Part shown: one piece after another, positions 1 to 64,000 of the stretch
How the letters are laid out: each line of letters starts with the position of its first letter
How positions within the stretch are numbered: the stretch's first letter is position 1
IMG/VR virus record: IMGVR_UViG_3300042887_002430
Span: 1-64,000 of that record
Reading direction: 5' to 3' (one strand)
Length of the DNA: 64,000 bases
Origin: a virus
Made by a program: the position numbers and the translations under genes
Notes under the pieces: generated by a model
What the model was told of the DNA's origin: nothing
Databases searched by the model: none
The model's input: the letters and a program-made list of their open reading frames with translations, nothing else

Positions 1-230
1 ACATGTACTAACATTTTGCTACAAGGGTCTTTAGGTAAAGTACCAGTCAATCCATACCTATGTGCAATATTTGCACCATGGTCAATCAATAAGGATTGTA
101 ATTGTGCTGCTTTAGTCCCATGACAATTGGATACTACGATATTATTAGCAATATAATTATGATTTTTCTTAACTTCTAAATTATATACAATATCAGGTTT
201 ATTAATTTCAGTACGTTTTGTTAATTTCAT
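1..230 (-). CDS. uvsW: UvsW-like SF2 helicase, C-terminal half preceded by split-intein IntC (runs off window edge; absent from ORF track)
   Basis: Manual translation from ATG at 230: MKLTKRTEINKPDIVYNLEVKKNHNYIANNIVVSN|CHGTKAAQLQSLL...RYGLTGTLP. CH completes the DE|CH Walker B; GLTGT is helicase motif III. Confidence 0.93.
   Translation of the reverse strand, partial: MKLTKRTEINKPDIVYNLEVKKNHNYIANNIVVSNCHGTKAAQLQSLLIDHGANIAHRYGLTGTLPKDPCSKMLVH
126..230 (-). mobile_element. Split intein C-fragment (IntC, 35 aa)
   Basis: Blocks F/G: VYNLEV..NHNYIANNIVVSN followed by Cys+1; net basic. Confidence 0.92.
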
Positions 231-235
231 ATTAT

Positions 236-631
236 TTAATTATATTGTTCGTTGAATACAAATACATCATCTCGTTCTACTTCTAAATCGCCATACTGCT
301 TAATTACATCATCCTCGTCATTAAATATTTTGAAACTATAAGAATCGTCTGGTAATGCTTTTAAAAAATTCAATATATCATCATATTTCTCCGGAGGATA
401 ACATACTGAAAAATCTTCATATATTGTTATATCAACGTTTTCATATTCACATCGGGTAACAATATCAAAGGATAATAATAATTCTATATGTTCATCATTT
501 ATTTCGGTATGTGCATCTTCTAATACAATAATTTCAACATCGATATATTCTTTTACGGTCATAATAATTACCTCATCATTTAAAAAATGTGGATAGGATA
601 TAATCCTATCCACCATAATATTACATATCAA
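236..631 (-). CDS. Hypothetical acidic protein (likely start ~562)
   Basis: ORF; GAGG RBS before MTVKEY. Confidence 0.6.
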   Translation of the reverse strand: MICNIMVDRIISYPHFLNDEVIIMTVKEYIDVEIIVLEDAHTEINDEHIELLLSFDIVTRCEYENVDITIYEDFSVCYPPEKYDDILNFLKALPDDSYSFKIFNDEDDVIKQYGDLEVERDDVFVFNEQYN

Positions 632-1100
632 TAGTGTAAGTCAACCCTAAATCGGTTATTAATTTTTGGAAAGATTCGTTCTTTAAAAATATATGTTTAA
701 TTTGCTTATGTGGATGATTTCTATTATTGGTATAGAATTTCAATTGTTTGCCATTATCAAATTCAATAATCAAAACAAATGGTCTATCATATGCTTCACT
801 TTGATATACTTGTATAATAGGCATTTTCGAAATATCTAATGAATATAAAGTATTATTACAATGTGTGAATACTTCTATTCTAATAGGTTTTTCTTTTACT
901 ATCACTTCTTCCCGAATATGATTACATTCCAAATAATCACCATCCAAATTTTCATCAGTATGATGATGATGTGAATCTTCTTCATTATGATGATGTGAAT
1001 CTTCTTCATTATCATCAACTACTACAACTGTTGTCGTAGTAGTTGGAGCAATAGTGGTTGGAGAAATAGTAGTCGTTGTTGTATCTTCTGGTTTGGCCAT
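621..1100 (-). CDS. Hypothetical protein with Thr-rich and His/Asp/Glu-rich N-terminus
   Basis: GAGG RBS; TTTTTISPTTIAPTTTTT and 2x NEEDSHHH. Confidence 0.7.
   Translation of the reverse strand: MAKPEDTTTTTISPTTIAPTTTTTVVVVDDNEEDSHHHNEEDSHHHHTDENLDGDYLECNHIREEVIVKEKPIRIEVFTHCNNTLYSLDISKMPIIQVYQSEAYDRPFVLIIEFDNGKQLKFYTNNRNHPHKQIKHIFLKNESFQKLITDLGLTYTIDM
963..1010. repeat. Perfect 24-bp tandem duplication encoding NEEDSHHH
   Basis: atgatgatgtgaatcttcttcatt at 963-986 and 987-1010. Confidence 0.95.
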
Positions 1101-1138
1101 AAAGTTTACCTCTTGTAAATATAGTTATAAACTAGTAT

Positions 1139-1381
1139 TTACATATATTTTTTAAACTTTATTATGATATTGTTTTGTATACTTTTTTCGCCATCTTTAA
1201 TCATTATATAATCACCATCATTTATTAATTGTTTCTTTCCATTATCATCATATATAAAAGGCATCATTAGCGGGTTACAATAGTGGGGGGATTTTATCTT
1301 TAAATTATCTTTTACAACAAAACCATCTTCCAAACCTACATAATATTTTTCTACTTTATAATGACACATGACAATCCTCAA
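1139..1381 (-). CDS. Hypothetical protein (likely start 1369)
   Basis: ORF with GAGG RBS before MCHYK. Confidence 0.55.
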   Translation of the reverse strand: MRIVMCHYKVEKYYVGLEDGFVVKDNLKIKSPHYCNPLMMPFIYDDNGKKQLINDGDYIMIKDGEKSIQNNIIIKFKKYM

Positions 1382-1449
1382 ATTAATAAAAGACGGTGAT
1401 ATTTATTATATCAAGAATTTTTTAAATTACACCATATTTTTTTGAATGA

Positions 1450-3480
1450 TTATAATCCTATAATGGTTTCATCGTTCAATTCATCTGCACGAATATAACC
1501 ATTATCCGTCATAATCAGATGATTTCCGGTAACTTCTAATACTACACTATTATCAAATTCTAATCTATACATTTTTTCATTATTTGATTTTAATAAATTT
1601 TGATGTTGTTTTACCACTTCATCAATTTCATAATGTCCATCATTATAAGATAATACATTATCACCTACCATAACATCTTTAATTTTCTTATAACTATAAT
1701 CTGCCATAGTAATTAAAGTATCACCATCTAAACATTCATCAACAACCACCATTTGGAATTGTGACATAACATGAGGAACATTCTGCAAGGTTTGCCATGT
1801 TGTGACAATATGGTCATGGTCCAGCGATGGGTTTAACGAATTATAATGGGTAACGTCTAATCCTAACTTTTCAAATTGTTCGACAGTTTGTTTAATCAAG
1901 GTTTTAGCAGGAACAATAGTTAATGTTTTACATCCTAGTTTAGCATACGAATCTACTAATACCGCATTCAGAATAGTGTTATGTGTAATAATACAATCAT
2001 CCGTAATATATAAATGGTCTTTATCCTCTAATAGGATACATTTAGTTTCGTCCATTCCATGATATGTAATAGATACAATTTTACGGTTCTTTGAAATTTT
2101 TCTAATGGTTTCTAAATTATCTGCACGATGTAAATAAAAATGTTTCTTCTTATCCATTATGGTGAAGAATTCATCAGGTTTAGCATGTGAAAAATAAACA
2201 GTAATACCGTATTGTTTATTATAATGTGGTCTATTGTTTAAAGGGTCCAATGTGCCGCCCTGTAATAGTACCATTTCCATTATCTGTTTTCTTAATTGTG
2301 AATGGAATACTAATACATTAATTTGACCATTAACAGAAATCATACCACCAACATCACACATCCCTTGCAAAAACCGTAATCTATCTGCTTGGTCACATAT
2401 AATATATTGTTCTGGAATGGTTTTATTATTGACAATAAAATCTTTTACCGCATCTAATATTTTTTGAGAATAATCATCAGAAGCTGTTAATATTCCACAG
2501 ACATCATCACCAGGAGTAGCCAGGGTTCTGACTTTTAGAATGATTCCATATGGTGCATAAGCATCCATAGCATCCATTAATAATATTTGACTATGACGAT
2601 GTGTACTTGCCGACTGTTCGGTAATAACTAATTTATCGTTCTTTAATTCTACGAATGGCAGAATGCTTCCCGCAAGATAAGGGTCAATATAATATTCATG
2701 TTTACTGAAATTAATAGGAACTGGAATAGATGGAACATAAAAACTATTCTTAGTAGTTTTCATATTATTCATAATCTGTTTAGCAGTATATAAAGAATAT
2801 GGTTCCTTATCATCGGCGTACCATCTACTATTATAAATTTTCCATATATGACCAGAATGGCAATACGTTTCACTACCATCTTCAAATAATACTTTATATA
2901 CTCTGGTAACACCCTGTTCAAAGGTATCCACTACTTGGGTAATAGTATTCTTGGGTGTCATTACCAAATCACCCTTTTTAATATCACCCATAGTAGTCCA
3001 GCCAGTAGGGGTCAATATTTTGCAATATAAGGGCTGTGCTTTGCCAAAACCAGTACCAGCCAATGCAATACCACCACCATGTGTTACCATCGTCTTAGCA
3101 GCCTCTAATTGATGGTCTGTTAGGGTATATGGTTGGTTACTTTTAGTATTAACAATATGTGAAAAATAATCATCTTCAATAGTCGTTGGACATATTTCAT
3201 GAAATGGTGATTGTCTTTCATCAACATATCGAATATTTTTGTATCCCCATTTTTTTAATTTTTTAATAATTTTTGGCAATAAAAATAAATATGTTGCTCC
3301 ATTCTTGGTAAAGAATTGTTTTTTACCATCCCATTTTCCAATTTGATAGGTAGCCACAAATCTATATCCATCCATAAATATTGCATATTCATCTACCAAT
3401 TGGTCAATAACTCCCCTATCCAATCCATAGAATGCACATTTAACTTCATCAAAAATTCGAACTGTTATTTCTTTTGTCAT
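1450..3480 (-). CDS. uvsW: UvsW-like helicase N-terminal half with a cis intein and a terminal split-intein IntN
   Basis: GKWDGK N-domain; Walker A GTGFGK|T interrupted; VVVDE| then intein N-part and TAA stop; next to uvsY/uvsX. Confidence 0.92.
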   Translation of the reverse strand: MTKEITVRIFDEVKCAFYGLDRGVIDQLVDEYAIFMDGYRFVATYQIGKWDGKKQFFTKNGATYLFLLPKIIKKLKKWGYKNIRYVDERQSPFHEICPTTIEDDYFSHIVNTKSNQPYTLTDHQLEAAKTMVTHGGGIALAGTGFGKAQPLYCKILTPTGWTTMGDIKKGDLVMTPKNTITQVVDTFEQGVTRVYKVLFEDGSETYCHSGHIWKIYNSRWYADDKEPYSLYTAKQIMNNMKTTKNSFYVPSIPVPINFSKHEYYIDPYLAGSILPFVELKNDKLVITEQSASTHRHSQILLMDAMDAYAPYGIILKVRTLATPGDDVCGILTASDDYSQKILDAVKDFIVNNKTIPEQYIICDQADRLRFLQGMCDVGGMISVNGQINVLVFHSQLRKQIMEMVLLQGGTLDPLNNRPHYNKQYGITVYFSHAKPDEFFTIMDKKKHFYLHRADNLETIRKISKNRKIVSITYHGMDETKCILLEDKDHLYITDDCIITHNTILNAVLVDSYAKLGCKTLTIVPAKTLIKQTVEQFEKLGLDVTHYNSLNPSLDHDHIVTTWQTLQNVPHVMSQFQMVVVDECLDGDTLITMADYSYKKIKDVMVGDNVLSYNDGHYEIDEVVKQHQNLLKSNNEKMYRLEFDNSVVLEVTGNHLIMTDNGYIRADELNDETIIGL
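1453..1734 (-). mobile_element. Split intein N-fragment (IntN, 94 aa)
   Basis: Block A CLDGDTLITMAD, block B VTGNHLI, ends GYIRADEL..IIGL-stop without blocks F/G; net acidic. Confidence 0.92.
1978..3039 (-). mobile_element. Class 3 (Ala1) intein with degenerate LAGLIDADG domain in UvsW P-loop, 354 aa
   Basis: GK|AQPLYCKILTPTGW...GHIW...TKCIL...IITHN|T shows the W-C-T triplet; FLQGMCDVGG resembles LAGLIDADG. Confidence 0.88.
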
Positions 3481-3534
3481 ATATTTTTTATTATTAGATT
3501 TTAAAAACTGATTATTTAATCATTAGGATAATGA

Positions 3535-3999
3535 TTATGTCATTTCCCATTCTTGAACATTAGCTGTAATTAATTTTGTAAGATTATTTAAATTATAGCC
3601 CCTAGTTTTAAAAGATTCCCTAACCCGTTCAAACTGTCCCCATAATTCATTAACCTTCAAATATTTTTCATACATATCCAAATATTCTTGATTTTGTTTT
3701 ATATATCGTTCAATATCTTTCTGTGCTAACTGTCTATCATAATGCTCAGTATATTTCATCCATAATTGTCCTTGTACTTCATCTAATTTCATCTCCACAT
3801 AATCTCTAATGTTTTTTACTTCAACACCCTTTTGATGATAATAATTAGCCCACCCAGAATGTTCAACATTTGCAAAGTCTATTTGTTTACCTTTTAGTTT
3901 TATAATATCATCTGCTTCCATTAAATCATTTTGGTATAATTCTATTACACTATCTAATACTTTTAAATCTTTCTTTAATACATCAATAATATTTGCCAT
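3535..3999 (-). CDS. uvsY: UvsY-like recombination mediator
   Basis: Helical 154-aa protein, YDRQLAQKDIERYI...FKTRGYNLNNL pattern; between uvsW and uvsX. Confidence 0.7.
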   Translation of the reverse strand: MANIIDVLKKDLKVLDSVIELYQNDLMEADDIIKLKGKQIDFANVEHSGWANYYHQKGVEVKNIRDYVEMKLDEVQGQLWMKYTEHYDRQLAQKDIERYIKQNQEYLDMYEKYLKVNELWGQFERVRESFKTRGYNLNNLTKLITANVQEWEMT

Positions 4000-4017
4000 G
4001 ATAATCTCTCCCTATTA

Positions 4018-4045
4018 AAAGCCCCTCCCGGTAGGGAGGGGCTTT
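4018..4045. terminator. Intergenic GC hairpin
   Basis: aaagcccctccc-ggta-gggaggggcttt. Confidence 0.7.
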
Positions 4046-4051
4046 ATTATA

Positions 4052-5083
4052 TTACTCTACAACTTCCAAATCTTCTAATTCTGCAGATATTTTGAAGAAA
4101 GCATTAGATTTCTCTTCACATAATTTAAGAATTGCTTCGGCATGGTCTTCAAATTTTCCAGATTGGAATTTTACTTCAGGGTCTCCATAAGAATTCCATG
4201 TTCCACCCTTAACAACACCTAATCCAATAGCAGCATCTAATAATCCACTATATTGTGACATTCCTTCATCATAAGGAACTTCTACTGTAACGGTTTGGAA
4301 AGGTTTTGTAAATCTTGTCTTATATCCTTCTACCTTCATACGGATACCAGTAACAGAATCCTTATCTTTCAATTTTAATTTTGAAATCAATACGATTTGA
4401 GAAGCACAATATTTGATAGATTCCGTAACTACCCATTTACCATTACCAGCCATGATTTGTTCTTGATTAGCAGGATATACTTGTTTTGTAAAGATGATAC
4501 TAATATTCAAATTAGAAATCGTGTTCACAAAAGGTTTTAACATGCTTTTCAATTGTTTAGCCTGTTGACCTTGGTCAGCATTACCATCACCTTTCTTGAA
4601 TTTATCATGTTCTGAATTAGTCATCAACATATCAGCACTATCAATAGCAATGACAACTTTCGGAGCATTTTCAAAATCATCTTCATAATCTTCTTTATAT
4701 CCTTTAATAAAGGTAGAGATGATTTTTGTAACATTATCAATAGTTGTAACCCTAACACAATGATAATGCTCAGATGATGTATCAATGCCTATAGCACCAG
4801 CAAAATCTCTATCAAAGGCATTTTCCGAATCTAATACAAAAATCATAGCACCTTCAGATTGTGCTTGTTTTAATACATTAGCTAATAAAAATGATTTTCC
4901 CGCCCCGGAAGCACCAGCAAATGCGGTAATTCTACCTTGTGGCAAAAATTGATGGAAACTCCCACCAATAATTCTATTGATTGTTACATTCCCACTACCA
5001 AACCAATATCTAGGTGGTGAATCATCTGTTGTGACACCATCCATTTTATTCATTGATTTGTGTAAATTCTTCATAAATTGCAT
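4052..5083 (-). CDS. uvsX: UvsX/RecA-like recombinase (start reassigned to 5083)
   Basis: GASGAGKS, LDSENA, IDS, KTRFTKPF; AGGA RBS before MQFMK. Confidence 0.92.
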   Translation of the reverse strand: MQFMKNLHKSMNKMDGVTTDDSPPRYWFGSGNVTINRIIGGSFHQFLPQGRITAFAGASGAGKSFLLANVLKQAQSEGAMIFVLDSENAFDRDFAGAIGIDTSSEHYHCVRVTTIDNVTKIISTFIKGYKEDYEDDFENAPKVVIAIDSADMLMTNSEHDKFKKGDGNADQGQQAKQLKSMLKPFVNTISNLNISIIFTKQVYPANQEQIMAGNGKWVVTESIKYCASQIVLISKLKLKDKDSVTGIRMKVEGYKTRFTKPFQTVTVEVPYDEGMSQYSGLLDAAIGLGVVKGGTWNSYGDPEVKFQSGKFEDHAEAILKLCEEKSNAFFKISAELEDLEVVE

Positions 5084-5164
5084 ATTATTATTCCTATCAT
5101 TTAGTAAATTAAATAGCATCCTAACCATGAACATTAATGGTTAGGATGCTCTTAACGATTGTGA

Positions 5165-6121
5165 CTATTCAGGTTTATTAGATTTACCACGTAATCTATT
5201 TAACATAGATAACGCATCTTCATCCTCGTCATCATCACTAGACTCTGGAACATATACAGGCTTTTTAACTTTCGGAGCAGGTGCTTCATACTCATCTTCA
5301 TCCTCCGAAAATAATGCAGCAGGTTTTGATGATTTAGTTTCATTAAATGAGGAAACACGTTTTGTAGGTGCTTCATATTCATCTTCATCCTCATCAGCAT
5401 CTTCACGAAGAAATGCTGCCATTTGTTGAACTAGATATGTTTTCTCAGGTTTGGAAGGTCTGATATCTTCTAAATCAACAATATTTTCTTCGATATACTC
5501 TACGACTTCTGGTGATAATTCTGATGGATATTTCTCGAATCTACTTCTGTTATATTCAGCAAAAGATTCTTTACCACGTCCTTTACTTTCAGATTGTGTT
5601 TTTCTGATAACAAAGTTAGTACCATCATCATAAGCATGCGGAGCACTTTCAACATCACCCTCTTTAATAGCAGCTACTAAAGAATCATAAATCTGAGCAC
5701 CTAATGAAACAGTTTTATACAATCCATCATTGTTTTCACCAGTTTCAACATCAACCGGCAATGGGTCTTTTACCACCAACACCTGACCTAACCATGAACG
5801 TTTACGATACATTTGTTTACCACGAACAGAATCTTTACCTTCTTTAGTGAAGAATTCTTGTGAACGTTTGCACATTGGGCAATCTTCACCATATTGTTTC
5901 AAACATGGTATAGACCGTTTTTTACCATCAATAATTAATTCATGTGAATGGTATTCCAGTAAGAACCAAGGATTTTCTTCATTTTTGTCAGGTAAGAATC
6001 TTACTGTAGCCGATTCATCAATTCTCATATTCCAGAAAGGATAACGAGATGAATTATTTCTGGAAATGGGCTTCGTGTTAAGTTTATTTTGTAACGCCGA
6101 TAAGTCAAAAGTTCTAGCCAT
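5165..6121 (-). CDS. gp32-like ssDNA-binding protein (start reassigned to 6121)
   Basis: VRFLP, H..C..CPMC zinc site, YNRSRF, acidic tail. Confidence 0.88.
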   Translation of the reverse strand: MARTFDLSALQNKLNTKPISRNNSSRYPFWNMRIDESATVRFLPDKNEENPWFLLEYHSHELIIDGKKRSIPCLKQYGEDCPMCKRSQEFFTKEGKDSVRGKQMYRKRSWLGQVLVVKDPLPVDVETGENNDGLYKTVSLGAQIYDSLVAAIKEGDVESAPHAYDDGTNFVIRKTQSESKGRGKESFAEYNRSRFEKYPSELSPEVVEYIEENIVDLEDIRPSKPEKTYLVQQMAAFLREDADEDEDEYEAPTKRVSSFNETKSSKPAALFSEDEDEYEAPAPKVKKPVYVPESSDDDEDEDALSMLNRLRGKSNKPE

Positions 6122-6261
6122 TTTAAATTGTCCTATTATAAAATATAAATCATTAATTAAAATAAAATTTACTATCTTGGTATAACCCTTCGATGGATAG
6201 CTCACCGTTTGCATATTTATAATAAATCTACAAACTGTATATTCTACAGGACAGACTGTCA

Positions 6262-6939
6262 TTATAGACTAGTTTTTCTAGTTGTCAACAACTTTTTTGA
6301 TACAAAATCAATTAATTTATTACCACTTTCAGTAATAGTTAATGATGCAGTATCTATTACATACTCTGAACATATAGGGACATCATATCCAGAATCAATA
6401 CCCGTAAAGAATTTTATATCACCATTTCTAGCTTTCTTATACAATCCTTTAGGGTCTCTACCCTCACATACCGTTAATGAACAATCCATATAGATTTCAT
6501 TAAATTTTTCACCAATGATATTTCTTGCAATATTCCTATCTGCAGCAAATGGTGATATCAATGACACAATTACCACAATACCAGCATCCAACATTAATTT
6601 AGATACCTCCGCAACTCTTCTAATATTTTCTGTTCTATCATCATCAGAAAATGTTAAATCTTTACATAAACCCAACCTAACACTATCACCATCCAAAATA
6701 TATGATGATATGCCACTAGAATGCAGATAGTCTTCCACATAATTAGCTAATGTACTTTTACCTGAACCAGACAATCCAGTTAACCATATCACACAAGGAT
6801 TGTAATTATTCCTCGTAACCCTATCGGAATGCGTTATAGATGGTACATGAATATATAAATCTTTCACCATATCATGATGATTTGGTAATAATTTCTCATC
6901 ATGTAATTCGTTATACTTTTCTATCGTAAGTTCACACAT
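6262..6939 (-). CDS. cysC: Adenylyl-sulfate (APS) kinase
   Basis: WLTGLSGSGKST, LDGDSVR, DRTENIRR, RDPKGLY, FTGIDSGY. Confidence 0.95.
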   Translation of the reverse strand: MCELTIEKYNELHDEKLLPNHHDMVKDLYIHVPSITHSDRVTRNNYNPCVIWLTGLSGSGKSTLANYVEDYLHSSGISSYILDGDSVRLGLCKDLTFSDDDRTENIRRVAEVSKLMLDAGIVVIVSLISPFAADRNIARNIIGEKFNEIYMDCSLTVCEGRDPKGLYKKARNGDIKFFTGIDSGYDVPICSEYVIDTASLTITESGNKLIDFVSKKLLTTRKTSL

Positions 6940-7244
6940 TAAAAATTCTCCTTTATCGTTTGCATATAATTATCAATATGATGCTTTACTGAATTATAGT
7001 CTACCAATTTTTTCGATGGTGAACCATATTCTTTATACATATCAATAATTTGAATACGATTCGTATGGTGTAACACATCATCAAATGAATATAACTTCCG
7101 CATCTGTTGCTTCATATTTTTCATAATTTTATTTAAATTTCTAGGATTATGAAAGGATACAAAATATAAAACTTTCTTATTATTAATACTGTATACAATA
7201 TCTTTAATTCTAATTTTATCAGTTATTATATAATTAACGTGCAT
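6939..7244 (-). CDS. Hypothetical protein
   Basis: ORF coupled to cysC. Confidence 0.55.
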   Translation of the reverse strand: MHVNYIITDKIRIKDIVYSINNKKVLYFVSFHNPRNLNKIMKNMKQQMRKLYSFDDVLHHTNRIQIIDMYKEYGSPSKKLVDYNSVKHHIDNYMQTIKENF

Positions 7245-7314
7245 AATTATTTTCTCTAAATAGTTGAAACAATTATTATAACATAATAATATTATTCATT
7301 TACCAGGATTCTTT

Positions 7315-7497
7315 ATGATTTTACATCAAACCCAACAATATGCCATTAAAGTAAATGGTTCTGTAGTATCTAAACATTTTTCAGAAATGGAAGCACAAGC
7401 ACAGTTGTTATCATTAAAATCTTCTAATAATGCATTATATGAAAATGCAATGATTAGTATTGTTACAGAAGATAATAAATCCTTACTTTTAGGATAA
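7315..7497 (+). CDS. Small hypothetical protein
   Basis: AGGA RBS; stop overlaps next ATG. Confidence 0.6.
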   Translation: MILHQTQQYAIKVNGSVVSKHFSEMEAQAQLLSLKSSNNALYENAMISIVTEDNKSLLLG

Positions 7498-7805
7498 TGA
7501 ATCTTCCAGATGCTAAGGTTCTATATAATCGTTTAAAAGCATCTGCCAAAAAACGTAATATAGAATTTAATCTTTCCGTTACAGATATGTATCATATAGA
7601 TTATCCATTGACCTGTCCCATTTTAGGAATACCAATGGCTTTTAATCGTGGTAAGGTACAAGATAATTCTTATTCGGTGGATAGGATTGATAATAATATT
7701 GGTTATCAATTAGATAATATTCAAATCATTTCTTATCGTGCTAACATATTGAAGAATAATGCATCCTTAGCAGAGCTAAGGATGCTCTCTCACCATTTTA
7801 ACTAA
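7497..7805 (+). CDS. Small His-Me finger/HNH-like endonuclease-family protein
   Basis: CPILGIP..SVDRIDNNIGYQLDNIQIIS..AN..KN. Confidence 0.7.
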   Translation: MNLPDAKVLYNRLKASAKKRNIEFNLSVTDMYHIDYPLTCPILGIPMAFNRGKVQDNSYSVDRIDNNIGYQLDNIQIISYRANILKNNASLAELRMLSHHFN

Positions 7806-9117
7806 ACAATCTTTCTCTAATGGTATTTAAATCATCATTTACTAATAATTTGCCATTGTGGTAATAGGTAGTAAGATTTAAATCATCGAACCGCCCACCT
7901 TTAGATTTTTTAGCTCTTGATGTAATAGGATTCTTAACAGTATCTACCCATACTCCATTAATCTTCATAGCAGAGGTTTTCTGTGCAAATGAATATGTAT
8001 CTCTGTTAACCTTCTGCAACAATCCACCACCAGAACCATACACTAAGGTTTCAGCAGCATATCCAAGAAGTTCAATCATTGAACATAATCCACCCATAGT
8101 ATCAGTATCAATACCATCACCTTGAATAAGTGAAACATTATTTAATACTTTGAATCCTTTAGAATTTACGGTATGACCGAAATAAGATTCGATGATATCA
8201 ATAACTTTAGGAGCCACTTCATAGGCATCACCACTATCTAATCGTACTACTACCTTAACACCAGATTCAATAATATGGTCTTTTAATTCTTTACATAACA
8301 ATTCAGTATCTCTAAAAATATCATAACCATCTAATACAATAGAAACAATATCACCAGATTTACAACTATTAATAACAGTCTTTAAATAATCTAATTGATT
8401 AGCATCCCCATATGCGCATTGTACACTATGCTCAGTGGCCGGAATTGAAAACCCTGCCATAGATACTCCATAATACTCTTTCGCGGCTCTAATGGCTGGT
8501 AAATCGTCTGTACCTTTAAAATATAATAAATGTGCTAATCCACCAACTTCTGCAGATTCTTCTGATGTTACACCTCTGGAACCAAACGAATGATATGAAT
8601 AAACAATATTTTCAACATTATCAGATGTTCTATCATAAGATTCTTTTAAAATCTTATAATTCTTATAATCATTAGAAGCAATAGTAGAAGGGTACCAAAT
8701 GGCACGTTGCAACCATGTTTCAATATATGATGGTAACCAGAATAATTCATCATCTTCACATTCAATAGTAACAATAGGTGTTGATGATTGTGTTGGCGTA
8801 CCTTCTAATACACCTTTAATAGTGATAGGCAATAATCCATTATATTCATTAACAATCTTCAACCATCCTTCACGGTTAAAAGGCAAACCGTGCAATGGTA
8901 ATAATTCTTCAGCCTCTTCAATATCATCTAATGTAACAGGGGTTAACAAATATTTTTTGATAGCCATTTGTAAACCAAATGGAATAATCGTTTCATTTTT
9001 AACTCTTGCCTCAATATAGGCATATTGTCCAGTAGTATTTTCTGGATACATTTTATAATGACTAGCTTTATAACTATCAGCATTTAAGATTAAATTTGTT
9101 TTCATTTTTATTACCAT
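7798..9117 (-). CDS. nadV: Nicotinamide phosphoribosyltransferase (Nampt)
   Basis: ADSYKASH, FGSRG, PATEHS, RLDSGD, IQGDG, GSGGGLLQKVNRDT. Confidence 0.95.
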   Translation of the reverse strand: MVIKMKTNLILNADSYKASHYKMYPENTTGQYAYIEARVKNETIIPFGLQMAIKKYLLTPVTLDDIEEAEELLPLHGLPFNREGWLKIVNEYNGLLPITIKGVLEGTPTQSSTPIVTIECEDDELFWLPSYIETWLQRAIWYPSTIASNDYKNYKILKESYDRTSDNVENIVYSYHSFGSRGVTSEESAEVGGLAHLLYFKGTDDLPAIRAAKEYYGVSMAGFSIPATEHSVQCAYGDANQLDYLKTVINSCKSGDIVSIVLDGYDIFRDTELLCKELKDHIIESGVKVVVRLDSGDAYEVAPKVIDIIESYFGHTVNSKGFKVLNNVSLIQGDGIDTDTMGGLCSMIELLGYAAETLVYGSGGGLLQKVNRDTYSFAQKTSAMKINGVWVDTVKNPITSRAKKSKGGRFDDLNLTTYYHNGKLLVNDDLNTIRERLFS

Positions 9118-10088
9118 TATAAATATTTTGGATTATGTACTGCATATTTTGGATGTCTGCCAATCATTTCGGAAATGATATCTCTATGGTCATGGAACAT
9201 ATCAATATTGTTCATTATATCATCTACCGTAAACCATTTTAATTCGGCTGCATCATCAGCCGGTTTTAATTTCACATCATTTTCAAAATTAATATATGTT
9301 TCAAACATTACACAAGTTGTATTTCTGAGAATCCCACCAACATTTCTCAATGGAGAATCAAACATTTTATCTTCAACATAATCAACACCTATAACAGTTT
9401 TAACATCTAACCCAGTTTCTTCTAATAATTCTCTAACCGCACATTCATAAAATGTTTCATTATTATTCTTGAATCCTCCAGGAAGTGCCCATGTATCTTT
9501 ACCAGGGGCATGTTTTCTTTTAATTAAAAGAAAGCTATCAATACAATCATTATATACTAATGCATCAGCACAATTAAATTGTAGAGTATCTTTAAATGGA
9601 TAACTATCAAATAGTTTCTTTTCATTCTGATAATAATCCCATTCTTCTTGTACCTCGATAGGCATCAAGGTTTGAGAGAATAATGATTCTCTAATCTTGG
9701 TACCATTATCATTAGAACCGGATAATACTTCAACATAATTATACTCAGGAAACCAGTCCAAATATTGGTTATCAGGTTTCATATGTCCATATATTTTAAT
9801 ATCATTGGTAGGATATTCATTCAATATATCATGAACTTCTTTTAACCACAAATCATCTCTATATAGATAATCATTTAATGGATAGATAATTACATCTGGA
9901 AATTCTGATACTATTTTATCTCTACGTTCTTGATAGGTATAAGGATTTTTAATAGTTCTACATTTATTTACCGAACCCAATAATACGATACTATTATCAC
10001 ATTCTTGCATCATTTGTTTAATGATAGCTCTGTGACCATTATGAAAGGGTTGACATCTTCCAATGAATACACCATTTTTTTTATTCAT
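9117..10088 (-). CDS. Bifunctional NMN adenylyltransferase / Nudix hydrolase (NatV/NadM-Nudix)
   Basis: IGRCQPFHNGH; KNPY; WALPGGF..ETFYECAVRELLEETG Nudix box. Confidence 0.93.
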   Translation of the reverse strand: MNKKNGVFIGRCQPFHNGHRAIIKQMMQECDNSIVLLGSVNKCRTIKNPYTYQERRDKIVSEFPDVIIYPLNDYLYRDDLWLKEVHDILNEYPTNDIKIYGHMKPDNQYLDWFPEYNYVEVLSGSNDNGTKIRESLFSQTLMPIEVQEEWDYYQNEKKLFDSYPFKDTLQFNCADALVYNDCIDSFLLIKRKHAPGKDTWALPGGFKNNNETFYECAVRELLEETGLDVKTVIGVDYVEDKMFDSPLRNVGGILRNTTCVMFETYINFENDVKLKPADDAAELKWFTVDDIMNNIDMFHDHRDIISEMIGRHPKYAVHNPKYL

Positions 10089-10203
10089 TTTAAAATTCTC
10101 TTTATTATTTAAGATTATAACCCTTCCCGAAGGGAAGGGTTATTTCAATATTATTTTACAATATTTTTTACTTTTTTACAATTCAAAACATCTAAATATT
10201 CTT

Positions 10204-10428
10204 TTATCCCATCGTAATGTTATAAGAATTTTTATAAATATTTTTACATACTGATTCTATGAAATCATCTTTATCCATATATGAATGGACTTTTAAATCG
10301 GAAATATTATGAACTTTATGACCATCGGTTAAATCATCAACAATAATAATATCTATTATGCCTCTAGCATTTAAGGCTTTAATGATATTACTACCAATAA
10401 AGCCTGCACCGCCTGTTACAACAATCAT
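10204..10428 (-). pseudogene. hldD: Truncated ADP-L-glycero-D-manno-heptose 6-epimerase, N-terminal fragment only (74 aa)
   Basis: [36 protein letters not shown]...YMDKDDF then stop. Confidence 0.75.
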
Positions 10429-10436
10429 TATAATAC

Positions 10437-10598
10437 CTAGTCTATTTTTAAATTTTGTGATGTTAAATATCTTACAATAGCCTCCGATACAATTAACCGC
10501 AAGGACATAGGAATAGGTATTGTAGGATATTTTTCTCTTATTTCATTAGCCACCGTGGTGGCTAATTGCGAAATATGATGGTCTTTTAGTCCAGGCAT
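10437..10598 (-). CDS. Small hypothetical protein (53 aa, not in track)
   Basis: [25 protein letters not shown]...; fills the gap, overlaps previous stop. Confidence 0.5.
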
Positions 10599-11413
10599 AA
10601 TTTATCAAATTCCAAAAATTTGGCAAAACTTTCCGTAGCCATTCCTTGAGTTCCATTATTATTCAATAATTCCTGCATTGCTTGTGTTAATTGTTGAGAA
10701 TCATCAATAACACCTTCTTGTTTTAATAATTCTAATTTTTCATCATTGATTTTAATAGTATCATCCGTATTAGAATAATCAATAATATCTAATTCATCTA
10801 ACATATCTCTGGCGGTAGTTAGTTTTTCATCACCTAAAGATACTTTAGATGGAGTATCAATACAGCCTGCAAGGACAGCTTTAGCTAAGACTTTCTTTTG
10901 ATATTCAGATAAACTGATGGTGTGTAATTGTTGTTCTTCTGATTCGGTAATCATTTTTGATTCCTGTATATTGGTAATATGTATTTGTTTAGGGTTAAAA
11001 ACTATATATGAAAGATGTTCAATGTTATCATGTGGTGAATCTTCTGAAATAATAGCAGAATCATAACCAGCTTTAGTTAAGATGTCAATAAATAATTTCC
11101 CATCTACATCATCAAACTTTTCCCATGGTTGTTGATGATTATATAACCATCTAGTAGAACCACCATATTTTTGAAAATCATCTTCCATTTTTTCAGATAT
11201 ACCAGTAGACATATTGAACGGATGTTTTATATCTAATTCAGCTTCAATAATATATCCATTATCACCAGCATATCCTTTAGCAATATGTATATCTGGTGTA
11301 AAGAATATACCATGTCTTTTTATAATTTCTTTACCAAAAATGGTGGAATTATAACCGGTTTTGGTAATATCAAATTTTTCGAATTTTTGCGGAGTACCGT
11401 GATAGGCTTTCAT
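10586..11413 (-). CDS. ADP-ribosyltransferase-like (ART-PolyVal type) domain plus acidic C-terminal domain
   Basis: AYHGT..F..FD, GIFFTPD..IAKGYA, GYDSAI, YIVFNPKQI. Confidence 0.7.
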   Translation of the reverse strand: MKAYHGTPQKFEKFDITKTGYNSTIFGKEIIKRHGIFFTPDIHIAKGYAGDNGYIIEAELDIKHPFNMSTGISEKMEDDFQKYGGSTRWLYNHQQPWEKFDDVDGKLFIDILTKAGYDSAIISEDSPHDNIEHLSYIVFNPKQIHITNIQESKMITESEEQQLHTISLSEYQKKVLAKAVLAGCIDTPSKVSLGDEKLTTARDMLDELDIIDYSNTDDTIKINDEKLELLKQEGVIDDSQQLTQAMQELLNNNGTQGMATESFAKFLEFDKLCLD

Positions 11414-11913
11414 GATACATATGCCTGCTTATAGGTTTTAAATGGTCCTGTAATTCTCGTAATATTATTAATATTAACGATAGCTTGTGGTGCTAATTTT
11501 CCCATCCCTGATGGTACATAATCTTCAGTTTGTGGCGATTTTAAATATACTTTATATATTCCACCATGCGAATAATCTGTACCATGTTCATCTTCCATCA
11601 CAGATTGCCAATATTCTGGTTGTGATGTTGCGTAGAAACTATCTTTAGGAGCATCGGAAATATCATCATGGAAACGTTTTCCTTTTGAAAACAACTTATG
11701 ATAACTGCCTATCTTTTTCATTTGACGTTCTTTATTATAATATACATCATCATCTTCAATATATTCTAATTCATCATATAATGAATTATATAAATCTTCC
11801 ATAGCATCTAATGTAGTTTCACGAGTACCATCAAATTTTGGTAACGGAGACACATGATATAAAATATTATATTTTTCTGATTCAAACTGTTCGAACAATT
11901 CTTTTAATAACAT
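11410..11913 (-). CDS. Putative virion-internal protein, MLLKEL leader, possible ART-like fold (start reassigned to 11913)
   Basis: MLLKELFEQFESE; LYHVSP ... FYATSQPEYW ... IYKV. Confidence 0.55.
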   Translation of the reverse strand: MLLKELFEQFESEKYNILYHVSPLPKFDGTRETTLDAMEDLYNSLYDELEYIEDDDVYYNKERQMKKIGSYHKLFSKGKRFHDDISDAPKDSFYATSQPEYWQSVMEDEHGTDYSHGGIYKVYLKSPQTEDYVPSGMGKLAPQAIVNINNITRITGPFKTYKQAYVS

Positions 11914-11964
11914 ATCTATACTCATCAAATCTTCCCTACCCTTTAAGGGTAGTGAAGATTATTA

Positions 11965-12201
11965 TTAGAATGCTACTACAGATACAACGCAAGTAATTGG
12001 TGCATTGAATTCAACTGTAATAGTATTTACATCAACCGTTTTGATTGCAGCAGAAGCTGATAGTTCTTGTTTGAAATTAGTGGTACCAGTTACCGTATCA
12101 AATACCGATACTAACGGATAAGCACAATCCAAATTATGTACAACAGTGTGTTTTTTTACAGCAGTTTCACTGCTGGTATATCTAAAAGTTGTTAAAGCCA
12201 T
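11965..12201 (-). CDS. Small virion/tail-associated beta protein (HNL-motif domain)
   Basis: HTVVHNL..YPLVSVFD ..VDVNTITVEF; same module in 18700..19671; TAAATA upstream. Confidence 0.5.
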   Translation of the reverse strand: MALTTFRYTSSETAVKKHTVVHNLDCAYPLVSVFDTVTGTTNFKQELSASAAIKTVDVNTITVEFNAPITCVVSVVAF

Positions 12202-12260
12202 ATTATTATTCCTATTAAATTATAAAAACAAGTATTTATCAATATCTTATCAGCCAGTAT

Positions 12261-12848
12261 TCATATTTTACCATCAACAATTAAATGTAATTGCAATACC
12301 ACAATATGGGCATAAGCTATCGCATGAGACTTTTTGAAATCTGTCTCACTTTCCTTCATATATAAAAATTTTCTAACATGATTTCTATCTTGACAATACT
12401 TATCCAAATATTTTCTTTTACCTGGTCTAATAATAGCCATACAATCTGCTATTTCTAATATCGATTTAGGTCTTATTCTGTCTATAACTTCATAATGTTT
12501 AGATAATTGGAATAATTTTTCAACAACATATGAATGTCTTAATATCGACCAGTCTGGCTCAATTTTTAACAAATCTCTCATTTGTTGTTTATTTTCAAAT
12601 ATATCTAATACTGATAAATGTAACATATCAATTTTAAAATAATGATAATCCCCTGCTACATTATATGGAATAGCTGCCAGTTTTGTAATAGGGTCTATAG
12701 GAATATTCTGTAGATACACTCCCACGTTATGTTTCTTTATTTGATTATTGTTAATGATAGATGCATTAATACAGTTAAAATAATTTTTAGGATTAAAATG
12801 TGACGTTACGTCAATATCAATATCAGGTAATTTCATAGGATTTGACAC
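12261..12848 (-). CDS. Miniature DnaE (Pol III alpha)-like catalytic-core protein
   Basis: PDIDID, KHNVGVY, FKIDML, LFQL, AIIRPG, FKKSHAIAYA in 195 aa. Confidence 0.8.
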   Translation of the reverse strand: MSNPMKLPDIDIDVTSHFNPKNYFNCINASIINNNQIKKHNVGVYLQNIPIDPITKLAAIPYNVAGDYHYFKIDMLHLSVLDIFENKQQMRDLLKIEPDWSILRHSYVVEKLFQLSKHYEVIDRIRPKSILEIADCMAIIRPGKRKYLDKYCQDRNHVRKFLYMKESETDFKKSHAIAYAHIVVLQLHLIVDGKI

Positions 12849-13194
12849 CAGAAAAATATATCTTCTCTATACTTAAAACATTATTTTTAAATTCTTTAGT
12901 TTTTTTAATAGTTTCTATAACAGTATCACATGCTTCATCAAAATTATCAATTTTTAAATATGTACAAAAACCAGAAGTATCGTGATAGAATCCATATCCT
13001 TCACAAATACTCCCAAACATCCTCTTTAAATCATCATATTCATCTTTAGATAATTTGGTAGATGGTCTATCATTATCATCAAAATATAATAGATTATCCA
13101 GTTTAATAAGTATACCACCAATTTTTTCTAATTTAATCATCATTTTTACCATATAATTGTTGTAAAACTTCAAATAATTGCTCATCGTTAACAA
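12823..13194 (-). CDS. Hypothetical protein
   Basis: ORF in operon; likely start near 13143. Confidence 0.5.
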   Translation of the reverse strand: MLTMSNYLKFYNNYMVKMMIKLEKIGGILIKLDNLLYFDDNDRPSTKLSKDEYDDLKRMFGSICEGYGFYHDTSGFCTYLKIDNFDEACDTVIETIKKTKEFKNNVLSIEKIYFSGVKSYEIT

Positions 13195-13372
13195 TATAGA
13201 ATCGTTTAGAAGATGTTATATTATCTTTAGTATAGGTGAAGTTAATATAACAAGGATAACCATATCCAAATAATTTTAACAACCATCTAATAAATGATGC
13301 TATTACATATACTAATATAAAGAAAAATACTAATAATTCAACATTATGAAACATCATTCTTCCTAAAATCAT
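13133..13372 (-). CDS. Small membrane protein
   Basis: One hydrophobic segment. Confidence 0.5.
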   Translation of the reverse strand: MILGRMMFHNVELLVFFFILVYVIASFIRWLLKLFGYGYPCYINFTYTKDNITSSKRFYIVNDEQLFEVLQQLYGKNDD

Positions 13373-13403
13373 AGCCCCCGAAGGGGGCTATGATTTATCT
13401 TAT

Positions 13404-13817
13404 TTACCATGAAATATTTATTGAAAATCCATCATTAATTTTATCATGTTTAACATCCTGAAATACAATATTATACCCTAACGATGATATTTCAAAATTC
13501 AAACGACTTTTAATAATACTTTTATTATTACCATCAAACATTAATTTATTACGATAACAATTATCATATTTGTCAAAATACTTATTAATCAATGATTTAT
13601 CAACACAAAATATCTGTTCATATACGGTCAAATTGGACATAGTATCAAAAAATAAGATATCCATCCAACGTTTACCGGATTTAGCTGATTTTTTAATAGT
13701 TGGTTCAATAATATATTTCAATAAATTATTAGTACGTTCCGTTAAATCATCATAATTAATAGCTTCACTAGATGATATCATTGTTTGGGGTTCCCGATAC
13801 TTTAGCATACTCAACAT
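13404..13817 (-). CDS. Hypothetical protein
   Basis: ORF. Confidence 0.5.
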   Translation of the reverse strand: MLSMLKYREPQTMISSSEAINYDDLTERTNNLLKYIIEPTIKKSAKSGKRWMDILFFDTMSNLTVYEQIFCVDKSLINKYFDKYDNCYRNKLMFDGNNKSIIKSRLNFEISSLGYNIVFQDVKHDKINDGFSINISW

Positions 13818-14439
13818 CTAATCTATTAAGGACATTTTCATATAGATGTTCATCGATTGGTAAATTATCCAGAATAGATGTTAATACTTCATTATCTTCC
13901 AGACCATCCCATACTTTAATATAAGAACCATCTTTGTATCCTTTATTCTGTCTAAAGGCATTTAAACTATTTTTACCGATATATTTTTTATATAATGTAT
14001 CAAATGGTAAATTCAAGGTATAACATAATTGGAAGAACACATATTCATTAAATTCCCCGGCGGCAGCTTCACTAGCTAACATATCTACTAATGGTTTTGC
14101 ATCATCTTGATAATAGGTATCATCTTCATTAAACATGTCTTCAATATCTTTAACTGCAGTATTCAATAAATCATATACATAATTATCCGACATATCACTA
14201 TTATCTTTAATCATTTGACTAATACCAAAATGGATAATATCTACCAATTCCATATGTACTTGATTAATATCAGGTTTTTGTTGCTTCCACCATTTGTAAC
14301 CTAAATGGTCCATCAATTCTGCAGATTCTACCCAGATAGCTCTAGTATAATTATAATCCTGCAAAAACCACTCAGGATGAACCATTTTATTAAATTTATC
14401 TTGTAATTCTACCATCACTTTTAGTTTTTTTGCGTACAT
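13768..14439 (-). CDS. Dimeric all-alpha dUTPase/dCTPase
   Basis: ESAELMDH.GYKWWK, MELVDIIHF, KNSLNAFRQ.KGYK.G.Y.K.W.G.EDNE. Confidence 0.9.
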   Translation of the reverse strand: MYAKKLKVMVELQDKFNKMVHPEWFLQDYNYTRAIWVESAELMDHLGYKWWKQQKPDINQVHMELVDIIHFGISQMIKDNSDMSDNYVYDLLNTAVKDIEDMFNEDDTYYQDDAKPLVDMLASEAAAGEFNEYVFFQLCYTLNLPFDTLYKKYIGKNSLNAFRQNKGYKDGSYIKVWDGLEDNEVLTSILDNLPIDEHLYENVLNRLDVEYAKVSGTPNNDII

Positions 14440-14574
14440 TTGTGTATCCTATTAATTATAAAAAATATACCGAGATTCAGCATGGTTAATTATACTTTAA
14501 AATTTAATATTAAACAATAAAAATTTTAGATTTTTATTTTATGATGGGAAATATAATTCTGTGATTGACTAGAT

Positions 14575-14750
14575 ATTAGTAATAATAGATGTGGAATCGG
14601 CGGTTTAAAATAATGATTTCCTAATCCAGCACGGAAATCATTATTTTTTTTTGCTTTTACGTTTCATCACTATCTGACCCATTACCCGATACAACTAGAT
14701 AATAATCAGTTGGTACATAGCTCCACGTCAGGTCATCCCAACCTGTTTTA
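14575..14750 (-). ncRNA. TnpB omega/reRNA copy 1; predicted guide ATCTATTATTACTAAT...
   Basis: Conserved ACGTGGAG...TGAAACGT scaffold, 15-bp hairpin, end TTCCAC; substitutions between copies keep pairing. Confidence 0.75.
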
Positions 14751-15978
14751 TGTTGATTGCGGCATTCAAATCTCTATCGATTTTTAAGCCGCAGTCGCAA
14801 TTCATTGTTCGGTCAGATAACTTCATATCATGAAGCATCCCACACGAACTACACATTTTGGTACTCGGAAACCATCTATCAATAACCATAATTTCTTTCC
14901 CGTACCAATCTGCCTTATATATCAGTTGTCTTCTTAATTCAAACATCCCCACATCAGAAACAGCTTTTGATAGTTTCCGGTTCTTTACCATCCCTTTGAC
15001 ATTCAAATCTTCTATGCAGATATAATCATATTCATTCACTATCTTATGAGATAACTTATGCAAAAAATCTTTCCTACATCTTGATATCTTAGCATGAATC
15101 TTAGCTACAACAACTCTTTGTTTTTCATATCTATTTGAACCTTTGGTTTTTCGGCTCAATTCTCGTTGGGCTAACTTCAATTCCCGTTGATACTGATAAT
15201 AAAACTTTGGGGCACCAGAAAAATAACCATCACTTGTGACAACCACATCCTTAATGCCTACATCTATTCCTACTGCTTTGCCAGTTTTTGTCAATTCTTC
15301 AATCTCTTCTTCGCATGAAAAAGAAACATAATATTCACCACTAGCGGCTTTTATTAATGTGACCATTTTTGGGATTCCTTTTGGAATCCGATGCCAGTTG
15401 ACATCAATTATACCAATATTTGGCAATCTTAATAATTCACCAGCTATATAAATATTTGATATTCTGCGTTGGTCTAATTGATATCTAATTCGTTGTTCAT
15501 TCGTTTTTTTCTTATACTTGGGATATCCTGCACCCCTCTTGAAAAAATTACCATATGCCTTATCCAAATCAATTATCTTTTGTGTGATAACCGCACCAGT
15601 CGCATCATTTAACCAATTATATTTTTTCGTCTTTTTTAATTTAGTGATATATCTACTTAATCCAGCATATCCAAAAGATTCTTTGCGTCTTTCATATGCC
15701 TTAATCATCATCGATAATAAATGATTCCATACAAATCGCGCATGCCCAGACTCAACACGAAACATTTGTTTCTGCTGCTCTGTCAGTTTTGCCCTGAATT
15801 TATATGATACCATCTTTTTCATTTGACTTATTAATATCCATCGATTATAATTAAACTATATTTATTATTTATACAAAAAACAACCGCCGATGATTATTAA
15901 ATTGCCCTCGCGTCCTCTGCTCCATTTCATTTCGCAACCGTCCTGGGGGGGTCGTCGGCATCCTTGCCTCCTTCAATG
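14591..15978 (-). mobile_element. TnpB-only IS200/IS605/IS1341-like element, copy 1
   Basis: Homology with copy 2 runs from CATTGAAGGAGGC to CCGCCGATTCCAC; flanks unrelated. Confidence 0.9.
14728..15822 (-). CDS. tnpB: RNA-guided nuclease TnpB, catalytic residues intact
   Basis: GIDVG, IEDL, DRDLNAAINI; CSSCG/CDCG zinc finger. Confidence 0.95.
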   Translation of the reverse strand: MKKMVSYKFRAKLTEQQKQMFRVESGHARFVWNHLLSMMIKAYERRKESFGYAGLSRYITKLKKTKKYNWLNDATGAVITQKIIDLDKAYGNFFKRGAGYPKYKKKTNEQRIRYQLDQRRISNIYIAGELLRLPNIGIIDVNWHRIPKGIPKMVTLIKAASGEYYVSFSCEEEIEELTKTGKAVGIDVGIKDVVVTSDGYFSGAPKFYYQYQRELKLAQRELSRKTKGSNRYEKQRVVVAKIHAKISRCRKDFLHKLSHKIVNEYDYICIEDLNVKGMVKNRKLSKAVSDVGMFELRRQLIYKADWYGKEIMVIDRWFPSTKMCSSCGMLHDMKLSDRTMNCDCGLKIDRDLNAAINIKQVGMT

Positions 15979-16001
15979 TTATTTGTCAACAGGATATTCA
16001 T

Positions 16002-17000
16002 ATGGGTGAAGATTTATACAAGGTATTGGGGGTAGCAGAAGATGCTTCACCGGAAGAAATAAAAAAATCATATAAGAAATTAGCAATGAAATATCATCCT
16101 GACCGTAACAAGGGTGATAGCAAGGCTGAAGAAAAATTTAAAAGCATTTCAACCGCATATGATACATTATCCGACCCTACCAAACGGTCAAATTACGATA
16201 ACCGTAATCAAGGGTTCCAAGGATTTGGTGGTCATGGTGGTTTTAATTTCCATGATATTTTTGGTGATATGACTAGCCGTTCCACACAAGAAGTACCAAT
16301 AGATTTAACATATCAATTAACCATAACATTAGAAGAATCGTTCAATGGTACTCAACGAACTATCAAATATAATAAGTATGTTAAATGTGAAACATGTGAT
16401 GGTAAAGGTTCAGAGAATGAACAGTCTTTAATAAAATGTTCTTTATGTCATGGTTCTGGTGTATTAGTACATCATAATGGGCCGTTTGTATCACAACAAA
16501 CATGTTATGCTTGTCATGGAAAGGGTAAAAAACATACCAATCCGTGTACAGATTGTAATGGTGAAGGGAATGTTCAAGAACGAGTTACGGTAGATATCAA
16601 TATACCAAAAGGTGTCATCACGGGTAATAAACTCCAATTAAACCATAAAGGCCATTATCATAATGGTAAACTAGGTCAGTTATATATTTTGATAGAAGTT
16701 GAAGACCATCCAGTGTTTGCTAGACATGGTTATGATTTAGTTAAAAAATTATCAGTACCATTTACCAAACTATGTAATGGCGGAACAGTAAATATAGAAA
16801 CCATTGATGGTGAAATATCAATGAAAATTGCTGAAGGTACAGATATTGGTTCAGTGTTAAGAGTTAAAGGTAAAGGAATGCCACGGATGGGTTCACATGT
16901 TGTCGGGGATTTGAAATGTATCATAGAATGTGACATTCCTAAAAATCTAAATGATGAACAAAAACAAATACTTGATGAGTTCAGTAAAACCTTTTCTTAA
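16002..17000 (+). CDS. dnaJ: DnaJ chaperone
   Basis: J domain with HPD, G/F linker, four CxxCxGxG, C-terminal domain. Confidence 0.95.
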
Positions 17001-17078
17001 CAATGTATTGAATATTTAAAAAAATTATTATAATATATGCCTAACTATGGTTAGGCATATCTATTTGTTGGAGGCGGT

Positions 17079-17288
17079 GTGAATACTATAGAAAATGAAA
17101 ATAAGAATTTGATTAATGAAAATAAAAAACTAAAGGCACATATCTTAAAATTACAAGCTATGGTCAATGATTGTACAAAAAAATTGAAAAAAGAAAAATA
17201 TGAAAATAATAAATTAATACAGCAAGTTAATAAAGAAAAATACAATAATCACGAATTATCACAAAAATTGGCAAGATTTTTTAAATAG
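17079..17288 (+). CDS. Small coiled-coil protein
   Basis: GGAGG RBS, heptad pattern. Confidence 0.55.
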   Translation: MNTIENENKNLINENKKLKAHILKLQAMVNDCTKKLKKEKYENNKLIQQVNKEKYNNHELSQKLARFFK

Positions 17289-17296
17289 GATTTACC

Positions 17297-18631
17297 ATGA
17301 AAAACTATCTATCTTCAGACACACAAAAACTGATGATTGAATATATGATATCATCATCTGATGTTTTTATTATCGTTAATGATATTGTTAAACATGTATA
17401 TTTTGACCCTGAATATAGAAATAGTGTCAAATTCATAAAAAAATATTATGAAAAATATAATAATATCCCTACACCAGAAATGATTAATGGTGAAGTGGCA
17501 GTACAATATGAATTAATCACTGATATCACAAAGGATGCCGTTGAATATATTACGGATACTATTCAAGATTTTTGTAAAAATGAAGGTATGAAGTTGGCTA
17601 TTTTGAAGGCTTCTAATATTCTTCAAGATGAAGAGGGTAATAGTGATGAAATCATGACCCTTATTAAGAATGCTTATGAGATTGGTATTGCTAAAAGATT
17701 AGGGGTATCATTCTTTGATGAAGCTGAAGAAATGTTGCAGAAGATTGCTGAGGATGTTCCAGTATCTACAGGATGGCCATCATTAGATGATGCTATTGGT
17801 GGTGGATTAATGAAAAAATCATTAACTATATTTTCTGCATCATCGGGTGTTGGTAAATCATTATCGTTATATAATATAGCAAATAATTTATCTATCATGG
17901 GAAAGAGTTCATTAATTATCAGTTTAGAGTTAGATGAAGATAGAATTTATAAACGGTTAGCCGCTAATGTTACCCATATCAATCCAAGAAATTTAAAAGA
18001 TAAAATTGATGAAGCTATTATAAAAATTAAAGTAGCTCGTAAAACTCGTGGGGATATCATTTTAGTAAAGTTACCGAATGGTGCATGTTGCAATGAAATC
18101 GAAGCATTTTTGAAAGAATCTGAATTGAAACTAGGTAGAGTATTTGACTGTATTATGGTGGATTATATGGATATTATGTCACCTAATAATAAAAGTATCC
18201 CAGAATCAGATGTTTCAGCAAGAGATAAAGCTATTGCTGGTGAATTACGGGAAATAGGTGTTAGACATGATATCCCTATTGTTACTGCTGCCCAACAGAC
18301 CAAAGATGCAGAAGAAGCTAAAACATTGAATCATTCTCATTTATCTGGTGGTAAATATAAATCTAACATTTGCGATTTAATGATTTATGCTATTGCTACT
18401 GAGGAAATGAAAGCACAAGGAATGTTTAATTTTCTGTTAAAGAAAACTCGTGATTCTGATGGGGTTGGTAAGATTGTACCTATGGTTTGGGATAATAATG
18501 CTATGTTAATTAAAGAACCCAAACCAGGACAATTTGATGATATCCAAAGAAAATTACCTAATGATAAACAATTAAGTGATGCTAAAAAAAATGGTAATAA
18601 ACTTATGGGGTTTATGGACAACCTATCATAA
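17297..18631 (+). CDS. gp41/DnaB-like replicative helicase
   Basis: STGW..LD, SSGVGKS, ISLEL, VDYMD, TAAQ, KTR. Confidence 0.92.
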   Translation: MKNYLSSDTQKLMIEYMISSSDVFIIVNDIVKHVYFDPEYRNSVKFIKKYYEKYNNIPTPEMINGEVAVQYELITDITKDAVEYITDTIQDFCKNEGMKLAILKASNILQDEEGNSDEIMTLIKNAYEIGIAKRLGVSFFDEAEEMLQKIAEDVPVSTGWPSLDDAIGGGLMKKSLTIFSASSGVGKSLSLYNIANNLSIMGKSSLIISLELDEDRIYKRLAANVTHINPRNLKDKIDEAIIKIKVARKTRGDIILVKLPNGACCNEIEAFLKESELKLGRVFDCIMVDYMDIMSPNNKSIPESDVSARDKAIAGELREIGVRHDIPIVTAAQQTKDAEEAKTLNHSHLSGGKYKSNICDLMIYAIATEEMKAQGMFNFLLKKTRDSDGVGKIVPMVWDNNAMLIKEPKPGQFDDIQRKLPNDKQLSDAKKNGNKLMGFMDNLS

Positions 18632-18648
18632 TTTAATATAACAATATT

Positions 18649-18694
18649 ATCAGGATGGTAATATCATTATATATTATGATATTACCATCCTGAT
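18649..18694. terminator. Long (19-bp arm) inverted repeat between convergent genes
   Basis: atcaggatggtaatatcat ... atgatattaccatcctgat. Confidence 0.75.
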
Positions 18695-18699
18695 TTTTA

Positions 18700-19671
18700 T
18701 TATACGTTTGCAATTGTTGTACTTGTTGTAGTAGATGTTTCTACTGGTTCTACTATGAATGGGGTTGTCGGTTCATATTTTGGAATAATTATATTTGGGT
18801 AACATTCTTTGATAATACTTGGTGAGCATAATAATTCATTATTCTTAACCATGTTGTTACCATATGCTAAATCATCAATATGTATTATTTTATTATATAT
18901 TCTATCAATAGGGTCACTACTATTAGATAATAATATATATGACATAATTTTATTAAGATTGGCAGAATCAACAATTGTATTCAAACTGTATAAACTATCA
19001 GCAATATCGGTAGAAATTTTAATAGAATACACATGGTAAATATTACCATATATGTACACAATACCATCATTTTTCCATGCTGATGTAGTATCAAATGATA
19101 ATCGATAATTAAAATCATTTTCGGAAATACCACTTATTATTTTTATAGGTGGTAATGACGGATTATCATCATGAAAATGTGAATGAATAGCTACTGTTAA
19201 TATATTACCAACAGATATCTTAGAATAACTGTTTGATACTACCACATTATTACGGTCAACAATACGATTGGTAACAATACATTGTACCTTACCAGTACAG
19301 GCTGAAGAAAATTTAATTTTTATAGAATTCGGGTCAGAATATATTATGGTATAACCATTAGTTGTATCATCTAATGTTTTTACTAATTTATTATTACTAT
19401 CATATGTATATACAACAGCAGAAACGAAATCATTCAGATTATGCTTTAAAGTCCATATAGTTTGTTTTACATTTTGGGTAAAATTGTATATTTGTTTACG
19501 TTGAACCCAATCATCATTATAAGAATCATCTACTATCCCATTATTATTTTTTAGAATAGACATTTCCCCCCGACAATTTGCAGTAATAATACAACGATTA
19601 AAGATATCCAACTGTTTGGGATTCTTTTTAATATTTAATATTCTGTTACATTTATTGCATTGGTATTTCAT
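18700..19671 (-). CDS. Putative virion protein: N-terminal Zn ribbon, HNL domain, Thr-rich tail
   Basis: CNKC..CIITANCRG; WTLKHNL; ends ETSTTTSTT. Confidence 0.5.
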   Translation of the reverse strand: MKYQCNKCNRILNIKKNPKQLDIFNRCIITANCRGEMSILKNNNGIVDDSYNDDWVQRKQIYNFTQNVKQTIWTLKHNLNDFVSAVVYTYDSNNKLVKTLDDTTNGYTIIYSDPNSIKIKFSSACTGKVQCIVTNRIVDRNNVVVSNSYSKISVGNILTVAIHSHFHDDNPSLPPIKIISGISENDFNYRLSFDTTSAWKNDGIVYIYGNIYHVYSIKISTDIADSLYSLNTIVDSANLNKIMSYILLSNSSDPIDRIYNKIIHIDDLAYGNNMVKNNELLCSPSIIKECYPNIIIPKYEPTTPFIVEPVETSTTTSTTIANV

Positions 19672-19701
19672 GTATATACTCTATATATAATATAATGGTA
19701 T

Positions 19702-20100
19702 TTATAAAACCTTTACTGGTCTAACAGCCCATTTATGAGTTTTGACCGTAAGTTGTTTATGTCCATCACCTGTAATAACATTTGCATAATCTGCACTTTC
19801 TGTATTAGTCCAGTATACATCAGCATCAATAATATAATCTTCAAAATGTACAAATTCTGACTGGTGTTCAAGGATAAAATTCATTATCCTAACTTGTGGC
19901 ATTTGCCACATATCTCCCAAACTGTCACAATATTCTTTTGCATCATCCCATGATAATCTACTACGCTCCATAGATTGTTTAGAAAGAATAATACCATCAC
20001 CATAAAAATTACCAACATATAATCCACCATCTTGTTCTATAATATGGGTAGCCTTTATTAATTTTTCAGGATGGGTATGATAATTATATATATTTAACAT
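19702..20100 (-). CDS. DUF1566/C-type-lectin-like domain protein, late promoter
   Basis: SWDDAKEYC..L...WQMP, YWTNTE, AVRPVK; TATAAATA at 20130-20137. Confidence 0.65.
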   Translation of the reverse strand: MLNIYNYHTHPEKLIKATHIIEQDGGLYVGNFYGDGIILSKQSMERSRLSWDDAKEYCDSLGDMWQMPQVRIMNFILEHQSEFVHFEDYIIDADVYWTNTESADYANVITGDGHKQLTVKTHKWAVRPVKVL

Positions 20101-20136
20101 TTTTTAATCCAAATCATTATTGAAAAATATATTTAT

Positions 20137-20166
20137 AAAAAAAGCCCTGCATAGCAGGGCTTTTTT
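20137..20166. terminator. Rho-independent terminator after portal
   Basis: aaaaagccctgc-ata-gcagggcttttt. Confidence 0.8.
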
Positions 20167-20167
20167 G

Positions 20168-22873
20168 TTATCCGGCTGGGGGTGGGGGTGGTGCTCCTCC
20201 CGGTGCTCCTCCTGGTGCTCCTCCTGGTGCTCCTCCCATACCAGCTTCACCTCCCATACCCATATCGCCGCCCATTCCCATGTCTGGACCTGCACCCATA
20301 CCCATACCCATATCACCACCCATCATACCGCCACCCATCATACCACCATCTCCTGGTTGACCATATAATGTTTGTAATGTCTTATCAGCATTGATGGATA
20401 ATCCACGTTCTTCTTTCAACAATTGTTCATTCAACAACATATCAGCTTCTGATAATTGCAAATATCTTTGTAATACAAAACGTTTTGATAATGATTGTAA
20501 ACTATCAGCAGTACCAACCATGCTTAATAATGTATTATCAATTTCAGCTTGTTGATATTGTTTATAACTAGATGGTTTGGGTAATCTAATCTTATATAAT
20601 GCCGGGTCAATATTAATATTACAATGGAACAAGAACTGTTTAAATTCTTTATCTAAAGTATCTTCAATATATACTTGCAACCTTTCTATATATTTTGCAA
20701 ATTGTATTTCTTCAACAAATGCACTACCCATCTTACCATCATTAAACAATGCATTTTTTTCGCCGGGTTTCATATATGATAATGGTACACGTAATCCTCG
20801 TAATACTTTATCAGCAAAATAATCTAAATCAGATTGTTCCCCCAATTGAGAATTCTTTGTAAAAATACCACATGTTAATCCAAATGTATGATAATTATGA
20901 TATTTTTCATCTTGGTCGATAGTTAATGTACCAACATCCATGGTAGAATCTAATACGGTATACTCTTTAACTGTCAACCCATAAGCATGCCAACATTTAA
21001 ATACATGATTAATATCTTCATATCCTAAATGAACTGCCACATTATATAAATGTTGATATTCAATTTTATCTTTAATAACATCATTACAAATATCCATGTA
21101 TAAACATTTGAATTCATAATTATGCATAGAATTCAATACATCGATATATAATGTAGATAAGTTATCATGGTATTCAGAAGAATTATACACATCAGTCAAG
21201 ATATCCAACATATTGATATGGTCATCAGTGTAATCTATCAATATAGGATTATCAATATGATTGTAGTTATAATTAGAGATGATGTTATATAATACCTGTT
21301 TATTAAACAATCCTTTACCAATAATTTTAGTGAATTTATCATCAGAATATAATGAATCAAATACTTTATTAAATGGTAATCCTAAATTAAATAATTGTTT
21401 TACTACATCATAAACATATTCATCATATCGTTTTTTATTATCACGGATTGCATAATCTGAAGGTATTTTTGTATATTGTGTATCATCAATATCATAAAAA
21501 TCAACCACCGTTTCAATATCAATATAATTCTTTAAAACATGGTCAAATATTTGGGTATATTTGTCACCATTATTCCAATTATTTCCAATAATAACATCTC
21601 TTGATGTTAAATCACATGCCTGAACAAATCCTCTATTATGTACAGGGAATTTATGGTCAGGAGTACAAATTATTTTTTCATTATTACTCAATAATAATTC
21701 AACCACTCCTGCACTTTTATGCGTGATACCAGCCCATGATACGATACCAGGTTTTACTGTACCATTTCCAGGATTACAACTTACTACCCAATTTTCAACA
21801 CCATTTTCAAAATCAGTAATCAATTCTGATAAGGTTTTAGATTTACCAGATAATAAATCAATTTTGGTATCTAATGATAAGCAACCACTTTGAAGTACAT
21901 CTACTTTAGAACCAGCACCATCAGCACGTTGGGCAAGATATATATCCTCTAATTGTGATTGAGGATTATAAACACTATCCACACTGGCCTGCCCATTACC
22001 ATTCATAGATGGAATTTTTTTCTGTCTCATTTCATTTTTGACAGTCTCTAAATAGGCTTTGACACGATTAGGTGGCATTTTGCCTACATCAATATAGAAT
22101 ACCCTACGTTCTGGTGCTCTTTGAATTCTATAGATAATGATAGCATCTTCTAATAATTCTTTTTGTTTGTGAGTCTTATACACAGTTCTTAAAACTGATT
22201 CACCAAAAGGGGCACTATCTGACATATCATCATTAATAGAAAATACCACCATATCAGAGGCTAATACTATTTCTGTTTTAATATCTGTTACTGCTCGATA
22301 ATTAGTATTTGCAAATCCATTTGAATTAGCAGGTTCTTTAGAATTAATACGTAATTGATACCCAACAATATTGGTAATATCATGTGCATCTACCACAGCA
22401 CCAATAACATCGGCGGCTGGTACCCATTCCCATTTTTTATATGGTGATTTTTTTCTAAAAAAACAATCTCCATATTTTACAAGATTCCTACTTAATTTAA
22501 ATAATCTATTATCATTAAATCCATGTAGTTCACACCATCGGCGTAATGCTGCATTTAATGTGGTGATTAAAGTATCATCAACTTCTTGTGATTCCTCTTT
22601 AATCATATCTAAGTCTAAAGGAAGATTGGTTTTATTATTCTTACCAGTCATTTCTTCAGCAGTAATATCTAATGCTCTAGCAACCTCTACATCATTATCC
22701 ATTGCATTATATTCATTATATCGTGCTAATCTTGATGCACCACCCTGAATAACTCTATGATAAGAGGTATTACTAATAGCACCATAACTATTGTCTAATG
22801 ACTGATTGTCAGTAACCGTTACCACTGGTTGCGTAGGCGAAGCTATTTTATAAAAATCTGTAATTTTTGCCAT
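20168..22873 (-). CDS. Portal vertex protein (T4 gp20-like) with intein and Gly/Met/Pro tail
   Basis: LLEDAIIIYRIQRAPERRVFYIDVGKMP; DLDYF..KVLRGLRVP.SY; EIQFAKYIERLQ. Confidence 0.95.
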   Translation of the reverse strand: MAKITDFYKIASPTQPVVTVTDNQSLDNSYGAISNTSYHRVIQGGASRLARYNEYNAMDNDVEVARALDITAEEMTGKNNKTNLPLDLDMIKEESQEVDDTLITTLNAALRRWCELHGFNDNRLFKLSRNLVKYGDCFFRKKSPYKKWEWVPAADVIGAVVDAHDITNIVGYQLRINSKEPANSNGFANTNYRAVTDIKTEIVLASDMVVFSINDDMSDSAPFGESVLRTVYKTHKQKELLEDAIIIYRIQRAPERRVFYIDVGKMPPNRVKAYLETVKNEMRQKKIPSMNGNGQASVDSVYNPQSQLEDIYLAQRADGAGSKVDVLQSGCLSLDTKIDLLSGKSKTLSELITDFENGVENWVVSCNPGNGTVKPGIVSWAGITHKSAGVVELLLSNNEKIICTPDHKFPVHNRGFVQACDLTSRDVIIGNNWNNGDKYTQIFDHVLKNYIDIETVVDFYDIDDTQYTKIPSDYAIRDNKKRYDEYVYDVVKQLFNLGLPFNKVFDSLYSDDKFTKIIGKGLFNKQVLYNIISNYNYNHIDNPILIDYTDDHINMLDILTDVYNSSEYHDNLSTLYIDVLNSMHNYEFKCLYMDICNDVIKDKIEYQHLYNVAVHLGYEDINHVFKCWHAYGLTVKEYTVLDSTMDVGTLTIDQDEKYHNYHTFGLTCGIFTKNSQLGEQSDLDYFADKVLRGLRVPLSYMKPGEKNALFNDGKMGSAFVEEIQFAKYIERLQVYIEDTLDKEFKQFLFHCNINIDPALYKIRLPKPSSYKQYQQAEIDNTLLSMVGTADSLQSLSKRFVLQRYLQLSEADMLLNEQLLKEERGLSINADKTLQTLYGQPGDGGMMGGGMMGGDMGMGMGAGPDMGMGGDMGMGGEAGMGGAPGGAPGGAPGGAPPPPPAG
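20852..21883 (-). mobile_element. Intein in portal (344 aa)
   Basis: SG|CLSLDTKI...CTPDHKF...VGTLTID..YHTFGLTCGIFTKN|S. Confidence 0.88.
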
Positions 22874-22912
22874 AATATTTTAGTATGTAAAAAGGTTATT
22901 ATAACATATTAT

Positions 22913-23197
22913 TTAATATATTGCATAACTGGGTTTCTTCAATTCATGTTCTAACTTATTAGAAATGAAATCGCTGATTGCTCGTTTTTCAGGGATAGAT
23001 AAATGCAATAAATCATTATATTGTATACTACCCCTCATATAATATGTCAATTCAACTATTTCTTCTAACATTTGACTAGTCTCATGAGATAATCTACCGA
23101 CATATTGATTTATAGCACCTTTATCTTTGCTACTCATCAATCCAAAAAAAAAGTGAGAGGATTTAATGGTAATTCTAATTGCATCGGTTTCTTGCAA
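22913..23197 (-). CDS. gp51-like baseplate hub assembly protein (true start probably ~23137)
   Basis: YYMRGSIQYNDLLHLSIPEKR; follows gp26-like gene. Confidence 0.6.
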   Translation of the reverse strand: MQETDAIRITIKSSHFFFGLMSSKDKGAINQYVGRLSHETSQMLEEIVELTYYMRGSIQYNDLLHLSIPEKRAISDFISNKLEHELKKPSYAIY

Positions 23198-23922
23198 TCT
23201 TTACATACCACATTAGTAGCATTTTCAAACCCCCAATCATTACTAAGGCTTAATGCTTTTGAAATTTTTGTAAACCATGGAGCCGGGATTTCTTGTGTCC
23301 ATTCTAAAATACTTTCATAATCAGTAATACCATCAACAGATTTAATAACATTAACAGTAGCTACTAATAATTTTTCTTGCATTTCAGAACTAGTCATAGA
23401 TTCATAATCTTTTGCACTTTGCATTAATTCTAAATAATCTTTGAATTTGATGGGATGCAACATAACAATCTGTCCATTATCCATAGGAACAGTATATGAT
23501 TCTGTGATAATAGTCGGGTCAATATACTTGGTGGTTTTGATTAAATTAGATAAATCAATATCATATTTATGTGATACCGATTTCTCACCTTTACATTGAT
23601 GATTATGTGATACAGTAATAGTAGTACCGTAAGTAACCTGTCGTAATACTACTAATAATAAATCTACATCCTTACTGAATAATTCTTCAGGTTGTAGAAT
23701 ATCAGGAATACATCTTTTAAATACATTTGATACTGCTTTACCATTAATAATATCAGAAATATTTCTCATAGATATTTCCTCGAATGCACTCATTGCCTTT
23801 ACCTCTACCTCACCATTCGTTACGTGAGAAGCTAATACCCCCTCTCCATATAATAATCCTTGGCTAGGTAATCTACAAATAACCCCTGGTAGCTTTAAAT
23901 TCTGTAATAATACGTTTGTCAT
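23137..23922 (-). CDS. gp26-like baseplate hub subunit
   Basis: LPSQG, MSAFEE, DVDLLLVVLRQVTYG, CKDC, LPLNPLTFF; TATAAATA at 23961-23968. Confidence 0.8.
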   Translation of the reverse strand: MTNVLLQNLKLPGVICRLPSQGLLYGEGVLASHVTNGEVEVKAMSAFEEISMRNISDIINGKAVSNVFKRCIPDILQPEELFSKDVDLLLVVLRQVTYGTTITVSHNHQCKGEKSVSHKYDIDLSNLIKTTKYIDPTIITESYTVPMDNGQIVMLHPIKFKDYLELMQSAKDYESMTSSEMQEKLLVATVNVIKSVDGITDYESILEWTQEIPAPWFTKISKALSLSNDWGFENATNVVCKDCKKPMQLELPLNPLTFFLD

Positions 23923-23960
23923 CGGTTAATAGCCTATTAAAATATGATTTTAGACGGTGC

Positions 23961-23968
23961 TATTTATA
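23961..23968 (-). promoter_or_regulatory. T4-type late promoter TATAAATA
   Basis: Exact match upstream of gp26; also at 6214, 20130, 25268, 47145, 61920 (-) and 63701 (+); gp55 present. Confidence 0.8.
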
Positions 23969-24043
23969 TTAAAAAAAATACAATATGATAATTTTTAAAT
24001 AATAAAAAAGCCCCGCCATGCGGGGCTTCCCAAAGTTCATGAA

Positions 24044-24316
24044 TTATTCAGATACTTCTTCTGATTCTTCTTCAGGTTCTACATTTTCTGAAACTTCTTC
24101 TGTATCTGCATTTTCAGATGCTAAATATGCATCTACCAAACGTGTGATTTCCTCCAAGAAATGTTTACTTGCTGCACCGTTAATAACCAATTCGGTTTCA
24201 GCTTTTCTTGCACGGTCAATGGAGTCATCATATAACGATACGGTACGTTGAATGTTTGCAGGTAATTCTGAAACTACTAATTCACGGTCTTGAACGGTTA
24301 ATGTTTGTGTTGCCAT
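24044..24316 (-). CDS. Small acidic protein
   Basis: GAGG RBS, TTGACA-17-TATAAT promoter upstream, terminator downstream. Confidence 0.7.
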   Translation of the reverse strand: MATQTLTVQDRELVVSELPANIQRTVSLYDDSIDRARKAETELVINGAASKHFLEEITRLVDAYLASENADTEEVSENVEPEEESEEVSE

Positions 24317-24399
24317 TTTGTAGGAACCTCCTATGTTGTAAAGATTAAAATTATAATGATTAAAAACTAATTTGTCAACTATTTAAAATAATATATTAA

Positions 24400-25236
24400 T
24401 TATTTTTTATCAGTAATCTCCTCTTTAGAAATATTGTCAGATGTTAATAAATCATCAAAATCGGCAGTGGTAATGTCTGGTTTTTCTATTTTAGGTTGAG
24501 GACTAGTAGATAATTTGCCATGTAAATTACTAGGAACCCCTGTTTTACTAATATTCCCTAATTTAGTGTAAGCATAAAAATCTATGGTCGGGAACTTCTT
24601 GGCAATCCTTACTGCCATATCCATATACGATTCACTAAAATAGTCACCAACATCGTGCCACCGTAATGCCACGTTTGTACTCTGTTTATTGGCTATATTT
24701 AGTTTATTATGCAATTCTTTTACAATTTTATGTTCAAAACCATGAGGGTCATTTACCAAAAAATTAATCTTATTTGATAATGGTATAAACACTTGTGGGA
24801 ATTGTATATGACCATCCTGTTTAACATAACAATATGTTCTACATTTACCAGTACTAGCACAGGTATTAACAATAACCAATTCATCTGTTTTTTCATTAAC
24901 AATCAATCCAGTCATTGCCGGTAGACCAACATCAAATAATGTTGCACCAATAGTCTTAGAAACTTTAGAATTATGTTTTAGTAATTGTTTTGGTCTAACC
25001 TTCAACAAATGTTTAAGAGTAGAATAGTCATAATCTTCATCAAATTCATTTTTTATAATTATATTATCCGATAAATCTTCCATATCAGTAGGGATATCAT
25101 CCAATGCATTATCTTCAACCGGCACAATAGATTCATATAATTTTGCATGTACAAATTGTGACAAGCTCATTATTTTATAACCATGTAACGTATCATGACG
25201 TACTGGTTCTTGGTTAAATAATTCTGATAATAACAT
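24400..25236 (-). CDS. GP88-like Cys-motif protein with MLLSEL leader
   Basis: CASTGKCRTYCY, RWHDVGD, FYAYTK; late promoter 25268-25275. Confidence 0.65.
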   Translation of the reverse strand: MLLSELFNQEPVRHDTLHGYKIMSLSQFVHAKLYESIVPVEDNALDDIPTDMEDLSDNIIIKNEFDEDYDYSTLKHLLKVRPKQLLKHNSKVSKTIGATLFDVGLPAMTGLIVNEKTDELVIVNTCASTGKCRTYCYVKQDGHIQFPQVFIPLSNKINFLVNDPHGFEHKIVKELHNKLNIANKQSTNVALRWHDVGDYFSESYMDMAVRIAKKFPTIDFYAYTKLGNISKTGVPSNLHGKLSTSPQPKIEKPDITTADFDDLLTSDNISKEEITDKK

Positions 25237-25270
25237 AATATTCCTTTAAATATTGTTTAGGATTATATAT

Positions 25271-25501
25271 TTATACCAAATACTGATAATTATGACGAGA
25301 CATAGATGCAACATAATTACAGTCATTAATCATCCATGGTACATTAAGTGTTACATCACTATTAATTCTACGAATAACATCTTCACATTGCTTAATTTCT
25401 TCTACTTGTAACTTTAATATGGTTGCATTATATAAAGCATCCTGTAAGGCATAATTAGCAGCCATTATATTATTGGTGGTAATAATCATAATAATTCCCA
25501 A
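25271..25501 (-). CDS. Hypothetical protein
   Basis: ORF. Confidence 0.45.
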   Translation of the reverse strand: MGIIMIITTNNIMAANYALQDALYNATILKLQVEEIKQCEDVIRRINSDVTLNVPWMINDCNYVASMSRHNYQYLV

Positions 25502-25547
25502 AAAATAATATTTATAAAAAAGCCACCCATAAGGTGGCTTTTTATTT

Positions 25548-27134
25548 TTAAAATCTATGGAATCCTGACATCCACCATTTTGGAATTTTATGCTTCATAT
25601 TCTTAAATAAATGGTCAAAGGATTCATCAAGTATATAAGCTACTCCATGGTCTTCATGGTGCCTTACAATCCTCCCAGTGCCTTGCAAAATATCTTTTAA
25701 TGCATTGAGTAGGTACCAAGTATTAGATGCCTCCATGCGGCGTTTCACCCATTTATCACCAATAGATAAGTATGGCACTTTAGCAAAGATTACAAACCTA
25801 CTTAAATCATCAACCATATCTAATCCTTCCGTAACACTAGGGGATAATAATAAGGATGGTTTCTTATTATGGATAAAGGCATCAATAATATCATTTCTCT
25901 TATCACCAGAATTTGGATTATGATGGAATATATCATGTCCACAATCTTCCAAATTGTCAGCCAACCATGTAGAAATACTATAGTTACCAGTATGGATAAT
26001 ACCATTCTCATCATTATGTTCTTCTAAAATGGTTCTAATAGCATCCAACATTTCTTTTTTACCGGCAATATTCTTATCCCAACCGTAATTCATTTTCATG
26101 ATTGGTTTATATATTACTGGTCTGTTTTCAGGGTCAAAATCCGAATCTAATGATATAAAACATGATTCTTCTAATGGTATTCCTAAATTCTTACACATTT
26201 CTTCATGGTCGAAAATAGTAGCTGATAAGAATAAAAATTTATCTGCCATAGGTTGCACAAATTCTCTAAAAGTAGATGCACCAAAAACATACTTTATTTT
26301 AAGATTTTTATCATCACCAGTAATAATAAATTCTTTAGGTATATCTTCAACATCAATTTCTAAGAAATCCTGAATAATGTGTAAATGGTCTAATAAAAAG
26401 TTTATTTGTTTTAATATAGGAACATCAGATTTATTTACTGGTCGTTTATTAGAAATAATATCATCATGTTCATCCATTAAATCTGCTAATACTTTAACCA
26501 TCACCGGATTATAATCATTCTTAATCCAATCGTACATGACTTGCATATCATCAGAATACTTATATGTAATTTTATACTTATCACATGAATACTTAGATAT
26601 TGAAATGCTATTATGGTCGGTTAATATGGCTTCTAATGTATGACATTCATCTAATACCATAAGATTTCTTGGTGAAAATTTCTCAGTATACTTAAAGGTT
26701 GATAATGCTAATGAATAATTCAATACAGTAAAATTAGCATTTTTTGCATGTTCTGATTGTATAATACTAGGACATGATGAACACTTCGGCGATACTAACG
26801 AGCCTAAATCACATGTAGTACCTTTGGTACTACATTTATAATTAGATTTTCCATATAATGATACTAAACCATGGTCTTTTGCAAATTCTTTTGTATATTG
26901 TTCTTGTAGAATCTTTTGATGTGTCAGAATGTAGGCAGCCTTCTGATGATTAAATTGTGAAAAATAATTAGCAATAGTTAAGGCTAAATTAGATTTTCCA
27001 GTACCAGTAGGTAATTCACAAAAGAAATATTTCTTATGCATATTATCTTCAATAAACTGAAAGGTCTCAACCTGTTTCGGTCTAGGTGTTTTATTCTTAA
27101 AATTCCATGATTCTAAAATTGTTTGTTCAGTCAT
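25548..27134 (-). CDS. DinG/Rad3-like SF2 helicase
   Basis: PTGTGKS, DECH, LSAT, EGLD, QGTGRIVR..DHG..YILD; Cys cluster. Confidence 0.9.
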   Translation of the reverse strand: MTEQTILESWNFKNKTPRPKQVETFQFIEDNMHKKYFFCELPTGTGKSNLALTIANYFSQFNHQKAAYILTHQKILQEQYTKEFAKDHGLVSLYGKSNYKCSTKGTTCDLGSLVSPKCSSCPSIIQSEHAKNANFTVLNYSLALSTFKYTEKFSPRNLMVLDECHTLEAILTDHNSISISKYSCDKYKITYKYSDDMQVMYDWIKNDYNPVMVKVLADLMDEHDDIISNKRPVNKSDVPILKQINFLLDHLHIIQDFLEIDVEDIPKEFIITGDDKNLKIKYVFGASTFREFVQPMADKFLFLSATIFDHEEMCKNLGIPLEESCFISLDSDFDPENRPVIYKPIMKMNYGWDKNIAGKKEMLDAIRTILEEHNDENGIIHTGNYSISTWLADNLEDCGHDIFHHNPNSGDKRNDIIDAFIHNKKPSLLLSPSVTEGLDMVDDLSRFVIFAKVPYLSIGDKWVKRRMEASNTWYLLNALKDILQGTGRIVRHHEDHGVAYILDESFDHLFKNMKHKIPKWWMSGFHRF

Positions 27135-27170
27135 ATTGTTCTCTTATAATTAATTCTATTAATATTCATC

Positions 27171-27197
27171 AATGGTGACTGCGTGGCAGTCACCATT
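27171..27197. terminator. Perfect hairpin next to TnpB copy 2 left end
   Basis: aatggtgactgc-gtg-gcagtcaccatt. Confidence 0.65.
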
Positions 27198-27202
27198 ATA
27201 AT

Positions 27203-28588
27203 CATTGAAGGAGGCATGGATGCCGACGACCCCCAGGACGGTTGTGAAATGAAATGGAGCAGAGGACGCGAGGGCAATTTAATAATCATCGGCGGTTGTT
27301 TTTTGTATAAATAATAAATATAGTTTAATTATAAACAATGGATATTAATAAGTCAAATGAAAAAGATGGTATCATATAAATTAAGGGCATATCTGACAGA
27401 GCAGCAGGAACAAATGTTTCGTGTTGAGTCTGGTCATGCGCGATTTGTATGGAATCATTTATTATCGATGATGATTAAGGCATATGAAAGACGCAAAGAA
27501 TCTTTTGGATATGCTGGATTAAGTAGATATATCACTAAATTAAAAAAGACGAAAAAATATAATTGGTTAAATGATGCGACTGGTGCGGTTATCACACAAA
27601 AGATAATTGATTTGGATAAGGCATATGGTAATTTTTTCAAGAGGGGTGCAGGATATCCCAAGTATAAAAAGAAAACGAGTGAACAAAGAATTAGATATCA
27701 GTTAGACCAACGCATTATTGGAAAATATTTTATAGCTGGTGAATTATTAAGATTGACCAATATTGGTGTGATTGATGTGAAATGGCATCGGATTCCTAAA
27801 GGAATTCCTAAGATGGTGACATTAATAAAAGCCGCTAGTGGTGAATATTATGTTTCATTTTCATGTGAAGAAGAGATTGAAGAATTGCCAAAAACTGGCA
27901 AAGTAGTAGGAATAGATGTAGGCATTAAAGATGTAGTTGTCACAAGTGATGGTTATTTTTCTGGTGCCCCGAAGTTTTATTATCAATATCAGCGGGAATT
28001 GAAATTAGCCCAACGAGAATTGAGCCGAAAAACCAAAGGTTCAAATGGATATGAAAAACAAAGAGTTGTTGTAGCTAAGATTCATGCTAAGATAGCAAGA
28101 TGTAGAAAAGATTTTTTGCATAAGTTATCTCATAAGATAGTAAATGAATATGATTATATCTGCATAGAAGATTTGAATGTGAAAGGGATGGTAAAGAACC
28201 GAAAACTTTCAAAAGCTGTTTCTGATGTAGGTATGTATGAGCTAAAAAGACAACTGATATATAAGGCAGATTGGTACGCGAAAGAAATTAGAATAATTGA
28301 CAGATGGTTTCCGAGTACCAAAATGTGCAGTTCGTGTGGGATGCTTCATGATATGAAGTTATCTGACCGGACAATGAATTGCGATTGTGGCTTCTCTATG
28401 GATAGAGATTTAAATGCCGCAATTAATATAAAACAGGCCGGGATGGTCTGACGCGGAGCTATGTATCAACTGATTATTATCTAGCTGCATCGGATAATGG
28501 GTCAGATAGCGATGAAACGTAAAAGCAAAAAAAAATAATGATTTCCGTGCTGGATTAGGAAATCATTATTTTAAACCGCCGATTCCAC
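27203..28588 (+). mobile_element. TnpB-only element, copy 2 (inverted relative to copy 1)
   Basis: Same ends as copy 1. Confidence 0.9.
27357..28451 (+). CDS. tnpB: RNA-guided nuclease TnpB, catalytic residues intact
   Basis: D/E/D RuvC motifs; about 26 of 364 aa differ from copy 1 (manual count). Confidence 0.95.
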   Translation: MKKMVSYKLRAYLTEQQEQMFRVESGHARFVWNHLLSMMIKAYERRKESFGYAGLSRYITKLKKTKKYNWLNDATGAVITQKIIDLDKAYGNFFKRGAGYPKYKKKTSEQRIRYQLDQRIIGKYFIAGELLRLTNIGVIDVKWHRIPKGIPKMVTLIKAASGEYYVSFSCEEEIEELPKTGKVVGIDVGIKDVVVTSDGYFSGAPKFYYQYQRELKLAQRELSRKTKGSNGYEKQRVVVAKIHAKIARCRKDFLHKLSHKIVNEYDYICIEDLNVKGMVKNRKLSKAVSDVGMYELKRQLIYKADWYAKEIRIIDRWFPSTKMCSSCGMLHDMKLSDRTMNCDCGFSMDRDLNAAINIKQAGMV

Positions 28589-28604
28589 TCTTACGATTTA
28601 TATA
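28430..28604 (+). ncRNA. TnpB omega/reRNA copy 2; predicted guide TCTTACGATTTATATA...
   Basis: As copy 1; hairpin 28532-28572. Confidence 0.75.
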
Positions 28605-28778
28605 CTTCAATACTTCCATAATAACTAAAAATTCAAATACATTCCCAACTATACCAAAAAATAAACTACCGAAATATTGATATGGTTTATCCATTGTATA
28701 GGATAAAGAAATAGATATACTGGCGAAAGCCAAATATATAATAAATGAAAATCTATTTACATTCATGATAACCCCCAA
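28566..28778 (-). CDS. Small membrane protein whose last codons come from the TnpB right end
   Basis: Two hydrophobic segments; ...INRK|SGIGGLK read from the element. Confidence 0.55.
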   Translation of the reverse strand: MGVIMNVNRFSFIIYLAFASISISLSYTMDKPYQYFGSLFFGIVGNVFEFLVIMEVLKYINRKSGIGGLK

Positions 28779-28846
28779 TAATTAAACCATACTAAATGTA
28801 ATAATATTATATATGATTTTATCATTAATCGGCTATTTTATTTACA

Positions 28847-29977
28847 TCATAACAACCTATTGATTGTTAAGAGATTATTAATATTTGTTAACTGTTTGGA
28901 AACATTTAATTTCTCATTATCAAATACTGGTTGTTTATACCTGTTACACTTATCTTCAAACGTTTCAGCCTTGCTTTTTAAGGCTTCTATACGGTCATAA
29001 TGGTCAATAGATAAGGGTACTATTTTATCAATAGTTTCATCCAACCATTTAACAAATTCTAATTTATCATCATTACGTGGTATAAATGATAAAACTACAC
29101 TATCAGTAATAGTAGTTATCTGTACAATGGTATAATAATTACCAAACACCATATTAAATTTATCATATATTTCATTTTCAGAATATGATAAATGATATGG
29201 ATTATTTTTTACATCGTGAAGTCGGAAAAATGTTTCATTATCTTTTGGTAATATATAACATTCACTATAAAGATACTCATTAACACCTAAGATATTGTAA
29301 ATATGCTGTTTAGTTATCTTAGGAACATGACCATCATAAAAGGCTTTCTTACGGTTAATAATAATATTTAGATTAGCATCATTATCAGCAAATATCTTAA
29401 TATAATAACCATTCTTGGCTACTATCTTACGCATCTTAACCTTTAATTCTTCAATATATCCAGCAACATCTATTTCAAAAAATTCTGGTCTAACATTGAA
29501 GATATATCTATCACCATTGTTGCACACTTTATGTACTACACTATTATAATAAACTTTAGGTATCCCTATCATAGATTCTAAAGTACCTATTGAGTAAATA
29601 GATGGTCCTGATGGGTTAGGTTTTTTTACTTTTGCTCTTCTAAAAGCATTAATAACATAACTAACCTTAAACAGTGAATTGTGTTGGGTAATTTCTACTT
29701 TTGGATGATGTTTAACTTCCATCAATACAAAATTATAAATTCTGGAATGCTTAGACATTCTTTTTAATTTTTTATTAATGATTTCTGACGGAATCATTAA
29801 AGTAGTAATGACAGTCATATTAATACCTTTATGTGTCATTCCATTGTCTGTAGCTATTTCTACGATTTTATCAACATCATATAAGGTATTTAACAATTTA
29901 TATAAACTAATATTTCCTAGCTTATATTGGTCTAATTCATACATATTCATATTGTTACTCCCAATCCCATTCAACAT
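28847..29977 (-). CDS. Hypothetical protein
   Basis: Long ORF. Confidence 0.6.
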   Translation of the reverse strand: MLNGIGSNNMNMYELDQYKLGNISLYKLLNTLYDVDKIVEIATDNGMTHKGINMTVITTLMIPSEIINKKLKRMSKHSRIYNFVLMEVKHHPKVEITQHNSLFKVSYVINAFRRAKVKKPNPSGPSIYSIGTLESMIGIPKVYYNSVVHKVCNNGDRYIFNVRPEFFEIDVAGYIEELKVKMRKIVAKNGYYIKIFADNDANLNIIINRKKAFYDGHVPKITKQHIYNILGVNEYLYSECYILPKDNETFFRLHDVKNNPYHLSYSENEIYDKFNMVFGNYYTIVQITTITDSVVLSFIPRNDDKLEFVKWLDETIDKIVPLSIDHYDRIEALKSKAETFEDKCNRYKQPVFDNEKLNVSKQLTNINNLLTINRLL

Positions 29978-30758
29978 TTTTTAATACTGAACCATATTCA
30001 TAAATTTTTCTAACACCATCGGATATTTCTGATGGTTTTGAACGTATCCCAAAATAAACGTTATCACCATAGATTAATGGTTCAGAACAATTCTTAAACC
30101 AACAAGCAATATCATATCCTTTTGCTAAATCATCCTTCTTAAATTTAGCTACTGGAAAGTATCGTTCACCAAATATTGGACATTCCGAATGATTCTGCTG
30201 TGCATATTCTATATAATCATCAGCAGTATCATAGGATTCACATTCATGACATTTTACGGCATAAGATTGAAACGCCTCCCCATACCACTGTTTAGGTATA
30301 AAAGAATACATTTTATCTGCATCTTCACAATCATATCGATTAATGAATTCAAATGGTTTTCCATTGTATTCTAATTCCATAAAACATTCTAATTCGAAAG
30401 GATTACCAATTTCACCACTCTTCCATGATGGAGTTATATAAGATTGCACACATTTTAATTTTACATCAGGGTCATCAAAATAATCTTCTACACTACGATA
30501 TTCATTAATATTTCCCCTACCATTTTCTTCCATTTCCATAAATTTAACAGATGTAACATCTACATCTACGGAAATATTCAAGTATTGCTCATCATTACAA
30601 TCATCATAGGTATATCCAAAGACATTAGGAACGAATCCATACATGGATACTTTTTTAATATCATCTTTATATATGACATATACTCTTTGGGTATTATTAT
30701 CTTCAGAATACCCAAAGTGAACTAAATTTAATTTAATTTTCATTATTTTTATACTCAT
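29955..30758 (-). CDS. Hypothetical protein
   Basis: Long ORF. Confidence 0.6.
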   Translation of the reverse strand: MSIKIMKIKLNLVHFGYSEDNNTQRVYVIYKDDIKKVSMYGFVPNVFGYTYDDCNDEQYLNISVDVDVTSVKFMEMEENGRGNINEYRSVEDYFDDPDVKLKCVQSYITPSWKSGEIGNPFELECFMELEYNGKPFEFINRYDCEDADKMYSFIPKQWYGEAFQSYAVKCHECESYDTADDYIEYAQQNHSECPIFGERYFPVAKFKKDDLAKGYDIACWFKNCSEPLIYGDNVYFGIRSKPSEISDGVRKIYEYGSVLKNVEWDWE

Positions 30759-30848
30759 AATTATGTTACGAAGGTATATGGTAGCATAACCGTATCATAT
30801 GTCAATCTAAATTTGATAAATACATTCATTTGAAATCTGTTGGTTATT

Positions 30849-31802
30849 ATGCAAAACTTCATCGATTATTTGATTACTGAATCAACCCTCCAATATCATC
30901 ATTCATTAAACCAAGATATTTGGAATGGGGATACTCTTGACCCAGAAATTAGAGATAAAATGTTGGAGATTGCAAAGAATTTCCATGAACAGTTAGAATT
31001 GCCGGATTTCAAAATTTTAGATATTATTTTTGTTGGTGGTAACTGTGGTTACAATTATACCAAATATTCTGATATCGATTTGCATTTAGTGCTAGATACA
31101 ACCAGCAAAAGATGTAAAGAGTGTGGTATAGATATGGATGATTTCTTAGATACTAAGAAAAAATATTTCAATCTAAAACATGATATTAACATTTATGAAT
31201 ATGATGTTGAATTATATGCACAAACTAAAGATGATAAATTAGAATCAGCAGGTGTTTACAGTGTCCTGCATAACAAGTGGTTAAAACATCCAGAATTTAA
31301 TAAAGACTATAAAATTGATAATAATTTAATTGACCGTAAGGCAAAACAATTAAAAATCAAAATCGATAGAATTATTAAAACTCATGATTATGATGAACTA
31401 AAAGCATTATCTACAAAAATAAAACATTATAGAAAATCTGGATTAGCCAAACATGGTGAAACAAGTATTGAGAATTTAGTATTTAAAGAATTACGAAATA
31501 CTGGATATATAGATAAATTGAAAGGTGCAAAATTAAAAGCTATCGATAATCAATTATCATTGAAAGAATCTGAAGGTGAAAAACATAAAGATGATATTCA
31601 TGCTAGTAAACGAAACTTATTTTATCTACACAAAAATAAACAATTAGGATTAAATGATTCATATCATAAGAAAATGCAACAATTATTAAATGATGAAAAA
31701 TTTATTAAGGATGCACATAAAGTGAAACATATTCAAAATAAATTAGAACAAGTGATTGATAAATATCTTAAAAATAGTAAAACCACTACCCTACAAGGGT
31801 AG
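30849..31802 (+). CDS. Pol-beta superfamily nucleotidyltransferase, probable virion-internal protein
   Basis: GGNCGYNYTKYSDIDLHLV, DVELYAQ, ENLVFKELR; leader MQNFIDYLITE; TAAATA at 30817. Confidence 0.75.
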   Translation: MQNFIDYLITESTLQYHHSLNQDIWNGDTLDPEIRDKMLEIAKNFHEQLELPDFKILDIIFVGGNCGYNYTKYSDIDLHLVLDTTSKRCKECGIDMDDFLDTKKKYFNLKHDINIYEYDVELYAQTKDDKLESAGVYSVLHNKWLKHPEFNKDYKIDNNLIDRKAKQLKIKIDRIIKTHDYDELKALSTKIKHYRKSGLAKHGETSIENLVFKELRNTGYIDKLKGAKLKAIDNQLSLKESEGEKHKDDIHASKRNLFYLHKNKQLGLNDSYHKKMQQLLNDEKFIKDAHKVKHIQNKLEQVIDKYLKNSKTTTLQG

Positions 31803-31933
31803 TGGTTCCGATGATATTACTGCTGATTCATGTTTAGCAGACCCTGGTTCAAATTCTATTTGTTCTAATATGGTCATGTCTTTATACCATAAAAAAAGCC
31901 CATGATAGTCATGGGCAGAGGAGAGGAGAACTA

Positions 31934-32392
31934 CTATGCAAAATGGGGGAAATGGTCATTTATATAATCAATATATTTAAATCCTTTTTCGACCACAAAA
32001 TCGGTAAAATCAAACGTACCATGTCTAATATCATCTGCATTTTTTATAAATTCAGATTGTTTTAACATAGCCAATACAGGATATGATTCCATAAAATCAA
32101 TATGGTACTTAGTACCTCGATGTGCTTCTAACCAAAATATTAAATCGTAATTAACAATGGATTTAATATTCTTATCCAAAATTGTCTCTAACTGTTTCTT
32201 ATTTTTAAATTTTACAATATATGTACCATAATCAGGGGAATTAATCATATATCCTTGGTCAATGGTAAATTCTAATGACTTATCCGGCATAACTGCATAG
32301 TGTATTTTATTCTTATCATATTTTATAAAATCCAACATATCTTGTAGCATATCATTGTCCATCAAATTGGTCACAGGATTATTAAAGTTCAT
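31934..32392 (-). CDS. Hypothetical protein
   Basis: ORF with terminator downstream. Confidence 0.55.
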   Translation of the reverse strand: MNFNNPVTNLMDNDMLQDMLDFIKYDKNKIHYAVMPDKSLEFTIDQGYMINSPDYGTYIVKFKNKKQLETILDKNIKSIVNYDLIFWLEAHRGTKYHIDFMESYPVLAMLKQSEFIKNADDIRHGTFDFTDFVVEKGFKYIDYINDHFPHFA

Positions 32393-32447
32393 AATATTGT
32401 TAGTCCATAAGTATTTTTAATTAAAATATTATTATACCTATATTATC

Positions 32448-32660
32448 CTAATTGTCAACAATTATTTTTATATCTTCATCATCAGATATTATATTACAAC
32501 CAATCGGTAAATGAATACCATGAAAATACCATTCCTCTTTTATCTTATATAAGTGCAAAGCATCATTACCATGTAACGTAAATTCAGATAATACGGCATC
32601 TGGATAATGGTTACTATTGACAAATAGTAAGAATTCATCAGTATCACCAGTAAATATCAT
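32448..32660 (-). CDS. Hypothetical protein
   Basis: ORF coupled by ATGA overlap. Confidence 0.5.
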   Translation of the reverse strand: MIFTGDTDEFLLFVNSNHYPDAVLSEFTLHGNDALHLYKIKEEWYFHGIHLPIGCNIISDDEDIKIIVDN

Positions 32661-33043
32661 ATCATTTTAAAGGCTCTAACGTAAAATTGCTTTTTCTTAT
32701 CCCTAGAATTTTGGTAATACATCATACCTTTATAATAAAATGATATGGTTAACCCATAATCGGGGTTAGTATCAGTAACAGTCCAATATTCTTCTTCAAG
32801 ATGCATATCATATCCATCAATCATATCATCCTTAATAATGGCATAATGTTGGAGAATATATTTCATAAAATCTGCATCAGGAACAAACCATTCATTATAA
32901 TCATCAATAATTAAAAATGATTCAAACATTGAAATATCCGAATAGGCTAACTTTTTTTCATATACCTTTGGTGATAATATTAATCGTTTACCATCTGGAA
33001 CTGTAGAAATATGTAAGCCACCTTCTAATATCTCTCCAATCAT
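32657..33043 (-). CDS. Degenerate DUF1566-like protein
   Basis: WFVP, YWTVTD, FYVRAFK. Confidence 0.5.
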   Translation of the reverse strand: MIGEILEGGLHISTVPDGKRLILSPKVYEKKLAYSDISMFESFLIIDDYNEWFVPDADFMKYILQHYAIIKDDMIDGYDMHLEEEYWTVTDTNPDYGLTISFYYKGMMYYQNSRDKKKQFYVRAFKMI

Positions 33044-34827
33044 ATATTATAATCATCATACTTCAATATCATCGGAGGTATACCTAACTCTTCAAATACA
33101 GAATTATACACCTGATTAAAAATATCTAAATCATCAGGATGGAACATAACAGAATCATGTATAGTGATTGCCGGATACTTCTTAACCTTCATAAATCGTC
33201 TAAAAATTCTATTAACAAACAATTCTGATTCTACTTTTTGTAATAATTTAGGCAAATGTGGAACAAAGTCTTGTTTATTTAAATATGATACTAACCCTAC
33301 CATTGTTGGAAATTCTGTAGCTAATTTTGTTTTTAAGTCTTTGAATTGTATATCATTACTGAAGAATGTTTTAAAAACACAACCTTTAGCTCCATCTCTA
33401 TCTTTTTTAATGATAGATGCTATTTCTTCATACAACATACCAGCTTTAGATAATCCAATAAATTTATCTAAATCTTGTTTATTCTCATCAGAATGATTTT
33501 TAGCATATTTTATAGCTTCCATAACATTAGCGAATGGTAACAAAATCTTATCATCATCTTCATGCTTTAACCATTCAACACCGTACATCATTTCAGAAAT
33601 CTGTTTAGGATATTCAATAATCATGGAAAAAATAGCCATTTGAGAATTCTTAGCATCAGCACTAATATATTTTACACCATCAATATTAATGAATTGTCTA
33701 ACCCATGATTTGATATTGGTGAAAATACTATGGAATCGTCCACCAAATTTATCACAAACGTTAAAATAGGTATTACCTTGTTGGATAAATTCTACGGTAT
33801 TAATGAATTCAGCAATCTTTATTTCGTCAGCATCCTTTAATTTTTTCTTTAATCCTTTATCATCACCAAATGATAAATTATAATAAGCATAAGGATTTGA
33901 ATTATAAGAAGAAAGCATTTCAGCAGTGTTCATTCTTTTGAATAATTCAATAGCATCATCAATCATTGGTTTATATTCAGCACTATTCATCTTACGTTTG
34001 TTTCTGATTCTAATCTTATCAGCAGCAAATCTATGTTTTAAACGCCAATCTTGAACATTAAAAATATAATATTGTTTAACATCTATAGTAGATGAATCAG
34101 TAGTGAATAAATGATTAGCTAATTTATAGCTTCTAGCCTTTTTACTATCTTCATAATGATACCATTTATCATCACATAGCAATAATCCAGCATTAATATA
34201 GGCTAATCTATATGATTCAAAAGTATAACCTACCAATTGTTCAATATAATTACTTCTTAACTGTACGAAACTTTTAAAATGATTAGAGAAGAATTCGTTA
34301 TCAGTAATATATACTTTTCTAGTTCTTTTAGTTTTTTGAAACAAATATGTAAATGCTACTAAACCTATGAAAGCCTTAGCAATTTCTAAATTATATTCAA
34401 AATTTTCATCATATTTTTCTTTATAATCCATCATAGCCTTATGAATCATATCATCTGTCAATAGGATAGGAATATATAAAGGTACTCTTTTATCCTCATC
34501 AGACCCTTCTAAAGATTCATATCTAATCTGTGAAGCACATTTCTTTTTTATAAATTTATAAGGTATGACATATTTCTTAGCATTAAATTTTTTAAACTGA
34601 TGTTTCATAGCCCCTACCATAGATTCAGGGCTTCTTTTTTGATAAGGTTCAAAAATTGTTAAATCATCCATAAATCTAAAGTATGAAAGACTGTCAAAGA
34701 ATGTTTGTGTTACAGGGTCATAATATCTAGCATTCTTAATATCATGAAAGCATACAGTCTTGGTAACAGTAGAGAAAACACATCTAAACCGTGAATAATC
34801 ATAGATTTCATTAGCAATAATATTCAT
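33040..34827 (-). CDS. Family A polymerase-fold protein with possible N-terminal winged helix; candidate replication initiator/primase
   Basis: GRFHS, motif A SADAKNSQ, motif B RDGAK..F, LQKVES, motif C TIHDS; no exonuclease domain seen. Confidence 0.7.
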   Translation of the reverse strand: MNIIANEIYDYSRFRCVFSTVTKTVCFHDIKNARYYDPVTQTFFDSLSYFRFMDDLTIFEPYQKRSPESMVGAMKHQFKKFNAKKYVIPYKFIKKKCASQIRYESLEGSDEDKRVPLYIPILLTDDMIHKAMMDYKEKYDENFEYNLEIAKAFIGLVAFTYLFQKTKRTRKVYITDNEFFSNHFKSFVQLRSNYIEQLVGYTFESYRLAYINAGLLLCDDKWYHYEDSKKARSYKLANHLFTTDSSTIDVKQYYIFNVQDWRLKHRFAADKIRIRNKRKMNSAEYKPMIDDAIELFKRMNTAEMLSSYNSNPYAYYNLSFGDDKGLKKKLKDADEIKIAEFINTVEFIQQGNTYFNVCDKFGGRFHSIFTNIKSWVRQFINIDGVKYISADAKNSQMAIFSMIIEYPKQISEMMYGVEWLKHEDDDKILLPFANVMEAIKYAKNHSDENKQDLDKFIGLSKAGMLYEEIASIIKKDRDGAKGCVFKTFFSNDIQFKDLKTKLATEFPTMVGLVSYLNKQDFVPHLPKLLQKVESELFVNRIFRRFMKVKKYPAITIHDSVMFHPDDLDIFNQVYNSVFEELGIPPMILKYDDYNI

Positions 34828-35004
34828 AAAGGAAATATACCATAGAAAAGGTCAAATATTTATAAGCATAATTATACAGAATATTAAAATATTGTCAACT
34901 ATTAAATTGTTAACAGGTAAAAAAAAAAAAAGTCTTGTAAGTCTTTAGGATAGAAAGGATTAAAGATGATAAAGTATTGAAATAATTAAGAATAATTAAA
35001 GAAA

Positions 35005-35083
35005 TAGGATAGTCTTTAGGATATTCATAATTAGGATAGTCTTTAGGATATTCATAATTAGGATAGTCTTTAGGATATTCATA
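35005..35083. repeat. 27-bp tandem repeat x2.9 (iteron-like)
   Basis: TAGGATAGTCTTTAGGATATTCATAAT at 35005, 35032, 35059; partial copy at ~34940. Confidence 0.9.
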
Positions 35084-35444
35084 GAATACAATAATTAAGA
35101 TATGAAGATATGATTTCATAATTACATATATAAAAGATGATTCATAGAATTATAATTTACAATGTAGAAAATCATTATAATGATAATAATAATAGTTAAT
35201 TAAAGAAGATAGTAAAATATCATAATAACAGACGATATGATAAAGAAGAATCAAAGGATTCTCCGCAAGCCCCGTATAATAAGGCATGCTGTGAAACGGC
35301 ATTTCGGGAGCATATGCCAATTTTTACATAAAAAATTAAAAATTGTTGCAATTATGTTAAAATATATGATAGGATATACCGATGATTTTTAGGACTAAAT
35401 ATCATGCAAAAACAAAAATTCAAAACCCTTTAATGAGTATTACT

Positions 35445-38195
35445 ATGACAAAACCTATTGATGTGATTAAAAGAGATGGAACCTTAGAACTGTTGGATAT
35501 TAATAAAATCCATACAGTGTTATCATGGGCATGTGAAGGTTTATCCAATGTTTCAGTATCAGACATTGAGATGAATTCAAAAATTCAATTTTATAATAAA
35601 ATCAAATCGTCCGATATTCATAACACCATGATTAAGGCGGCGGCAGATTTGATTGATGAAGAGTATCCTAATTATCAATATGTCGCCTCCAGACTGTTGT
35701 TATTCTCCTTACGTAAGCAAGTATTAGGACAATACGAGCCTATTCATGTAAAGGACCTATATTTAAGGAATGTTGAACTAGGACTATATGAAGATATAAC
35801 AAATCAATATTCAGATGAAGAATGGGCGGAATTTGATAATATTGTTGACCATGAACGAGATTTTTTAATTGCTTATGCAGGTATGAAGCAATTAGAGGGT
35901 AAGTATCTTGTACAGGATAGAGTAACTAAAAAAATCTTTGAAACGCCACAGTATTCATTTATCATGATTGCTGCTAATGTGTTTATTAATTATCCTAAAG
36001 ATACCAGAATGTCATATGTAAAAAAATTATATGACAACCTTTCAAAATTCAATATTAGTTTACCTACCCCTATTATGGCAGGTGTACGTACACCATCTAA
36101 ACAATATTCATCATGTGTATTATTAGAATGTTCTGATTCTTTAGATAGTATCACTGCTACTACTGGGGCTATCATTAAATATATTTCTCAGAAAGCTGGT
36201 ATTGGTTTAGGCGCAGGTTCTATCCGAGCATTAGGTTCATCTGTCGATAATGGTAGAGCAGAACACACTGGAAACATTCCATTCTTTAAATTATTCGAAG
36301 CTGCAGTAAAATCGTGCTCTCAAGGTTCCTTGAGGGCAGGTTCAGCAACCTTACATACAGTAATTTGGCACTTAGAAATTGAAGACATTTTAGTGTTAAA
36401 AAATAATAAAGGTACTACTGAAAATCGGGTTAGAAAAATTGATTACAGTATTCAATATAATGGATTCATCTTGACCCGTTTATTGAGAGGTGAAAAAATT
36501 ACATTATTCTCACCGCATGATGTTCCAGATTTATATGATGCATTTTTCGATGACCAAGATAAATTTGCCGAACTATATGTCAAATATGAAAATAATAAAC
36601 ACATTCGTAAAAAACGTATTGATGCTAATGAATTGATTACTACATTCTTATTAGAACAATTCGAAACCGGTAGACTATATAATATGTTTACTGACCATGC
36701 AAACACCCATAGTTCATTCTTGGAAGAAGTAGCACCTATAAAAATGTCTAATCTTTGCCAAGAGATTACATTACCTACTAAACCGTTTGTATCGTTAGAC
36801 GATACTAACGGTCAAATAGCATTATGTATCCTAGCAGCTATCAATCTTGGTAATGTTAAACAATTATCAGATATGGAAGAATGGGCTGATATTTGTGTTA
36901 GAACCCTAGATGAACTAATTGATATTCAAGACTATCCCTTAGAAGCTGCTAGAATTTCTACTGTTAATAGACGGTCTTTAGGGGTAGGCGTTATCAATTA
37001 TGCTTATTACCTTGCTAAAAATTCAGCAAAATATGATGAATCTGGTTTCGATTTAACCAATAAAACCTTCGAAGCATACCAATACTATCTATTGAACGCA
37101 TCAGTTAATCTTGCAAAAGAAAAAGGTAAATGTAATTGGTTCTACCAAACAAAATATTCTAAAGGCATTCTTCCTATTGATACCTATAAATCTAATATTG
37201 ATGAATTGGTAGGAAAAGATTTACAAATGGATTGGGAATGGTTAAGAAAAGAGATTCTTACACATGGTCTACGAAACAGTACATTATCATCTTTGATGCC
37301 TAGCGAATGTCAATTATATTCTAATAAATTAAATCTAGCCGATGGTAGACGATTAAATTTCCATGAATTATTAGATGATGTTGGGGTAGATTGGGAAAGT
37401 ATCGAAACGTCTGGAATCCCACAACGATATTCATTCTTGAAACCTATTGTTATTAATACTCAACATGGTCCTAAAGAAGCATTTGAATATTACTATAATG
37501 GCTTTATTGATGTTATTGAATTAGAATTCGATGATGGTGAAACATATGGTTTTACACCTAATCATAAATTATTGGTTCTGCAACAAAATGTATCATTAAT
37601 CAATGATATAGAATATACCAGACATTGGGAAAAGGTGGAAAATCTAACGGATGGTCATTTGATTATTTTCAAATCTGACGACCAACATGAATATGGTGTT
37701 AGAACTATTCGTAAAATTACTCATTCTAAAAATCATACATGGGATATCTCAGTATTAGATGGTGAAGAATATATTTTACCAAATGGTATCATTTCTCATA
37801 ACACATCTTCACAAATCAGTAATGCTACTAATGGTATTGAACCTGTATTATCTACTGTTACCACAAAAGGTTCTAAAAATAGTACAGCTAAACAAGTTGT
37901 ACCAGAAGTAGGAAAATTGAAAAACAAGTATGATTATGCATGGAATATGCGGACTAATGATGGATATATTAAGAATGTAGGCATCATGCAAAAATATATT
38001 GACCAAGCAATATCTGCTAACAAGTATTACAATCCTGAACACTGGCCAGATGGCAAGATTCCTATGGATATCCTCATTAACGACTTTTTGAATTCTTATA
38101 AGTATGGTCATAAAACTGCTTATTATTCAAACACTTACGATGGTAGAGGAGAATCGGAGGATGAAGGATGTGAAGGCGGTGCATGTAAAATATAA
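35445..38195 (+). CDS. nrdA: Class Ia ribonucleotide reductase alpha subunit with mini-intein (start reassigned to 35445)
   Basis: ATP cone VIKRDG, SSCVL, SNLCQEI, NGIEP, C-terminal CEGGACKI. Confidence 0.96.
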   Translation: MTKPIDVIKRDGTLELLDINKIHTVLSWACEGLSNVSVSDIEMNSKIQFYNKIKSSDIHNTMIKAAADLIDEEYPNYQYVASRLLLFSLRKQVLGQYEPIHVKDLYLRNVELGLYEDITNQYSDEEWAEFDNIVDHERDFLIAYAGMKQLEGKYLVQDRVTKKIFETPQYSFIMIAANVFINYPKDTRMSYVKKLYDNLSKFNISLPTPIMAGVRTPSKQYSSCVLLECSDSLDSITATTGAIIKYISQKAGIGLGAGSIRALGSSVDNGRAEHTGNIPFFKLFEAAVKSCSQGSLRAGSATLHTVIWHLEIEDILVLKNNKGTTENRVRKIDYSIQYNGFILTRLLRGEKITLFSPHDVPDLYDAFFDDQDKFAELYVKYENNKHIRKKRIDANELITTFLLEQFETGRLYNMFTDHANTHSSFLEEVAPIKMSNLCQEITLPTKPFVSLDDTNGQIALCILAAINLGNVKQLSDMEEWADICVRTLDELIDIQDYPLEAARISTVNRRSLGVGVINYAYYLAKNSAKYDESGFDLTNKTFEAYQYYLLNASVNLAKEKGKCNWFYQTKYSKGILPIDTYKSNIDELVGKDLQMDWEWLRKEILTHGLRNSTLSSLMPSECQLYSNKLNLADGRRLNFHELLDDVGVDWESIETSGIPQRYSFLKPIVINTQHGPKEAFEYYYNGFIDVIELEFDDGETYGFTPNHKLLVLQQNVSLINDIEYTRHWEKVENLTDGHLIIFKSDDQHEYGVRTIRKITHSKNHTWDISVLDGEEYILPNGIISHNTSSQISNATNGIEPVLSTVTTKGSKNSTAKQVVPEVGKLKNKYDYAWNMRTNDGYIKNVGIMQKYIDQAISANKYYNPEHWPDGKIPMDILINDFLNSYKYGHKTAYYSNTYDGRGESEDEGCEGGACKI
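37308..37802 (+). mobile_element. Mini-intein in NrdA (165 aa)
   Basis: MPSE|CQLYSN...FTPNHKLL...TWDISV...NGIISHN|TSSQ. Confidence 0.9.
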
Positions 38196-38345
38196 TTAAA
38201 TTTTTTACATAAATAGATGCCCATTATATGAAAAGTATCATGGGCATTTTATTATAATTATGGTTGACATAATAACTGATATATTATAATATTCTTCATA
38301 AATTCCGTTATCTTAACTTTTAACACATATAAGAAAAAAACTACT

Positions 38346-39476
38346 ATGTCCGTATTCTCAACTACAAAAACAGATTTTACAAAAGAATCCATGTTCTTCG
38401 GAGCTGAACCTAACCTAGCACGATACGATGTACAGAAATATCCAATATTTGAAAAGTTGACGGAAAAACAAATAGGATTTTTTTGGACACCCGGAGAAGT
38501 TGATTTATCAAAAGATGCTAGAGATTTCAAAGCCTTAACAAAAAATGAACAATTCATTTTTACACAAAATTTAAAATATCAAATCCTACTAGATTCTGTT
38601 CAAGGTAGGTCACCTAATATTGCCTTATTACCATTCATTTCTATTCCAGAATTAGAAACCACCGTGATAACATGGTCATTCTTTGAAACTATTCATTCAA
38701 GAAGCTATACTCATATTATCAGAAATCTATATCCTAATCCTGGTGAGGTATTTGATACGATTCTTGATAATACAATGATTGTTGCACGGGCACAAACTGT
38801 TACTGATAAGTATGATGATTTCATTGAGTATGCTAATTATTATAAATTGTTAGGATATGGTTCCCACACAATCACCTCAGATAATAAATCTAAAACCATT
38901 ACAATCAACGAATATACCTTAAAAACTAAGTTGTATTTAACCTTAGCATCAATTTATATTTTAGAAGGTATTAGATTCTATGTAAGTTTTGCTTGTTCTT
39001 TTGCCTTTGGCGAAAATTCAAAAATGGAAGGAAATTCTAAATTAATTTCATTAATCGCCCGTGATGAATTCGTACATTTAGGTATCACCCAAAATATCAT
39101 TAAAAATCTTCCTAAAGAAGATGATATGTTTGTCAAAATTATCCATGAGTGTACTGATGAAGTATATGCCATGTTTAATGCTGCTGCTGACCAGGAAAAA
39201 GAATGGGCTAAATATTTGTTCAATGATGGTTCAATTATTGGTTTAAATGAGATATTATTAAGTCAATATGTAGAATATATGACCAATAAAAGATTAAAGA
39301 CATTGGGGCTTAAAGCAGTATTTGCAAATATTTCTAACCCTCTACAATGGACGAATAAATATCTCGGTAGTAAAGACGTACAAACAGCTAAACAAGAAAC
39401 TGAAAATAGTTCATATTTGGTTGGTTCTGTCGATACTAATGTCAATACCCAATTACTTTCATCTTTTGTTCTATAG
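38346..39476 (+). CDS. nrdB: Ribonucleotide reductase beta subunit
   Basis: FFWTPGEVD, LLDSVQGR, ETIHSRSY, LEGIRFYVSF, DEFVH. Confidence 0.96.
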   Translation: MSVFSTTKTDFTKESMFFGAEPNLARYDVQKYPIFEKLTEKQIGFFWTPGEVDLSKDARDFKALTKNEQFIFTQNLKYQILLDSVQGRSPNIALLPFISIPELETTVITWSFFETIHSRSYTHIIRNLYPNPGEVFDTILDNTMIVARAQTVTDKYDDFIEYANYYKLLGYGSHTITSDNKSKTITINEYTLKTKLYLTLASIYILEGIRFYVSFACSFAFGENSKMEGNSKLISLIARDEFVHLGITQNIIKNLPKEDDMFVKIIHECTDEVYAMFNAAADQEKEWAKYLFNDGSIIGLNEILLSQYVEYMTNKRLKTLGLKAVFANISNPLQWTNKYLGSKDVQTAKQETENSSYLVGSVDTNVNTQLLSSFVL

Positions 39477-39484
39477 GATTATAA

Positions 39485-39685
39485 ATGATTAAATATCATT
39501 TTCAAAAATTGTTTACCGATATTTTGTGTACTATTGCTAGAATTATGCCAAAATCAGTAGTATTATATTGTGCAATATACGTTATGTCATATTCCACCTC
39601 TGGAAAATATTCTAATACCGTTGTCCCAGAATTATCAGGTATGGATGCTATTAAAAGATTTTCGGAAGATTATAAGATTAACTAA
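39485..39685 (+). CDS. Hypothetical protein
   Basis: ORF with RBS. Confidence 0.5.
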   Translation: MIKYHFQKLFTDILCTIARIMPKSVVLYCAIYVMSYSTSGKYSNTVVPELSGMDAIKRFSEDYKIN

Positions 39686-39753
39686 ATATATAAACATCCC
39701 TACCTAAGGTAGGGATGTTTCTCTTAACAACCTAGGTAAAACCGTTACACAGA

Positions 39754-39990
39754 ATGTCAAAAAAATATTTACAAACCTTAGAAACAAAAGTAAGAACGGA
39801 TATAAAAACATGGGATGCTGACGACATATATTATGAATATAGTATTATTGTTCATGATGATGGTAAAGTATTCGATGATGTTAATAATAGATTATATTCA
39901 TCATTAGATGAATGGTTAGACCACTATCTTGATGATAGTGAAGAAGATATTGATTTTTTATCATCACATAGAGGATATTTCGATGACTAG
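39754..39990 (+). CDS. Hypothetical acidic protein
   Basis: ORF. Confidence 0.55.
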   Translation: MSKKYLQTLETKVRTDIKTWDADDIYYEYSIIVHDDGKVFDDVNNRLYSSLDEWLDHYLDDSEEDIDFLSSHRGYFDD

Positions 39991-40198
39991 TTTTTTATTC
40001 AATAGTCCCAATGGCGAATTAGAAGTTGTATGTACAGGAAGATATGCTATTAAAAAATCATTGACTTCTAAGAATACATATAAGAAAATAGAGATAACCC
40101 CAACAGATGAACATATTGGGTGGAAGAAATTTGTTAATGAAGAAGATTTAATGGAGATACGTCGATTTGATGGATTGGAATCAGACGATACATTATAA
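39929..40198 (+). CDS. Hypothetical protein (likely start ~39983)
   Basis: GAGG RBS before MTSFL. Confidence 0.5.
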   Translation: MMIVKKILIFYHHIEDISMTSFLFNSPNGELEVVCTGRYAIKKSLTSKNTYKKIEITPTDEHIGWKKFVNEEDLMEIRRFDGLESDDTL

Positions 40199-40258
40199 AA
40201 AAATATGATATACTGTAACGACAGTTAAGATTAACTGTCACTAATTAATGACGAAATT

Positions 40259-41224
40259 ATGAAAAAAATTATAGAAAAATATATACCTTTACCATCCTTT
40301 CCTAATGCTAAAGGTTGGTATAGTTTAAAATGTAATGTATGCCACGATTATAAAGTTAGAGCAGGATTTAATTTTACTGATGATAATGTGTCATATCATT
40401 GTTTTAATTGTAATTTTAAAGCATTTTATTTTGTTAATTCACGGGTTAATGATGATTTCAAAAAAGTATTAAATTCGTATCATGTTCCAGAAGATGAGTT
40501 GTTGAAACTATCATTTGTTGCCTTAACCGCAGAACGTCCAACATATAAAAAAGTAGTAAAAAGTGATAACCCATTGGTAGAAATAGATGTTCCTAAATGT
40601 TTTTATAAATTAATATCTGATGGTAGTGACAAACAGTCTAATATTGCTATAGAATATTTAAAAAATCGTGGAATAATAAATAACTATAATTTTTATCTCT
40701 CAAGAGGTAATACCACACAGGATGAAAAATTGTGGGGTAACCGTTTGATAATCCCTTATTATAGGGAAGATAAATTAATCTTTTTTCAAGGTCGGACATT
40801 AAACAATGCAAGTAGAAGATATGTTAATTCAACAGTTGATAATGATGGTATTATTTTATACGGGTATCAAAACTTTCATACCGTATCTAATGACCTTCTT
40901 TTCATTGTAGAGGGTTTTTTTGATGCCTATCATTTGAATGGTGTTGCCATTGTAGGGAATAGTTTAACCGATAAAAAAATTAAAGTTATAAACGAAAGTA
41001 ATAAAAGAAAAATATATGTCCCTGATAGATTCGGGAATGGTAAAGAACCTGCAATAAAAGCTATTGAGGCAGGATGGGAAGTATCTATTCCTGATTGTGG
41101 TAATTGTAAAGATTTAAACGAAGCCATCATTAAGTATGGTCTACTATATGTAAAAAAATCATTAATGGATAATTGTAAAAAAGGTTTTGCAGCTACCATA
41201 ATGGTTAATGCTATGTGCAAATAA
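40259..41224 (+). CDS. gp61-like DNA primase
   Basis: CNVC..HCFNC zinc finger, FFQGR, Toprim VEGFFDA, PDR, KDLNE. Confidence 0.9.
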   Translation: MKKIIEKYIPLPSFPNAKGWYSLKCNVCHDYKVRAGFNFTDDNVSYHCFNCNFKAFYFVNSRVNDDFKKVLNSYHVPEDELLKLSFVALTAERPTYKKVVKSDNPLVEIDVPKCFYKLISDGSDKQSNIAIEYLKNRGIINNYNFYLSRGNTTQDEKLWGNRLIIPYYREDKLIFFQGRTLNNASRRYVNSTVDNDGIILYGYQNFHTVSNDLLFIVEGFFDAYHLNGVAIVGNSLTDKKIKVINESNKRKIYVPDRFGNGKEPAIKAIEAGWEVSIPDCGNCKDLNEAIIKYGLLYVKKSLMDNCKKGFAATIMVNAMCK

Positions 41225-41241
41225 TAAGGATAATAAAAAAA

Positions 41242-41799
41242 ATGAACAATATGTTAGTGGTTGCTATGGAAACCAGTGGGTTAAATGTTGCCAATTCTAT
41301 TGGAGTGGATAGAAACCTATCAAATCATTATCAAATCCTATCCATAGGATTAATAGTTTGTAATTCCAAATATGAAAAAATTGATGAAATGTATATGGAA
41401 ATTCAATATGATGGTAAAAGCCTATGGGATAAACAGGCAGAAAAACATCATGGATTATCAAAAGGGCGATTGAAAGAATATGGTTTAGTAGAAGTAAAAG
41501 CATTAGAAGAAATAGGGTCTTTTATATTCAATCATTTCGAAAATAATAAAATACCATTGGTCGGACACAATACCCACTTTAGCTTAACATTTTTAGATTC
41601 GTTATTTAGACGATATGATATTGTCTTACCATTTGATTGTCATTATTATGATTTGGCAACATTAGGAAAGGTGTTCTTAAATACCTGTAATAAAAATACC
41701 ATCTTTGCACTATTAGAATTAAAAAATGATAAACGAAATGCATTGAATACTGCCCGTAATATATTAAAGGCATTCAATAGATTTAAAAGTATTGTTTGA
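41242..41799 (+). CDS. DEDDh exonuclease-fold protein with degenerate active site
   Basis: VAMETSGL, HGLS, VGHNTHFS, DLATLG, RNALNTA. Confidence 0.7.
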   Translation: MNNMLVVAMETSGLNVANSIGVDRNLSNHYQILSIGLIVCNSKYEKIDEMYMEIQYDGKSLWDKQAEKHHGLSKGRLKEYGLVEVKALEEIGSFIFNHFENNKIPLVGHNTHFSLTFLDSLFRRYDIVLPFDCHYYDLATLGKVFLNTCNKNTIFALLELKNDKRNALNTARNILKAFNRFKSIV

Positions 41800-41839
41800 T
41801 TAATATAATTGTTGTATAATTTATTATTTGGAGGTTAAT

Positions 41840-42400
41840 ATGTATAGAAAATTGAAAATGTATTTAAATAAAATTTCCGATGTCAAACCTATTGATATGG
41901 ATGATGGTACTGAAAAATTAGCCTATTTTTCCAAATATGATGGGAGTTATATTACCTTAACAGGGTTGGAGAATTCGGTTAGATATTTAATGAAACGTGG
42001 AATCACAAAAGATTTGGCGCATGGTGTTGGCTATTCTCCAAGAAAGAAAAAATGGTACGGATGGTCCCATAGGGCAATTTATGGATTTAAAATTGGAAGT
42101 ACCGTTACACAAGATGATTGTGCCTATTTTCCAACTAATAAACAAGACTACATAGATTCTTACATTGAATTTTGGACGGATGTTGATAATCATAAAACAG
42201 TTTCTGTTGAAGATATAACAGAAGAAGGATTTAATATTATTTTTAATTATAATGATACCGTTCCAAATGAATCACTTAAAAATAAAATTTCTTCAGTATA
42301 TCAAGAATTCCCAAAACAATGGGGACGTGGCGAATGGACTGCTAAAACCATGGATGATGCTAAACAAATGGCTATAGATTTTTGCGAAGGTGTTTCGTAA
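41840..42400 (+). CDS. Hypothetical phage protein
   Basis: GGAGG RBS; WYGWSHRAIYGF. Confidence 0.6.
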   Translation: MYRKLKMYLNKISDVKPIDMDDGTEKLAYFSKYDGSYITLTGLENSVRYLMKRGITKDLAHGVGYSPRKKKWYGWSHRAIYGFKIGSTVTQDDCAYFPTNKQDYIDSYIEFWTDVDNHKTVSVEDITEEGFNIIFNYNDTVPNESLKNKISSVYQEFPKQWGRGEWTAKTMDDAKQMAIDFCEGVS

Positions 42401-43203
42401 TGAAACAATATCACGATTTATTACAAAAAGTATTATCAGAAGGTATAGAATCTTCTGATAGAACCGGTACCGGTACATTATCATTATTTGGTGAAAAAAT
42501 GGAATTTGACCTTAGTGAAGGTTTTCCATTATTAACCACTAAACACGTATCATTTAAAAATATTGCCACAGAATTAATATGGTTCCTTAAAGGGGATACC
42601 AATGCAAAATATTTAGATGATATGAATAATACCATTTGGAAAGAATGGACTAATGATGAAAATGATTTACCACATACTTATGCTAAACAATGGCGACATT
42701 TTGGTGGATTAGATTCTAATTATACTGTAGACCAAATTGCTAATGTTATTAAAAGTATTAACGATAATCCTTATGGTAGAAGACATATTGTCAGTGCATG
42801 GAATCCTTTAACAGTAGAACATGCTGCCTTGCCACCATGCCATATGTTTTTTCAATTATACGTTAGAGATGACAAACTCTCATTATTGTTCTATATGCGG
42901 TCTAACGACATGTTTTTAGGTAACCCTTACAATATAGCTAGTTATGCTCTTCTCGCCCATCTAGTGGCATTTCTGACAGGATTTCAGGTAGGTAAACTAG
43001 TCTACATGTGTGGGGATTGTCATTTATATACAAATCATATTGAACAGGCTAAAGAATTGTTATCAAGAGATTATAACAAATATAAATTACCTACTTTAAG
43101 TATACGTGATAATTTAACCAGTATTGATGATATAGAATTATTCCATTTAAAATTAAATGATTATGCATCATATCCCAGTATTAAGGCAGACGTAGCTGTA
43201 TGA
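42400..43203 (+). CDS. thyA: Thymidylate synthase (start reassigned to 42400)
   Basis: DRTGTGT, ELIWFL, LPPCH, RSNDMFLG.PYNIASY. Confidence 0.96.
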   Translation: MKQYHDLLQKVLSEGIESSDRTGTGTLSLFGEKMEFDLSEGFPLLTTKHVSFKNIATELIWFLKGDTNAKYLDDMNNTIWKEWTNDENDLPHTYAKQWRHFGGLDSNYTVDQIANVIKSINDNPYGRRHIVSAWNPLTVEHAALPPCHMFFQLYVRDDKLSLLFYMRSNDMFLGNPYNIASYALLAHLVAFLTGFQVGKLVYMCGDCHLYTNHIEQAKELLSRDYNKYKLPTLSIRDNLTSIDDIELFHLKLNDYASYPSIKADVAV

Positions 43204-43400
43204 CCACCAGTTATCATTGTTCATATAATAAGATTGGAACCTTATATACAACCTATCCATGTGGACATAGGGTAGAATCCAATATTGACTATTTTTATTC
43301 AAATAATGAGATTAAACAATATTATACTACTTCGGAAAAATGTCCAACATGTCGTAAACATTCAAACTATACTTCAAACTTCGGTACCCGATACTTCTAA
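43200..43400 (+). CDS. Small Cys-containing protein
   Basis: CGH..CPTC. Confidence 0.45.
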   Translation: MTTSYHCSYNKIGTLYTTYPCGHRVESNIDYFYSNNEIKQYYTTSEKCPTCRKHSNYTSNFGTRYF

Positions 43401-43414
43401 TAGGAGATTACAAT

Positions 43415-43909
43415 ATGATTCACATTATCGTAGCTTATGATAATAAAAATGGTTTTACAAAGAATAAAAATATTCCATGGTTAGCTGAGGAATGGTGTAA
43501 ACAAGATTTACAAAGATTTAAAACATTAACAGATGGATGTGCATTAGTAATGGGTACTAATACATATAATGAGATTGCATCTTTAAGAAAAGTAAAAAAA
43601 GATTTATTACCAAATAGAACATCATATGTTGTAACCTCTAAGCCTGAAAAAACATTTCCCGGTGCTACTACTATTTCTTCATTATCGGAAGTATATAAAT
43701 TAGAACCCAATAGAGATATTTTTATTATTGGTGGTGAAAAATTATATCGAGAAGCTATGACACATTGTAAATCAGTCTTTGTTACCTATATTAACAAAGA
43801 TTACGATTGTGACCAATACTTTCCAGTACCTATCAATAATTGGGAATTCTGGGACCATTCAGAAGAACCATTAAATGAATATGTAACCTTTAAAACTTAT
43901 TTTAAATAA
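43415..43909 (+). CDS. frd: Dihydrofolate reductase
   Basis: IPW, DLQRFK, VMGTNT, LPNR, IIGG, CDQYFP. Confidence 0.92.
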   Translation: MIHIIVAYDNKNGFTKNKNIPWLAEEWCKQDLQRFKTLTDGCALVMGTNTYNEIASLRKVKKDLLPNRTSYVVTSKPEKTFPGATTISSLSEVYKLEPNRDIFIIGGEKLYREAMTHCKSVFVTYINKDYDCDQYFPVPINNWEFWDHSEEPLNEYVTFKTYFK

Positions 43910-43911
43910 TT

Positions 43912-44154
43912 ATGAAAAAAATATTAATATTAGTAAGCATCCTTTTATTATCTGGGTGTGCTGATAAAAATCCTAATCCTGATGAGGTATTAGGATTTTG
44001 GTACGGTATGTGGCATGGTTTTACTATTATTTTAGCATTTTTGGCATCATGGTTTGATAATGATGTTGCTTTATATGCTACTAATAATACGGGATTCTGG
44101 TACAATTTAGGATATTTGTGTGGATTATATATCTTTTATGATACTACCAATTAA
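43912..44154 (+). CDS. Lipoprotein/membrane protein
   Basis: Lipobox LSGC; GFWYGMWHG. Confidence 0.7.
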   Translation: MKKILILVSILLLSGCADKNPNPDEVLGFWYGMWHGFTIILAFLASWFDNDVALYATNNTGFWYNLGYLCGLYIFYDTTN

Positions 44155-44561
44155 TGTTTATTAATACCTTTCCAGTACCCTAGCTTATTATCAAATACCA
44201 ATTCTTCTGGTGCATAGAATTCACCCTCTGCACCAGTCACTTCTAAATCTCTAGGGTCTACAATAATCTTCATTATTGTATTATTCTTTCCAAATTTTGG
44301 TTCAGAATGTTGTTTAGTAGATTTATCTGTTGGACCAAACCATGCACCCTTATTAAATCTTCCTAATAATTTAATATTTTCTGCATTATCTTTGGATGTT
44401 CCATGATATACAATAATAGTAGCATCACCAACTTTCTTTTCAACTTTTGAACCACGTTGTTTAGCTTCTTTAACAAAATCTTCCATAGCATTATATCGTT
44501 CAATATAATCTTGACGGTAATTGAAATTCTCTTTTAATGGTTTAATTTCTGATAGTTTCAT
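44151..44561 (-). CDS. MKLSEI-leader protein, ADP-ribosyltransferase-like
   Basis: VYHGTS..NAENI...GAWF; GEF. Confidence 0.55.
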   Translation of the reverse strand: MKLSEIKPLKENFNYRQDYIERYNAMEDFVKEAKQRGSKVEKKVGDATIIVYHGTSKDNAENIKLLGRFNKGAWFGPTDKSTKQHSEPKFGKNNTIMKIIVDPRDLEVTGAEGEFYAPEELVFDNKLGYWKGINKH

Positions 44562-44563
44562 AA

Positions 44564-45400
44564 TTATCTAAATTTTGATTGGGTTAATCTAATATTACCA
44601 TCTTTATCTACATATGCATGGGCATACATTTTATCTGCACCGTGTTTATAAAAATCTACTGTAGTGGCATCTAATCCATAATCCCATAAGTATAAACGAT
44701 TATTAAACTTGCACCAATTTCTAGCGGTTGTTAAATCACCAATAGTCAATCCCGCATTTTGCATCAATTCTGTTAAGTATAAAAAATTTTCATTCTGTTC
44801 GTCATCCTGTTTACCTGCACGATATACTGTAGATGCTGCATCATGTAAATAATCTACTATATTACGAAATCGTCCACGATAATATAAATCTGCATTGGTA
44901 AATTCATTAAAAATATCACCAAACTCTTCTTTGAACATTTTTTTAAATTCACCAGGCTTGATAGGTTCAGCAAGTGGCATTTGTATCCAGTTAGATAATG
45001 AAATATTATCAAAATGAATATCTTTATTTCTTGCACTAGTATCTAAAATAGGCAATAAAAATCTACCACTTTCCCAATGGGAATAATTATAAAAATGTTC
45101 AATCTCTGCACGATTTTGAGCAATACCTTTACCATTTAATGCTAATTTAAATACGGTTTGTACCATACCCGATGTTGGTAAATTATATTCCGATAATACA
45201 TGATGGTCTAACATGGATGCATCTATAGCTACTTTAAAAACAATTCTCGATGACCCTTTACCAACCCGTTCACCAAATTCTTCAAATTTTTTAATAATAG
45301 CCACAGATGAATATTTTCCTGCCCGACTATCTAATGAACGTGCCTCAATTTCGGGAGGTAATGGAGCTTCAAATAATGGTAATACTTCTTTTAGTTTCAT
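44564..45400 (-). CDS. MKLKEV-leader protein kinase-like enzyme
   Basis: GKGSSRIVF, VFKLA, QNRAE, GDL...NW, DYG. Confidence 0.75.
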   Translation of the reverse strand: MKLKEVLPLFEAPLPPEIEARSLDSRAGKYSSVAIIKKFEEFGERVGKGSSRIVFKVAIDASMLDHHVLSEYNLPTSGMVQTVFKLALNGKGIAQNRAEIEHFYNYSHWESGRFLLPILDTSARNKDIHFDNISLSNWIQMPLAEPIKPGEFKKMFKEEFGDIFNEFTNADLYYRGRFRNIVDYLHDAASTVYRAGKQDDEQNENFLYLTELMQNAGLTIGDLTTARNWCKFNNRLYLWDYGLDATTVDFYKHGADKMYAHAYVDKDGNIRLTQSKFR

Positions 45401-45402
45401 AC

Positions 45403-46239
45403 TTATGCCTTATATCGTTTTAGTGTAGGTGATAATTTCAATGTTATATTACCATCCTTATCCACCTTAGCAGTTGCCTTTTTAAATTTATTATATAGTT
45501 CATGGGTAGTAACATCAAAACCATAATCTAACAAATATAATCTATTGTTAAATAATCCCCAACTACTATTCTTAAAAATATCCCCAAACCCTAATTTCAC
45601 GGTATCAATCATATCCATTAATGTATGAAAATTATGAGCTTGTAATCCTGTTGCTACACCATTCTTAACAGCATTATCTCTAATCTCTTTCAATGCATCA
45701 TGTAATTCCGCACGAGTTTTTATTTTAATATTAGATAAATCATCAAAGACCATACCAAATTCTGCTTCAAATATTCCTTTAAATTCCAATGGTTTAATTC
45801 TTTTTACCATTGGTAATTGTATCCAATGTGACAATGGTTCATCATCTAAGGTAATATTCTTAGTTCTTGCACTAGTATCTAATATAGGTAAGATATACCT
45901 TGCAAAATCATGAGATTTATATTTTTTAAATGTATTGATTTCTGCTTTATTCTGTGCAATACCATTAGCATTAGTAGCTACTTTAAAAACAGTATCTATT
46001 TTTCCAGATGTTGGGAAACCATAATGTGATAATATAGAAGTATCTAATAATTCTGCATCAATACTAACACTAAATGCTGCTCTTGACGAACCTTGACCTA
46101 CCTTAACTCCACCAATTTTTGTAAATCTATACATTAAACTAGGTGAGGAATATGCACCAGGTTTAGGTTCTAAATATGATGGGTCAACATCTGGCGGTAA
46201 TGGTGCTTCCAATAATGGTTTTAATTCTTGTAATTTCAT
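45403..46239 (-). CDS. MKLQEL-leader protein kinase-like enzyme (paralog)
   Basis: GQGSSRAAF, VFKVA, QNKAE, GDI..SSWG, DYGF. Confidence 0.75.
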   Translation of the reverse strand: MKLQELKPLLEAPLPPDVDPSYLEPKPGAYSSPSLMYRFTKIGGVKVGQGSSRAAFSVSIDAELLDTSILSHYGFPTSGKIDTVFKVATNANGIAQNKAEINTFKKYKSHDFARYILPILDTSARTKNITLDDEPLSHWIQLPMVKRIKPLEFKGIFEAEFGMVFDDLSNIKIKTRAELHDALKEIRDNAVKNGVATGLQAHNFHTLMDMIDTVKLGFGDIFKNSSWGLFNNRLYLLDYGFDVTTHELYNKFKKATAKVDKDGNITLKLSPTLKRYKA

Positions 46240-46604
46240 GATATGCCATTCTTAAAAATGTTATTTAAGTAATTAGAATCCATATTTAAACCATTGTGTA
46301 TTAATACATTACCTACAAACGTAGAACAATTTTCAGCATTAACGTTATTTACTGATGGTACTAATACTGGTTTAGATAGATTTATAATTTTTAATTGTTG
46401 TGGTGGGAAATTAGAATCTTCGGTAATGCTATTAGTAATATAAACCCCATCACCATGTTTATGTCCAGACATTTGTAATTGTTTACCACTATCAATAATA
46501 AATCCAACATGGTCATAATACCACAATTTCGGACATGAAGTAGAACGTGCAAAAAATATTGAATTAGATTTATATTCTTTAGACAATAATTCTCTTAATA
46601 GCAT
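46236..46604 (-). CDS. MLLREL-leader protein, permuted papain-like fold
   Basis: DHVGF ... ENCSTFV (His before Asn-Cys). Confidence 0.55.
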   Translation of the reverse strand: MLLRELLSKEYKSNSIFFARSTSCPKLWYYDHVGFIIDSGKQLQMSGHKHGDGVYITNSITEDSNFPPQQLKIINLSKPVLVPSVNNVNAENCSTFVGNVLIHNGLNMDSNYLNNIFKNGIS

Positions 46605-46605
46605 A

Positions 46606-47115
46606 TTAATCCCATCTCAATATTCTTAATTGTGTTAATTTATCAGCCAATGCTATTAAATGTTTGCATCCACCTAATGATTTGTTAGGATTAACCGGTG
46701 GTCTATTAGTCTTTTTAATATATGGAGGGGGAGGAGTTCCTTCTAAACTATTGTTGTTAAAGTGAAATGTTGCAAATCTATAATAAAAATCTAAACAATC
46801 ACAGGATAAATGAATATCATTATGTCTAGCATTCAATGGAATAATATTATGAATTTCATTATCATCACATTTAATAGCTATGCCACCATCATCTACATAC
46901 TGAACATCATCAAATTGAATATCAGTTTTATAATGTTGACCACCACTACTCTGTGTATCTGCCTCAACCTTTAAATTATTGGTTTGGGTATATGGAGTGA
47001 ATTTAAGACCACGTGCATTAACAGTATTTGTAATATGCTGACGTTTCTTAGTTGTTGGGAAACCAGTAATATTATTCTGGTTAACTTGGCTGACGGTAAT
47101 CTCTGATAATAGCAT
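46606..47115 (-). CDS. MLLSEI-leader SWIM zinc-finger protein
   Basis: CDCLDFYYRF...GCKHL; late promoter 47145-47152. Confidence 0.7.
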   Translation of the reverse strand: MLLSEITVSQVNQNNITGFPTTKKRQHITNTVNARGLKFTPYTQTNNLKVEADTQSSGGQHYKTDIQFDDVQYVDDGGIAIKCDDNEIHNIIPLNARHNDIHLSCDCLDFYYRFATFHFNNNSLEGTPPPPYIKKTNRPPVNPNKSLGGCKHLIALADKLTQLRILRWD

Positions 47116-47207
47116 AAAAATTCTTATATGATTTTTAAATCTACTATTTATAAAAATACCCTCCTAATGATTGATTTTTAATCATTAGGAGGGTATAAAA
47201 GAATATC

Positions 47208-47531
47208 TTAGTGTGTCAGGTGACTTACATGTGCTAAATGACCTGATGGATGTTCTTCTGCATTATCACCATGTTTAATAACAATAGAATCATAATCATC
47301 CATCGTTAATTTTTCAGAATGTAATTTCAATGCATTCTCGGTAATTTTATGCAAATCCATATCAGATGCTGCTTCTTCTTTAGCATATTCTAATAATCTA
47401 ATAAACAATGGAATATCCAATGTTAATGTGTCTTCAGGATTTCCAGGAACATCACCATGTGATGGTGGCATATCATGTCGGGTATCAGCACCATCCATTT
47501 CAAAGGATGATAAAACTTCACATAATTTCAT
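47208..47531 (-). CDS. MKLCEV-leader hypothetical protein
   Basis: DIPLFIRLLEYAKE..DMDLH; TAAATA upstream. Confidence 0.6.
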   Translation of the reverse strand: MKLCEVLSSFEMDGADTRHDMPPSHGDVPGNPEDTLTLDIPLFIRLLEYAKEEAASDMDLHKITENALKLHSEKLTMDDYDSIVIKHGDNAEEHPSGHLAHVSHLTH

Positions 47532-47572
47532 AATTGTTGACCTATATTGTAGAATGGTTATATTTAGTACAA

Positions 47573-48028
47573 TTATTTAGCAATACTGGGATTAATGTCA
47601 AATGTTTTAGGGTGTAAATCCTCACTACGCCCCGTATAATTTCTAGGATTCATCAATACATTACTATTTAATAATCGTTCAACCGCCTTTCTAGTATCTG
47701 AAGATTGTATATTAATAGTAATAGTTCTAATACCATGAATATATAATTCTCTAATTAAATCTTTAAAGAATCCTCGTCTTTTAAATTTATATTCATCAGC
47801 AGAATATTTAAATTCGGATGGTACACTATTCATACCAATGATTCTAGCATTATCATCAACTATTTCGCCATAGGCTTTACCACCAATAATATCAGAATAT
47901 TTAAAACCAGTATAGGAAACATCTTTAACAACATCATCTCCAATGTCATCATCATATTCTTTTACCTTTTTAGTTTCTTTAGCTACAATAAATGATTCAT
48001 CCAATGATTTAATTTCTAATAATTTCAT
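47573..48028 (-). CDS. MKLLEI-leader protein, possible GNAT fold
   Basis: FKRRGFFKDLI resembles the acetyl-CoA binding motif. Confidence 0.45.
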   Translation of the reverse strand: MKLLEIKSLDESFIVAKETKKVKEYDDDIGDDVVKDVSYTGFKYSDIIGGKAYGEIVDDNARIIGMNSVPSEFKYSADEYKFKRRGFFKDLIRELYIHGIRTITINIQSSDTRKAVERLLNSNVLMNPRNYTGRSEDLHPKTFDINPSIAK

Positions 48029-48030
48029 AA

Positions 48031-48534
48031 TTATTCCACAATAGTTAGTTGATTATATTTAGCTATCCAATAGGCATCAACAATATCATATAATCCACTA
48101 GATACTTTATATTTTGATTTAAATAATACTTTAACATCTTCCGGCAATGCAGCAAACATCATAGGCTTAGTTACTTTTGCCTTAGCACTGCCGCCACTAC
48201 CAGTGGCGAATTTTTTAACAGTCTTAGGAGATATAATAGTAATATCACCAATCTTTAATTCATATTTAAACTTATTAATAATAACATATTGTAATCCTGC
48301 CAAATTTCTAATAGCATTACCATTATTGCCAAATGATAAACCTTCCATAGATAATTTAACATTTTCATGATTATTATATATTTCTTCTAATTTATTAATG
48401 ATGATATGCACCCTATCATGATTATCTCCATCCTCTGGATTTGTCTTAATAACGCCAAAATCTATAATATTGTCTTTATTTAAAATACAATATCCACTAC
48501 TGGTAAACGATTGGTCTAATCCAAAATAAATCAT
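48031..48534 (-). CDS. RuvC-like Holliday junction resolvase
   Basis: GLDQSFTSSG, MEGLSFG, VKKFATGSG, DIVDAY. Confidence 0.85.
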   Translation of the reverse strand: MIYFGLDQSFTSSGYCILNKDNIIDFGVIKTNPEDGDNHDRVHIIINKLEEIYNNHENVKLSMEGLSFGNNGNAIRNLAGLQYVIINKFKYELKIGDITIISPKTVKKFATGSGGSAKAKVTKPMMFAALPEDVKVLFKSKYKVSSGLYDIVDAYWIAKYNQLTIVE

Positions 48535-48610
48535 TTAATAATCCCAAATATTAATAATAGTAAGGACTATTTACAAAAAAAGCCACCTTACGGTGGCTTT
48601 TTATTATGAT

Positions 48611-50368
48611 TTAATTATAAGTAATCTTACTAAAATCATTTTCGGTAGAGATATACATAACTTTTTCAAACATATCAATGGTTTCCGAACGATGGGATAT
48701 TAAAAATAAGGACATCTCATCTTCACTAGCCTTCATCTTTAATAATTTGATGGCATCCGATACACTATTGGTATCTAAACTAGTATCCAAAATCTCATCC
48801 ATGATACATAGATTAATAGGTGATGACATCTTCTGTCTAATATCTCTAAATGCAAATATTAATCCTAATGATATCTTACCTCTTTGACCATTAGATAAAT
48901 TGGAGAATTTGATGTTTCTTCCTAAGTATCTAATATCGGCTGTCATATTAGCATTAAATTCTACCATATACGGCATTCTCATATCCTGCAAATACTTTTG
49001 TAATCTACTATTCAGATACTTCAAATTACTATCTAACAGATTCTTACGGATGAAAGAATCCTTCTTAGTCAATAACTTAACTAAGAATTCCTGATGATAT
49101 AGGATATTTCTCAATTTATCTAATCCTTTATAATCAATAGGTTCTAATTTCATATCTTCTAATTCTGCTAATTGTTCCAAATAAACATTTTTAGAATTAT
49201 GTAATTCTTCAATTTTTTGCTTAATATTTTCTGAACGATTCTTAATATTAATCAATTCTTCAATATCATCTACCGTGATACTAGCCAATAATGAATCATG
49301 TTCTTCTTGACGTTTAACCATTTCATCATCTAATACCTGTAATTGTTCAATAGTTTCCGTTAAGGTTTTATCACATTCTTCAATAACGGTTACACAATTT
49401 TGGATATCATCTTCATTGTGATAATGTTGTTTGCATCGTGGACAGATGCTTTTTTGTAAACTATCTAATTCTTGTTCGGTCTTTTGTTTCAACCTTACAA
49501 TTTTATCCTTAGTATTAGACATGGATGATGCATCTGATTTCAGTGTTCTAATTTCGCCACGGACAACATTAGCCATTGATAAATACTTTTTTTCTTCATC
49601 AACATTAACACCATCAATCTTACCCAATTCTTTTTTATAATTAAGAATTGTTTTTTGAACCTCATCATTATGAGTTTCCGATTTTCTTCTAATATTGGCA
49701 ATATGATTATCTAATCTTTCCTGTTCTTGAATAATCCTATTCGTTTCAAATTCTTGTTTATCAACATGTTTCTTAGTTTCACTAATCGATGCTTTTAAGG
49801 AAACTGCCTTTTCATTAAGGATATGTAAATCAAACAATCTTTCAATAAATCCTTGTTGGGAGACACCATTAGTAGCAGTTACCGGCAAATCTAAAAAATC
49901 TGTATTGGTGGCCAGAATTAATACCATCTGAATAAACATATCATAACTAATCCCCAATATATCAACAATCAGTTGGTCTGTATTCTTAATGCTATCTAAT
50001 GATACATTATGATGCTTCTCAAATACTCCTTCATCATTATTATGGAATAATTGTACATAATTGCCATCCGCCCCAGGTTTCATCTTTCTACATCTAACAA
50101 CCTTATAATATCCTGCCTCTTTTTTATGGAAGGTAACACTAACCTCCATTTGTTTAGCATTGATATTATTGATTAAATCATCTGCTGTAGTACCAGTATT
50201 CAATGCTTTATTATATAATGCATAGACTACCGCTGCCGCAATAGTGGTCTTTCCTGTACCGTTTTGACCCTGTATTAATATTACATCACTATGGTTTAAA
50301 CTTAATTCGGTAGCAACATTTCCATAGGATAAGAAGTTTCTTAATGTTAATTTTTCAAATGTTATCAT
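48611..50368 (-). CDS. gp46/SbcC-like ATPase (start reassigned to 50368)
   Basis: NFLSYGN, NGTGKTT, CPRC hook, LSNGQ, MDE, ISH. Confidence 0.93.
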   Translation of the reverse strand: MITFEKLTLRNFLSYGNVATELSLNHSDVILIQGQNGTGKTTIAAAVVYALYNKALNTGTTADDLINNINAKQMEVSVTFHKKEAGYYKVVRCRKMKPGADGNYVQLFHNNDEGVFEKHHNVSLDSIKNTDQLIVDILGISYDMFIQMVLILATNTDFLDLPVTATNGVSQQGFIERLFDLHILNEKAVSLKASISETKKHVDKQEFETNRIIQEQERLDNHIANIRRKSETHNDEVQKTILNYKKELGKIDGVNVDEEKKYLSMANVVRGEIRTLKSDASSMSNTKDKIVRLKQKTEQELDSLQKSICPRCKQHYHNEDDIQNCVTVIEECDKTLTETIEQLQVLDDEMVKRQEEHDSLLASITVDDIEELINIKNRSENIKQKIEELHNSKNVYLEQLAELEDMKLEPIDYKGLDKLRNILYHQEFLVKLLTKKDSFIRKNLLDSNLKYLNSRLQKYLQDMRMPYMVEFNANMTADIRYLGRNIKFSNLSNGQRGKISLGLIFAFRDIRQKMSSPINLCIMDEILDTSLDTNSVSDAIKLLKMKASEDEMSLFLISHRSETIDMFEKVMYISTENDFSKITYN

Positions 50369-50490
50369 AATTTTTTGATTTTCAATGTTAAAGAGGTTGA
50401 TGGTATAATATTCATATTCGAATGTCAATAATATAAATGTATAAATAGATTCACAAACCCCTATGACCTTTGGTCATAGGGGTTATATTA

Positions 50491-51534
50491 TTATAATTCT
50501 CCGTACAATTTTACCAATAATTTATTATTGACTTTATCACCTTCAATCTTTTTTAGCATATCAATAATCGCATCATTGATAGATATGATAGAAGTATCAT
50601 CAATTTGTTCAATATCATCAAAGACATAATTGATAGGTGGTTCTTCAATAGCTAGGGTAATAAGACCAAAATCATTTTGTATACGATTTTTAAATTCCAT
50701 CAATTCTGAATAGTCCATTGCAATATCTGAAATTATTTTACAATTACAATTTTCAGGAATGGTTACTTTCTTATCGAGAACATCTGAAAGATTGACTTTC
50801 ATATATCGTGGACTATCGTCCCAATCATAAAATGATAATTTGTCAGTATCTAATTCATGGATAGCAAATCCTTTATTGGTATCAGTTTCTGAAAAATCCA
50901 TGGAGAATATATTACCAATATAATCAACGTTTCCTAATCTTTGCCGTTTATGAAAATGTCCTGATAGGATTCGTTGAAATTTGGCATATTTTTTATGGTC
51001 GGGACCACCTTCAAATTTATTATCGGCACCTGTTACAACAAAACCATTAAATTCTAAATGACCATACCAATAGGCTGCATCATATTTAAGAATGGTTTCA
51101 TATTCATCATGCATTAGATATGGTGTTAATAGTACATCTTCTATAAAATCTGATGATAATGTAATTTCATCAATGATAGTAACATTTGAAAATTCTTTGA
51201 ACATTACTAGAGAATGGATAGAACGGTCACTTTTTCTATACATATCATGGTTGCCGGTTAGCATATAGATAGGAATATTAAGATTATTAAGATTCTTAAT
51301 AGCTCTACAAGCATAATTGATTGTAGAGATATTGATGGCATTGCGAGTTTCAAAGAAGTCACCTAAGATGACGATATGGTCTACCTTATGTTTGATAGAG
51401 CCATCACAGGCATAATCAATAAAGTCATAACATTTTTGATTATGTTCATCACTATTGTTTTTTCTACCGAAATGTACATCTGTAAAGTGCAACCCTTTCT
51501 TTAATTTTTTCATGATTATCCTGAAATTTTTCAA
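50491..51534 (-). CDS. gp47/SbcD-like nuclease
   Basis: DVHFG, LGD, GNHD, GHFH. Confidence 0.93.
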   Translation of the reverse strand: MKNFRIIMKKLKKGLHFTDVHFGRKNNSDEHNQKCYDFIDYACDGSIKHKVDHIVILGDFFETRNAINISTINYACRAIKNLNNLNIPIYMLTGNHDMYRKSDRSIHSLVMFKEFSNVTIIDEITLSSDFIEDVLLTPYLMHDEYETILKYDAAYWYGHLEFNGFVVTGADNKFEGGPDHKKYAKFQRILSGHFHKRQRLGNVDYIGNIFSMDFSETDTNKGFAIHELDTDKLSFYDWDDSPRYMKVNLSDVLDKKVTIPENCNCKIISDIAMDYSELMEFKNRIQNDFGLITLAIEEPPINYVFDDIEQIDDTSIISINDAIIDMLKKIEGDKVNNKLLVKLYGEL

Positions 51535-51581
51535 AATTGAATAGTCATGATACGTGATACAAAAAAAAATTGCAATAAGTA

Positions 51582-51609
51582 TTGACAGTTTTATTTTTTA
51601 TGGTAAACT
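51582..51609 (+). promoter_or_regulatory. Sigma70-type promoter with no downstream ORF
   Basis: TTGACA-16-(TGG)TAAACT. Confidence 0.55.
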
Positions 51610-51702
51610 GTTATTGTCAATTGGGTGGGAGTCCAATTGATGGGAGATAGTAATGTTGTAAAATAACCCACTATATTAATATGATATGGTGGGTTTCTTA
51701 TT

Positions 51703-52185
51703 TTAATCTTCTACATTATCGTGATGTTCACTAGGTGCAAACATAACTTCGGCAGGATTGAATAATACTGAGGAGTCCACAACATGATTTTCAGTTAATT
51801 GAGCTTTATAATCTTCTGCAAATGTTCGGCTAGGGTCTAATCCTTCATGGACTAAAAGACTATCACGAATATTACGTTGTTTCTTCTCAGCTTTAAGATA
51901 TTGAATGAAGCTATTGAAAATATATGTGGATAGGTAGGAGAATACATTACTAGATTTTGTAGCATCGAATGACCTCCAATTTTTAACGATATTTAATAGT
52001 GCATAACTTTTCATATCATCAATATAAGTATATGCTGCAAAGTTAGGACGATTTGCTATTCGTTCACATAATAACATAACCATTTTAGATAATTCATCGG
52101 TCATTTTATTCTGTTGTTTTGATAATTCCATTTGTTCTAAAAGATTATGATTACTTAAATAATTCCGTGCTGGTTTTTTTGCCAT
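51703..52185 (-). CDS. gp55 late sigma factor
   Basis: NYLSN..LL, RPNF..YTY.DDMKS, FD..KS.N.FSY. Confidence 0.9.
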   Translation of the reverse strand: MAKKPARNYLSNHNLLEQMELSKQQNKMTDELSKMVMLLCERIANRPNFAAYTYIDDMKSYALLNIVKNWRSFDATKSSNVFSYLSTYIFNSFIQYLKAEKKQRNIRDSLLVHEGLDPSRTFAEDYKAQLTENHVVDSSVLFNPAEVMFAPSEHHDNVED

Positions 52186-52331
52186 GTAGTATAATCCTAA
52201 AAAGAGTTATATAATATGTTATTAATAATATTAAATATTATTTTAATAACTATTAAAAAATAATTACTGGGAGTATACCATAAAAATTAATAAATATATA
52301 ATTAATTTAGGTATTTTAATAGTGTTTATAT

Positions 52332-52931
52332 ATGGCTGAAGATTTTAAAGTAAAATTGATTGGTAATGTTAGTGGATTATCTGTAATATTTGATGCTATG
52401 CCACAGATAGGGGTGCATCATACTGCAAAGTATTCTCCAATAGAACCATCTCATTTAATTGGTTCTTATTATGTATATGATAACTCACCTAGTGCAACAT
52501 ATTCATTAAGTGATGTTAAATTAGTATCACGTAATCCCAAAGAGGCTGGTGAAAATTTAAAAAGGATTTTAACCTTAAAATCATGGACAAAATCTTATTT
52601 TGGTAAGACCGATAATTTTGGTAGTGCTAATGATGATTTGTCGCAATGGTTGGGGTCACCACCAGAAGTATTAACATTTTCTGCTTATTCTACTGGCGAT
52701 AGTCGTGGACATATATACAATATACCTGTAGTATTAACATCTTTAGATATTAGTTATCCTAATGATGTTGATTATATATTTACTGGAAATGATACTGGTG
52801 ATAAACTTAATGGAACACCATTTCCTAGTATATTGACAATATCATTAGCATTAAATGAACAACATTCTGCACAGGATTATGAATCATTTAATTTACATAA
52901 GTATCGCAACGGCATTTTGGATAACTTCTAA
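52332..52931 (+). CDS. Tail/baseplate protein (tube-initiator-like)
   Basis: GSPPEVL, NIPVVLTSLDISYPNDVDY, P..LTISLAL.E. Confidence 0.65.
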   Translation: MAEDFKVKLIGNVSGLSVIFDAMPQIGVHHTAKYSPIEPSHLIGSYYVYDNSPSATYSLSDVKLVSRNPKEAGENLKRILTLKSWTKSYFGKTDNFGSANDDLSQWLGSPPEVLTFSAYSTGDSRGHIYNIPVVLTSLDISYPNDVDYIFTGNDTGDKLNGTPFPSILTISLALNEQHSAQDYESFNLHKYRNGILDNF

Positions 52932-53203
52932 TGAATAGTTATAGTAGACATGAAAAGGGTGGAGTAGTAACAGATGGTTTTTGGAAAAAAACTATTTTTA
53001 CAAAATCATTAGATGATTTAAAAATTACTATTTCTGCTAAGTATGTAAAACGTCCAGATTTGGTAGCATATGATTTATATGGTAGACCAGATTTAATGTG
53101 GTTTGTTTTACAATATAATGATATTTTAAATATTAATGAATTTGTTTTAAATAAGCAAATTACTTTACCGTCACCATCTCGTTTTAGCATGGGCATGTTA
53201 TAA
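52931..53203 (+). CDS. gp53-like/LysM-like baseplate wedge protein
   Basis: RPDLVAYDLYG..DLMWFVLQYN..ITLP. Confidence 0.75.
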   Translation: MNSYSRHEKGGVVTDGFWKKTIFTKSLDDLKITISAKYVKRPDLVAYDLYGRPDLMWFVLQYNDILNINEFVLNKQITLPSPSRFSMGML

Positions 53204-55117
53204 ATGGCAACATATAATCCATTACATCAGTATAGAAGTTATCAATATCATTTTGTATTAATAGCTACTGATAAAATTAATAATTTAGTAGGATTTGATG
53301 ATAATGGTGATGGTGATTTAGATAGATATAAACATGCTGAAGATAATAAGTATGGTGCTAAAGAATTTGGGGGTATGAAGTATGCCGTAATCTATAATTC
53401 TATGCAGGATGCCAATTTCTATATAGATTCATTAGAATTGACACATATTAACGGTTCATCGTCCGATAAAGGTGTTAGTGAATCTGTACTAACACAAAAG
53501 ATGAGTATGGTTATTAAAGAACCATATACTGCTGATTTTATTACTGCTATGCATATAGCATATCAAAATGTATCTAATAATGAAAATATTCCTAAATCTT
53601 TATCTATTCAATATATGAGATTTGGATTAAAAATTATTTTTACAGGATATACTGAAGATAATACTGCTAATAAACCAAATGTTATCACCAACATAAATTT
53701 AATACCCTTTAGCATATCTACATTAGATATGTCATTATCTAAAGATGGTGCTACTTATAATATGACCTGTATACCAATGATTAATTCTGCTGCATTTCGG
53801 TCACCAACAACCAATTTTGGTGGTATTAAAGTAACAGTTAAGAAAAAATTATCTGATGCTTTAAAAAAGTTGCAAGATACCATCAATGATAATATGAAGA
53901 AAAAATATGACGAACATAAAAAATCTACTCCTGATGATACCAGTCCTTTATTAGAATATAATATATTATTGGACCCAGTATATGCTGGTAATGAATATGT
54001 ATTAGACCAATTTTCGAAAGACCAACATAATGGAGATGATGATAGTACAGTCAATTTTACTACTACAGATAGTGACACATTAACAAAAATCCTAGAAAAT
54101 ATGATGAATATGTCACAGAAAGTATCTAAAGAAACGGAAATGGTTGATAATATTAGATATACTCATAGGATAATTAGTGGTGGTCCCTATTTTTCAAAAG
54201 ATGGTAAAACCGAAAAATATGTATATTTAATATATCAACAGAAAATAGCTCCTCAAACTGCTGATGAAAGTTCTGGTAGTAAAGTAGTCACATTTCCGTT
54301 ATCATATGACTATCTCTATACTGGGAAAAATTATGATATTCTGAATTTTGATATGAGAATAAAGGGGATGGCAACCTCCAGAGAATTGATTACGGTTATA
54401 AATCCTTCATCATATAGTGGTGATAATAAATCAACAGTAGAAGTTTCCAAAAAAGTATCCGATTCTGATAAAAAAGATGCCAGTAAATTGGTAACTAGTG
54501 AAAATGAAGAGGTGATGACTACTACTTATAATGATGATAAAACTCATGCAAAACCATTAACTAGAATAGACCCGCAACGTATAGGGACTGGTGCTATAGC
54601 CCCTGATACTCTATATAGTGGCCGGAAAGCTATTTCTGCTGCATTGATTGGTACCATGAATGATAATCTAACCATTAGACTGATTGGGAACCCGGCATTA
54701 TTGCAAAATATGGTACCCGATTCGAGTATGTTTGTTAATACTGCTGGTGATGTTAAAAGTGCTGCAGAAGTAATACAGAATTTTAGTAAGGTAGTAAACA
54801 ATCATTATAGTTCATATCCTTGTGTGGATATTAACGTAAGAGTACCAAAACCTAGTACCATGCAGGGTAATGTATACAGTTCTAGTGAGGCTGAAACATA
54901 TTATAGCTTGCCATTCTTTGATGATAGGTATTATTATATCAAAGATACCATTAGTCGATTTAGCCATGGTGTCTTTGAACAATCTATGGATTTGGTAGTA
55001 ATGAATAAAGAAGATAGAGTATCTCATATCACTACTAATAAAATTGGTGATAAAAAATCAGATGATGGCGCAGCCGCAAAGGCAGAACCAACAGTTAAAA
55101 AAGCCACATTACTATAA
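53204..55117 (+). CDS. Putative baseplate hub protein
   Basis: NPLHQYRSYQY, YDYLYTGKN.DILNFD, IGNP, F..GVFEQ; structural-gene context. Confidence 0.55.
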   Translation: MATYNPLHQYRSYQYHFVLIATDKINNLVGFDDNGDGDLDRYKHAEDNKYGAKEFGGMKYAVIYNSMQDANFYIDSLELTHINGSSSDKGVSESVLTQKMSMVIKEPYTADFITAMHIAYQNVSNNENIPKSLSIQYMRFGLKIIFTGYTEDNTANKPNVITNINLIPFSISTLDMSLSKDGATYNMTCIPMINSAAFRSPTTNFGGIKVTVKKKLSDALKKLQDTINDNMKKKYDEHKKSTPDDTSPLLEYNILLDPVYAGNEYVLDQFSKDQHNGDDDSTVNFTTTDSDTLTKILENMMNMSQKVSKETEMVDNIRYTHRIISGGPYFSKDGKTEKYVYLIYQQKIAPQTADESSGSKVVTFPLSYDYLYTGKNYDILNFDMRIKGMATSRELITVINPSSYSGDNKSTVEVSKKVSDSDKKDASKLVTSENEEVMTTTYNDDKTHAKPLTRIDPQRIGTGAIAPDTLYSGRKAISAALIGTMNDNLTIRLIGNPALLQNMVPDSSMFVNTAGDVKSAAEVIQNFSKVVNNHYSSYPCVDINVRVPKPSTMQGNVYSSSEAETYYSLPFFDDRYYYIKDTISRFSHGVFEQSMDLVVMNKEDRVSHITTNKIGDKKSDDGAAAKAEPTVKKATLL

Positions 55118-55143
55118 AAATCACCATCCCGAAGGGATGGTGA

Positions 55144-55172
55144 TTGACAATACTTTATAATTATAATATAAT
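55144..55172 (+). promoter_or_regulatory. Sigma70-type promoter of DNA polymerase gene
   Basis: TTGACA-17-TATAAT. Confidence 0.8.
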
Positions 55173-55208
55173 TTTTCAAAATAATTTTAAATTTTACGAG
55201 AATAAACA

Positions 55209-58200
55209 ATGACATATATTAGTGCATTTATGCCAAGGGATGAAAAAGGATTTATTACTGAAGATGTGGTATATGTATATGAATGCATTAATCATAAAAA
55301 TATCTTAAAAAAGTATCCGGCAATCTTTGAATATTATACAAAATCAGAACGTGGACAATATACCAGCATCTTTGGGGAAACATTAACAAAGGTTGTCTAT
55401 AGTTCTACTAGAGAATTTAGAATAGCCAAGAAAGAGGCACTAGAAAATGGGGATAAGTTATATGAATCTGATATTCCGCCAGAAACTAAAGTTCTTATGG
55501 AACATTATTATGGTAAACCTGCCCCAGATTTGAATGTATTATTCTATGATATCGAGGTTGATTATGTTTCCAGAAAGTTTAATGATGCCGATATTGTTAC
55601 TATTCGTGCCAAAGGCGATGATGCAACACATAATGAAGAATTAAAATTAATTAGAGAATTAGAGCCGCAGAATAGGGAACTATTTGAATTATATGATGAT
55701 ATGCTCAAACAATGGGTATCATATGAAGATTCAAGATTCTCCTATATGGGCGAAACAGGATTCTCATCACCATTAAATCCTTATGCCCCTATTAATGCTA
55801 TTTCTATTTTCAAACAATGGTTGGGAAAGTCTATTGTATTAGCAGTTCCTCCGAAAGGGTGGGACATATCTGAATTAGACCAATCATTATCAGAATTAGC
55901 AGAAATTAGATTCTTTAAAACCGAAAAAGAATTATTGATGGAATTCCTTTCAGAATTGGAAGATGCTAATGTATTATCTGGCTATAACTCATCATACTTC
56001 GATGACCCATATGTTGCTAAAAGGGTAGAGATGGTATTAGGTGATTATTTCTTCAAGAAATTATCTATGAAAAAGGCAAATCTTGCCCAATTTAGAGAAG
56101 TGTTTGTTAAGGGTAAAAAACAATTACAAGTACAATTAGGTGGTCGTGCACAGTTAGATTATCTGGAATTATTCAAAAAGTTTGAACAGGCTGAAAGACC
56201 GTCCTATAAATTGGAAGCCATTTCTGCAGAAATTCTACCACATCTAACAAAATTAGAATATACCGGAACATTAGAACAATTGTATCATAATGATTTTAAT
56301 CATTTTTTACGATATAACATTCGTGATACTGAAATCCTAAATGGGTTTGAGCAAAAATTGAATTATATTAAACTTGCTAATGATATGATTCATTCTAATA
56401 CCAGTAACTTTAATAATATTTTTGGTACGGTTAGGGTGGTTGATAATTCTATTATTAACTATTGTCACCATGTTAAAAATGTTATTGTTCCTGATAAATG
56501 GGATACTGCGGATGGTAGTATTCAAGGTGCATATGTATTATATCCTCAAAAAGGTATGCATAGATGGATATGTGCTATTGATATCAATAGTTTATATCCT
56601 TCTGCTATGAGAGCTATTAATATTAGTCCAGAAACCATGATTGGACAGTTTATTGATAATATGAAAGCCTGGAAATGTATCAGTGAACGAGTTGAAATCG
56701 ATTTAGCATTCAAATATGAAAATGGTAGTATAGAGGTAAAAACCACGTCAGAATGGATAGAACTATTCTTAGCAAAGAAATGGGCTGTTAGTGGATATGG
56801 TACCGTATATGACCAGAATGAAGAGGGTGTTATCCCATCGTTATTATCATCATGGTATACATTACGTAAAGAATATCAAGCATTGAAAAAGAAATTTGGT
56901 AACATGTGTGATGAATTAAAATTAGAACATGGTACATTGACGGCTAAACAGTTAAAAGAATATGATGCATTGGATGATAATCATAAGAAAGAATATAAGT
57001 TAAAGAATGCTAAACTATCTAAAGAGAATAAAAAACAATATGATGAATATTATGAAGAATCTAAAAAGAATGACCGATTCCAATATATCTATAAGATTTT
57101 GTTGAATTCTACTTATGGGTGTTTAAGTAATTATAATTTTAGATTCTTTAGATTAGAAGCTGGTGAATCGGTAACAGGTACAGGCAGAATGATTCTAAAA
57201 CATCAATGTAGAGAAGTTAATAAAATGTTAGAAAATAATTATGATATTGAGTTTCCTCTATACGAAAGTAAGAAAGTCATTGATAAAATGATTAAGGTTT
57301 ATAATAAAAAAATGGCAGTTATCCATGCTGAAAATAAACCAGAGGTAGCTGAAGATGCTAGTTTGCATCAATATATTGAAACACTTAACCAAGAATATTA
57401 TCATCCATCATTATTAACACATGATATTGCCTTAGATGGACCAGTGTTTAAAGGAAAATTTACTTCTAAATCAGTTATTTACGGTGATAGTGTTGCTGGT
57501 GATACTATAATTTATTTGTCTGATAGATGTGTATTCATTGAAGATTTAATGACTGATGATATTATCTATCGGGAGGGTAAAGAGTATTGCAATTTAAATA
57601 ATGTTCAAGCATTGACCTATGATAAATTATCAGATACTACTACATTTAGAGATATCAAATACGTCATGAGACATAAATGTGAGAAACAAATGTATCGGGT
57701 ATGGACATCTAATAACAGTTATATTGATGTTACCGAAGACCATAGTTTAATGCATTTTGTTAATGGTGTGGTATCAGAAGTTAAACCATTTGAAGATATT
57801 GGAAAATTAATTTGTGTCAACGGTACAGATACTGTTATTGATACCTTAATATTTGATAGTAAAGATACTGCTATGATACAAGTATTTGATATGCTTAATA
57901 ACGGTCAATATGCCACCGTTACCAGCATTGGAGATATGTTTATGGTTAATTCTGCAAATATTAAATCTGAAAGTATTGGTAAGGATTTTAATACTAGTGA
58001 TGTTTATAAAATTGAAAAAATATCTTACGATGGGTATGTTTATGATATTGAAGTAGATGATACACATGTGTTTTATGCTAATAATATATTAGTACATAAT
58101 ACCGATAGTACCTATTTTGTGGTTCCGGCAAAGGATAAAGAAGAAGCTGTGGAAATGTCAGATTTTATTGCAGAACGGGTGAATAAATCCTATCCTAAAT

Positions 58201-58913
58201 TTATGAAACATGCATTTTTATGTCAACCAGTATTTGATAAAATGATTGCATGTGGTCGTGAAATTGTCGGCGATAATTCTATCTTTGTTAATAAAAAACT
58301 TTATACAATTCATGTAGTTGATAATGAGGGAAAGGCGGAAGATAAGATTAAAACAATGGGGTTAGCTATTAAGAAAACTACCTTACCTAAACCTATTGCA
58401 ACAAAATTAACATCATTTGTTAAACGTTTATTAATCGGTGAAGATTGGTCAACTATTTCCCATGATGTTGTTGATTATAAAAAAGAATTGAAGAATTTGG
58501 ATAATTTATTAGAGATGGGTCTCCCGAAAGGTGTGAATGGATTAGAAGATTATTATAAGAAATATTTAGATGATTCTGGTACTAATCTTCCGGGACACGT
58601 AGCAGCATCTATATTCTATAATATTAATTTAAAAGAATATGCAGATTATGATAATGCTCCGATATCATCAGGTAACAAAATTAAGGTATATTATCTTAAA
58701 AAACCGGAAGGACGATTTAAAGCTATAGCATTGCCTACTGATTTGGAAACTGTCCCAGAATGGTTTACTGAGAATTTTATTAATCGGTTAGATGTTGAAT
58801 TACAGATTTCAAAATTAGTAGATGACCCATTAGAGAGTATCCTTAATGCTATTGATTATAAGGTACCTACCCAACAGTTGTTAATGATGGAAGATGCTTT
58901 CGTCTGGGATTGA
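55209..58913 (+). CDS. Family B DNA polymerase (gp43-like) with intein
   Basis: DIE, GYNSSYFD, YNIRD, DINSLYPS, KILLNSTYG, YGD|TDS. Confidence 0.96.
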   Translation: MTYISAFMPRDEKGFITEDVVYVYECINHKNILKKYPAIFEYYTKSERGQYTSIFGETLTKVVYSSTREFRIAKKEALENGDKLYESDIPPETKVLMEHYYGKPAPDLNVLFYDIEVDYVSRKFNDADIVTIRAKGDDATHNEELKLIRELEPQNRELFELYDDMLKQWVSYEDSRFSYMGETGFSSPLNPYAPINAISIFKQWLGKSIVLAVPPKGWDISELDQSLSELAEIRFFKTEKELLMEFLSELEDANVLSGYNSSYFDDPYVAKRVEMVLGDYFFKKLSMKKANLAQFREVFVKGKKQLQVQLGGRAQLDYLELFKKFEQAERPSYKLEAISAEILPHLTKLEYTGTLEQLYHNDFNHFLRYNIRDTEILNGFEQKLNYIKLANDMIHSNTSNFNNIFGTVRVVDNSIINYCHHVKNVIVPDKWDTADGSIQGAYVLYPQKGMHRWICAIDINSLYPSAMRAINISPETMIGQFIDNMKAWKCISERVEIDLAFKYENGSIEVKTTSEWIELFLAKKWAVSGYGTVYDQNEEGVIPSLLSSWYTLRKEYQALKKKFGNMCDELKLEHGTLTAKQLKEYDALDDNHKKEYKLKNAKLSKENKKQYDEYYEESKKNDRFQYIYKILLNSTYGCLSNYNFRFFRLEAGESVTGTGRMILKHQCREVNKMLENNYDIEFPLYESKKVIDKMIKVYNKKMAVIHAENKPEVAEDASLHQYIETLNQEYYHPSLLTHDIALDGPVFKGKFTSKSVIYGDSVAGDTIIYLSDRCVFIEDLMTDDIIYREGKEYCNLNNVQALTYDKLSDTTTFRDIKYVMRHKCEKQMYRVWTSNNSYIDVTEDHSLMHFVNGVVSEVKPFEDIGKLICVNGTDTVIDTLIFDSKDTAMIQVFDMLNNGQYATVTSIGDMFMVNSANIKSESIGKDFNTSDVYKIEKISYDGYVYDIEVDDTHVFYANNILVHNTDSTYFVVPAKDKEEAVEMSDFIAERVNKSYPKFMKHAFLCQPVFDKMIACGREIVGDNSIFVNKKLYTIHVVDNEGKAEDKIKTMGLAIKKTTLPKPIATKLTSFVKRLLIGEDWSTISHDVVDYKKELKNLDNLLEMGLPKGVNGLEDYYKKYLDDSGTNLPGHVAASIFYNINLKEYADYDNAPISSGNKIKVYYLKKPEGRFKAIALPTDLETVPEWFTENFINRLDVELQISKLVDDPLESILNAIDYKVPTQQLLMMEDAFVWD
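57489..58100 (+). mobile_element. Intein at polymerase motif C (204 aa, no intact endonuclease seen)
   Basis: YGD|SVAGDT...VTEDHSL...VYDIEV..HVFYANNILVHN|TDS. Confidence 0.92.
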
Positions 58914-58961
58914 CAATTGGTAAATAATAGTGTATCATTTTTAAAATTTGTTAATGACTGT

Positions 58962-59039
58962 GCCGCCTAATCGGCGGCTTTGAATGTTTAAGCCTTACTG
59001 AATTCCAATTTCCAAATGTGGGCCGCCTAATCGGCGGCT
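58962..59039. repeat. Two identical 18-nt GC hairpins flanking a 42-nt unique segment
   Basis: GCCGCCTAATCGGCGGCT at 58962 and 59022. Confidence 0.9.
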
Positions 59040-59109
59040 AATAATTAAAGAATTGAATAATATTAAATAATCAATTATAATAAAAGCTAATAACCTTTAC
59101 AGGATTCAT

Positions 59110-59793
59110 ATGATTTTAGATAAGGAAACGATTACCATAATTAAAAATGCATTATTGGTATCGAAACAATTTGGGATAAGTGTTTTAAAAATTGATGATA
59201 ATGGTATCAGAGGTACTGACGAGGATGGTACGGTAGCATTATTATCACCAATGTCTTTAAATATTGGAGGTACTGTTGGTATCAATAGAATAGAATTTTT
59301 ATTAAACCGTTTGAATATTTTAGATGAGCCTACGGTTGAAATTAATTATGATGCTACTAATATTTCAGAATCTATATCGTTATATAATAAAAAGACGGTT
59401 ATTGAATATAGAACTGCTAATGCTAATAGATTAAAGGTTCCATCTGTGCCTAAAGATGGTGATTTATATCAAATTAGTATTACTGAGGATTTGAAGAATA
59501 CTTTAACCAAAGGTAAGGCTGCAATGAAATCTGACATTATCACTTTACTTTGTAATGATAATAAATTATCATATAAGATTGCTGACGAAACTAGTGATAC
59601 TTTATTATATAATGCAGAATATGTAGTAAATATGACAGATGATGAAGAACCAGCAAATTTTGTTAACGTTTATTCAATCAAAGCATTATTATATGCTTTT
59701 AACAGTTGTGATGAAGTTGTAGGTATCGATAAGAAAGGTATTTTACGATTCAACATAAACAATTCAAACATTTACTTATTACCAAAAAAATGA
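59110..59793 (+). CDS. gp45-like sliding clamp
   Basis: 227 aa, alternating beta/alpha pattern, follows polymerase. Confidence 0.6.
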   Translation: MILDKETITIIKNALLVSKQFGISVLKIDDNGIRGTDEDGTVALLSPMSLNIGGTVGINRIEFLLNRLNILDEPTVEINYDATNISESISLYNKKTVIEYRTANANRLKVPSVPKDGDLYQISITEDLKNTLTKGKAAMKSDIITLLCNDNKLSYKIADETSDTLLYNAEYVVNMTDDEEPANFVNVYSIKALLYAFNSCDEVVGIDKKGILRFNINNSNIYLLPKK

Positions 59794-59921
59794 AAACATT
59801 TATTAACAAACTTATTACTTTTTTCAAAAAATGCAACTGTCAAACATTTCACGTTCATAAACATATTTCTGTACTGGAATGCAAGGATTGTGGTAGAATA
59901 GAATTTTCTAATTGTAGATAA
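59790..59921 (+). CDS. Small Zn-ribbon protein (43 aa, not in track)
   Basis: MKTFINKL..CNC..ECKDCGR; ATGA overlap. Confidence 0.5.
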   Translation: MKTFINKLITFFKKCNCQTFHVHKHISVLECKDCGRIEFSNCR

Positions 59922-59930
59922 GGTTTCAAT

Positions 59931-60227
59931 ATGAGCAATATATTAAACAAGCTATATACCACCTATAATAATTTCAAAGATAATACTGATGCTACTGATA
60001 AAGAACAACCTCATTTTAGTATTAGTTGTAATAATATCGACCCTGTGCATGGCATTCAAATAGATTATGAATATAGAGACGATTTTGTAATATATTTAAG
60101 AAAGAATGGATATACCGGTATTGACGATGAAACTATATTAAGAAATTTCTTTCTTAAAATGTATGCAGAAATGCATGATAAATTAAAAACTAATGGGACT
60201 GCCCCTAATTATGGAGAGTTTGAATAA
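59931..60227 (+). CDS. Hypothetical phage protein
   Basis: FVIYLRKNGYTG.DDE. Confidence 0.6.
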   Translation: MSNILNKLYTTYNNFKDNTDATDKEQPHFSISCNNIDPVHGIQIDYEYRDDFVIYLRKNGYTGIDDETILRNFFLKMYAEMHDKLKTNGTAPNYGEFE

Positions 60228-60586
60228 TGATTATTACCGATATTGCACATGAAATTTTACTAACCTATGGTAAAATGTACTTTGTGGATAATTCAACAGA
60301 TATTCATGTTGATGCAGTAGATATGGACGACCATGCTCATCATTTTGTAACACCGTATAAGAAAACCTATGCATTAGCATTTATTCAATTATCAGAAGAT
60401 TCTGATAAAAAATATGAATTAGTATTATTTGGCGACAATATTTATCCACTACATTATCAATATGCTTCTGATAATTTAGAAGAGTGTTATTCATTATTAG
60501 AACGACTACATCTAAAAGATTACCAAGTATTAGAAGAAATGACTTATGAATCTGGATTAACATATTGGCCAAAAGATGAAAAATGA
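60227..60586 (+). CDS. Hypothetical protein
   Basis: ORF coupled by overlap. Confidence 0.55.
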   Translation: MIITDIAHEILLTYGKMYFVDNSTDIHVDAVDMDDHAHHFVTPYKKTYALAFIQLSEDSDKKYELVLFGDNIYPLHYQYASDNLEECYSLLERLHLKDYQVLEEMTYESGLTYWPKDEK

Positions 60587-61559
60587 TACTACCCATCATA
60601 TTCTAATATTTGATATGTCTAATATGTTGTATAAGACATTTTATGTTAACAGTAAAGAAACGGATGAAACCACTTTAATACAGTTAGCATTTACTTCTAG
60701 CTTTGCAACATTAAACAAATATTACAAATTATATAAACCATCCAAAGTCATCTTTGCATTTGATAGGACTAATTGGAGGGCATCATATACACAATCTGCA
60801 GAATGTTATTCTAAAAAATTGTATAAGGGGCATAGACGACAATCTATGACACCTACACAACAACAGATGTATTTGATTTTTAAACAGTTTATTACAGAAT
60901 TTGAAAATGTTATTAGAGCCTGTACAGCTATAACATGTTTATCTGCTGATGGTTTAGAAGCTGATGATATTATTGCTGGTGTCTGTAGGATATATGGTGG
61001 TGAAGATACCGCTCCTGATAATGGATGTACATTTCATGATGTAATAGATGACCATAGTGTCACCATTGTCAGTGCCGATAAAGATTTACTACAGTTATTA
61101 AGATATAAGACTGTAGAATTGATTGACCCTGCCACTGGCAGAAATAGAACCGTTGAAAATACTGGTTTTGAATCGGTGGATTATTATCTTTATGAAAAGT
61201 ATATGACTGGTGATGCTGGTGATAATGTTGCCTCTGCATATCCTAGATATCGTAAGGCAAAGATTAAAGCTGCCTATAATGATGAATATTTGCATAATAA
61301 TTTAATGCAAACTGAATGGACCGATATTGAAGAACGAGTGATAGTGGTTGGTGAAATGGTTAAAGAAAACAAACTATTAACCAATTTAACACACCAACCA
61401 CATGACATTCAGGATAAATTATGGAACACCATTTTAGAAGGATGTAATGCTAAAAAACGTTATGACCATTTCAAATTTTTACAATTCTTGGGAAAATATG
61501 ATTTGGTTATGGTAAGTAAGTATATAGATTCCTATATGCCTATGTTATCATTACGATGA
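60576..61559 (+). CDS. rnh: T4-type RNase H / 5'-3' exonuclease
   Basis: FDMSN, YKGHR, EADDIIA, SADKDLLQL, GDAGDNV. Confidence 0.92.
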   Translation: MKNDTTHHILIFDMSNMLYKTFYVNSKETDETTLIQLAFTSSFATLNKYYKLYKPSKVIFAFDRTNWRASYTQSAECYSKKLYKGHRRQSMTPTQQQMYLIFKQFITEFENVIRACTAITCLSADGLEADDIIAGVCRIYGGEDTAPDNGCTFHDVIDDHSVTIVSADKDLLQLLRYKTVELIDPATGRNRTVENTGFESVDYYLYEKYMTGDAGDNVASAYPRYRKAKIKAAYNDEYLHNNLMQTEWTDIEERVIVVGEMVKENKLLTNLTHQPHDIQDKLWNTILEGCNAKKRYDHFKFLQFLGKYDLVMVSKYIDSYMPMLSLR

Positions 61560-61895
61560 TTTAGCTCCTAACCACGTTGGTGGTGTTAATCCACGGTTTG
61601 TTGGAGTATCATCACCATTGGTTGTAGAATCAATAGTGTACCCCGTTGTTAGCCCTACATAAATTAAAGTCACCATTGACATATCAGCCGTTACTAGATT
61701 ATTAGATAATGCACCAAATATTGCTATTGCGGCGGTGGATAATGATGATATTGTTCCAAAAAAATTAATGGTTCCAAACCATTGATATATTGTGACTTGA
61801 GTTTCTGACCGTACTTTCTTTTTGGCATAATGCCCAATCATACCTAAAAGAGTTGATAACAAAAATATTAATTGATAAGTTGATATGAATTCCAT
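61551..61895 (-). CDS. Holin-like membrane protein
   Basis: Three hydrophobic segments; late promoter at 61920-61927. Confidence 0.55.
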   Translation of the reverse strand: MEFISTYQLIFLLSTLLGMIGHYAKKKVRSETQVTIYQWFGTINFFGTISSLSTAAIAIFGALSNNLVTADMSMVTLIYVGLTTGYTIDSTTNGDDTPTNRGLTPPTWLGAKSS

Positions 61896-62079
61896 CGATT
61901 ATACTCCTTCAAATGTGTATATTTATATAATACTATAAAAAATCATAGACCCGGTAATTGTCAATATAATCAATAAGTTGAAAAAATTACAATAAAATTA
62001 ATAATTTTTATCATGTTCACTTTTTTACATAATAAATATCGCCATAACAAATAGTTATTAATTTTTTTAGGAGTTTTTT

Positions 62080-62499
62080 ATGTCGCAACAAGGTTATAAA
62101 TTTATTGAATGGATGGATTTGGATGGTAGTGGTCTGTTAACAGAAGTAGCTATCATGAAACGATTTCCATCTGGTGATGTTGTATTTTTTAAAGTAAATG
62201 ATTTAGATGTTATTGATAAGCAAAGATTACGAAATATCATTACTAATCGTAATTCTTCATTATATGATGAATTGTGGAAATTATGTGAAATTACTACATT
62301 AGGTAATGGTGTCAATGCTTTATCATTCTTTTCACAATTAGCACAAGTTAGACATCATAATGGTCAGATTTCACCGTTTAATTCTGGTAAAATTTCAGCA
62401 CCTCGCCAAGCAGCACCAGTTAATTTTTCAGAACCAACACCTGATGAAGTAGCACCCAGTTTTGACCAAGTAGCCAAACCAGCAGCAAAAACTAAGTAA
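62080..62499 (+). CDS. Hypothetical phage protein
   Basis: AGGAG RBS; TLGNGVNAL. Confidence 0.65.
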   Translation: MSQQGYKFIEWMDLDGSGLLTEVAIMKRFPSGDVVFFKVNDLDVIDKQRLRNIITNRNSSLYDELWKLCEITTLGNGVNALSFFSQLAQVRHHNGQISPFNSGKISAPRQAAPVNFSEPTPDEVAPSFDQVAKPAAKTK

Positions 62500-62563
62500 A
62501 ATTATCGTCAAACATTCATAAATACAGTAATTGATGGATTAACTTTGTACAAAGGAGTGTACT

Positions 62564-62830
62564 ATGTTTGATGAAGTTAATGATGATGGCGATATTGCAT
62601 CTATGTTTGAAGAACGTGACAGGGAAAGAGCCTTACACCAGGTGTTAGGTAACATTCCCCAAAAACGAGATATAGATGCATTGCTGGAAGATGGAAAACT
62701 TTGTGAATGGTGTGACGATATTATACCTATGGAGAGACAACGAATCGTGTTGACATTATTGAAATCATGTGATTATTGTGTTGAATGTCAAGCACTTATG
62801 GAAAAACAAGATTTATTATATTGGGGTTAA
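62564..62830 (+). CDS. TraR/DksA C4 zinc-finger protein
   Basis: DDGDIA acidic tip; CEWC..IP.ERQ..CVECQ. Confidence 0.85.
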   Translation: MFDEVNDDGDIASMFEERDRERALHQVLGNIPQKRDIDALLEDGKLCEWCDDIIPMERQRIVLTLLKSCDYCVECQALMEKQDLLYWG

Positions 62831-63294
62831 CCAGTTATATGAGTTGTAAACATTGTGGTAATTATTTAATCAACCTTTCAGCAAAATGCTATGATAATTT
62901 TTCATTATCATATGATGACCCTAGATTGGTTGATTATAATAATTTAGGGTTTAAATATGATGGCAAAACATTAGAAGTATCTTATTGTTTACACTGTGGC
63001 AAAGTAGATGGTGATTTTCCAGTAGTTATTAAAGAATTGGAAAGAATCGAATCTCCGGCAGTGTACATTGGTGAAATGATTAAAAAATTCTATGACTATG
63101 TTATGATAGGAGATACTAAACATGCTGATGGTATTATGAGGCAGTTAAGTGTCAGGATGTCCCCTACTGACGTATCCACATTAATCGAATTATGGGCAAA
63201 TTACGAAAGTATCAAAAACGTATATCCACAATATCCAGAATTTGATGAATGTGTTAAAGAGTTTATTGGACGTTATAACAAATACTTATTTTAA
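62785..63294 (+). CDS. Zn-ribbon hypothetical protein
   Basis: CKHC ... YCLHCG. Confidence 0.55.
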   Translation: MSSTYGKTRFIILGLTSYMSCKHCGNYLINLSAKCYDNFSLSYDDPRLVDYNNLGFKYDGKTLEVSYCLHCGKVDGDFPVVIKELERIESPAVYIGEMIKKFYDYVMIGDTKHADGIMRQLSVRMSPTDVSTLIELWANYESIKNVYPQYPEFDECVKEFIGRYNKYLF

Positions 63295-63302
63295 GGTATT
63301 AT

Positions 63303-63605
63303 ATGCTATTAAAAGAAATTGTAAATGGTTTAGATTATGAACATAATGAATTAATCAAAAAAACCATTAGAAAATACGTAAATGACCCACATGTTACTAT
63401 TGATAGTGCGGTAGGGTTAGTAAAAAAAGTCTATGCTGAATTAGGTATAGAAATCCCAAAGTTTGGTGATTCTGCAAAATATAATGATTATGAGGATATT
63501 AATATTTTTGCAGTGAAAGAATTACAGAAATCTACCGAGAAAGGTGTTCGGGATGATAGTTGGAAAATCACTAAAGATGATAGTCCGTTTAATAAAGATG
63601 TTTAA
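63303..63605 (+). CDS. MLLKEI-leader hypothetical protein
   Basis: Shared leader motif. Confidence 0.6.
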   Translation: MLLKEIVNGLDYEHNELIKKTIRKYVNDPHVTIDSAVGLVKKVYAELGIEIPKFGDSAKYNDYEDINIFAVKELQKSTEKGVRDDSWKITKDDSPFNKDV

Positions 63606-63919
63606 TACTTAAATTATTGATTATCAACGATAATCAATAATTTTTATTACTATTTTGTACAAATAATTTAAAATAATTTGCATTATTATACTAAAAATGG
63701 TATAAATATAACTGTGAGGTTGTAAAAATCTTGCAAATGATATTATAAAAGTGACAACAAATGGAAAACGATTTAACCCAAGGTATAGATTCCTATACTT
63801 TGAATTTTTGTTTTAACGAATGGTGTTTACTTACGGTAGGTGAGAGTCCTACCAAACACTGTCCACCTCATGCTCCGAACCATTGCTGTTTAATGGTCAG
63901 TAGCATAAAGGAGATTTTT

Positions 63920-64000
63920 ATGGTAAGAATTAGTTTTATATTGGGGTGTATGTTATTATCACCTATGGCATTTGCTAAAGATGTTGCTAACAATTTAGAT
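63920..64000 (+). CDS. Secreted protein, partial (signal peptide)
   Basis: AAGGAG RBS; MVRISFILGCMLLSPMAFA|KD. Confidence 0.6.
   Translation, partial: MVRISFILGCMLLSPMAFAKDVANNLD

Follow-up and report, generated by a model that had tools for sequence, protein, structure and literature searches.

Fracture of uvsW by a predicted split intein in an uncultured T4-like phage from a lake

The two halves of uvsW

The window analyzed here comprises 64,000 nucleotides of viral DNA (positions 1 to 64,000 of IMG/VR record IMGVR_UViG_3300042887_002430), and its first 3,480 nucleotides carry, on the minus strand, two genes with similarity to the helicase UvsW; they have gp32, UvsX and a UvsY-like gene as neighbors, a setting shared with Asteriusvirus. 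The N-half gene (1450..3480) encodes 676 aa followed by a stop codon and consists of a first N-extein segment, an intein within the Walker A motif, a second N-extein segment and an N-terminal intein fragment, IntN. It is matched by the Pfam families UvsW_N (26.3 bits against a cut-off of 25.3), ResIII, DEAD and Hint, and by PHROG 16259, “DNA helicase” (E 7e-44). The first N-extein segment (3040..3480, minus strand; aa 1-147) is collinear with the helicase of Asteriusvirus EJP2 and ends in the Walker A sequence GTGFGK, of which T143, G146 and K147 are invariant in an alignment of relatives (A2). The second (1735..1977, minus strand; aa 502-582) opens with T502, which completes GKT, and ends in VVVDE, with which motif II (DECH) begins; its dN/dS is 0.014 when compared with the related metagenome contig L005.

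The intein separating these two segments (1978..3039, minus strand) is contiguous and 354 aa long, in the arrangement GK/AQPLYCKILTPTGW ... TKCILLEDKDHLYITDDCIITHN/T, its boundaries having been set by alignment with intein-free homologues and with N-halves of 317-324 aa that do not have this intein. Read by eye, it starts with Ala and contains GHIW (Trp), TKCILL (the block F Cys) and IITHN (the block G Thr); this sequence reading of the hallmark Trp (B:12)-Cys (F:4)-Thr (G:5) triplet suggests a class-3-like intein. The homologue in contig L006 has Cys as its first residue. Against L005 the Walker A intein has a dN/dS of 0.06.

The C-half gene has its ATG at 230 and remains open to the edge of the window; its first 35 aa, MKLTKRTEINKPDIVYNLEVKKNHNYIANNIVVSN, constitute the C-terminal intein fragment, IntC, and are followed by CHGTKAAQ...YGLTGTLPKD. 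This start of the C-extein (1..125, minus strand) holds the CH of DECH and then motif III. Since window position 1 is the end of the contig, which cuts the C-extein, just 41 of its residues are visible, and the completeness of the C-half rests on the near-identical contigs L004 and L005, in which it measures 295 aa with a full C-extein of 260 aa. The halves in the window match PHROGs 16259 and 9690. The C-extein aligns to residues 232-465 of T4 UvsW (PDB 2oca; E 1e-10), starting exactly at DE-CH, in agreement with the proposal of the initial annotation that ligation would give DE-CH followed by motif III. That annotation had also described the N-half reading frame with a 94-aa IntN of 18 acidic and 8 basic residues, which we recovered letter for letter, and a second gene missing from the list of reading frames, beginning at 230 with a 35-aa basic IntC followed by CHGTK...GLTGT, which is indeed present, 1,219 nt from the N-half. 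In-silico removal of both inteins leaves 488 aa that stay collinear, across the two junctions, with the EJP2 helicase (494 aa, intein-free), and the predicted spliced protein carries GKT, DECH, GLTGT and QQIGRGLRK in the motif order of a UvsW-type SF2 (DExH) helicase.

IntN, IntC and the intervening genes

IntN (1453..1734, minus strand) is 94 aa long, with block A reading CLDGDT and block B TGNH, and is closed by the stop codon at 1450-1452, the N-half thus ending QMVVVDE/CLDGDTLITM...EVTGNHLIMT...DETIIGL. It has a net charge of -10, from 11 Asp and 7 Glu against 6 Lys and 2 Arg. The Pfam Hint family matches aa 580-664 of the N-half above its cut-off (E 1.1e-7; 32.2 bits against 29.7). The block A nucleophile, C583, stands directly after VVVDE and is invariant in 10 relatives; the TxxH of block B, T651-G652-N653-H654, is invariant among the aligned relatives. 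The nearest solved structures are those of Spl DnaX (7cfv, E 1.6e-4), Npu DnaB (4o1r) and NrdJ-1 (8ubs), all of them distant, with E values from 1.6e-4 to 0.045. A dN/dS of 0.115 at a dS of 0.66, measured against the 90%-identical L005, indicates purifying selection on IntN.

IntC (126..230, minus strand; 35 aa) has a net charge of +3, with 6 basic and 3 acidic residues, block F reading VYNLEVKKNHNY, block G IVVSN, and NHNYIANNIVVSN as its C-terminal part. Residues 5-35 are matched by positions 125-155 of the 155 in the Pfam family Intein_splicing, with an E value of 7e-5 and a score that falls below the cut-off because the IntC piece is short. The block F His is present (H24, in NHNY) and invariant, as are N35 and C36 across the block G junction (N35/C36). 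The commonest intein consensus is not followed at two positions. Throughout the family, contiguous forms included, the fourth residue of block F is Asn (VYNLEV), in place of the Asp of gp41-1, NrdJ-1, Npu DnaE and Spl DnaX; and the penultimate residue, His in most inteins, is Ser in this copy and Ala in L006. Active inteins can accommodate either deviation, as shown by the Ser of Mxe GyrA at F:4 and the C-terminal ASN of Npu DnaE.

Three small genes, all on the minus strand, occupy the space between the halves. Gap gene 1 (1139..1369; 76 aa from its ATG) is kept in L004, L005 and L017 with a dN/dS of 0.08, and upstream of it lies a TGnTATAAT-like -10 element, TGATATAAT. Gap gene 2 (621..1100; 159 aa, with an N-terminus rich in Thr and His) has a dN/dS of 0.19 and an AF2 model with a pLDDT of 43; a candidate relationship to IntN, based on a short EFDNG resemblance, was rejected, as the hhalign probability was only 9%. 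Gap gene 3 (236..562; 108 aa, very acidic) is conserved in L010-L013 with a dN/dS of 0.14 and an AF2 model with a pLDDT of 52, and only 5 nt separate its stop codon from the C-half ATG that follows. Between gap genes 2 and 3 stands a terminator-like hairpin (589..613, minus strand) of an 11-bp stem followed by a T run, the stem being conserved in L005 and the changes confined to the loop. This hairpin separates the two halves, and the amounts of N-half and C-half may be unequal. Relatives differ by indels in the gap: a 74-aa ORF of L017 is reduced to a remnant in L005, and the window lacks it.

None of the gap genes matched a family in Pfam (E<=10) or PHROGs, and a search of the protein Atlas yielded no useful match for them. 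A homing endonuclease between the halves was sought and not found: neither Pfam, PHROGs nor BLAST connected the gap genes with nucleases, and BLASTP comparisons with gp114.1 of Salmonella phage S16 and with the endonuclease tails of fusion proteins gave nothing below E 0.1. An endonuclease in this position is typical of such loci and not obligatory, because locus gp41-7, assigned to step III of the gene-breaking model, is also without one (Dassa et al., 2009; PMC2677866).

A family of inteins at the DE/CH site

The relatives of this intein were collected by exhaustive search, which was needed since word-indexed searches gave few (7 for IntN and 1 for IntC). Split N-halves, ending 92-127 aa after DE/C, make up 102 of the 150 best clusters at 50% identity, and contiguous mini-inteins at DE/CH a further 9 of these 150; the latter are 134-143 aa long, end in VVSN/CH, VVHN/CH or VVAN/CH, and share the unusual residues of this copy, its YNL and, in several cases, its VVSN. 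Because they interrupt DECH, the contiguous mini-inteins must splice if the helicase is to work. Each is made as one polypeptide with a linker of 10-20 aa, at the place where the locus studied here has 1.2 kb of DNA between a stop and a start codon; the break point of the split forms falls in that linker. The mini-inteins P0018, P0023, P0028, P0038, P0042, P0132, P0159 and P0161 share the site and have homologous blocks, several of them ending VVSN/CH, and P0018 (982 aa) has a second intein upstream, like this copy. Fusions of IntN to an endonuclease coexist with the split and contiguous forms in the family. A quick-method tree of 131 IntN regions, meant to count transitions between split and contiguous forms, had support at 11 of its 128 branches; as it is largely unresolved, the scatter of contiguous forms fits many transitions or few.

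The family extends to cultured phages. In Salmonella phage S16 (gp114/gp114.1/gp115, HQ331142) uvsW is split at the same DE/CH site with homologous IntN and IntC, as it is in the S16 relatives STP4-a, SEA1 and CF-SP2 and in Proteus phage PM2. The pattern of the S16 type, ..DE/C...TGNH and a stop codon, then Met...NHNY...N/CH, is that of the window, and the S16 group shares 41-43% identity with it over IntC and the start of the C-extein; the helicase pieces of the group likewise belong to PHROGs 16259 and 9690. There are differences: S16 lacks the Walker A intein and has His as the penultimate residue, and its gap holds a single 291-aa gene with weak NUMOD3 and TnsA-like nuclease matches, in contrast to the three small non-nuclease genes found here. 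Phage PM2 resembles S16 in having an endonuclease-like gene between the halves. An IntC-like match in Campylobacter phage CJLB-12 was set aside, as it belongs to a fractured nrdA and not to uvsW. Megablast of positions 1-3500 against the phage collection gave no match.

Predicted trans-splicing and alternative readings

All sequence-level tests agree and support a naturally split, canonical-site intein at the DE/CH box of UvsW. Since the split intein cuts the gene inside an ATPase motif, UvsW must be re-joined after translation, and we regard this as a genuine fractured gene whose products very probably splice in trans. The initial annotation had put forward a naturally split intein in a fractured uvsW, and its proposal is supported by the sequence-level tests, selection, relatives and the co-fold model. 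Co-folding of IntN with IntC gave an ipSAE of 0.73, while the highest of 3 controls scored 0.00. Among 80 solved complexes 58 attain that mark, as do 2 among 110 mismatched pairs; agreement in contacts between the runs is at least 87%, and the partner pLDDT is at least 68. The predicted association of IntN and IntC into one Hint domain hence passes its controls, at model level only; since split-intein complexes have already been solved, the pass shows likeness to these and not binding.

We consider it probable that the fractured uvsW of this uncultured T4-like lake phage gives rise to UvsW through trans-splicing by IntN and IntC together with cis-splicing of the Walker A intein. Two genes on the same strand would supply the N-terminal part of UvsW ending in the 94-aa IntN, and the 35-aa IntC with the rest of UvsW. 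After translation the acidic IntN would dock with the basic IntC into one Hint fold, and a class-1 pathway would follow, with an N-S acyl shift at Cys1, attack by the +1 Cys and cyclization of Asn35, so that a peptide bond from Glu582 to the +1 Cys would restore the DECH ATPase motif. The Walker A intein would splice in cis and restore GKT. A core recombination helicase is thus predicted to need one cis and one trans protein-splicing event, which together would yield a UvsW of about 488 aa.

Known systems offer close parallels. The cyanobacterial DnaE split intein (Npu/Ssp) is divided at the canonical site, pairs an acidic IntN with a basic IntC and has a +1 Cys, and the Npu intein ends in Ser-Asn; the intein described here has all of these features. 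DnaE differs in that its halves are encoded at distant sites of a cellular genome and in its host protein and insertion site, and it has no detectable close sequence relation to this intein. The fractured genes with split inteins reported by Dassa et al. (2009; PMC2677866), among them gp41-1 to gp41-8, NrdJ-1, IMPDH-1 and NrdA-2, also resemble the present locus: the break falls at a conserved catalytic motif of a phage gene for DNA metabolism, the N-part with IntN and IntC with the C-part are separate genes on one strand at one locus, the split site is canonical and leaves about 100 aa to IntN and about 35-40 aa to IntC, and a hairpin lies upstream of the gene preceding the C-half. Set against those loci, the one studied here has three conserved non-nuclease gap genes, Asn at F:4, a penultimate Ser and a sequence distant from solved inteins, and uvsW is not among the eight enzyme types of that study. 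The locus would correspond to the endonuclease-lost stage of the gene-breaking model (Dassa et al., 2009), with three small conserved genes filling the space.

The split could be only apparent, through an assembly artefact or because an intron or trans-splicing joins the halves as RNA; the initial annotation had considered the artefact and RNA splicing in cis. The window does stop at a contig end inside the C-half, but five other assemblies from different samples have the same layout, which is found in the four divergent metagenome contigs L004, L005, L006/L007 and L017, and a 6,088-bp contig from a public lake-metagenome run spans window positions 1-1800 unbroken, the stretch between the halves included. 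A joint of 189 to 1585 in run X1 is taken to be a contig of another organism, with only 22 letters on its short side and both ends loose. An Rfam scan of 1-3600 (E<=1) found no intron, its lone hit being a chance snoRNA match (E 0.35); the three gap genes are under purifying selection, a stop codon closes IntN, and the IntC ATG stands 5 nt behind the stop of the preceding gene. Within the reach of the data, both an assembly artefact and RNA splicing are excluded, and we give this explanation almost no weight. It is scarcely more credible, and in our estimation very improbable, that a mobile element broke uvsW and that the pieces are en route to loss with no functional helicase. The missing homing endonuclease and the indels in the gap region among relatives would suit such decay; against it, purifying selection acts strongly on the exteins and on IntN (dN/dS 0.01-0.12 at dS 0.5-0.8; exteins 0.01-0.07 against L005), the layout persists in lineages down to 41% identity and in more than 100 clusters, and the helicase motifs are all intact.

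Another alternative retains the docking of IntN and IntC as a non-covalent clasp, with the chemistry impaired by the F:4 Asn and penultimate Ser and the helicase working as two chains without ligation. The co-fold supports docking alone and is silent on chemistry, both consensus deviations are real, and the NrdA of Aeromonas phage Aeh1 is reported to work as a split enzyme without splicing (PMC3045599). A mere clasp would not, however, constrain the class-1 residues (Cys1, TxxH, the F-block His, Asn and the +1 Cys), which are all present, with C583, T651, G652, N653, H654, N35 and C36 invariant in relatives down to 33-50% identity; the contiguous mini-inteins at the same site, with their YNL and VVSN, interrupt DECH and so must splice; and without splicing 129 extra residues would remain inside motif II. 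We judge the clasp unlikely, and trans-splicing by IntN and IntC is the reading we retain.

In T4, active UvsW switches replication from the origin-dependent to the recombination-dependent mode. The split might have been co-opted as a timing device, with the halves in separate transcription units and the two inteins forming a protein-level AND gate, such that active UvsW would appear only once both units had been expressed and the cis-splicing intein had fired; we regard this as speculative and rather improbable. Placement of the halves in different units is suggested by the promoter-like TGATATAAT after the N-half, the conserved hairpin before gap gene 3 and the C-half ATG 5 nt past the stop codon of that gene. 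The T4 late-promoter motif TATAAATA is absent from the minus strand of 1-4100.

Protein engineering makes heavy use of split inteins, although to our knowledge the natural pairs characterized number no more than a few dozen. The family is a source of candidate orthogonal pairs that have Cys at +1 and, with split, contiguous and IntN-endonuclease fusion forms side by side, good material for studying gene fracture and the origin of split inteins. The initial annotation had suggested a possible new orthogonal pair; the pair stands as a candidate, one member of a large family already present in phages such as S16, and this locus belongs to a known kind of arrangement and is not a singular discovery. 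In the library searched, no paper contained both “UvsW” and “split intein”, and the family, large and present in cultured phages, is apparently undescribed in the searchable literature. Its occurrence in cultured phages such as S16 makes direct testing possible; the S16-group records label the pieces only “helicase” and “hypothetical protein”.

Residues and structure of the uvsW split intein

The N-half of uvsW (676 aa; 1450..3480, minus strand) ends in ...FQMVVVDE and continues directly into an N-terminal intein piece, CLDGDTLITM...LEVTGNHLIMTDNGYIRADELNDETIIGL-stop. Of the 94 aa of this IntN, 18 are acidic and 8 are basic, as the initial annotation had described. The sequence equally bears out its second gene, the C-half, which starts at an ATG at 230 on the minus strand and runs past the window edge: a basic 35-aa IntC (6 basic versus 3 acidic residues), MKLTKRTEINKPDIVYNLEVKKNHNYIANNIVVSN, is followed by CHGTKAAQLQ...YGLTGTLPKD. 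Because the 92.5-kb IMG/VR contig (CheckV completeness estimate 26%) stops at window position 1, the C-extein is visible for 41 residues. In the proposed search of both halves for intein families, Pfam Hint covers aa 580-664 of the N-half with a score above the gathering score, and IntC matches the last 31 positions of Intein_splicing (Pfam); a scan of the entire contig with these two families recovered both pieces.

The host gene can be identified from either side of the break. UvsW_N, ResIII and DEAD domains (Pfam) are present in the N-half, and a complete C-half matches residues 232-465 of T4 UvsW (PDB 2oca; E 1e-10) in an alignment beginning precisely at the DE-CH of T4. Neighbouring genes encode a UvsY-like protein, UvsX/RecA and gp32, in an order identical to that of Asteriusvirus jumbo phages. 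Removal in silico of the split intein and of a second intein in the same gene leaves a 488-aa product, collinear with the intein-free helicase of the Asteriusvirus EJP2 (494 aa) and with spliced UvsW of Salmonella phage S16 across both GTGFGK/T and VVVDE/CH (slashes mark splice junctions).

Relatives down to 33-50% identity without exception keep Cys1, the block B motif TGNH, the His of block F, the Asn that ends the intein and the Cys at +1. The usual intein consensus is not followed at two residues, Asn at block F position 4 and Ser at the penultimate position (Ala in the metagenome contig L006, His in S16); both are family traits, found in contiguous relatives too. The closest solved inteins are remote: Spl DnaX (E 1.6e-4), Npu DnaB (6e-3) and NrdJ-1 (0.045). 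A co-fold, as had been suggested, of residues 573-676 from the N-half and residues 1-50 from the C-half gave an ipSAE of 0.73, while the highest of three controls scored 0.00; the value is to be read as likeness to solved complexes and not as proof of binding, because split-intein complexes have already been solved. Of 80 solved complexes, 58 attain the ipSAE mark, as do 2 of 110 mismatched pairs. In the model, contact agreement is at least 87%, partner pLDDT at least 68, and IntC residues 1-37 are all in contact.

Conservation of the fractured gene

An assembly error across the gap could give the appearance of a split, a possibility raised in the initial annotation. Two contigs from other metagenomes, L004 (98% identity) and L005 (90%), reach past the window's contig end, however, and both have the 676-aa N-half, three small ORFs and a 295-aa C-half in the same order as the window. 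A third lineage (L017) has one extra small ORF, and at 41% identity L006 and L007 have N- and C-halves of 716 and 280 aa with a single ORF of 118 aa between them, the IntC terminating VVAN/CH. Ten lake or freshwater metagenome runs each contain 50% or more of the words sampled from window 1-1800, and in one of them a single 6,088-bp contig spans the region unbroken with 14 substitutions; an artefact is thus very unlikely. Decay into a pseudogene is likewise very unlikely, given low dN/dS against L005 in IntN (0.115 at dS 0.66), the exteins (0.01-0.07) and the three gap ORFs (0.08-0.19). Joining of the halves at the RNA level, raised at the outset as splicing in cis, is very unlikely too, as an E-value Rfam scan of the uvsW region of the window found no intron. 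From the shared layout, the spanning contig, the low dN/dS and the lack of an intron in that scan, we take IntN, exteins and gap ORFs to be maintained coding sequences. Layout, relatives, selection and helicase homology all agree with a naturally split intein in UvsW, and we are confident that this is a genuine fractured gene, very probably one that undergoes trans-splicing.

The three conserved gap genes encode 76, 159 and 108 aa. Searches of Pfam and PHROG detected no family membership for them, and none was recognised as an endonuclease. A terminator-like hairpin precedes the third, whose stop lies 5 nt before the C-half ATG. The locus fits the step "endonuclease lost, hairpin kept" in the model of Dassa 2009.

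Gap content varies by indels among relatives: a 74-aa ORF immediately after the N-half in L017 (3715-3939) persists as a truncated remnant in L005 (about 5170-5230) and is missing from the window and L004. Between L004 and L005 the flanks are about 100% identical, and a 4.1-kb block between them (L004 2080-6200, about window 100-4220) is only 80-92% identical. Within this block lie the UvsY-like gene, the entire N-half and the gap genes, and its right edge falls inside IntC, of which it takes in the first third; to the left the window resembles L004, to the right L005. Judged from these alignments, the pattern is that of a recombination mosaic with a putative breakpoint in the split intein.

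Distribution of the DE/CH intein family

In S16 (gp114, gp114.1, gp115), uvsW is broken at the same DE/CH site by a homologous intein, as it is in the S16 relatives STP4-a, SEA1 and CF-SP2 and in Proteus phage PM2; these pieces are annotated merely as helicase or hypothetical protein. Between its halves S16 has a gene that weakly matches NUMOD3 and TnsA-like nucleases; no endonuclease was recognised between those of the window locus. In effect, each of the two uvsW halves has a PHROG family of its own, 16259 and 9690.

Searched exhaustively with IntN and the 22 aa of extein before it, 1.84 billion cluster representatives yielded 1,292 matches at E<=1e-3. Among the best 150 of these, 102 have DE/C and are split N-halves, because only 92-127 aa remain after it; nine are contiguous mini-inteins of 134-143 aa terminating VVSN/CH, VVHN/CH or VVAN/CH, 15 are longer forms, and 24 have no recognisable DE/C junction. 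The short linker of the contiguous forms is the place of the break in the split ones; a tree intended to count transitions between the two states gave no resolution. Pfam was run on two of the longer forms, P0043 and P0090; in both, UvsW-N, IntN and a NUMOD3/TnsA-like endonuclease are fused in a single reading frame, without IntC. Such fusions may stand midway between an intein that carries an endonuclease and a fractured gene.

The fractured hosts in Dassa 2009 (PMC2677866) are gp41, IMPDH, DnaE, NrdA, NrdJ, ligase and terminase; UvsW, the host here, is absent from them. We found no description of UvsW with a split intein in the literature searched, nor any of this arrangement in the passages on UvsW and inteins or on uvsW, homing endonucleases and splits. 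The window locus thus apparently belongs to a large family undescribed in those sources. It is genuine but not singular, given the homologous splits in S16, PM2 and 102 of the best 150 of 1,292 matches; what makes it valuable is the family, both as a resource and as an evolutionary series, rather than the single window copy.

A fractured nrdA occurs in Campylobacter phage CJLB-12 (MW074125, L024 994-4154): behind an N-part that terminates in a Hint N-piece come two unannotated ORFs and then a C-part beginning MIKITKK...GLCVHN/CE, all pieces being annotated as hypothetical proteins.

Further inteins of the phage

The second intein of uvsW is contiguous (354 aa; 1978-3039, minus strand) and lies in Walker A of the N-half as GK/AQPLYCKILTPTGW...TKCILLEDKDHLYITDDCIITHN/T, its junctions reading GK/AQPLY...IITHN/T, with Ala as first residue. 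Its Trp/Cys/Thr hallmarks look like those of class 3 inteins. LAGLIDADG was not recognised in its central region; in the L006 homologue, whose first residue is Cys, LAGLIDADG motifs are clear. With both inteins in one gene, a single helicase would take two splicing events, one in cis and one in trans. Other contiguous inteins lie in the T4-like portal protein gp20 (20168-22873, minus strand), the ribonucleotide reductase large subunit NrdA (35382-38195, plus strand) and a family B DNA polymerase (55209-58913, plus strand). With five intein elements in 64 kb (split uvsW, Walker A, gp20, NrdA and DNA polymerase), this phage is intein-rich. It also carries a NAD-salvage auxiliary gene, for nicotinamide phosphoribosyltransferase (NAMPT/NAPRTase; 7798-9117, minus strand).

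Follow-up and report, generated by a model that had tools for sequence, protein, structure and literature searches.

A shared N-terminal M-[KL]-L-x-E leader in an uncultured jumbo phage related to T4, a candidate capsid-targeting propeptide of otherwise unrelated proteins

Why should a set of otherwise unrelated phage proteins begin with the same few residues? The initial annotation of a 64,000-nucleotide window (the whole stretch of DNA analysed, positions 1 to 64,000 of IMG/VR record IMGVR_UViG_3300042887_002430) had listed ten proteins that open with M-[KL]-L-x-E-[ILV] and had proposed that this leader marks an arsenal of enzymes packaged in the capsid and injected with the DNA. All ten N termini translate as claimed from their given starts: MLLKEL (11913), MLLSEL (25236), MKLSEI (44561), MKLKEV (45400), MKLQEL (46239), MLLREL (46604), MLLSEI (47115), MKLCEV (47531), MKLLEI (48028), and MLLKEI (63303). 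A six-frame search of the whole 92,482-nt source record with M[KL]L.E[ILV] returned 14 matches, 12 of which head open reading frames (ORFs) of at least 100 aa (lengths of 100 to 391 aa). The two additional tagged ORFs lie outside the window, at record positions 90188 (391 aa) and 91360 (at least 374 aa, running off the end of the record). L3-x-E5 is present in all 12 proteins, and a second Glu site ending at residue 8 to 11 (PLxE, SLDE, SFE, or FE), noted earlier for most members, is found in 8.

From the position-specific N-terminal composition, 0.03 matches would be expected by chance among 113 genes, and in fifty third-order Markov simulations the pattern turned up anywhere 0.54 times on average, never at the head of an ORF of at least 100 aa. 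The comparison of N termini with random controls that had been suggested as a check thus sets 12 observed matches against about 0.03 to 0.5 expected; the tag is real, nonrandom, and far above chance. Loosening the pattern brought in one further candidate only, MNMYEL at 29950. About 11% of the fragment's genes encode tagged proteins, which, as had been claimed, are unrelated beyond the leader except for the kinase-like pair starting at 45400 and 46239, which are the sole paralogues (44% identity).

The record amounts to about 26% of a jumbo-phage genome. Its T4 gp20-type portal protein (20168 to 22873, minus strand; 901 aa, with an insertion of ~350 aa and no leader) places this uncultured phage in a T4-related jumbo group, and the cultured phages closest to it are XacN1 and Xoo-sp13. 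Five of the tagged genes form a late operon on the minus strand. The first (46606 to 47115) encodes a 169-aa protein, MLLSEITV..., and is followed by genes for a 122-aa protein, MLLRELLSKE... (46236 to 46604), for two kinase-like paralogues of 278 aa each, MKLQELKPLLE/APLPP... (paralogue 2; 45403 to 46239) and MKLKEVLPLFE/APLPP... (paralogue 1; 44564 to 45400; slashes mark the junction after the second Glu), and finally for a basic 136-aa protein (pI 8.9), MKLSEIKPLKE/N... (44151 to 44561). Two more minus-strand genes encode a 107-aa, very acidic protein (47208 to 47531; pI 4.8), MKLCEVLSSFE/M..., and a 151-aa protein (47573 to 48028), MKLLEIKSLDE/S.... Also on the minus strand, 1.5 kb upstream of the baseplate hub and portal genes, lies the gene for a 278-aa protein, MLLSELFNQE... 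(24400 to 25236), with a GP88 domain (PF17338) at residues 107 to 247. The minus-strand gene at 11410 to 11913 encodes an acidic 167-aa protein (pI 5.0), MLLKELFEQFE..., with no family match; an in-frame ATG four codons upstream (11925) has better Shine-Dalgarno spacing, so that this leader may not be strictly N terminal. The only plus-strand member in the window, in a block downstream of the DNA polymerase gene, encodes a 100-aa protein, MLLKEIVNGLDYE... (63303 to 63605; pI 5.4).

What the leader resembles most is a T4-type head-loading signal. It holds one or two L-x-E units, and (L/I)-x-E with Glu at P1 is the motif cut by the T4 prohead protease gp21; comparable N termini in T4 are those of Alt (MELITELFDE), gp68 (MLLIPE), gp22 (MLKEQLIAE), gp24 (MAKINELLRE), and IPII/III (MKTYQEFIAE). 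By eye, gp68 and gp22 come closest to the MLL form, and the Alt propeptide, MELITE/LFDE, is the most similar to the tag, these peptides being too short for statistical alignment. Both the Alt propeptide and the tag are very short, sit at Met1, and carry a hydrophobic-x-Glu cut motif followed by L-F-x-E, and the leaders MLLKELFE(QFE), MLLSELFN(QE), and MKLFELFE(AL) align to Alt with a one-residue shift. The Alt tag, however, sits on one protein (plus an alt.-1 remnant), an enzyme that T4 packages in its head and injects, whereas here at least 12 unrelated proteins carry the tag in a quarter of a genome; moreover, position 2 is K or L rather than E, and many members add a P-L-x-E site.

The T4 capsid-targeting sequence (CTS) MKTYQEFIAE is reportedly shared by IPI, IPII, and IPIII, as Mullaney and Black are said to have described in 1996. 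Like the tag, it is an N-terminal address common to otherwise unrelated proteins; it spans roughly 10 residues on fast-evolving proteins, has two Glu residues at a spacing of about 4 to 6, and is cut off behind the second of them. The tag lacks the aromatic residues at positions 4 and 7 that are important for targeting in T4, and its cargo proteins are mostly larger and make up about 11% of the fragment's genes rather than three proteins. Diverse proteins sharing only a conserved CTS are an established concept in T-even phages (PMC3012670, PMC9026906), and Alt loses six residues when gp21 cuts it at ITE-6 (PMC5694885).

We therefore think it likely that the leader represents this lineage's own variant of the T4-type capsid-targeting, protease-cut propeptide, as exemplified by the IPI to IPIII CTS and the six-residue Alt propeptide. 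The proposal of a T4-like tag cut by a Glu-specific protease is supported by comparison, that is, by the gp21 motif, the T4 N termini, the orthologues, and the relatives. Given this resemblance to the T4 head-loading signal, the 12 tagged proteins are probably carried inside the virus particle. The hydrophobic-x-Glu repeats (L3-x-E5, usually then L9-x-E11) would dock each protein on the scaffold core as the prohead core assembles. A gp21-like protease would then cut after Glu, most likely at E11 where it is present and otherwise at E5 or E8 to E10; the mature cargo would be retained in the head alongside the DNA and would probably be ejected into the next host, as are T4 Alt and the internal proteins.

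Related phages carry versions of their own. The complete genome of Slicko01 encodes a ten-member tag family, with MKIDxLYESxLxE on an eight-gene array of unrelated proteins. The relative G001 has MKTFKEFLxE on unrelated proteins, XacN1 has scattered N termini resembling the tag, and near-canonical T4 CTS forms occur in G001, in another relative, G002, and at several metagenome loci. The local version recurs on the scaffold and core proteins of Slicko01, on the capsid and core proteins of G001, and, in the XacN1 clade, on the protease (MKLLVEEL) and a capsid protein (MNELFENW), where small genes beginning MKLYEI or MKLFEV also adjoin the capsid gene. A gp21-like protease (Peptidase_S77) is present in G001, Slicko01, and XacN1. 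Prohead protease, scaffold, and capsid genes were all absent from the 92-kb fragment searched here (PF03420 and PF07068; 26% of the genome), so that a comparison of the tag with the head proteins of the same phage is not possible. In homologues of the kinase-like cargo, an L-x-E/APLP junction is conserved under differing tags (PLLE/APLP in the window, TLLE/APLP in Slicko01, and FLSE/APLP in XacN1), and metagenome homologues have YLNE/MPLP and MKTLESYIAE. The XacN1 paper, which identified virion proteins from excised gel bands, does not list the kinase-like homologue ORF170 among them in its text.

The expression of the tagged genes bears on head loading in both directions. An intrinsic terminator with a 17-bp stem (47196 to 47156) and, immediately after it, an exact T4-type late box, TATAAATA (47152 to 47145), head the five-gene operon running from 47115 to 44151 (the two elements together spanning 47145 to 47196, minus strand), and the gene starting at 25236 has an exact box of its own at 25268 to 25275. 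These boxes serve 6 of the 12 members, which favors head loading, as does the absence of the tag from the portal, baseplate hub, polymerase, RNR, ThyA, helicase, SbcCD, and NAMPT proteins. The broader claim that late boxes precede most tagged genes was weak: an exact TATAAATA directly precedes 2 of the 12, compared with 11 of 94 other genes, and a TAAATA box precedes 6 of the 12, compared with 35 of 94. The gene starting at 47531 is preceded by a strong sigma70-like promoter, TTGACA-18-AATAAT (47601 to 47572), together with a CTAAATA box, and those starting at 11913 and 63303 lie among early-type genes. To judge from these promoter sequences, only 25236 and the operon are clearly late, and the timing of the set appears mixed, which counts against head loading. 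So do the cargo pI values, which span 4.8 to 9.2 and, unlike those of T4 internal proteins, are not uniformly basic, and the fact that the tag consists of only five conserved positions.

Could the tag direct proteins into the prohead core for cutting, with the cargo being assembly or core components akin to gp67, gp68, and gp22, which are degraded, expelled, or confined to the producer cell rather than injected? T4 gp68 and gp22 are degraded core proteins (PMC9026906), and the acidity of several small cargo proteins (those starting at 47531, 11913, and 63303) suits core proteins better than internal proteins embedded in DNA. We nevertheless consider this reading unlikely, since cargo proteins of 278 to 391 aa with enzyme-like features (a kinase-like signature and a GP88 domain) make improbable scaffold material, the orthologues are noncore and patchily distributed, as are T-even internal proteins, and the most similar tag belongs to Alt.

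Genomic context raises a different possibility, that the shared N terminus is recognized by a machine other than the capsid, such as a modifying enzyme, another protease, a chaperone, or an export route. The main leader array follows the SbcCD and RuvC genes and has no adjoining head gene. Against this stand the recurrence of the motif, a gp21 site, on the head proteins of relatives and the absence of a radical-SAM/SPASM gene from this record, Slicko01, and G002 (G001 has a single weak, subthreshold match far from its tagged genes), and we regard such a machine as very improbable. The orthologue of 47115 adjoins the portal gene in G002 and in a further relative, G003.

Comparison of orthologues indicates that the L and E of the tag are constrained at the protein level. 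Across the kinase-like family (40 to 97% identity), M1, L3, E5, L9, and E11 are invariant and the x positions vary; in the 44561 family (84 to 89% identity), positions 4 (S/T/I/F) and 10 (K/L/F) vary and the other leader positions are fixed. G002 orthologues keep the M-x-L-x-E-[IL] core with a replaced linker, the one corresponding to 63303 beginning MLLQELMGNP, and the 25236 orthologue in L050 retains MLLSELF. Conservation at the nucleotide level, through a translation-initiation or downstream-box element or through a short cassette by which recombination shuffles gene starts, the peptide itself having no function, might be suspected from the AAA second codon and A/T-rich early codons, which favor initiation, from several members without a clear Shine-Dalgarno sequence, and from a 97%-identical orthologue that reads MLLKEL where the window has MKLQEL (several base changes in 12 nt, as if leaders had been swapped), but it is extremely improbable, because codon-wise variation spares exactly L and E while x codons change freely, synonymous codons are used (TTA, CTA, and TTG for Leu; GAA and GAG for Glu), and the relatives' versions differ in DNA yet retain the hydrophobic-x-Glu logic.

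If the leader is such a propeptide, what does it carry? The initial annotation had named ART-like, kinase, GNAT-like, permuted papain, SWIM, and GP88-like proteins; the GP88 assignment was upheld by a Pfam match, the kinase-like fold of the pair at 44564 to 46239 is moderately supported, and the remainder were not confirmed. For this pair, an AlphaFold2 model (mean pLDDT, 63.5) drew best Foldseek matches that were all APH or kinase folds (E of at least 0.014), VIA placed kinase domains at Z scores of 4.4 to 6.1 across about 120 residues, and Bud32 scored an E value of 0.012; G48, G50, S51, K86, E100, D121, and D238-Y-G are invariant in the family. The ART-like call for 44561 was not confirmed. 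That protein has a YHGT motif and no Pfam match, and the genuine ART-PolyVal gene (10586 to 11413, minus strand; 275 aa; E value of 2.2e-15 and 58 bits against PF18760, for which the cutoff is 31.2 bits) is untagged, lying directly downstream of the tagged gene at 11410 to 11913, whose stop codon overlaps its start. PF18760 and the models of related polyvalent-protein domains found no match among the 12 tagged proteins. One homologue of 44561 is fused behind an ART-PolyVal fragment. The papain call (46604) persists as a weak language-model lead to permuted papain-like amidases (Peptidase_C92), the SWIM call (47115) as a CxC...CxH pattern seen by eye with no SWIM family match, and the searches that we ran gave no support for the GNAT-like call (48028). 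An antidefense role for the cargo is pure inference.

Two other delivery systems invite comparison. Polyvalent proteins (Iyer et al. 2017, PMC5512222) bear ART-PolyVal, kinase-like, and papain-like domains that presumably enter together with the DNA; the domain types are similar, and the window holds an ART-PolyVal gene, but here each domain has a small gene and an address tag to itself instead of being joined to others in one giant multidomain protein, and the ART-PolyVal gene itself is untagged. In the phiKZ-like giants SPN3US and phiKZ, a prohead protease related to that of T4 processes many of the ejection proteins inside the head, cutting after Glu (PMC5694885, PMC10052503). Their propeptides, however, are mostly longer than 100 residues and are cut at A/S/G-x-E, with a small residue at P3 where the tag has Leu, and these phages lie outside the T4-core group to which the portal assigns this one.

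More tentatively, as possible rather than probable, we suggest that jumbo phages related to T4 use a general and evolvable way of addressing proteins, a hydrophobic-x-Glu tag of 5 to 11 residues whose wording drifts with the N termini of each lineage's scaffold, capsid, and protease, by which roughly one gene product in ten is loaded into the head as a ready-made enzyme, trimmed, and injected before phage gene expression begins. If so, it could mean several dozen such proteins in this phage, among them kinase-like, GP88, and possibly ART- and papain-like ones, and the Alt-like M-x-L-x-E would be the shortest natural capsid-targeting signal known. Lineage-specific versions common to each phage's head proteins would make the coevolution of tag and scaffold testable, and short natural tags of this kind would be usable for loading foreign proteins into phage heads. 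A textbook mechanism that in T4 concerns three or four proteins would then extend to a considerable fraction of the genes of a jumbo phage, and injected effectors could be found by a simple rule applied to sequence. Should the tag function as it does in T4, its presence would suffice to predict which proteins of uncultured jumbo phages travel inside the particle and are active within seconds of the start of infection, a class that is invisible to ordinary annotation and that in T4 is enriched in host takeover and counterdefense functions (Alt and IPI).

We confirmed by translation all ten N-termini that the initial annotation had grouped under an M-[KL]-L-x-E-[ILV] leader. A six-frame search of the record with M[KL]L.E[ILV] gave 14 matches, 12 of which head ORFs of 100 to 391 aa, among them two new tagged members outside the window, starting at 90188 and 91360. 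N-terminal composition predicts ~0.03 matches; in Markov simulations, the average was 0.54 matches at any position, and no simulated match stood at the start of a long ORF. The enrichment over random controls by which the leader was to be judged is present across the record, and chance or composition is ruled out as the source of the motif. Relaxing the pattern added one further candidate only, showing that the motif is sharply defined. Paralogy was also ruled out as the source of the common start, since BLASTP gave a single related pair, the kinase-like 278-aa proteins 45400 and 46239 (44564-45400 and 45403-46239). In eight members, a second unit of the form hydrophobic/Ser-x-Glu ends at residue 8 to 11, and the tag is not found on the portal, baseplate hub, replication or nucleotide-metabolism proteins of the record. 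The N-terminal tag is a real finding.

The window covers the first 64 kb of a 92,482-nt IMG/VR record from a lake metagenome; the record has a G+C content of 30% and was estimated by CheckV to be 26% complete as a whole, implying a genome of ~350 kb. It encodes a T4 gp20-type portal (phrog_213) whose best cultured matches are those of jumbo phages XacN1 and Xoo-sp13 (~46% identity), followed by PA5oct, as well as RNR, ThyA/DHFR-type proteins, a family B DNA polymerase, SbcCD, helicases and NAD-salvage enzymes. The portal (20168-22873, minus strand) has 901 aa versus 524 aa in T4, and the segments matching T4 residues 254-350 and 357-508 sit ~1,050 nt apart, which suggests a mid-portal insertion of ~350 aa (an intein or an extra domain). 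Cultured phages contained no DNA nearly identical to the record, and an IMG/VR search with the leader DNA pattern gave no match. The gp21 protease (PF03420) and gp23 capsid (PF07068) families had no match on this 92-kb, 26%-complete record, and the protease and capsid genes of the lineage were also not found on five portal-related fragments. In G002, the 61%-portal relative, a gp23-like tblastn match at 66274-67347 covered the C-terminal half only.

The cargo types named in the initial annotation held up unevenly. GP88 in 25236 is the only Pfam-confirmed domain among the tagged proteins, and a tblastn search of cultured phages with this protein matched five records, in which it is a "hypothetical protein" or unannotated. 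A kinase-like signature marks the 278-aa pair, and the neighbors of a moderate structural model are mostly protein-kinase and APH folds, with weak scores; searching PDB sequences with the kinase-like profile, and with 48028 and 91360, gave nothing below an E value of 0.06. For 46604, a language-model lead alone points to permuted papain-like amidases. The ART-like assignment of 44561 was not confirmed: the protein has no family match, and its AF2 model (pLDDT 36) is too low to use. One homologue of 44561 occurs as a fusion, placed behind an ART-PolyVal fragment. The true ART-PolyVal gene of the window (10586-11413) is without a tag and directly follows tagged 11913. Directly downstream of these two genes lie NAD-salvage genes on the minus strand, namely, NAMPT (7798-9117) and an adjoining gene (9117-10088). 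This arrangement (7798-11413) could connect the supply of NAD to ADP-ribosylation or to counter-defense against NAD depletion. The cargo pI values range from 4.8 to 9.2.

The exact TATAAATA box occurs 20 times, in 13 cases at 20 to 58 nt before a same-strand start, indicating that T4-type late promoters are in use. The claim that most leader genes follow such boxes stood for 25236 and 47115, the only leader genes with the exact box; the latter box lies directly after a terminator hairpin with a 17-bp stem and stands at the head of an operon of five genes, 47115 to 44151. The claim did not stand for the set as a whole: relaxed TAAATA boxes showed no excess upstream of leader genes relative to the other genes, and 47531 has a sigma70-like promoter upstream (TTGACA-18-AATAAT). 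About half of the tagged set is thus plausibly late, judging from promoter sequence. Two 364-aa ORFs that both begin MKKMVSYK (14728-15822, minus strand, and 27357-28451, plus strand) also each lie 44 nt downstream of an exact box.

At the core of the tag is L3-x-E5; [ILV]6 usually comes next, and the MKL form adds P8-L9-x-E11. The tag thus contains the motif of gp21, the T4 prohead protease, which is (L/I)-x-E with cleavage after Glu (PMC9026906, PMC5694885). In the T4 record, Alt begins MELITELFDE, and it loses its first six residues at ITE-6 (PMC5694885); gp68, gp22, gp24 and gp67 begin MLLIPE, MLKEQLIAE, MAKINELLRE and MEGLIE, respectively. IPII and IPIII begin MKTYQEFIAE, the defined capsid targeting sequence (CTS) (PMC8442874), and it is established that T-even internal proteins are otherwise unrelated, the CTS being their sole common part (PMC3012670, PMC9026906). 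The starts MLLKELFEQFE, MLLSELFNQE and MKLFELFEAL of the window are nearest to the Alt propeptide, so the tag is better called Alt-like or core-protein-like than a copy of the internal-protein CTS.

Unbiased clustering of N-termini in relatives suggested the same device in other wordings. The complete 222-kb phage G001 has ten proteins with an MKTFKEFLxE-like start, which nearly matches the T4 CTS; in Alishewanella phage Slicko01, ten proteins, eight of them in a single array, start MKIDxLYESxLxE; and XacN1 has scattered N-termini of similar kind (e.g., MRFVQYLIE and LSQFLSE). All three encode a Peptidase_S77, the family of gp21. Furthermore, homologues of the kinase-like cargo bear the wording of their own phage, joined at a conserved point (PLLE|APLP in the window, TLLE|APLP in Slicko01, FLSE|APLP in XacN1 and LLE|MAFP in G001), and ~60 further loci with such homologues have forms such as MKTFKQYLNE|MPLP and MKTLESYIAE. 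The XacN1 homologue, ORF170, was not among the virion proteins in the text and gene table of the XacN1 virion proteome. G002 (L060-L066) has, in the same genome as M-x-L-x-E-L tags, a protein (69497-70219, plus strand) beginning with the T4 internal-protein-type CTS MATFTEFLIES, so that two wordings at once are possible in one lineage. The PA5oct records, in which MS-detected proteins are marked, had no clear CTS-like N-terminal family. A large N-terminal family there (NC_071039; L220, L233-L234) comprises ~19 small proteins at the genome ends (71 to 190 aa, most <115 aa) starting MD[LF]IL.LQ; it is unrelated to CTS logic, and its members are probably paralogous early genes.

In relatives, the local wording also occurs on head proteins: in Slicko01 on the scaffold (MKEDLKQLFESVVLNE) and on a core protein (…KMITES…), and in G001 on the capsid and core proteins. 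In XacN1-clade head modules, the protease begins MKLLVEEL and the capsid protein MNELFENW, and small genes adjoining the capsid gene begin MKLYEI, MKLFEV or MKLFEI, the window's own wording; across 986 kb of these loci, 18 of 32 distinct motif matches were N-terminal. Six of the XacN1-clade head modules (L158, L177, L196, L198, L203 and L213) encode a conserved ~110-aa protein, its gene lying downstream of that for the capsid protein at a distance of a few genes. This protein always has a CTS-like ...[ST]FK[QE]YLDSK... start and may be a conserved head-internal protein of the clade. In L213/L211 (4359-8445; IMG/VR contigs whose capsid gene resembles that of XacN1, G+C 0.31), eight small genes that lie between those for the head protease and the scaffold each start MIN[LV][YF]x[YL][YH]T, a different common N-terminus within a head module; this locus also has an MLLSEIF gene and a gene with the T4-CTS-like start MMITFKQYLHE.

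Constraint on the leader lies in the peptide. Among seven kinase-like homologues (40 to 97% identity), M1, L3, E5, L9 and E11 are invariant, as is the following P-L-P. In five orthologues of 44561 (84 to 89% identity), the leader varies only at positions 4 (S/T/I/F) and 10 (K/L/F), precisely the free x of L-x-E. G002 keeps M-x-L-x-E-[IL] in orthologues of 47115, 63303 and 90188, with adjoining residues or the entire linker altered. The Leu and Glu codons of the leaders vary; fixed L and E, free x and variable codons argue against a purely nucleotide-level signal, and an origin of the common start at the RNA level or in a recombination cassette fits poorly with this codon pattern. P0001, a 97%-identical orthologue of 45403-46239, has MLLKELKPLLEE in place of MKLQELKPLLEA, three substitutions in 12 residues, with K2L requiring at least two base changes; this difference points to swapped leaders or to very rapid change at the free positions. 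A radical-SAM-type recognition leader was not supported by radical-SAM searches of the record and relatives. The small acidic members may be core components, tagged and cut but not injected.

None of the papers that we found describes large tag families in T4-related jumbo phages. On these sequence comparisons, the best explanation is that the known T4 propeptide for head targeting and gp21 processing would recur here in a new wording and on a far larger scale.

Follow-up and report, generated by a model that had tools for sequence, protein, structure and literature searches.

The locus described here raises the question of why a lake phage that already encodes a T4-type replisome should carry a further polymerase at a divergent gene junction, and whether this enzyme and the repeats beside it form, as originally predicted, a replication origin with its own initiator-primase. 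The window analysed (64,000 nucleotides, positions 1 to 64,000 of IMG/VR record IMGVR_UViG_3300042887_002430) is part of a 92-kb contig amounting to about 26% of the phage genome. In keeping with the T4-like assignment of the original prediction, the contig encodes a PolB (55209-58913; phrog_262, E 1.7e-153), a gp32-like SSB, UvsX, a DnaB-like helicase and a DnaG-like primase, together with UvsW and SbcC-like recombination and repair proteins. Since the phage has a PolB and a primase of its own, the polymerase considered here, hereafter P0001, would be an accessory enzyme. The features of its gene, operon and upstream gap are collected in Table 1.

Table 1. The P0001 gene, its neighbours and the elements of the divergent junction (window positions).
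Feature	Position	Strand	Remark
152-aa gene, motif FKNKKQ	31934..32392	-	polymerase operon
Two small ORFs (128 and 70 aa) between polymerase and 152-aa gene	32448..33043	-	
P0001 gene, 595-aa winged-helix / minimal family-A polymerase	33040..34827	-	open ORF
P0001 thumb remnant, palm and fingers (residues 281-595)	33043-33987	-	
P0001 winged helix (residues ~112-260)	34048-34494	-	
P0001 N-terminal domain (residues 1-110)	34498-34827	-	
TATAAATA, T4 late-promoter-like octamer between -10 and start codon	34857..34864	-	conserved in L006
Sigma-70-type promoter TTGACA-16-TATAAT of polymerase operon	34871..34898	-	12/12 consensus score
Doubtful 69-aa ORF through array, YEYPKDYPN x3	34910..35119	-	called by gene callers in related strains
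A13 tract	34919..34931	+	A9 run at matching place in L006
Solitary 13-mer AGTCTTTAGGATA	34940..34952	+	71 bp left of array
Tandem array, 27-bp unit x2.9, 100% identical	35002..35083	+	TRF score 158
GC-rich island, two hairpins	35245..35320	.	fold z-score only -2.08
TAGGATA at nrdA start	35370..35376	+	AGGA 7 nt before ATG at 35382
nrdA, ribonucleotide reductase large subunit	35382..38195	+	divergent from polymerase gene

An exonuclease-less polymerase preceded by a winged helix

As anticipated from its family A motifs A, B and C, the 595-residue protein yields an AlphaFold2 model of high quality (pLDDT 92.3, pTM 0.86; 136-sequence alignment) whose best Foldseek matches are all PolA. Residues 281-595 superimpose on the Klenow fragment with a Z score of 13.4 (rmsd 4.0, 251 residues aligned), on Pol theta with 12.9 and on T7 DNA polymerase with 12.7, as against 10.5 for yeast mitochondrial RNA polymerase, 8.9 for T7 RNA polymerase and 7.0 for a further RNA polymerase; Pol theta and Pol nu, neither of which proofreads, are both among the close structural neighbours. 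Near-invariant columns of the 136-sequence alignment include R364 in the GGRFHS hairpin, D391 and N394-S395-Q396 in motif A, K481 in motif B, and T555 and H557-D558-S559 in motif C, with D391, D558 and K481 conserved in at least 90% of the sequences. The fingers follow the pattern R477-x3-K481, and among the 21 closest relatives the O-helix has a nearly invariant R477 and an invariant F489. The glutamate that serves as steric gate after motif A is absent from P0001. As modelled, P0001 is a catalytically intact, exonuclease-less polymerase of the DNA Pol I / T7 RNA polymerase superfamily.

In the same model two domains lie ahead of the catalytic part, one at the N-terminus and the other a DNA-binding winged helix. 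The latter resembles the winged helices of Cdc6/ORC, plasmid RepA, TFE-alpha and LexA with Z scores of 5.7-6.6 (6.2 for staphylococcal plasmid RepA). The segment WYHYEDSKKARSYKL, in which the original prediction had seen a winged-helix wing, corresponds to residues 222-236 and forms the loop and second strand of the modelled beta-hairpin wing, the strands of which span residues 216-218 and 232-236. The predicted absence of an exonuclease was likewise borne out, as structure comparison gave no exonuclease-fold match over residues 1-280, and neither a Pfam search nor structure comparison found a nuclease domain in the protein.

Relatives of P0001 and the activity they suggest

P0001 falls outside the usual family models. 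It matched no Pfam family, even at E 10, and nothing in PHROGs or, by sequence, in the PDB when searched alone; the only sub-threshold PDB matches (E 0.3-0.5) were to N4 RNAPII and mitochondrial RNA polymerases, at motifs B and C. A tblastn search of 50,697 phage records returned two weak matches, both to huge uncultured phages, and a scan of bacterial genomes a single distant relative, in a Planctomycetia MAG. In metagenomes the family is large, clustering at 50% identity dividing it into at least 2,689 groups, and the ESM Atlas clusters nearest to P0001 are mostly from Bacteroidota. We are thus dealing with a large family that has neither a Pfam nor a PHROG model, and whose role rests on predictions. 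P0001 is not a canonical DNA polymerase I: the Pfam DNA_pol_A match, the steric-gate Glu, the H-D-E of motif C and the exonuclease domain are all missing.

Profile and motif comparison places P0001 among the TV-Pol / divPolA2-like minimal polymerases; these being its nearest published relatives, it is not a new kind of enzyme. The divPolA2 proteins were described from barbaviruses, ICP1 and Vibrio phage 1.063.O (AUR84708) (Yutin et al. 2024, Virol J 21:200, PMC11348598). The profile of the P0001 family (A2) aligned with an alignment of five divPolA2 proteins at a probability of 97.7% (hhalign, E 2.5e-12, 172 columns over palm and fingers), only the C-terminal halves being aligned. The family HMM matched Barba18A only weakly (E 1.7e-3) and missed ICP1 and 1.063.O, and tblastn with P0001 recovered none of them. 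In BFVD, the viral structures nearest to P0001 are minimal polymerases of 400-450 residues, among which divPolA2 members rank above canonical PolA. Like divPolA2, P0001 is a second, divergent family-A polymerase, devoid of exonuclease, in a PolB-encoding phage; the divPolA2 proteins, in which an N-terminal globular domain replaces the normal thumb, share with the P0001 family a motif C that reads HDS in most members. The link is remote. P0001 is some 165 residues longer at its N-terminus (595 aa, compared with ~430 aa) and has, besides, a further N-terminal domain and a winged helix that can be recognised as such.

The TV-Pol family (Iyer, Abhiman & Aravind 2008, Biol Direct 3:39, PMC2579912) was predicted to consist of primase-polymerases because its members substitute for prim-pol domains beside D5 helicases; they are common in Bacteroidota and phages, are never linked to nuclease domains and in a subset carry an N-terminal globular domain. 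P0001 shares with them the beta-hairpin Arg (R364), the two catalytic Asp residues (D391, D558), the RxxxK of the fingers and the lack of a nuclease. The A2 profile did not match Microcystis phage Ma-LMM01, a named TV-Pol carrier and the sole named TV-Pol record compared. P0001 differs from TV-Pol in its surroundings, since no D5 helicase, integrase, resolvase or transposase gene adjoins its own, the neighbours being nrdA and small ORFs, and in that it is a stable, syntenic phage gene, with a synteny recurring in distant phages, rather than part of a transposon.

The two papers on these relatives disagree as to function, that of 2008 proposing a primase-polymerase and that of 2024 a repair enzyme (PMC2579912, PMC11348598). 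P0001 might accordingly be an accessory DNA polymerase for repair, gap filling or lesion bypass, without any part in initiation. Besides the repair role suggested for divPolA2, its nearest named family, the presence of a replicative PolB, the closeness of Pol theta and Pol nu to the modelled structure and the UvsX, UvsW and SbcC-like genes of the contig fit such a function. A fused winged helix, a consensus early promoter and a conserved divergent position at the head of an operon would all be unexpected of a repair polymerase, and the combination of an HDS motif C with a missing steric gate is unlike known repair PolAs. We consider this function improbable.

The T7-type motif C suggests another possibility, namely that P0001 is a small single-subunit RNA polymerase transcribing a subset of phage genes, its winged helix replacing the promoter-recognition elements of the T7 enzyme. 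HDS occurs in 143 of 156 family members, the steric-gate position lacks Glu, the sub-threshold PDB matches are all to RNA polymerases, and one distant family member matches PF00940 (T7-like RNA polymerase) weakly, below the cut-off. P0001 itself has no PF00940 match, and the HDS motif is the one T7-like character found in it, the position of T7 Y639 being occupied by F489, an invariant Phe; the Z scores given above likewise place the fold nearer to DNA polymerases. Nor does the contig point to a phage-specific transcription system: a k-mer search of the upstream regions of the contig returned sigma-70-like hexamers and TATAAATA-type words only, both enriched upstream of genes, which points to use of the host RNA polymerase. 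It revealed no dispersed phage-specific promoter motif, and the 13-mer AGTCTTTAGGATA is confined to the gap upstream of P0001, where its four exact occurrences in the contig all lie on one strand. A transcriptional role thus appears unlikely.

The divergent junction and its 27-bp array

The P0001 gene heads a leftward operon with a consensus host-type promoter and is transcribed away from nrdA, as the original prediction of diverging transcription and of a promoter proper to the gene had it. A similar promoter, TTGACT-17-TATAAT as read by eye, precedes the gene in a 68%-identical relative (L006). The same divergent layout of ribonucleotide reductase and polymerase genes is found in relatives with 33% identity; altogether, five lineages have the polymerase gene at the head of a divergent junction, the gap measuring 246-554 bp, and in three of these the gene opposite encodes the RNR large subunit. 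In one lineage (L009) a 636-aa ORF upstream of the polymerase gene was considered as a relative of a 637-aa ORF of the window; the two are unrelated, the former being an RNR. Within the operon, the 128- and 70-aa ORFs occur only in this phage and L006. In four other lineages the gene that follows immediately downstream of the polymerase gene is homologous to the 152-aa gene, which is on this account a candidate partner. A model of its product (pLDDT 77) gave no significant fold match (best Z 2.7), SSB and OB-fold chains scoring only at noise level (Z 2.0-2.3).

The gap between the two divergent genes (34828-35381) measures 554 bp, close to the ~550 bp predicted, and no other internal non-coding stretch in the 92-kb contig is as long. 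The A-tract, purine bias and GC-rich hairpins reported for it are all present. On the polymerase strand the A-tract reads as T13 upstream of the -35 hexamer, at the position expected of an UP element. Purines average about 0.60 on the + strand of the gap, and GC content reaches 0.47-0.50 at 35248-35307 against 0.13-0.27 in the surroundings, the stretch from 35264 to 35245 on the - strand being terminator-like. No further copy of the GC-rich island exists in the contig and its interpretation as a repeated element was rejected; an Rfam search over 32-37 kb gave no match, even at E 1.

The array itself, placed 178 bp upstream of the polymerase start codon, was confirmed by TRF, which places it at 35005-35083, as 2.9 copies of a 27-mer. 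Each unit holds two TAGGATA heptamers spaced by 12 and 15 bp, and the six heptamers of the array, as well as the further ones at 34946 and 35370, are where the original prediction placed them. That at 35370 is the ribosome-binding (Shine-Dalgarno) site of nrdA and not an additional repeat copy. The array units were also considered as promoters and rejected, the promoter-like sites of the gap (10) showing no excess over shuffled sequences (7.3 +/- 2.4).

We give little short of an even chance to the array being unrelated to the polymerase. It could be a neutral, hypervariable minisatellite, belong to the regulatory region of the two divergent promoters or lie in a small ORF that contains the repeats; this alternative bears on the array alone and would fit whatever function P0001 has. 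Near-identical strains have two, three, at least four or five units, all perfect copies, and such variation among identical units fits slippage as well as it fits function; the array could just as well be a minisatellite that evolves fast and neutrally. Its period equals nine codons and a 69-aa ORF spans it, with a C-terminus that varies between strains and to that extent speaks against the ORF reading. The unit also matches an inverted segment of nrdA (35659-35681) at 21 of 23 nucleotides (E 0.04), a similarity that hints at a duplicated gene fragment. In addition, the A/T tract has a place of its own as the promoter's putative UP element, and the heptamer at 35370 as a Shine-Dalgarno site. 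Against an unrelated array stand the regular, iteron-like 12/15-bp spacing of seven TAGGATA (array and flank) on one strand and the fact that no other non-coding array of the 92-kb contig reaches a TRF score of 150.

Comparison with other lineages bears on the same point in both directions. A second homologue lineage (G001) has, at the equivalent upstream position, an unrelated array of 9.8 copies of a 30-bp unit, and the two are the only non-coding arrays with TRF scores of at least 150 in about 217 kb surveyed, both less than 200 bp upstream of family genes. By a rough estimate, the chance of both falling in these gaps, if arrays are confined to non-coding DNA, is about 0.04, a modest value. 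In the remaining eight of the ten homologue lineages for which upstream sequence was available, arrays are absent and two-copy repeats occur only as often as expected by chance, and the proposed check of whether homologues always neighbour repeats thus came out negative.

The test of the origin by GC skew, also proposed originally, gave a divided answer: there is a local minimum at 35 kb, but the cumulative minimum of the contig lies at 51,068. GC skew tracks the coding strand (r 0.66) and was rejected as origin evidence for this reason and because the contig is a fragment; with some 26% of the genome in hand, the origin cannot be placed. In ICP1, early theta replication starts "near the 60 kb position" (PMC7145576); the position of the divPolA2 gene varies with the isolate, within 52.7-61.3 kb. 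The agreement is so coarse that we keep it only as a lead.

A possible priming role, and known systems

The function that we favour, tentatively and at rather less than an even chance, is that of a site-specific priming polymerase for the initiation of replication, with the array as the best candidate docking site. The winged helix would dock the enzyme on a specific DNA site, where it would start or extend a short chain to be taken over by the T4-type replisome; the 152-aa operon protein may assist it, as MP assists CCPol (see below). A priming role is supported by the prediction made for TV-Pol, the CCPol-MP precedent, the array of the second lineage, the conserved partner gene and the RNR junction, as well as by the consensus early promoter and the PolB and primase already present. 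An initiation role is weakened by the array-less lineages, the variable copy number, the position of the skew minimum and the repair proposal of Yutin et al. The weakest step is the assignment of the 27-bp array as the docking or start site of P0001, which is doubtful. The PolA fold, the winged helix and the promoter of the original prediction stand; its further step to an origin with an initiator-primase, which the eight array-less lineages and the skew minimum at 51 kb speak against, is plausible but unproven, neither shown nor refuted.

A stronger version, in which P0001 and its 152-aa partner constitute an autonomous origin cassette in large T4-like phages, is in our estimation rather unlikely. 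The enzyme would then recognise the repeats beside its own gene and lay the first primer there, replacing the R-loop route by which host RNA polymerase serves T4. If P0001 does make primers at specific sites, this would account for the start of replication in many large phages with T4-type replisomes and would add a third, family-A, class of primases in phages to DnaG and AEP.

The closest experimental precedent is CCPol, which together with the small protein MP of SCCmec was shown to be a family-A DNA primase (Bebel et al. 2020, eLife, PMC7581432; Rice 2023, PMC10061031). CCPol-MP has no working exonuclease and synthesises primers de novo, with a preference for a site next to its own operon (PMC7581432, PMC10061031), and CCPol itself is close to canonical PolA, in the CHEAP subfamily (PMC10201439). 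Here, too, a small conserved gene, that of the 152-aa protein, travels with the polymerase. MP differs from this protein in having an OB fold, no comparable match having been obtained for the latter.

Phage replication is likewise primed by the products of T7 RNA polymerase, which acts at the primary origin of T7, and of N4 RNAPII, at tandem recognition sites adjoining AT-rich DNA. P0001 is, like them, a single-subunit enzyme of the same superfamily with an HDS motif C, but it has neither the T7-type N-terminal domain nor the specificity loop, in addition to the differences in PF00940, Y639 and fold noted above.

The initiators of known iteron origins (plasmid Rep/RepA_N, lambda O) have no polymerase domain, and the candidate repeats of P0001 are set apart from iterons in that the tandem copies are perfect, their number varies and most relatives lack them. 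If the cassette version holds, P0001 would be origin initiator and polymerase in one, a type still awaiting its first experimental example in phages. What the locus shares with iteron origins is a set of at least three direct repeats, all on one strand (+), next to a winged-helix gene for a putative initiator and beside very AT-rich DNA.

A family-A polymerase with a winged-helix domain

The 595-aa product of the polymerase gene (P0001) had no match in Pfam, PHROGs or the sequences of the PDB, and a word-based search retrieved only six relatives (36-97% identity). An exhaustive profile search returned 2,689 clusters at E <=0.001, most of them proteins of 400-550 aa with the match limited to the C-terminal 250 residues. 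The AlphaFold2 model (136-sequence alignment; pLDDT 92.3, pTM 0.86) bears out the PolA fold of the original prediction: residues 281-595 align structurally with family-A polymerases, at Z scores of 13.4 (Klenow), 12.9 (Pol theta), 12.7 (T7 DNA polymerase), 10.5 (yeast mitochondrial RNA polymerase), 8.9 (T7 RNA polymerase) and 7.0 (N4 RNAPII). As predicted, no exonuclease fold was found in the model, and the peptide described as wing-like forms the wing hairpin of a winged-helix domain. Residues ~112-260 superpose, at the level of fold only, on the winged-helix domains of Cdc6/ORC, staphylococcal plasmid RepA, TFE-alpha and LexA (Z 5.7-6.6).

R364, D391, K481 and D558 occupy near-invariant columns family-wide, and R477 is near-invariant among the closest relatives. 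The steric-gate Glu is missing, the position of T7 Y639/Klenow Y766 is an invariant Phe, and 143 of the 156 family members share the H-D-S motif C of T7-type RNA polymerases. By these positions the active site is mixed in character, and an RNA or a DNA product is not decidable from sequence alone. A role of P0001 in transcription, which the H-D-S motif might bring to mind, is in our estimate unlikely.

The divergent junction and its repeat array

The gap upstream of the polymerase gene, first put at ~550 bp, measures 554 bp, and no other internal intergenic region of the contig is as long; it holds the promoter and the 27-mer array much as described (see table). One element proved to be something else: the TAGGATA copy before nrdA, taken for an additional repeat, is a ribosome-binding site rather than an iteron, since its AGGA sits 7 nt upstream of the nrdA ATG. 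The late-like TATAAATA beside the consensus early promoter is conserved in the 68%-identical relative L006 and suggests that the polymerase gene is expressed both early and late. The A13 tract lies where an UP element would be expected, and L006 carries an A9 run at the corresponding position. The GC-rich island (GC ~0.5 within DNA of ~0.2) has no Rfam match and no second copy within the contig.

Features of the polymerase locus, its homologues and the replication module
Feature	Coordinates	Strand	Remarks
152-aa gene	31934-32392	-	
Polymerase gene	33040-34827	-	595 aa
Gap, window	34828-35381		divergent RNR/polymerase gaps, 269-554 bp
Gap, L009	3477-3745		as above
Gap, L012	3055-3511		as above
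TATAAATA	34857-34864	-	T4-late-promoter-like; between early promoter and polymerase start codon
TTGACA-16-TATAAT	34898-34871	-	perfect promoter
A13 tract			right of promoter; T-run on polymerase gene's strand, upstream of -35
Single AGTCTTTAGGATA			between A13 tract and array
27-mer array			2.9 copies; right of single AGTCTTTAGGATA
69-aa ORF	34910-35119	-	runs through array
Very AT-rich DNA			between array and GC-rich island
GC-rich island	35245-35320		two hairpins (z -2.08); terminator-like site on - strand; directly upstream of nrdA
TAGGATA near nrdA			ribosome-binding site
nrdA	35382-38195	+	
uvsX	4052-5134	-	
DnaG-like primase	40259-41224		
PolB	55209-58913	+	PHROG matches
gp32-like SSB, DnaB-like helicase, SbcC-like nuclease subunit, NrdB			on contig

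The array is hypervariable between strains: one strain with a 100% identical polymerase protein has at least one extra unit, and the ORF calls of related strains give 2, 3, at least 4 and 5 units. The 69-aa ORF would give three copies of YEYPKDYPN flanked by two hydrophobic stretches, and gene callers annotate it in related strains that carry 2 to 5 repeats; because the C-terminal end varies from strain to strain, it is probably not a real gene. We note that one unit (35048-35070) matches a segment within nrdA (35659-35681, codons for EEYPNYQY) in inverted orientation (21/23 nt, E 0.04), which might reflect coincidence, duplication of a gene fragment or RNA pairing between leader and coding region.

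Among homologue loci drawn from IMG/VR, JGI metagenomes and GTDB genomes, the polymerase gene comes first in its operon and borders a divergent junction in five lineages (gap 246-554 bp). In three of the five (this phage, L009-L011 and L012), whose polymerases are ~33% identical, the facing gene encodes the RNR large subunit. An array next to the polymerase gene was found in the window and in G001, a 174-kb relative (polymerase ~33% identical) with a 310-bp array of 9.8 30-bp units in a 440-bp gap, ~130 bp upstream of its polymerase homologue, but not for the other eight lineages, where no arrays and only two-copy repeats were found. The two arrays, alike in layout and unrelated in sequence, are the only non-coding ones with a TRF score >=150 across ~217 kb surveyed. 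By rough estimate, the chance of both falling in these upstream regions is ~5e-4 if they are placed anywhere and ~0.04 if confined to intergenic DNA. The shared divergent junction, the facing RNR gene and the two arrays favor a link between array and polymerase, and the eight lineages devoid of arrays count against it. The link is suggestive, and arrays cannot be obligatory. G001 also encodes a second, more distant polymerase paralogue (G001:C1:92895-93782, E 1.2e-13).

Replication module and candidate origin

The linear viral contig (92,482 bp, GC ~30%), whose first 64 kb make up the window, was scored ~26% complete as a whole by CheckV and is therefore only part of a far larger genome, which at roughly 350 kb is probably that of a jumbo phage. 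It encodes a T4-type replication and recombination set (PolB, gp32-like SSB, UvsX, DnaB-like helicase, DnaG-like primase, SbcC-like nuclease subunit, NrdA and NrdB), and upstream regions of its genes are enriched in TATAAATA words, which makes the label "T4-like" fair for the replication module. The PHROG matches of PolB (1,234 aa) cover residues 18-706 and 963-1223; the intervening ~250 residues are unmatched and may represent an intein or some other insertion. Residues 776-814 of the unusually long NrdA (937 aa) and 225-308 of UvsX both match phrog_18112, a small family annotated "recombinase", and the two genes may share an inserted element such as an intein. The last 959 bp of the contig (91524-92482) are without any ORF >=50 aa.

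Cumulative GC skew shows a local dip at 35 kb, but its minimum on the contig lies at 51,068; skew correlates with coding strand (r 0.66). GC skew cannot place the origin on this contig, because the contig covers only some 25% of the genome. A distant relative, ICP1, provides the sole experimental hint: its early theta origin has been mapped "near the 60 kb position" (PMC7145576), and the position of its divPolA2-type gene varies among isolates within 52.7-61.3 kb, a coarse agreement. What had been observed at this locus, namely the protein, promoter, gap and array, is confirmed; its interpretation as an origin with an initiator-primase is partly supported, the skew minimum elsewhere and the eight lineages devoid of arrays standing against it. 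Tentatively, the most likely function of P0001 is that of an accessory winged-helix family-A polymerase that would carry out site-specific chain initiation for replication. The 27-bp array is a candidate target of P0001, albeit a doubtful one.

Relationship to known polymerase systems

divPolA2 is a second PolA, devoid of thumb and exonuclease and with an uncharacterized N-terminal domain, found in barbaviruses, ICP1 and others (PMC11348598). Plain HMM and tblastn searches barely link it to the P0001 family; profile-profile comparison with an alignment of five divPolA2 proteins from phage records spans palm and fingers (probability 97.7%, E 2.5e-12). The best structural neighbors in BFVD are minimal phage polymerases of 400-450 aa, followed by divPolA2 members, with canonical PolA behind both. 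P0001 also displays all four core defining features of TV-Pol (PMC2579912), although the typical TV-Pol neighbors, a D5 helicase and a resolvase, are absent from its locus and no direct link to a named TV-Pol member was found. On the strength of these similarities we place P0001 in the published divPolA2/TV-Pol group, as a separate branch whose protein is longer and bears a winged helix. The function suggested for divPolA2 was "perhaps repair" (PMC11348598), a role that we think unlikely for P0001.

The 152-aa gene has homologues in L009, L012, L013 and L015 (BLASTP E 1e-5 to 1e-10), where they directly follow the polymerase gene on its downstream side; its product, with the motif FKNKKQ, thus accompanies the polymerase in five lineages. 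Its model (pLDDT 77) gave no fold match, and no family was assigned. This conserved pairing of a polymerase with a small co-travelling protein is reminiscent of CCPol-MP, in which a family-A polymerase is turned into a DNA primase by a small OB-fold partner (PMC7581432, PMC10061031).
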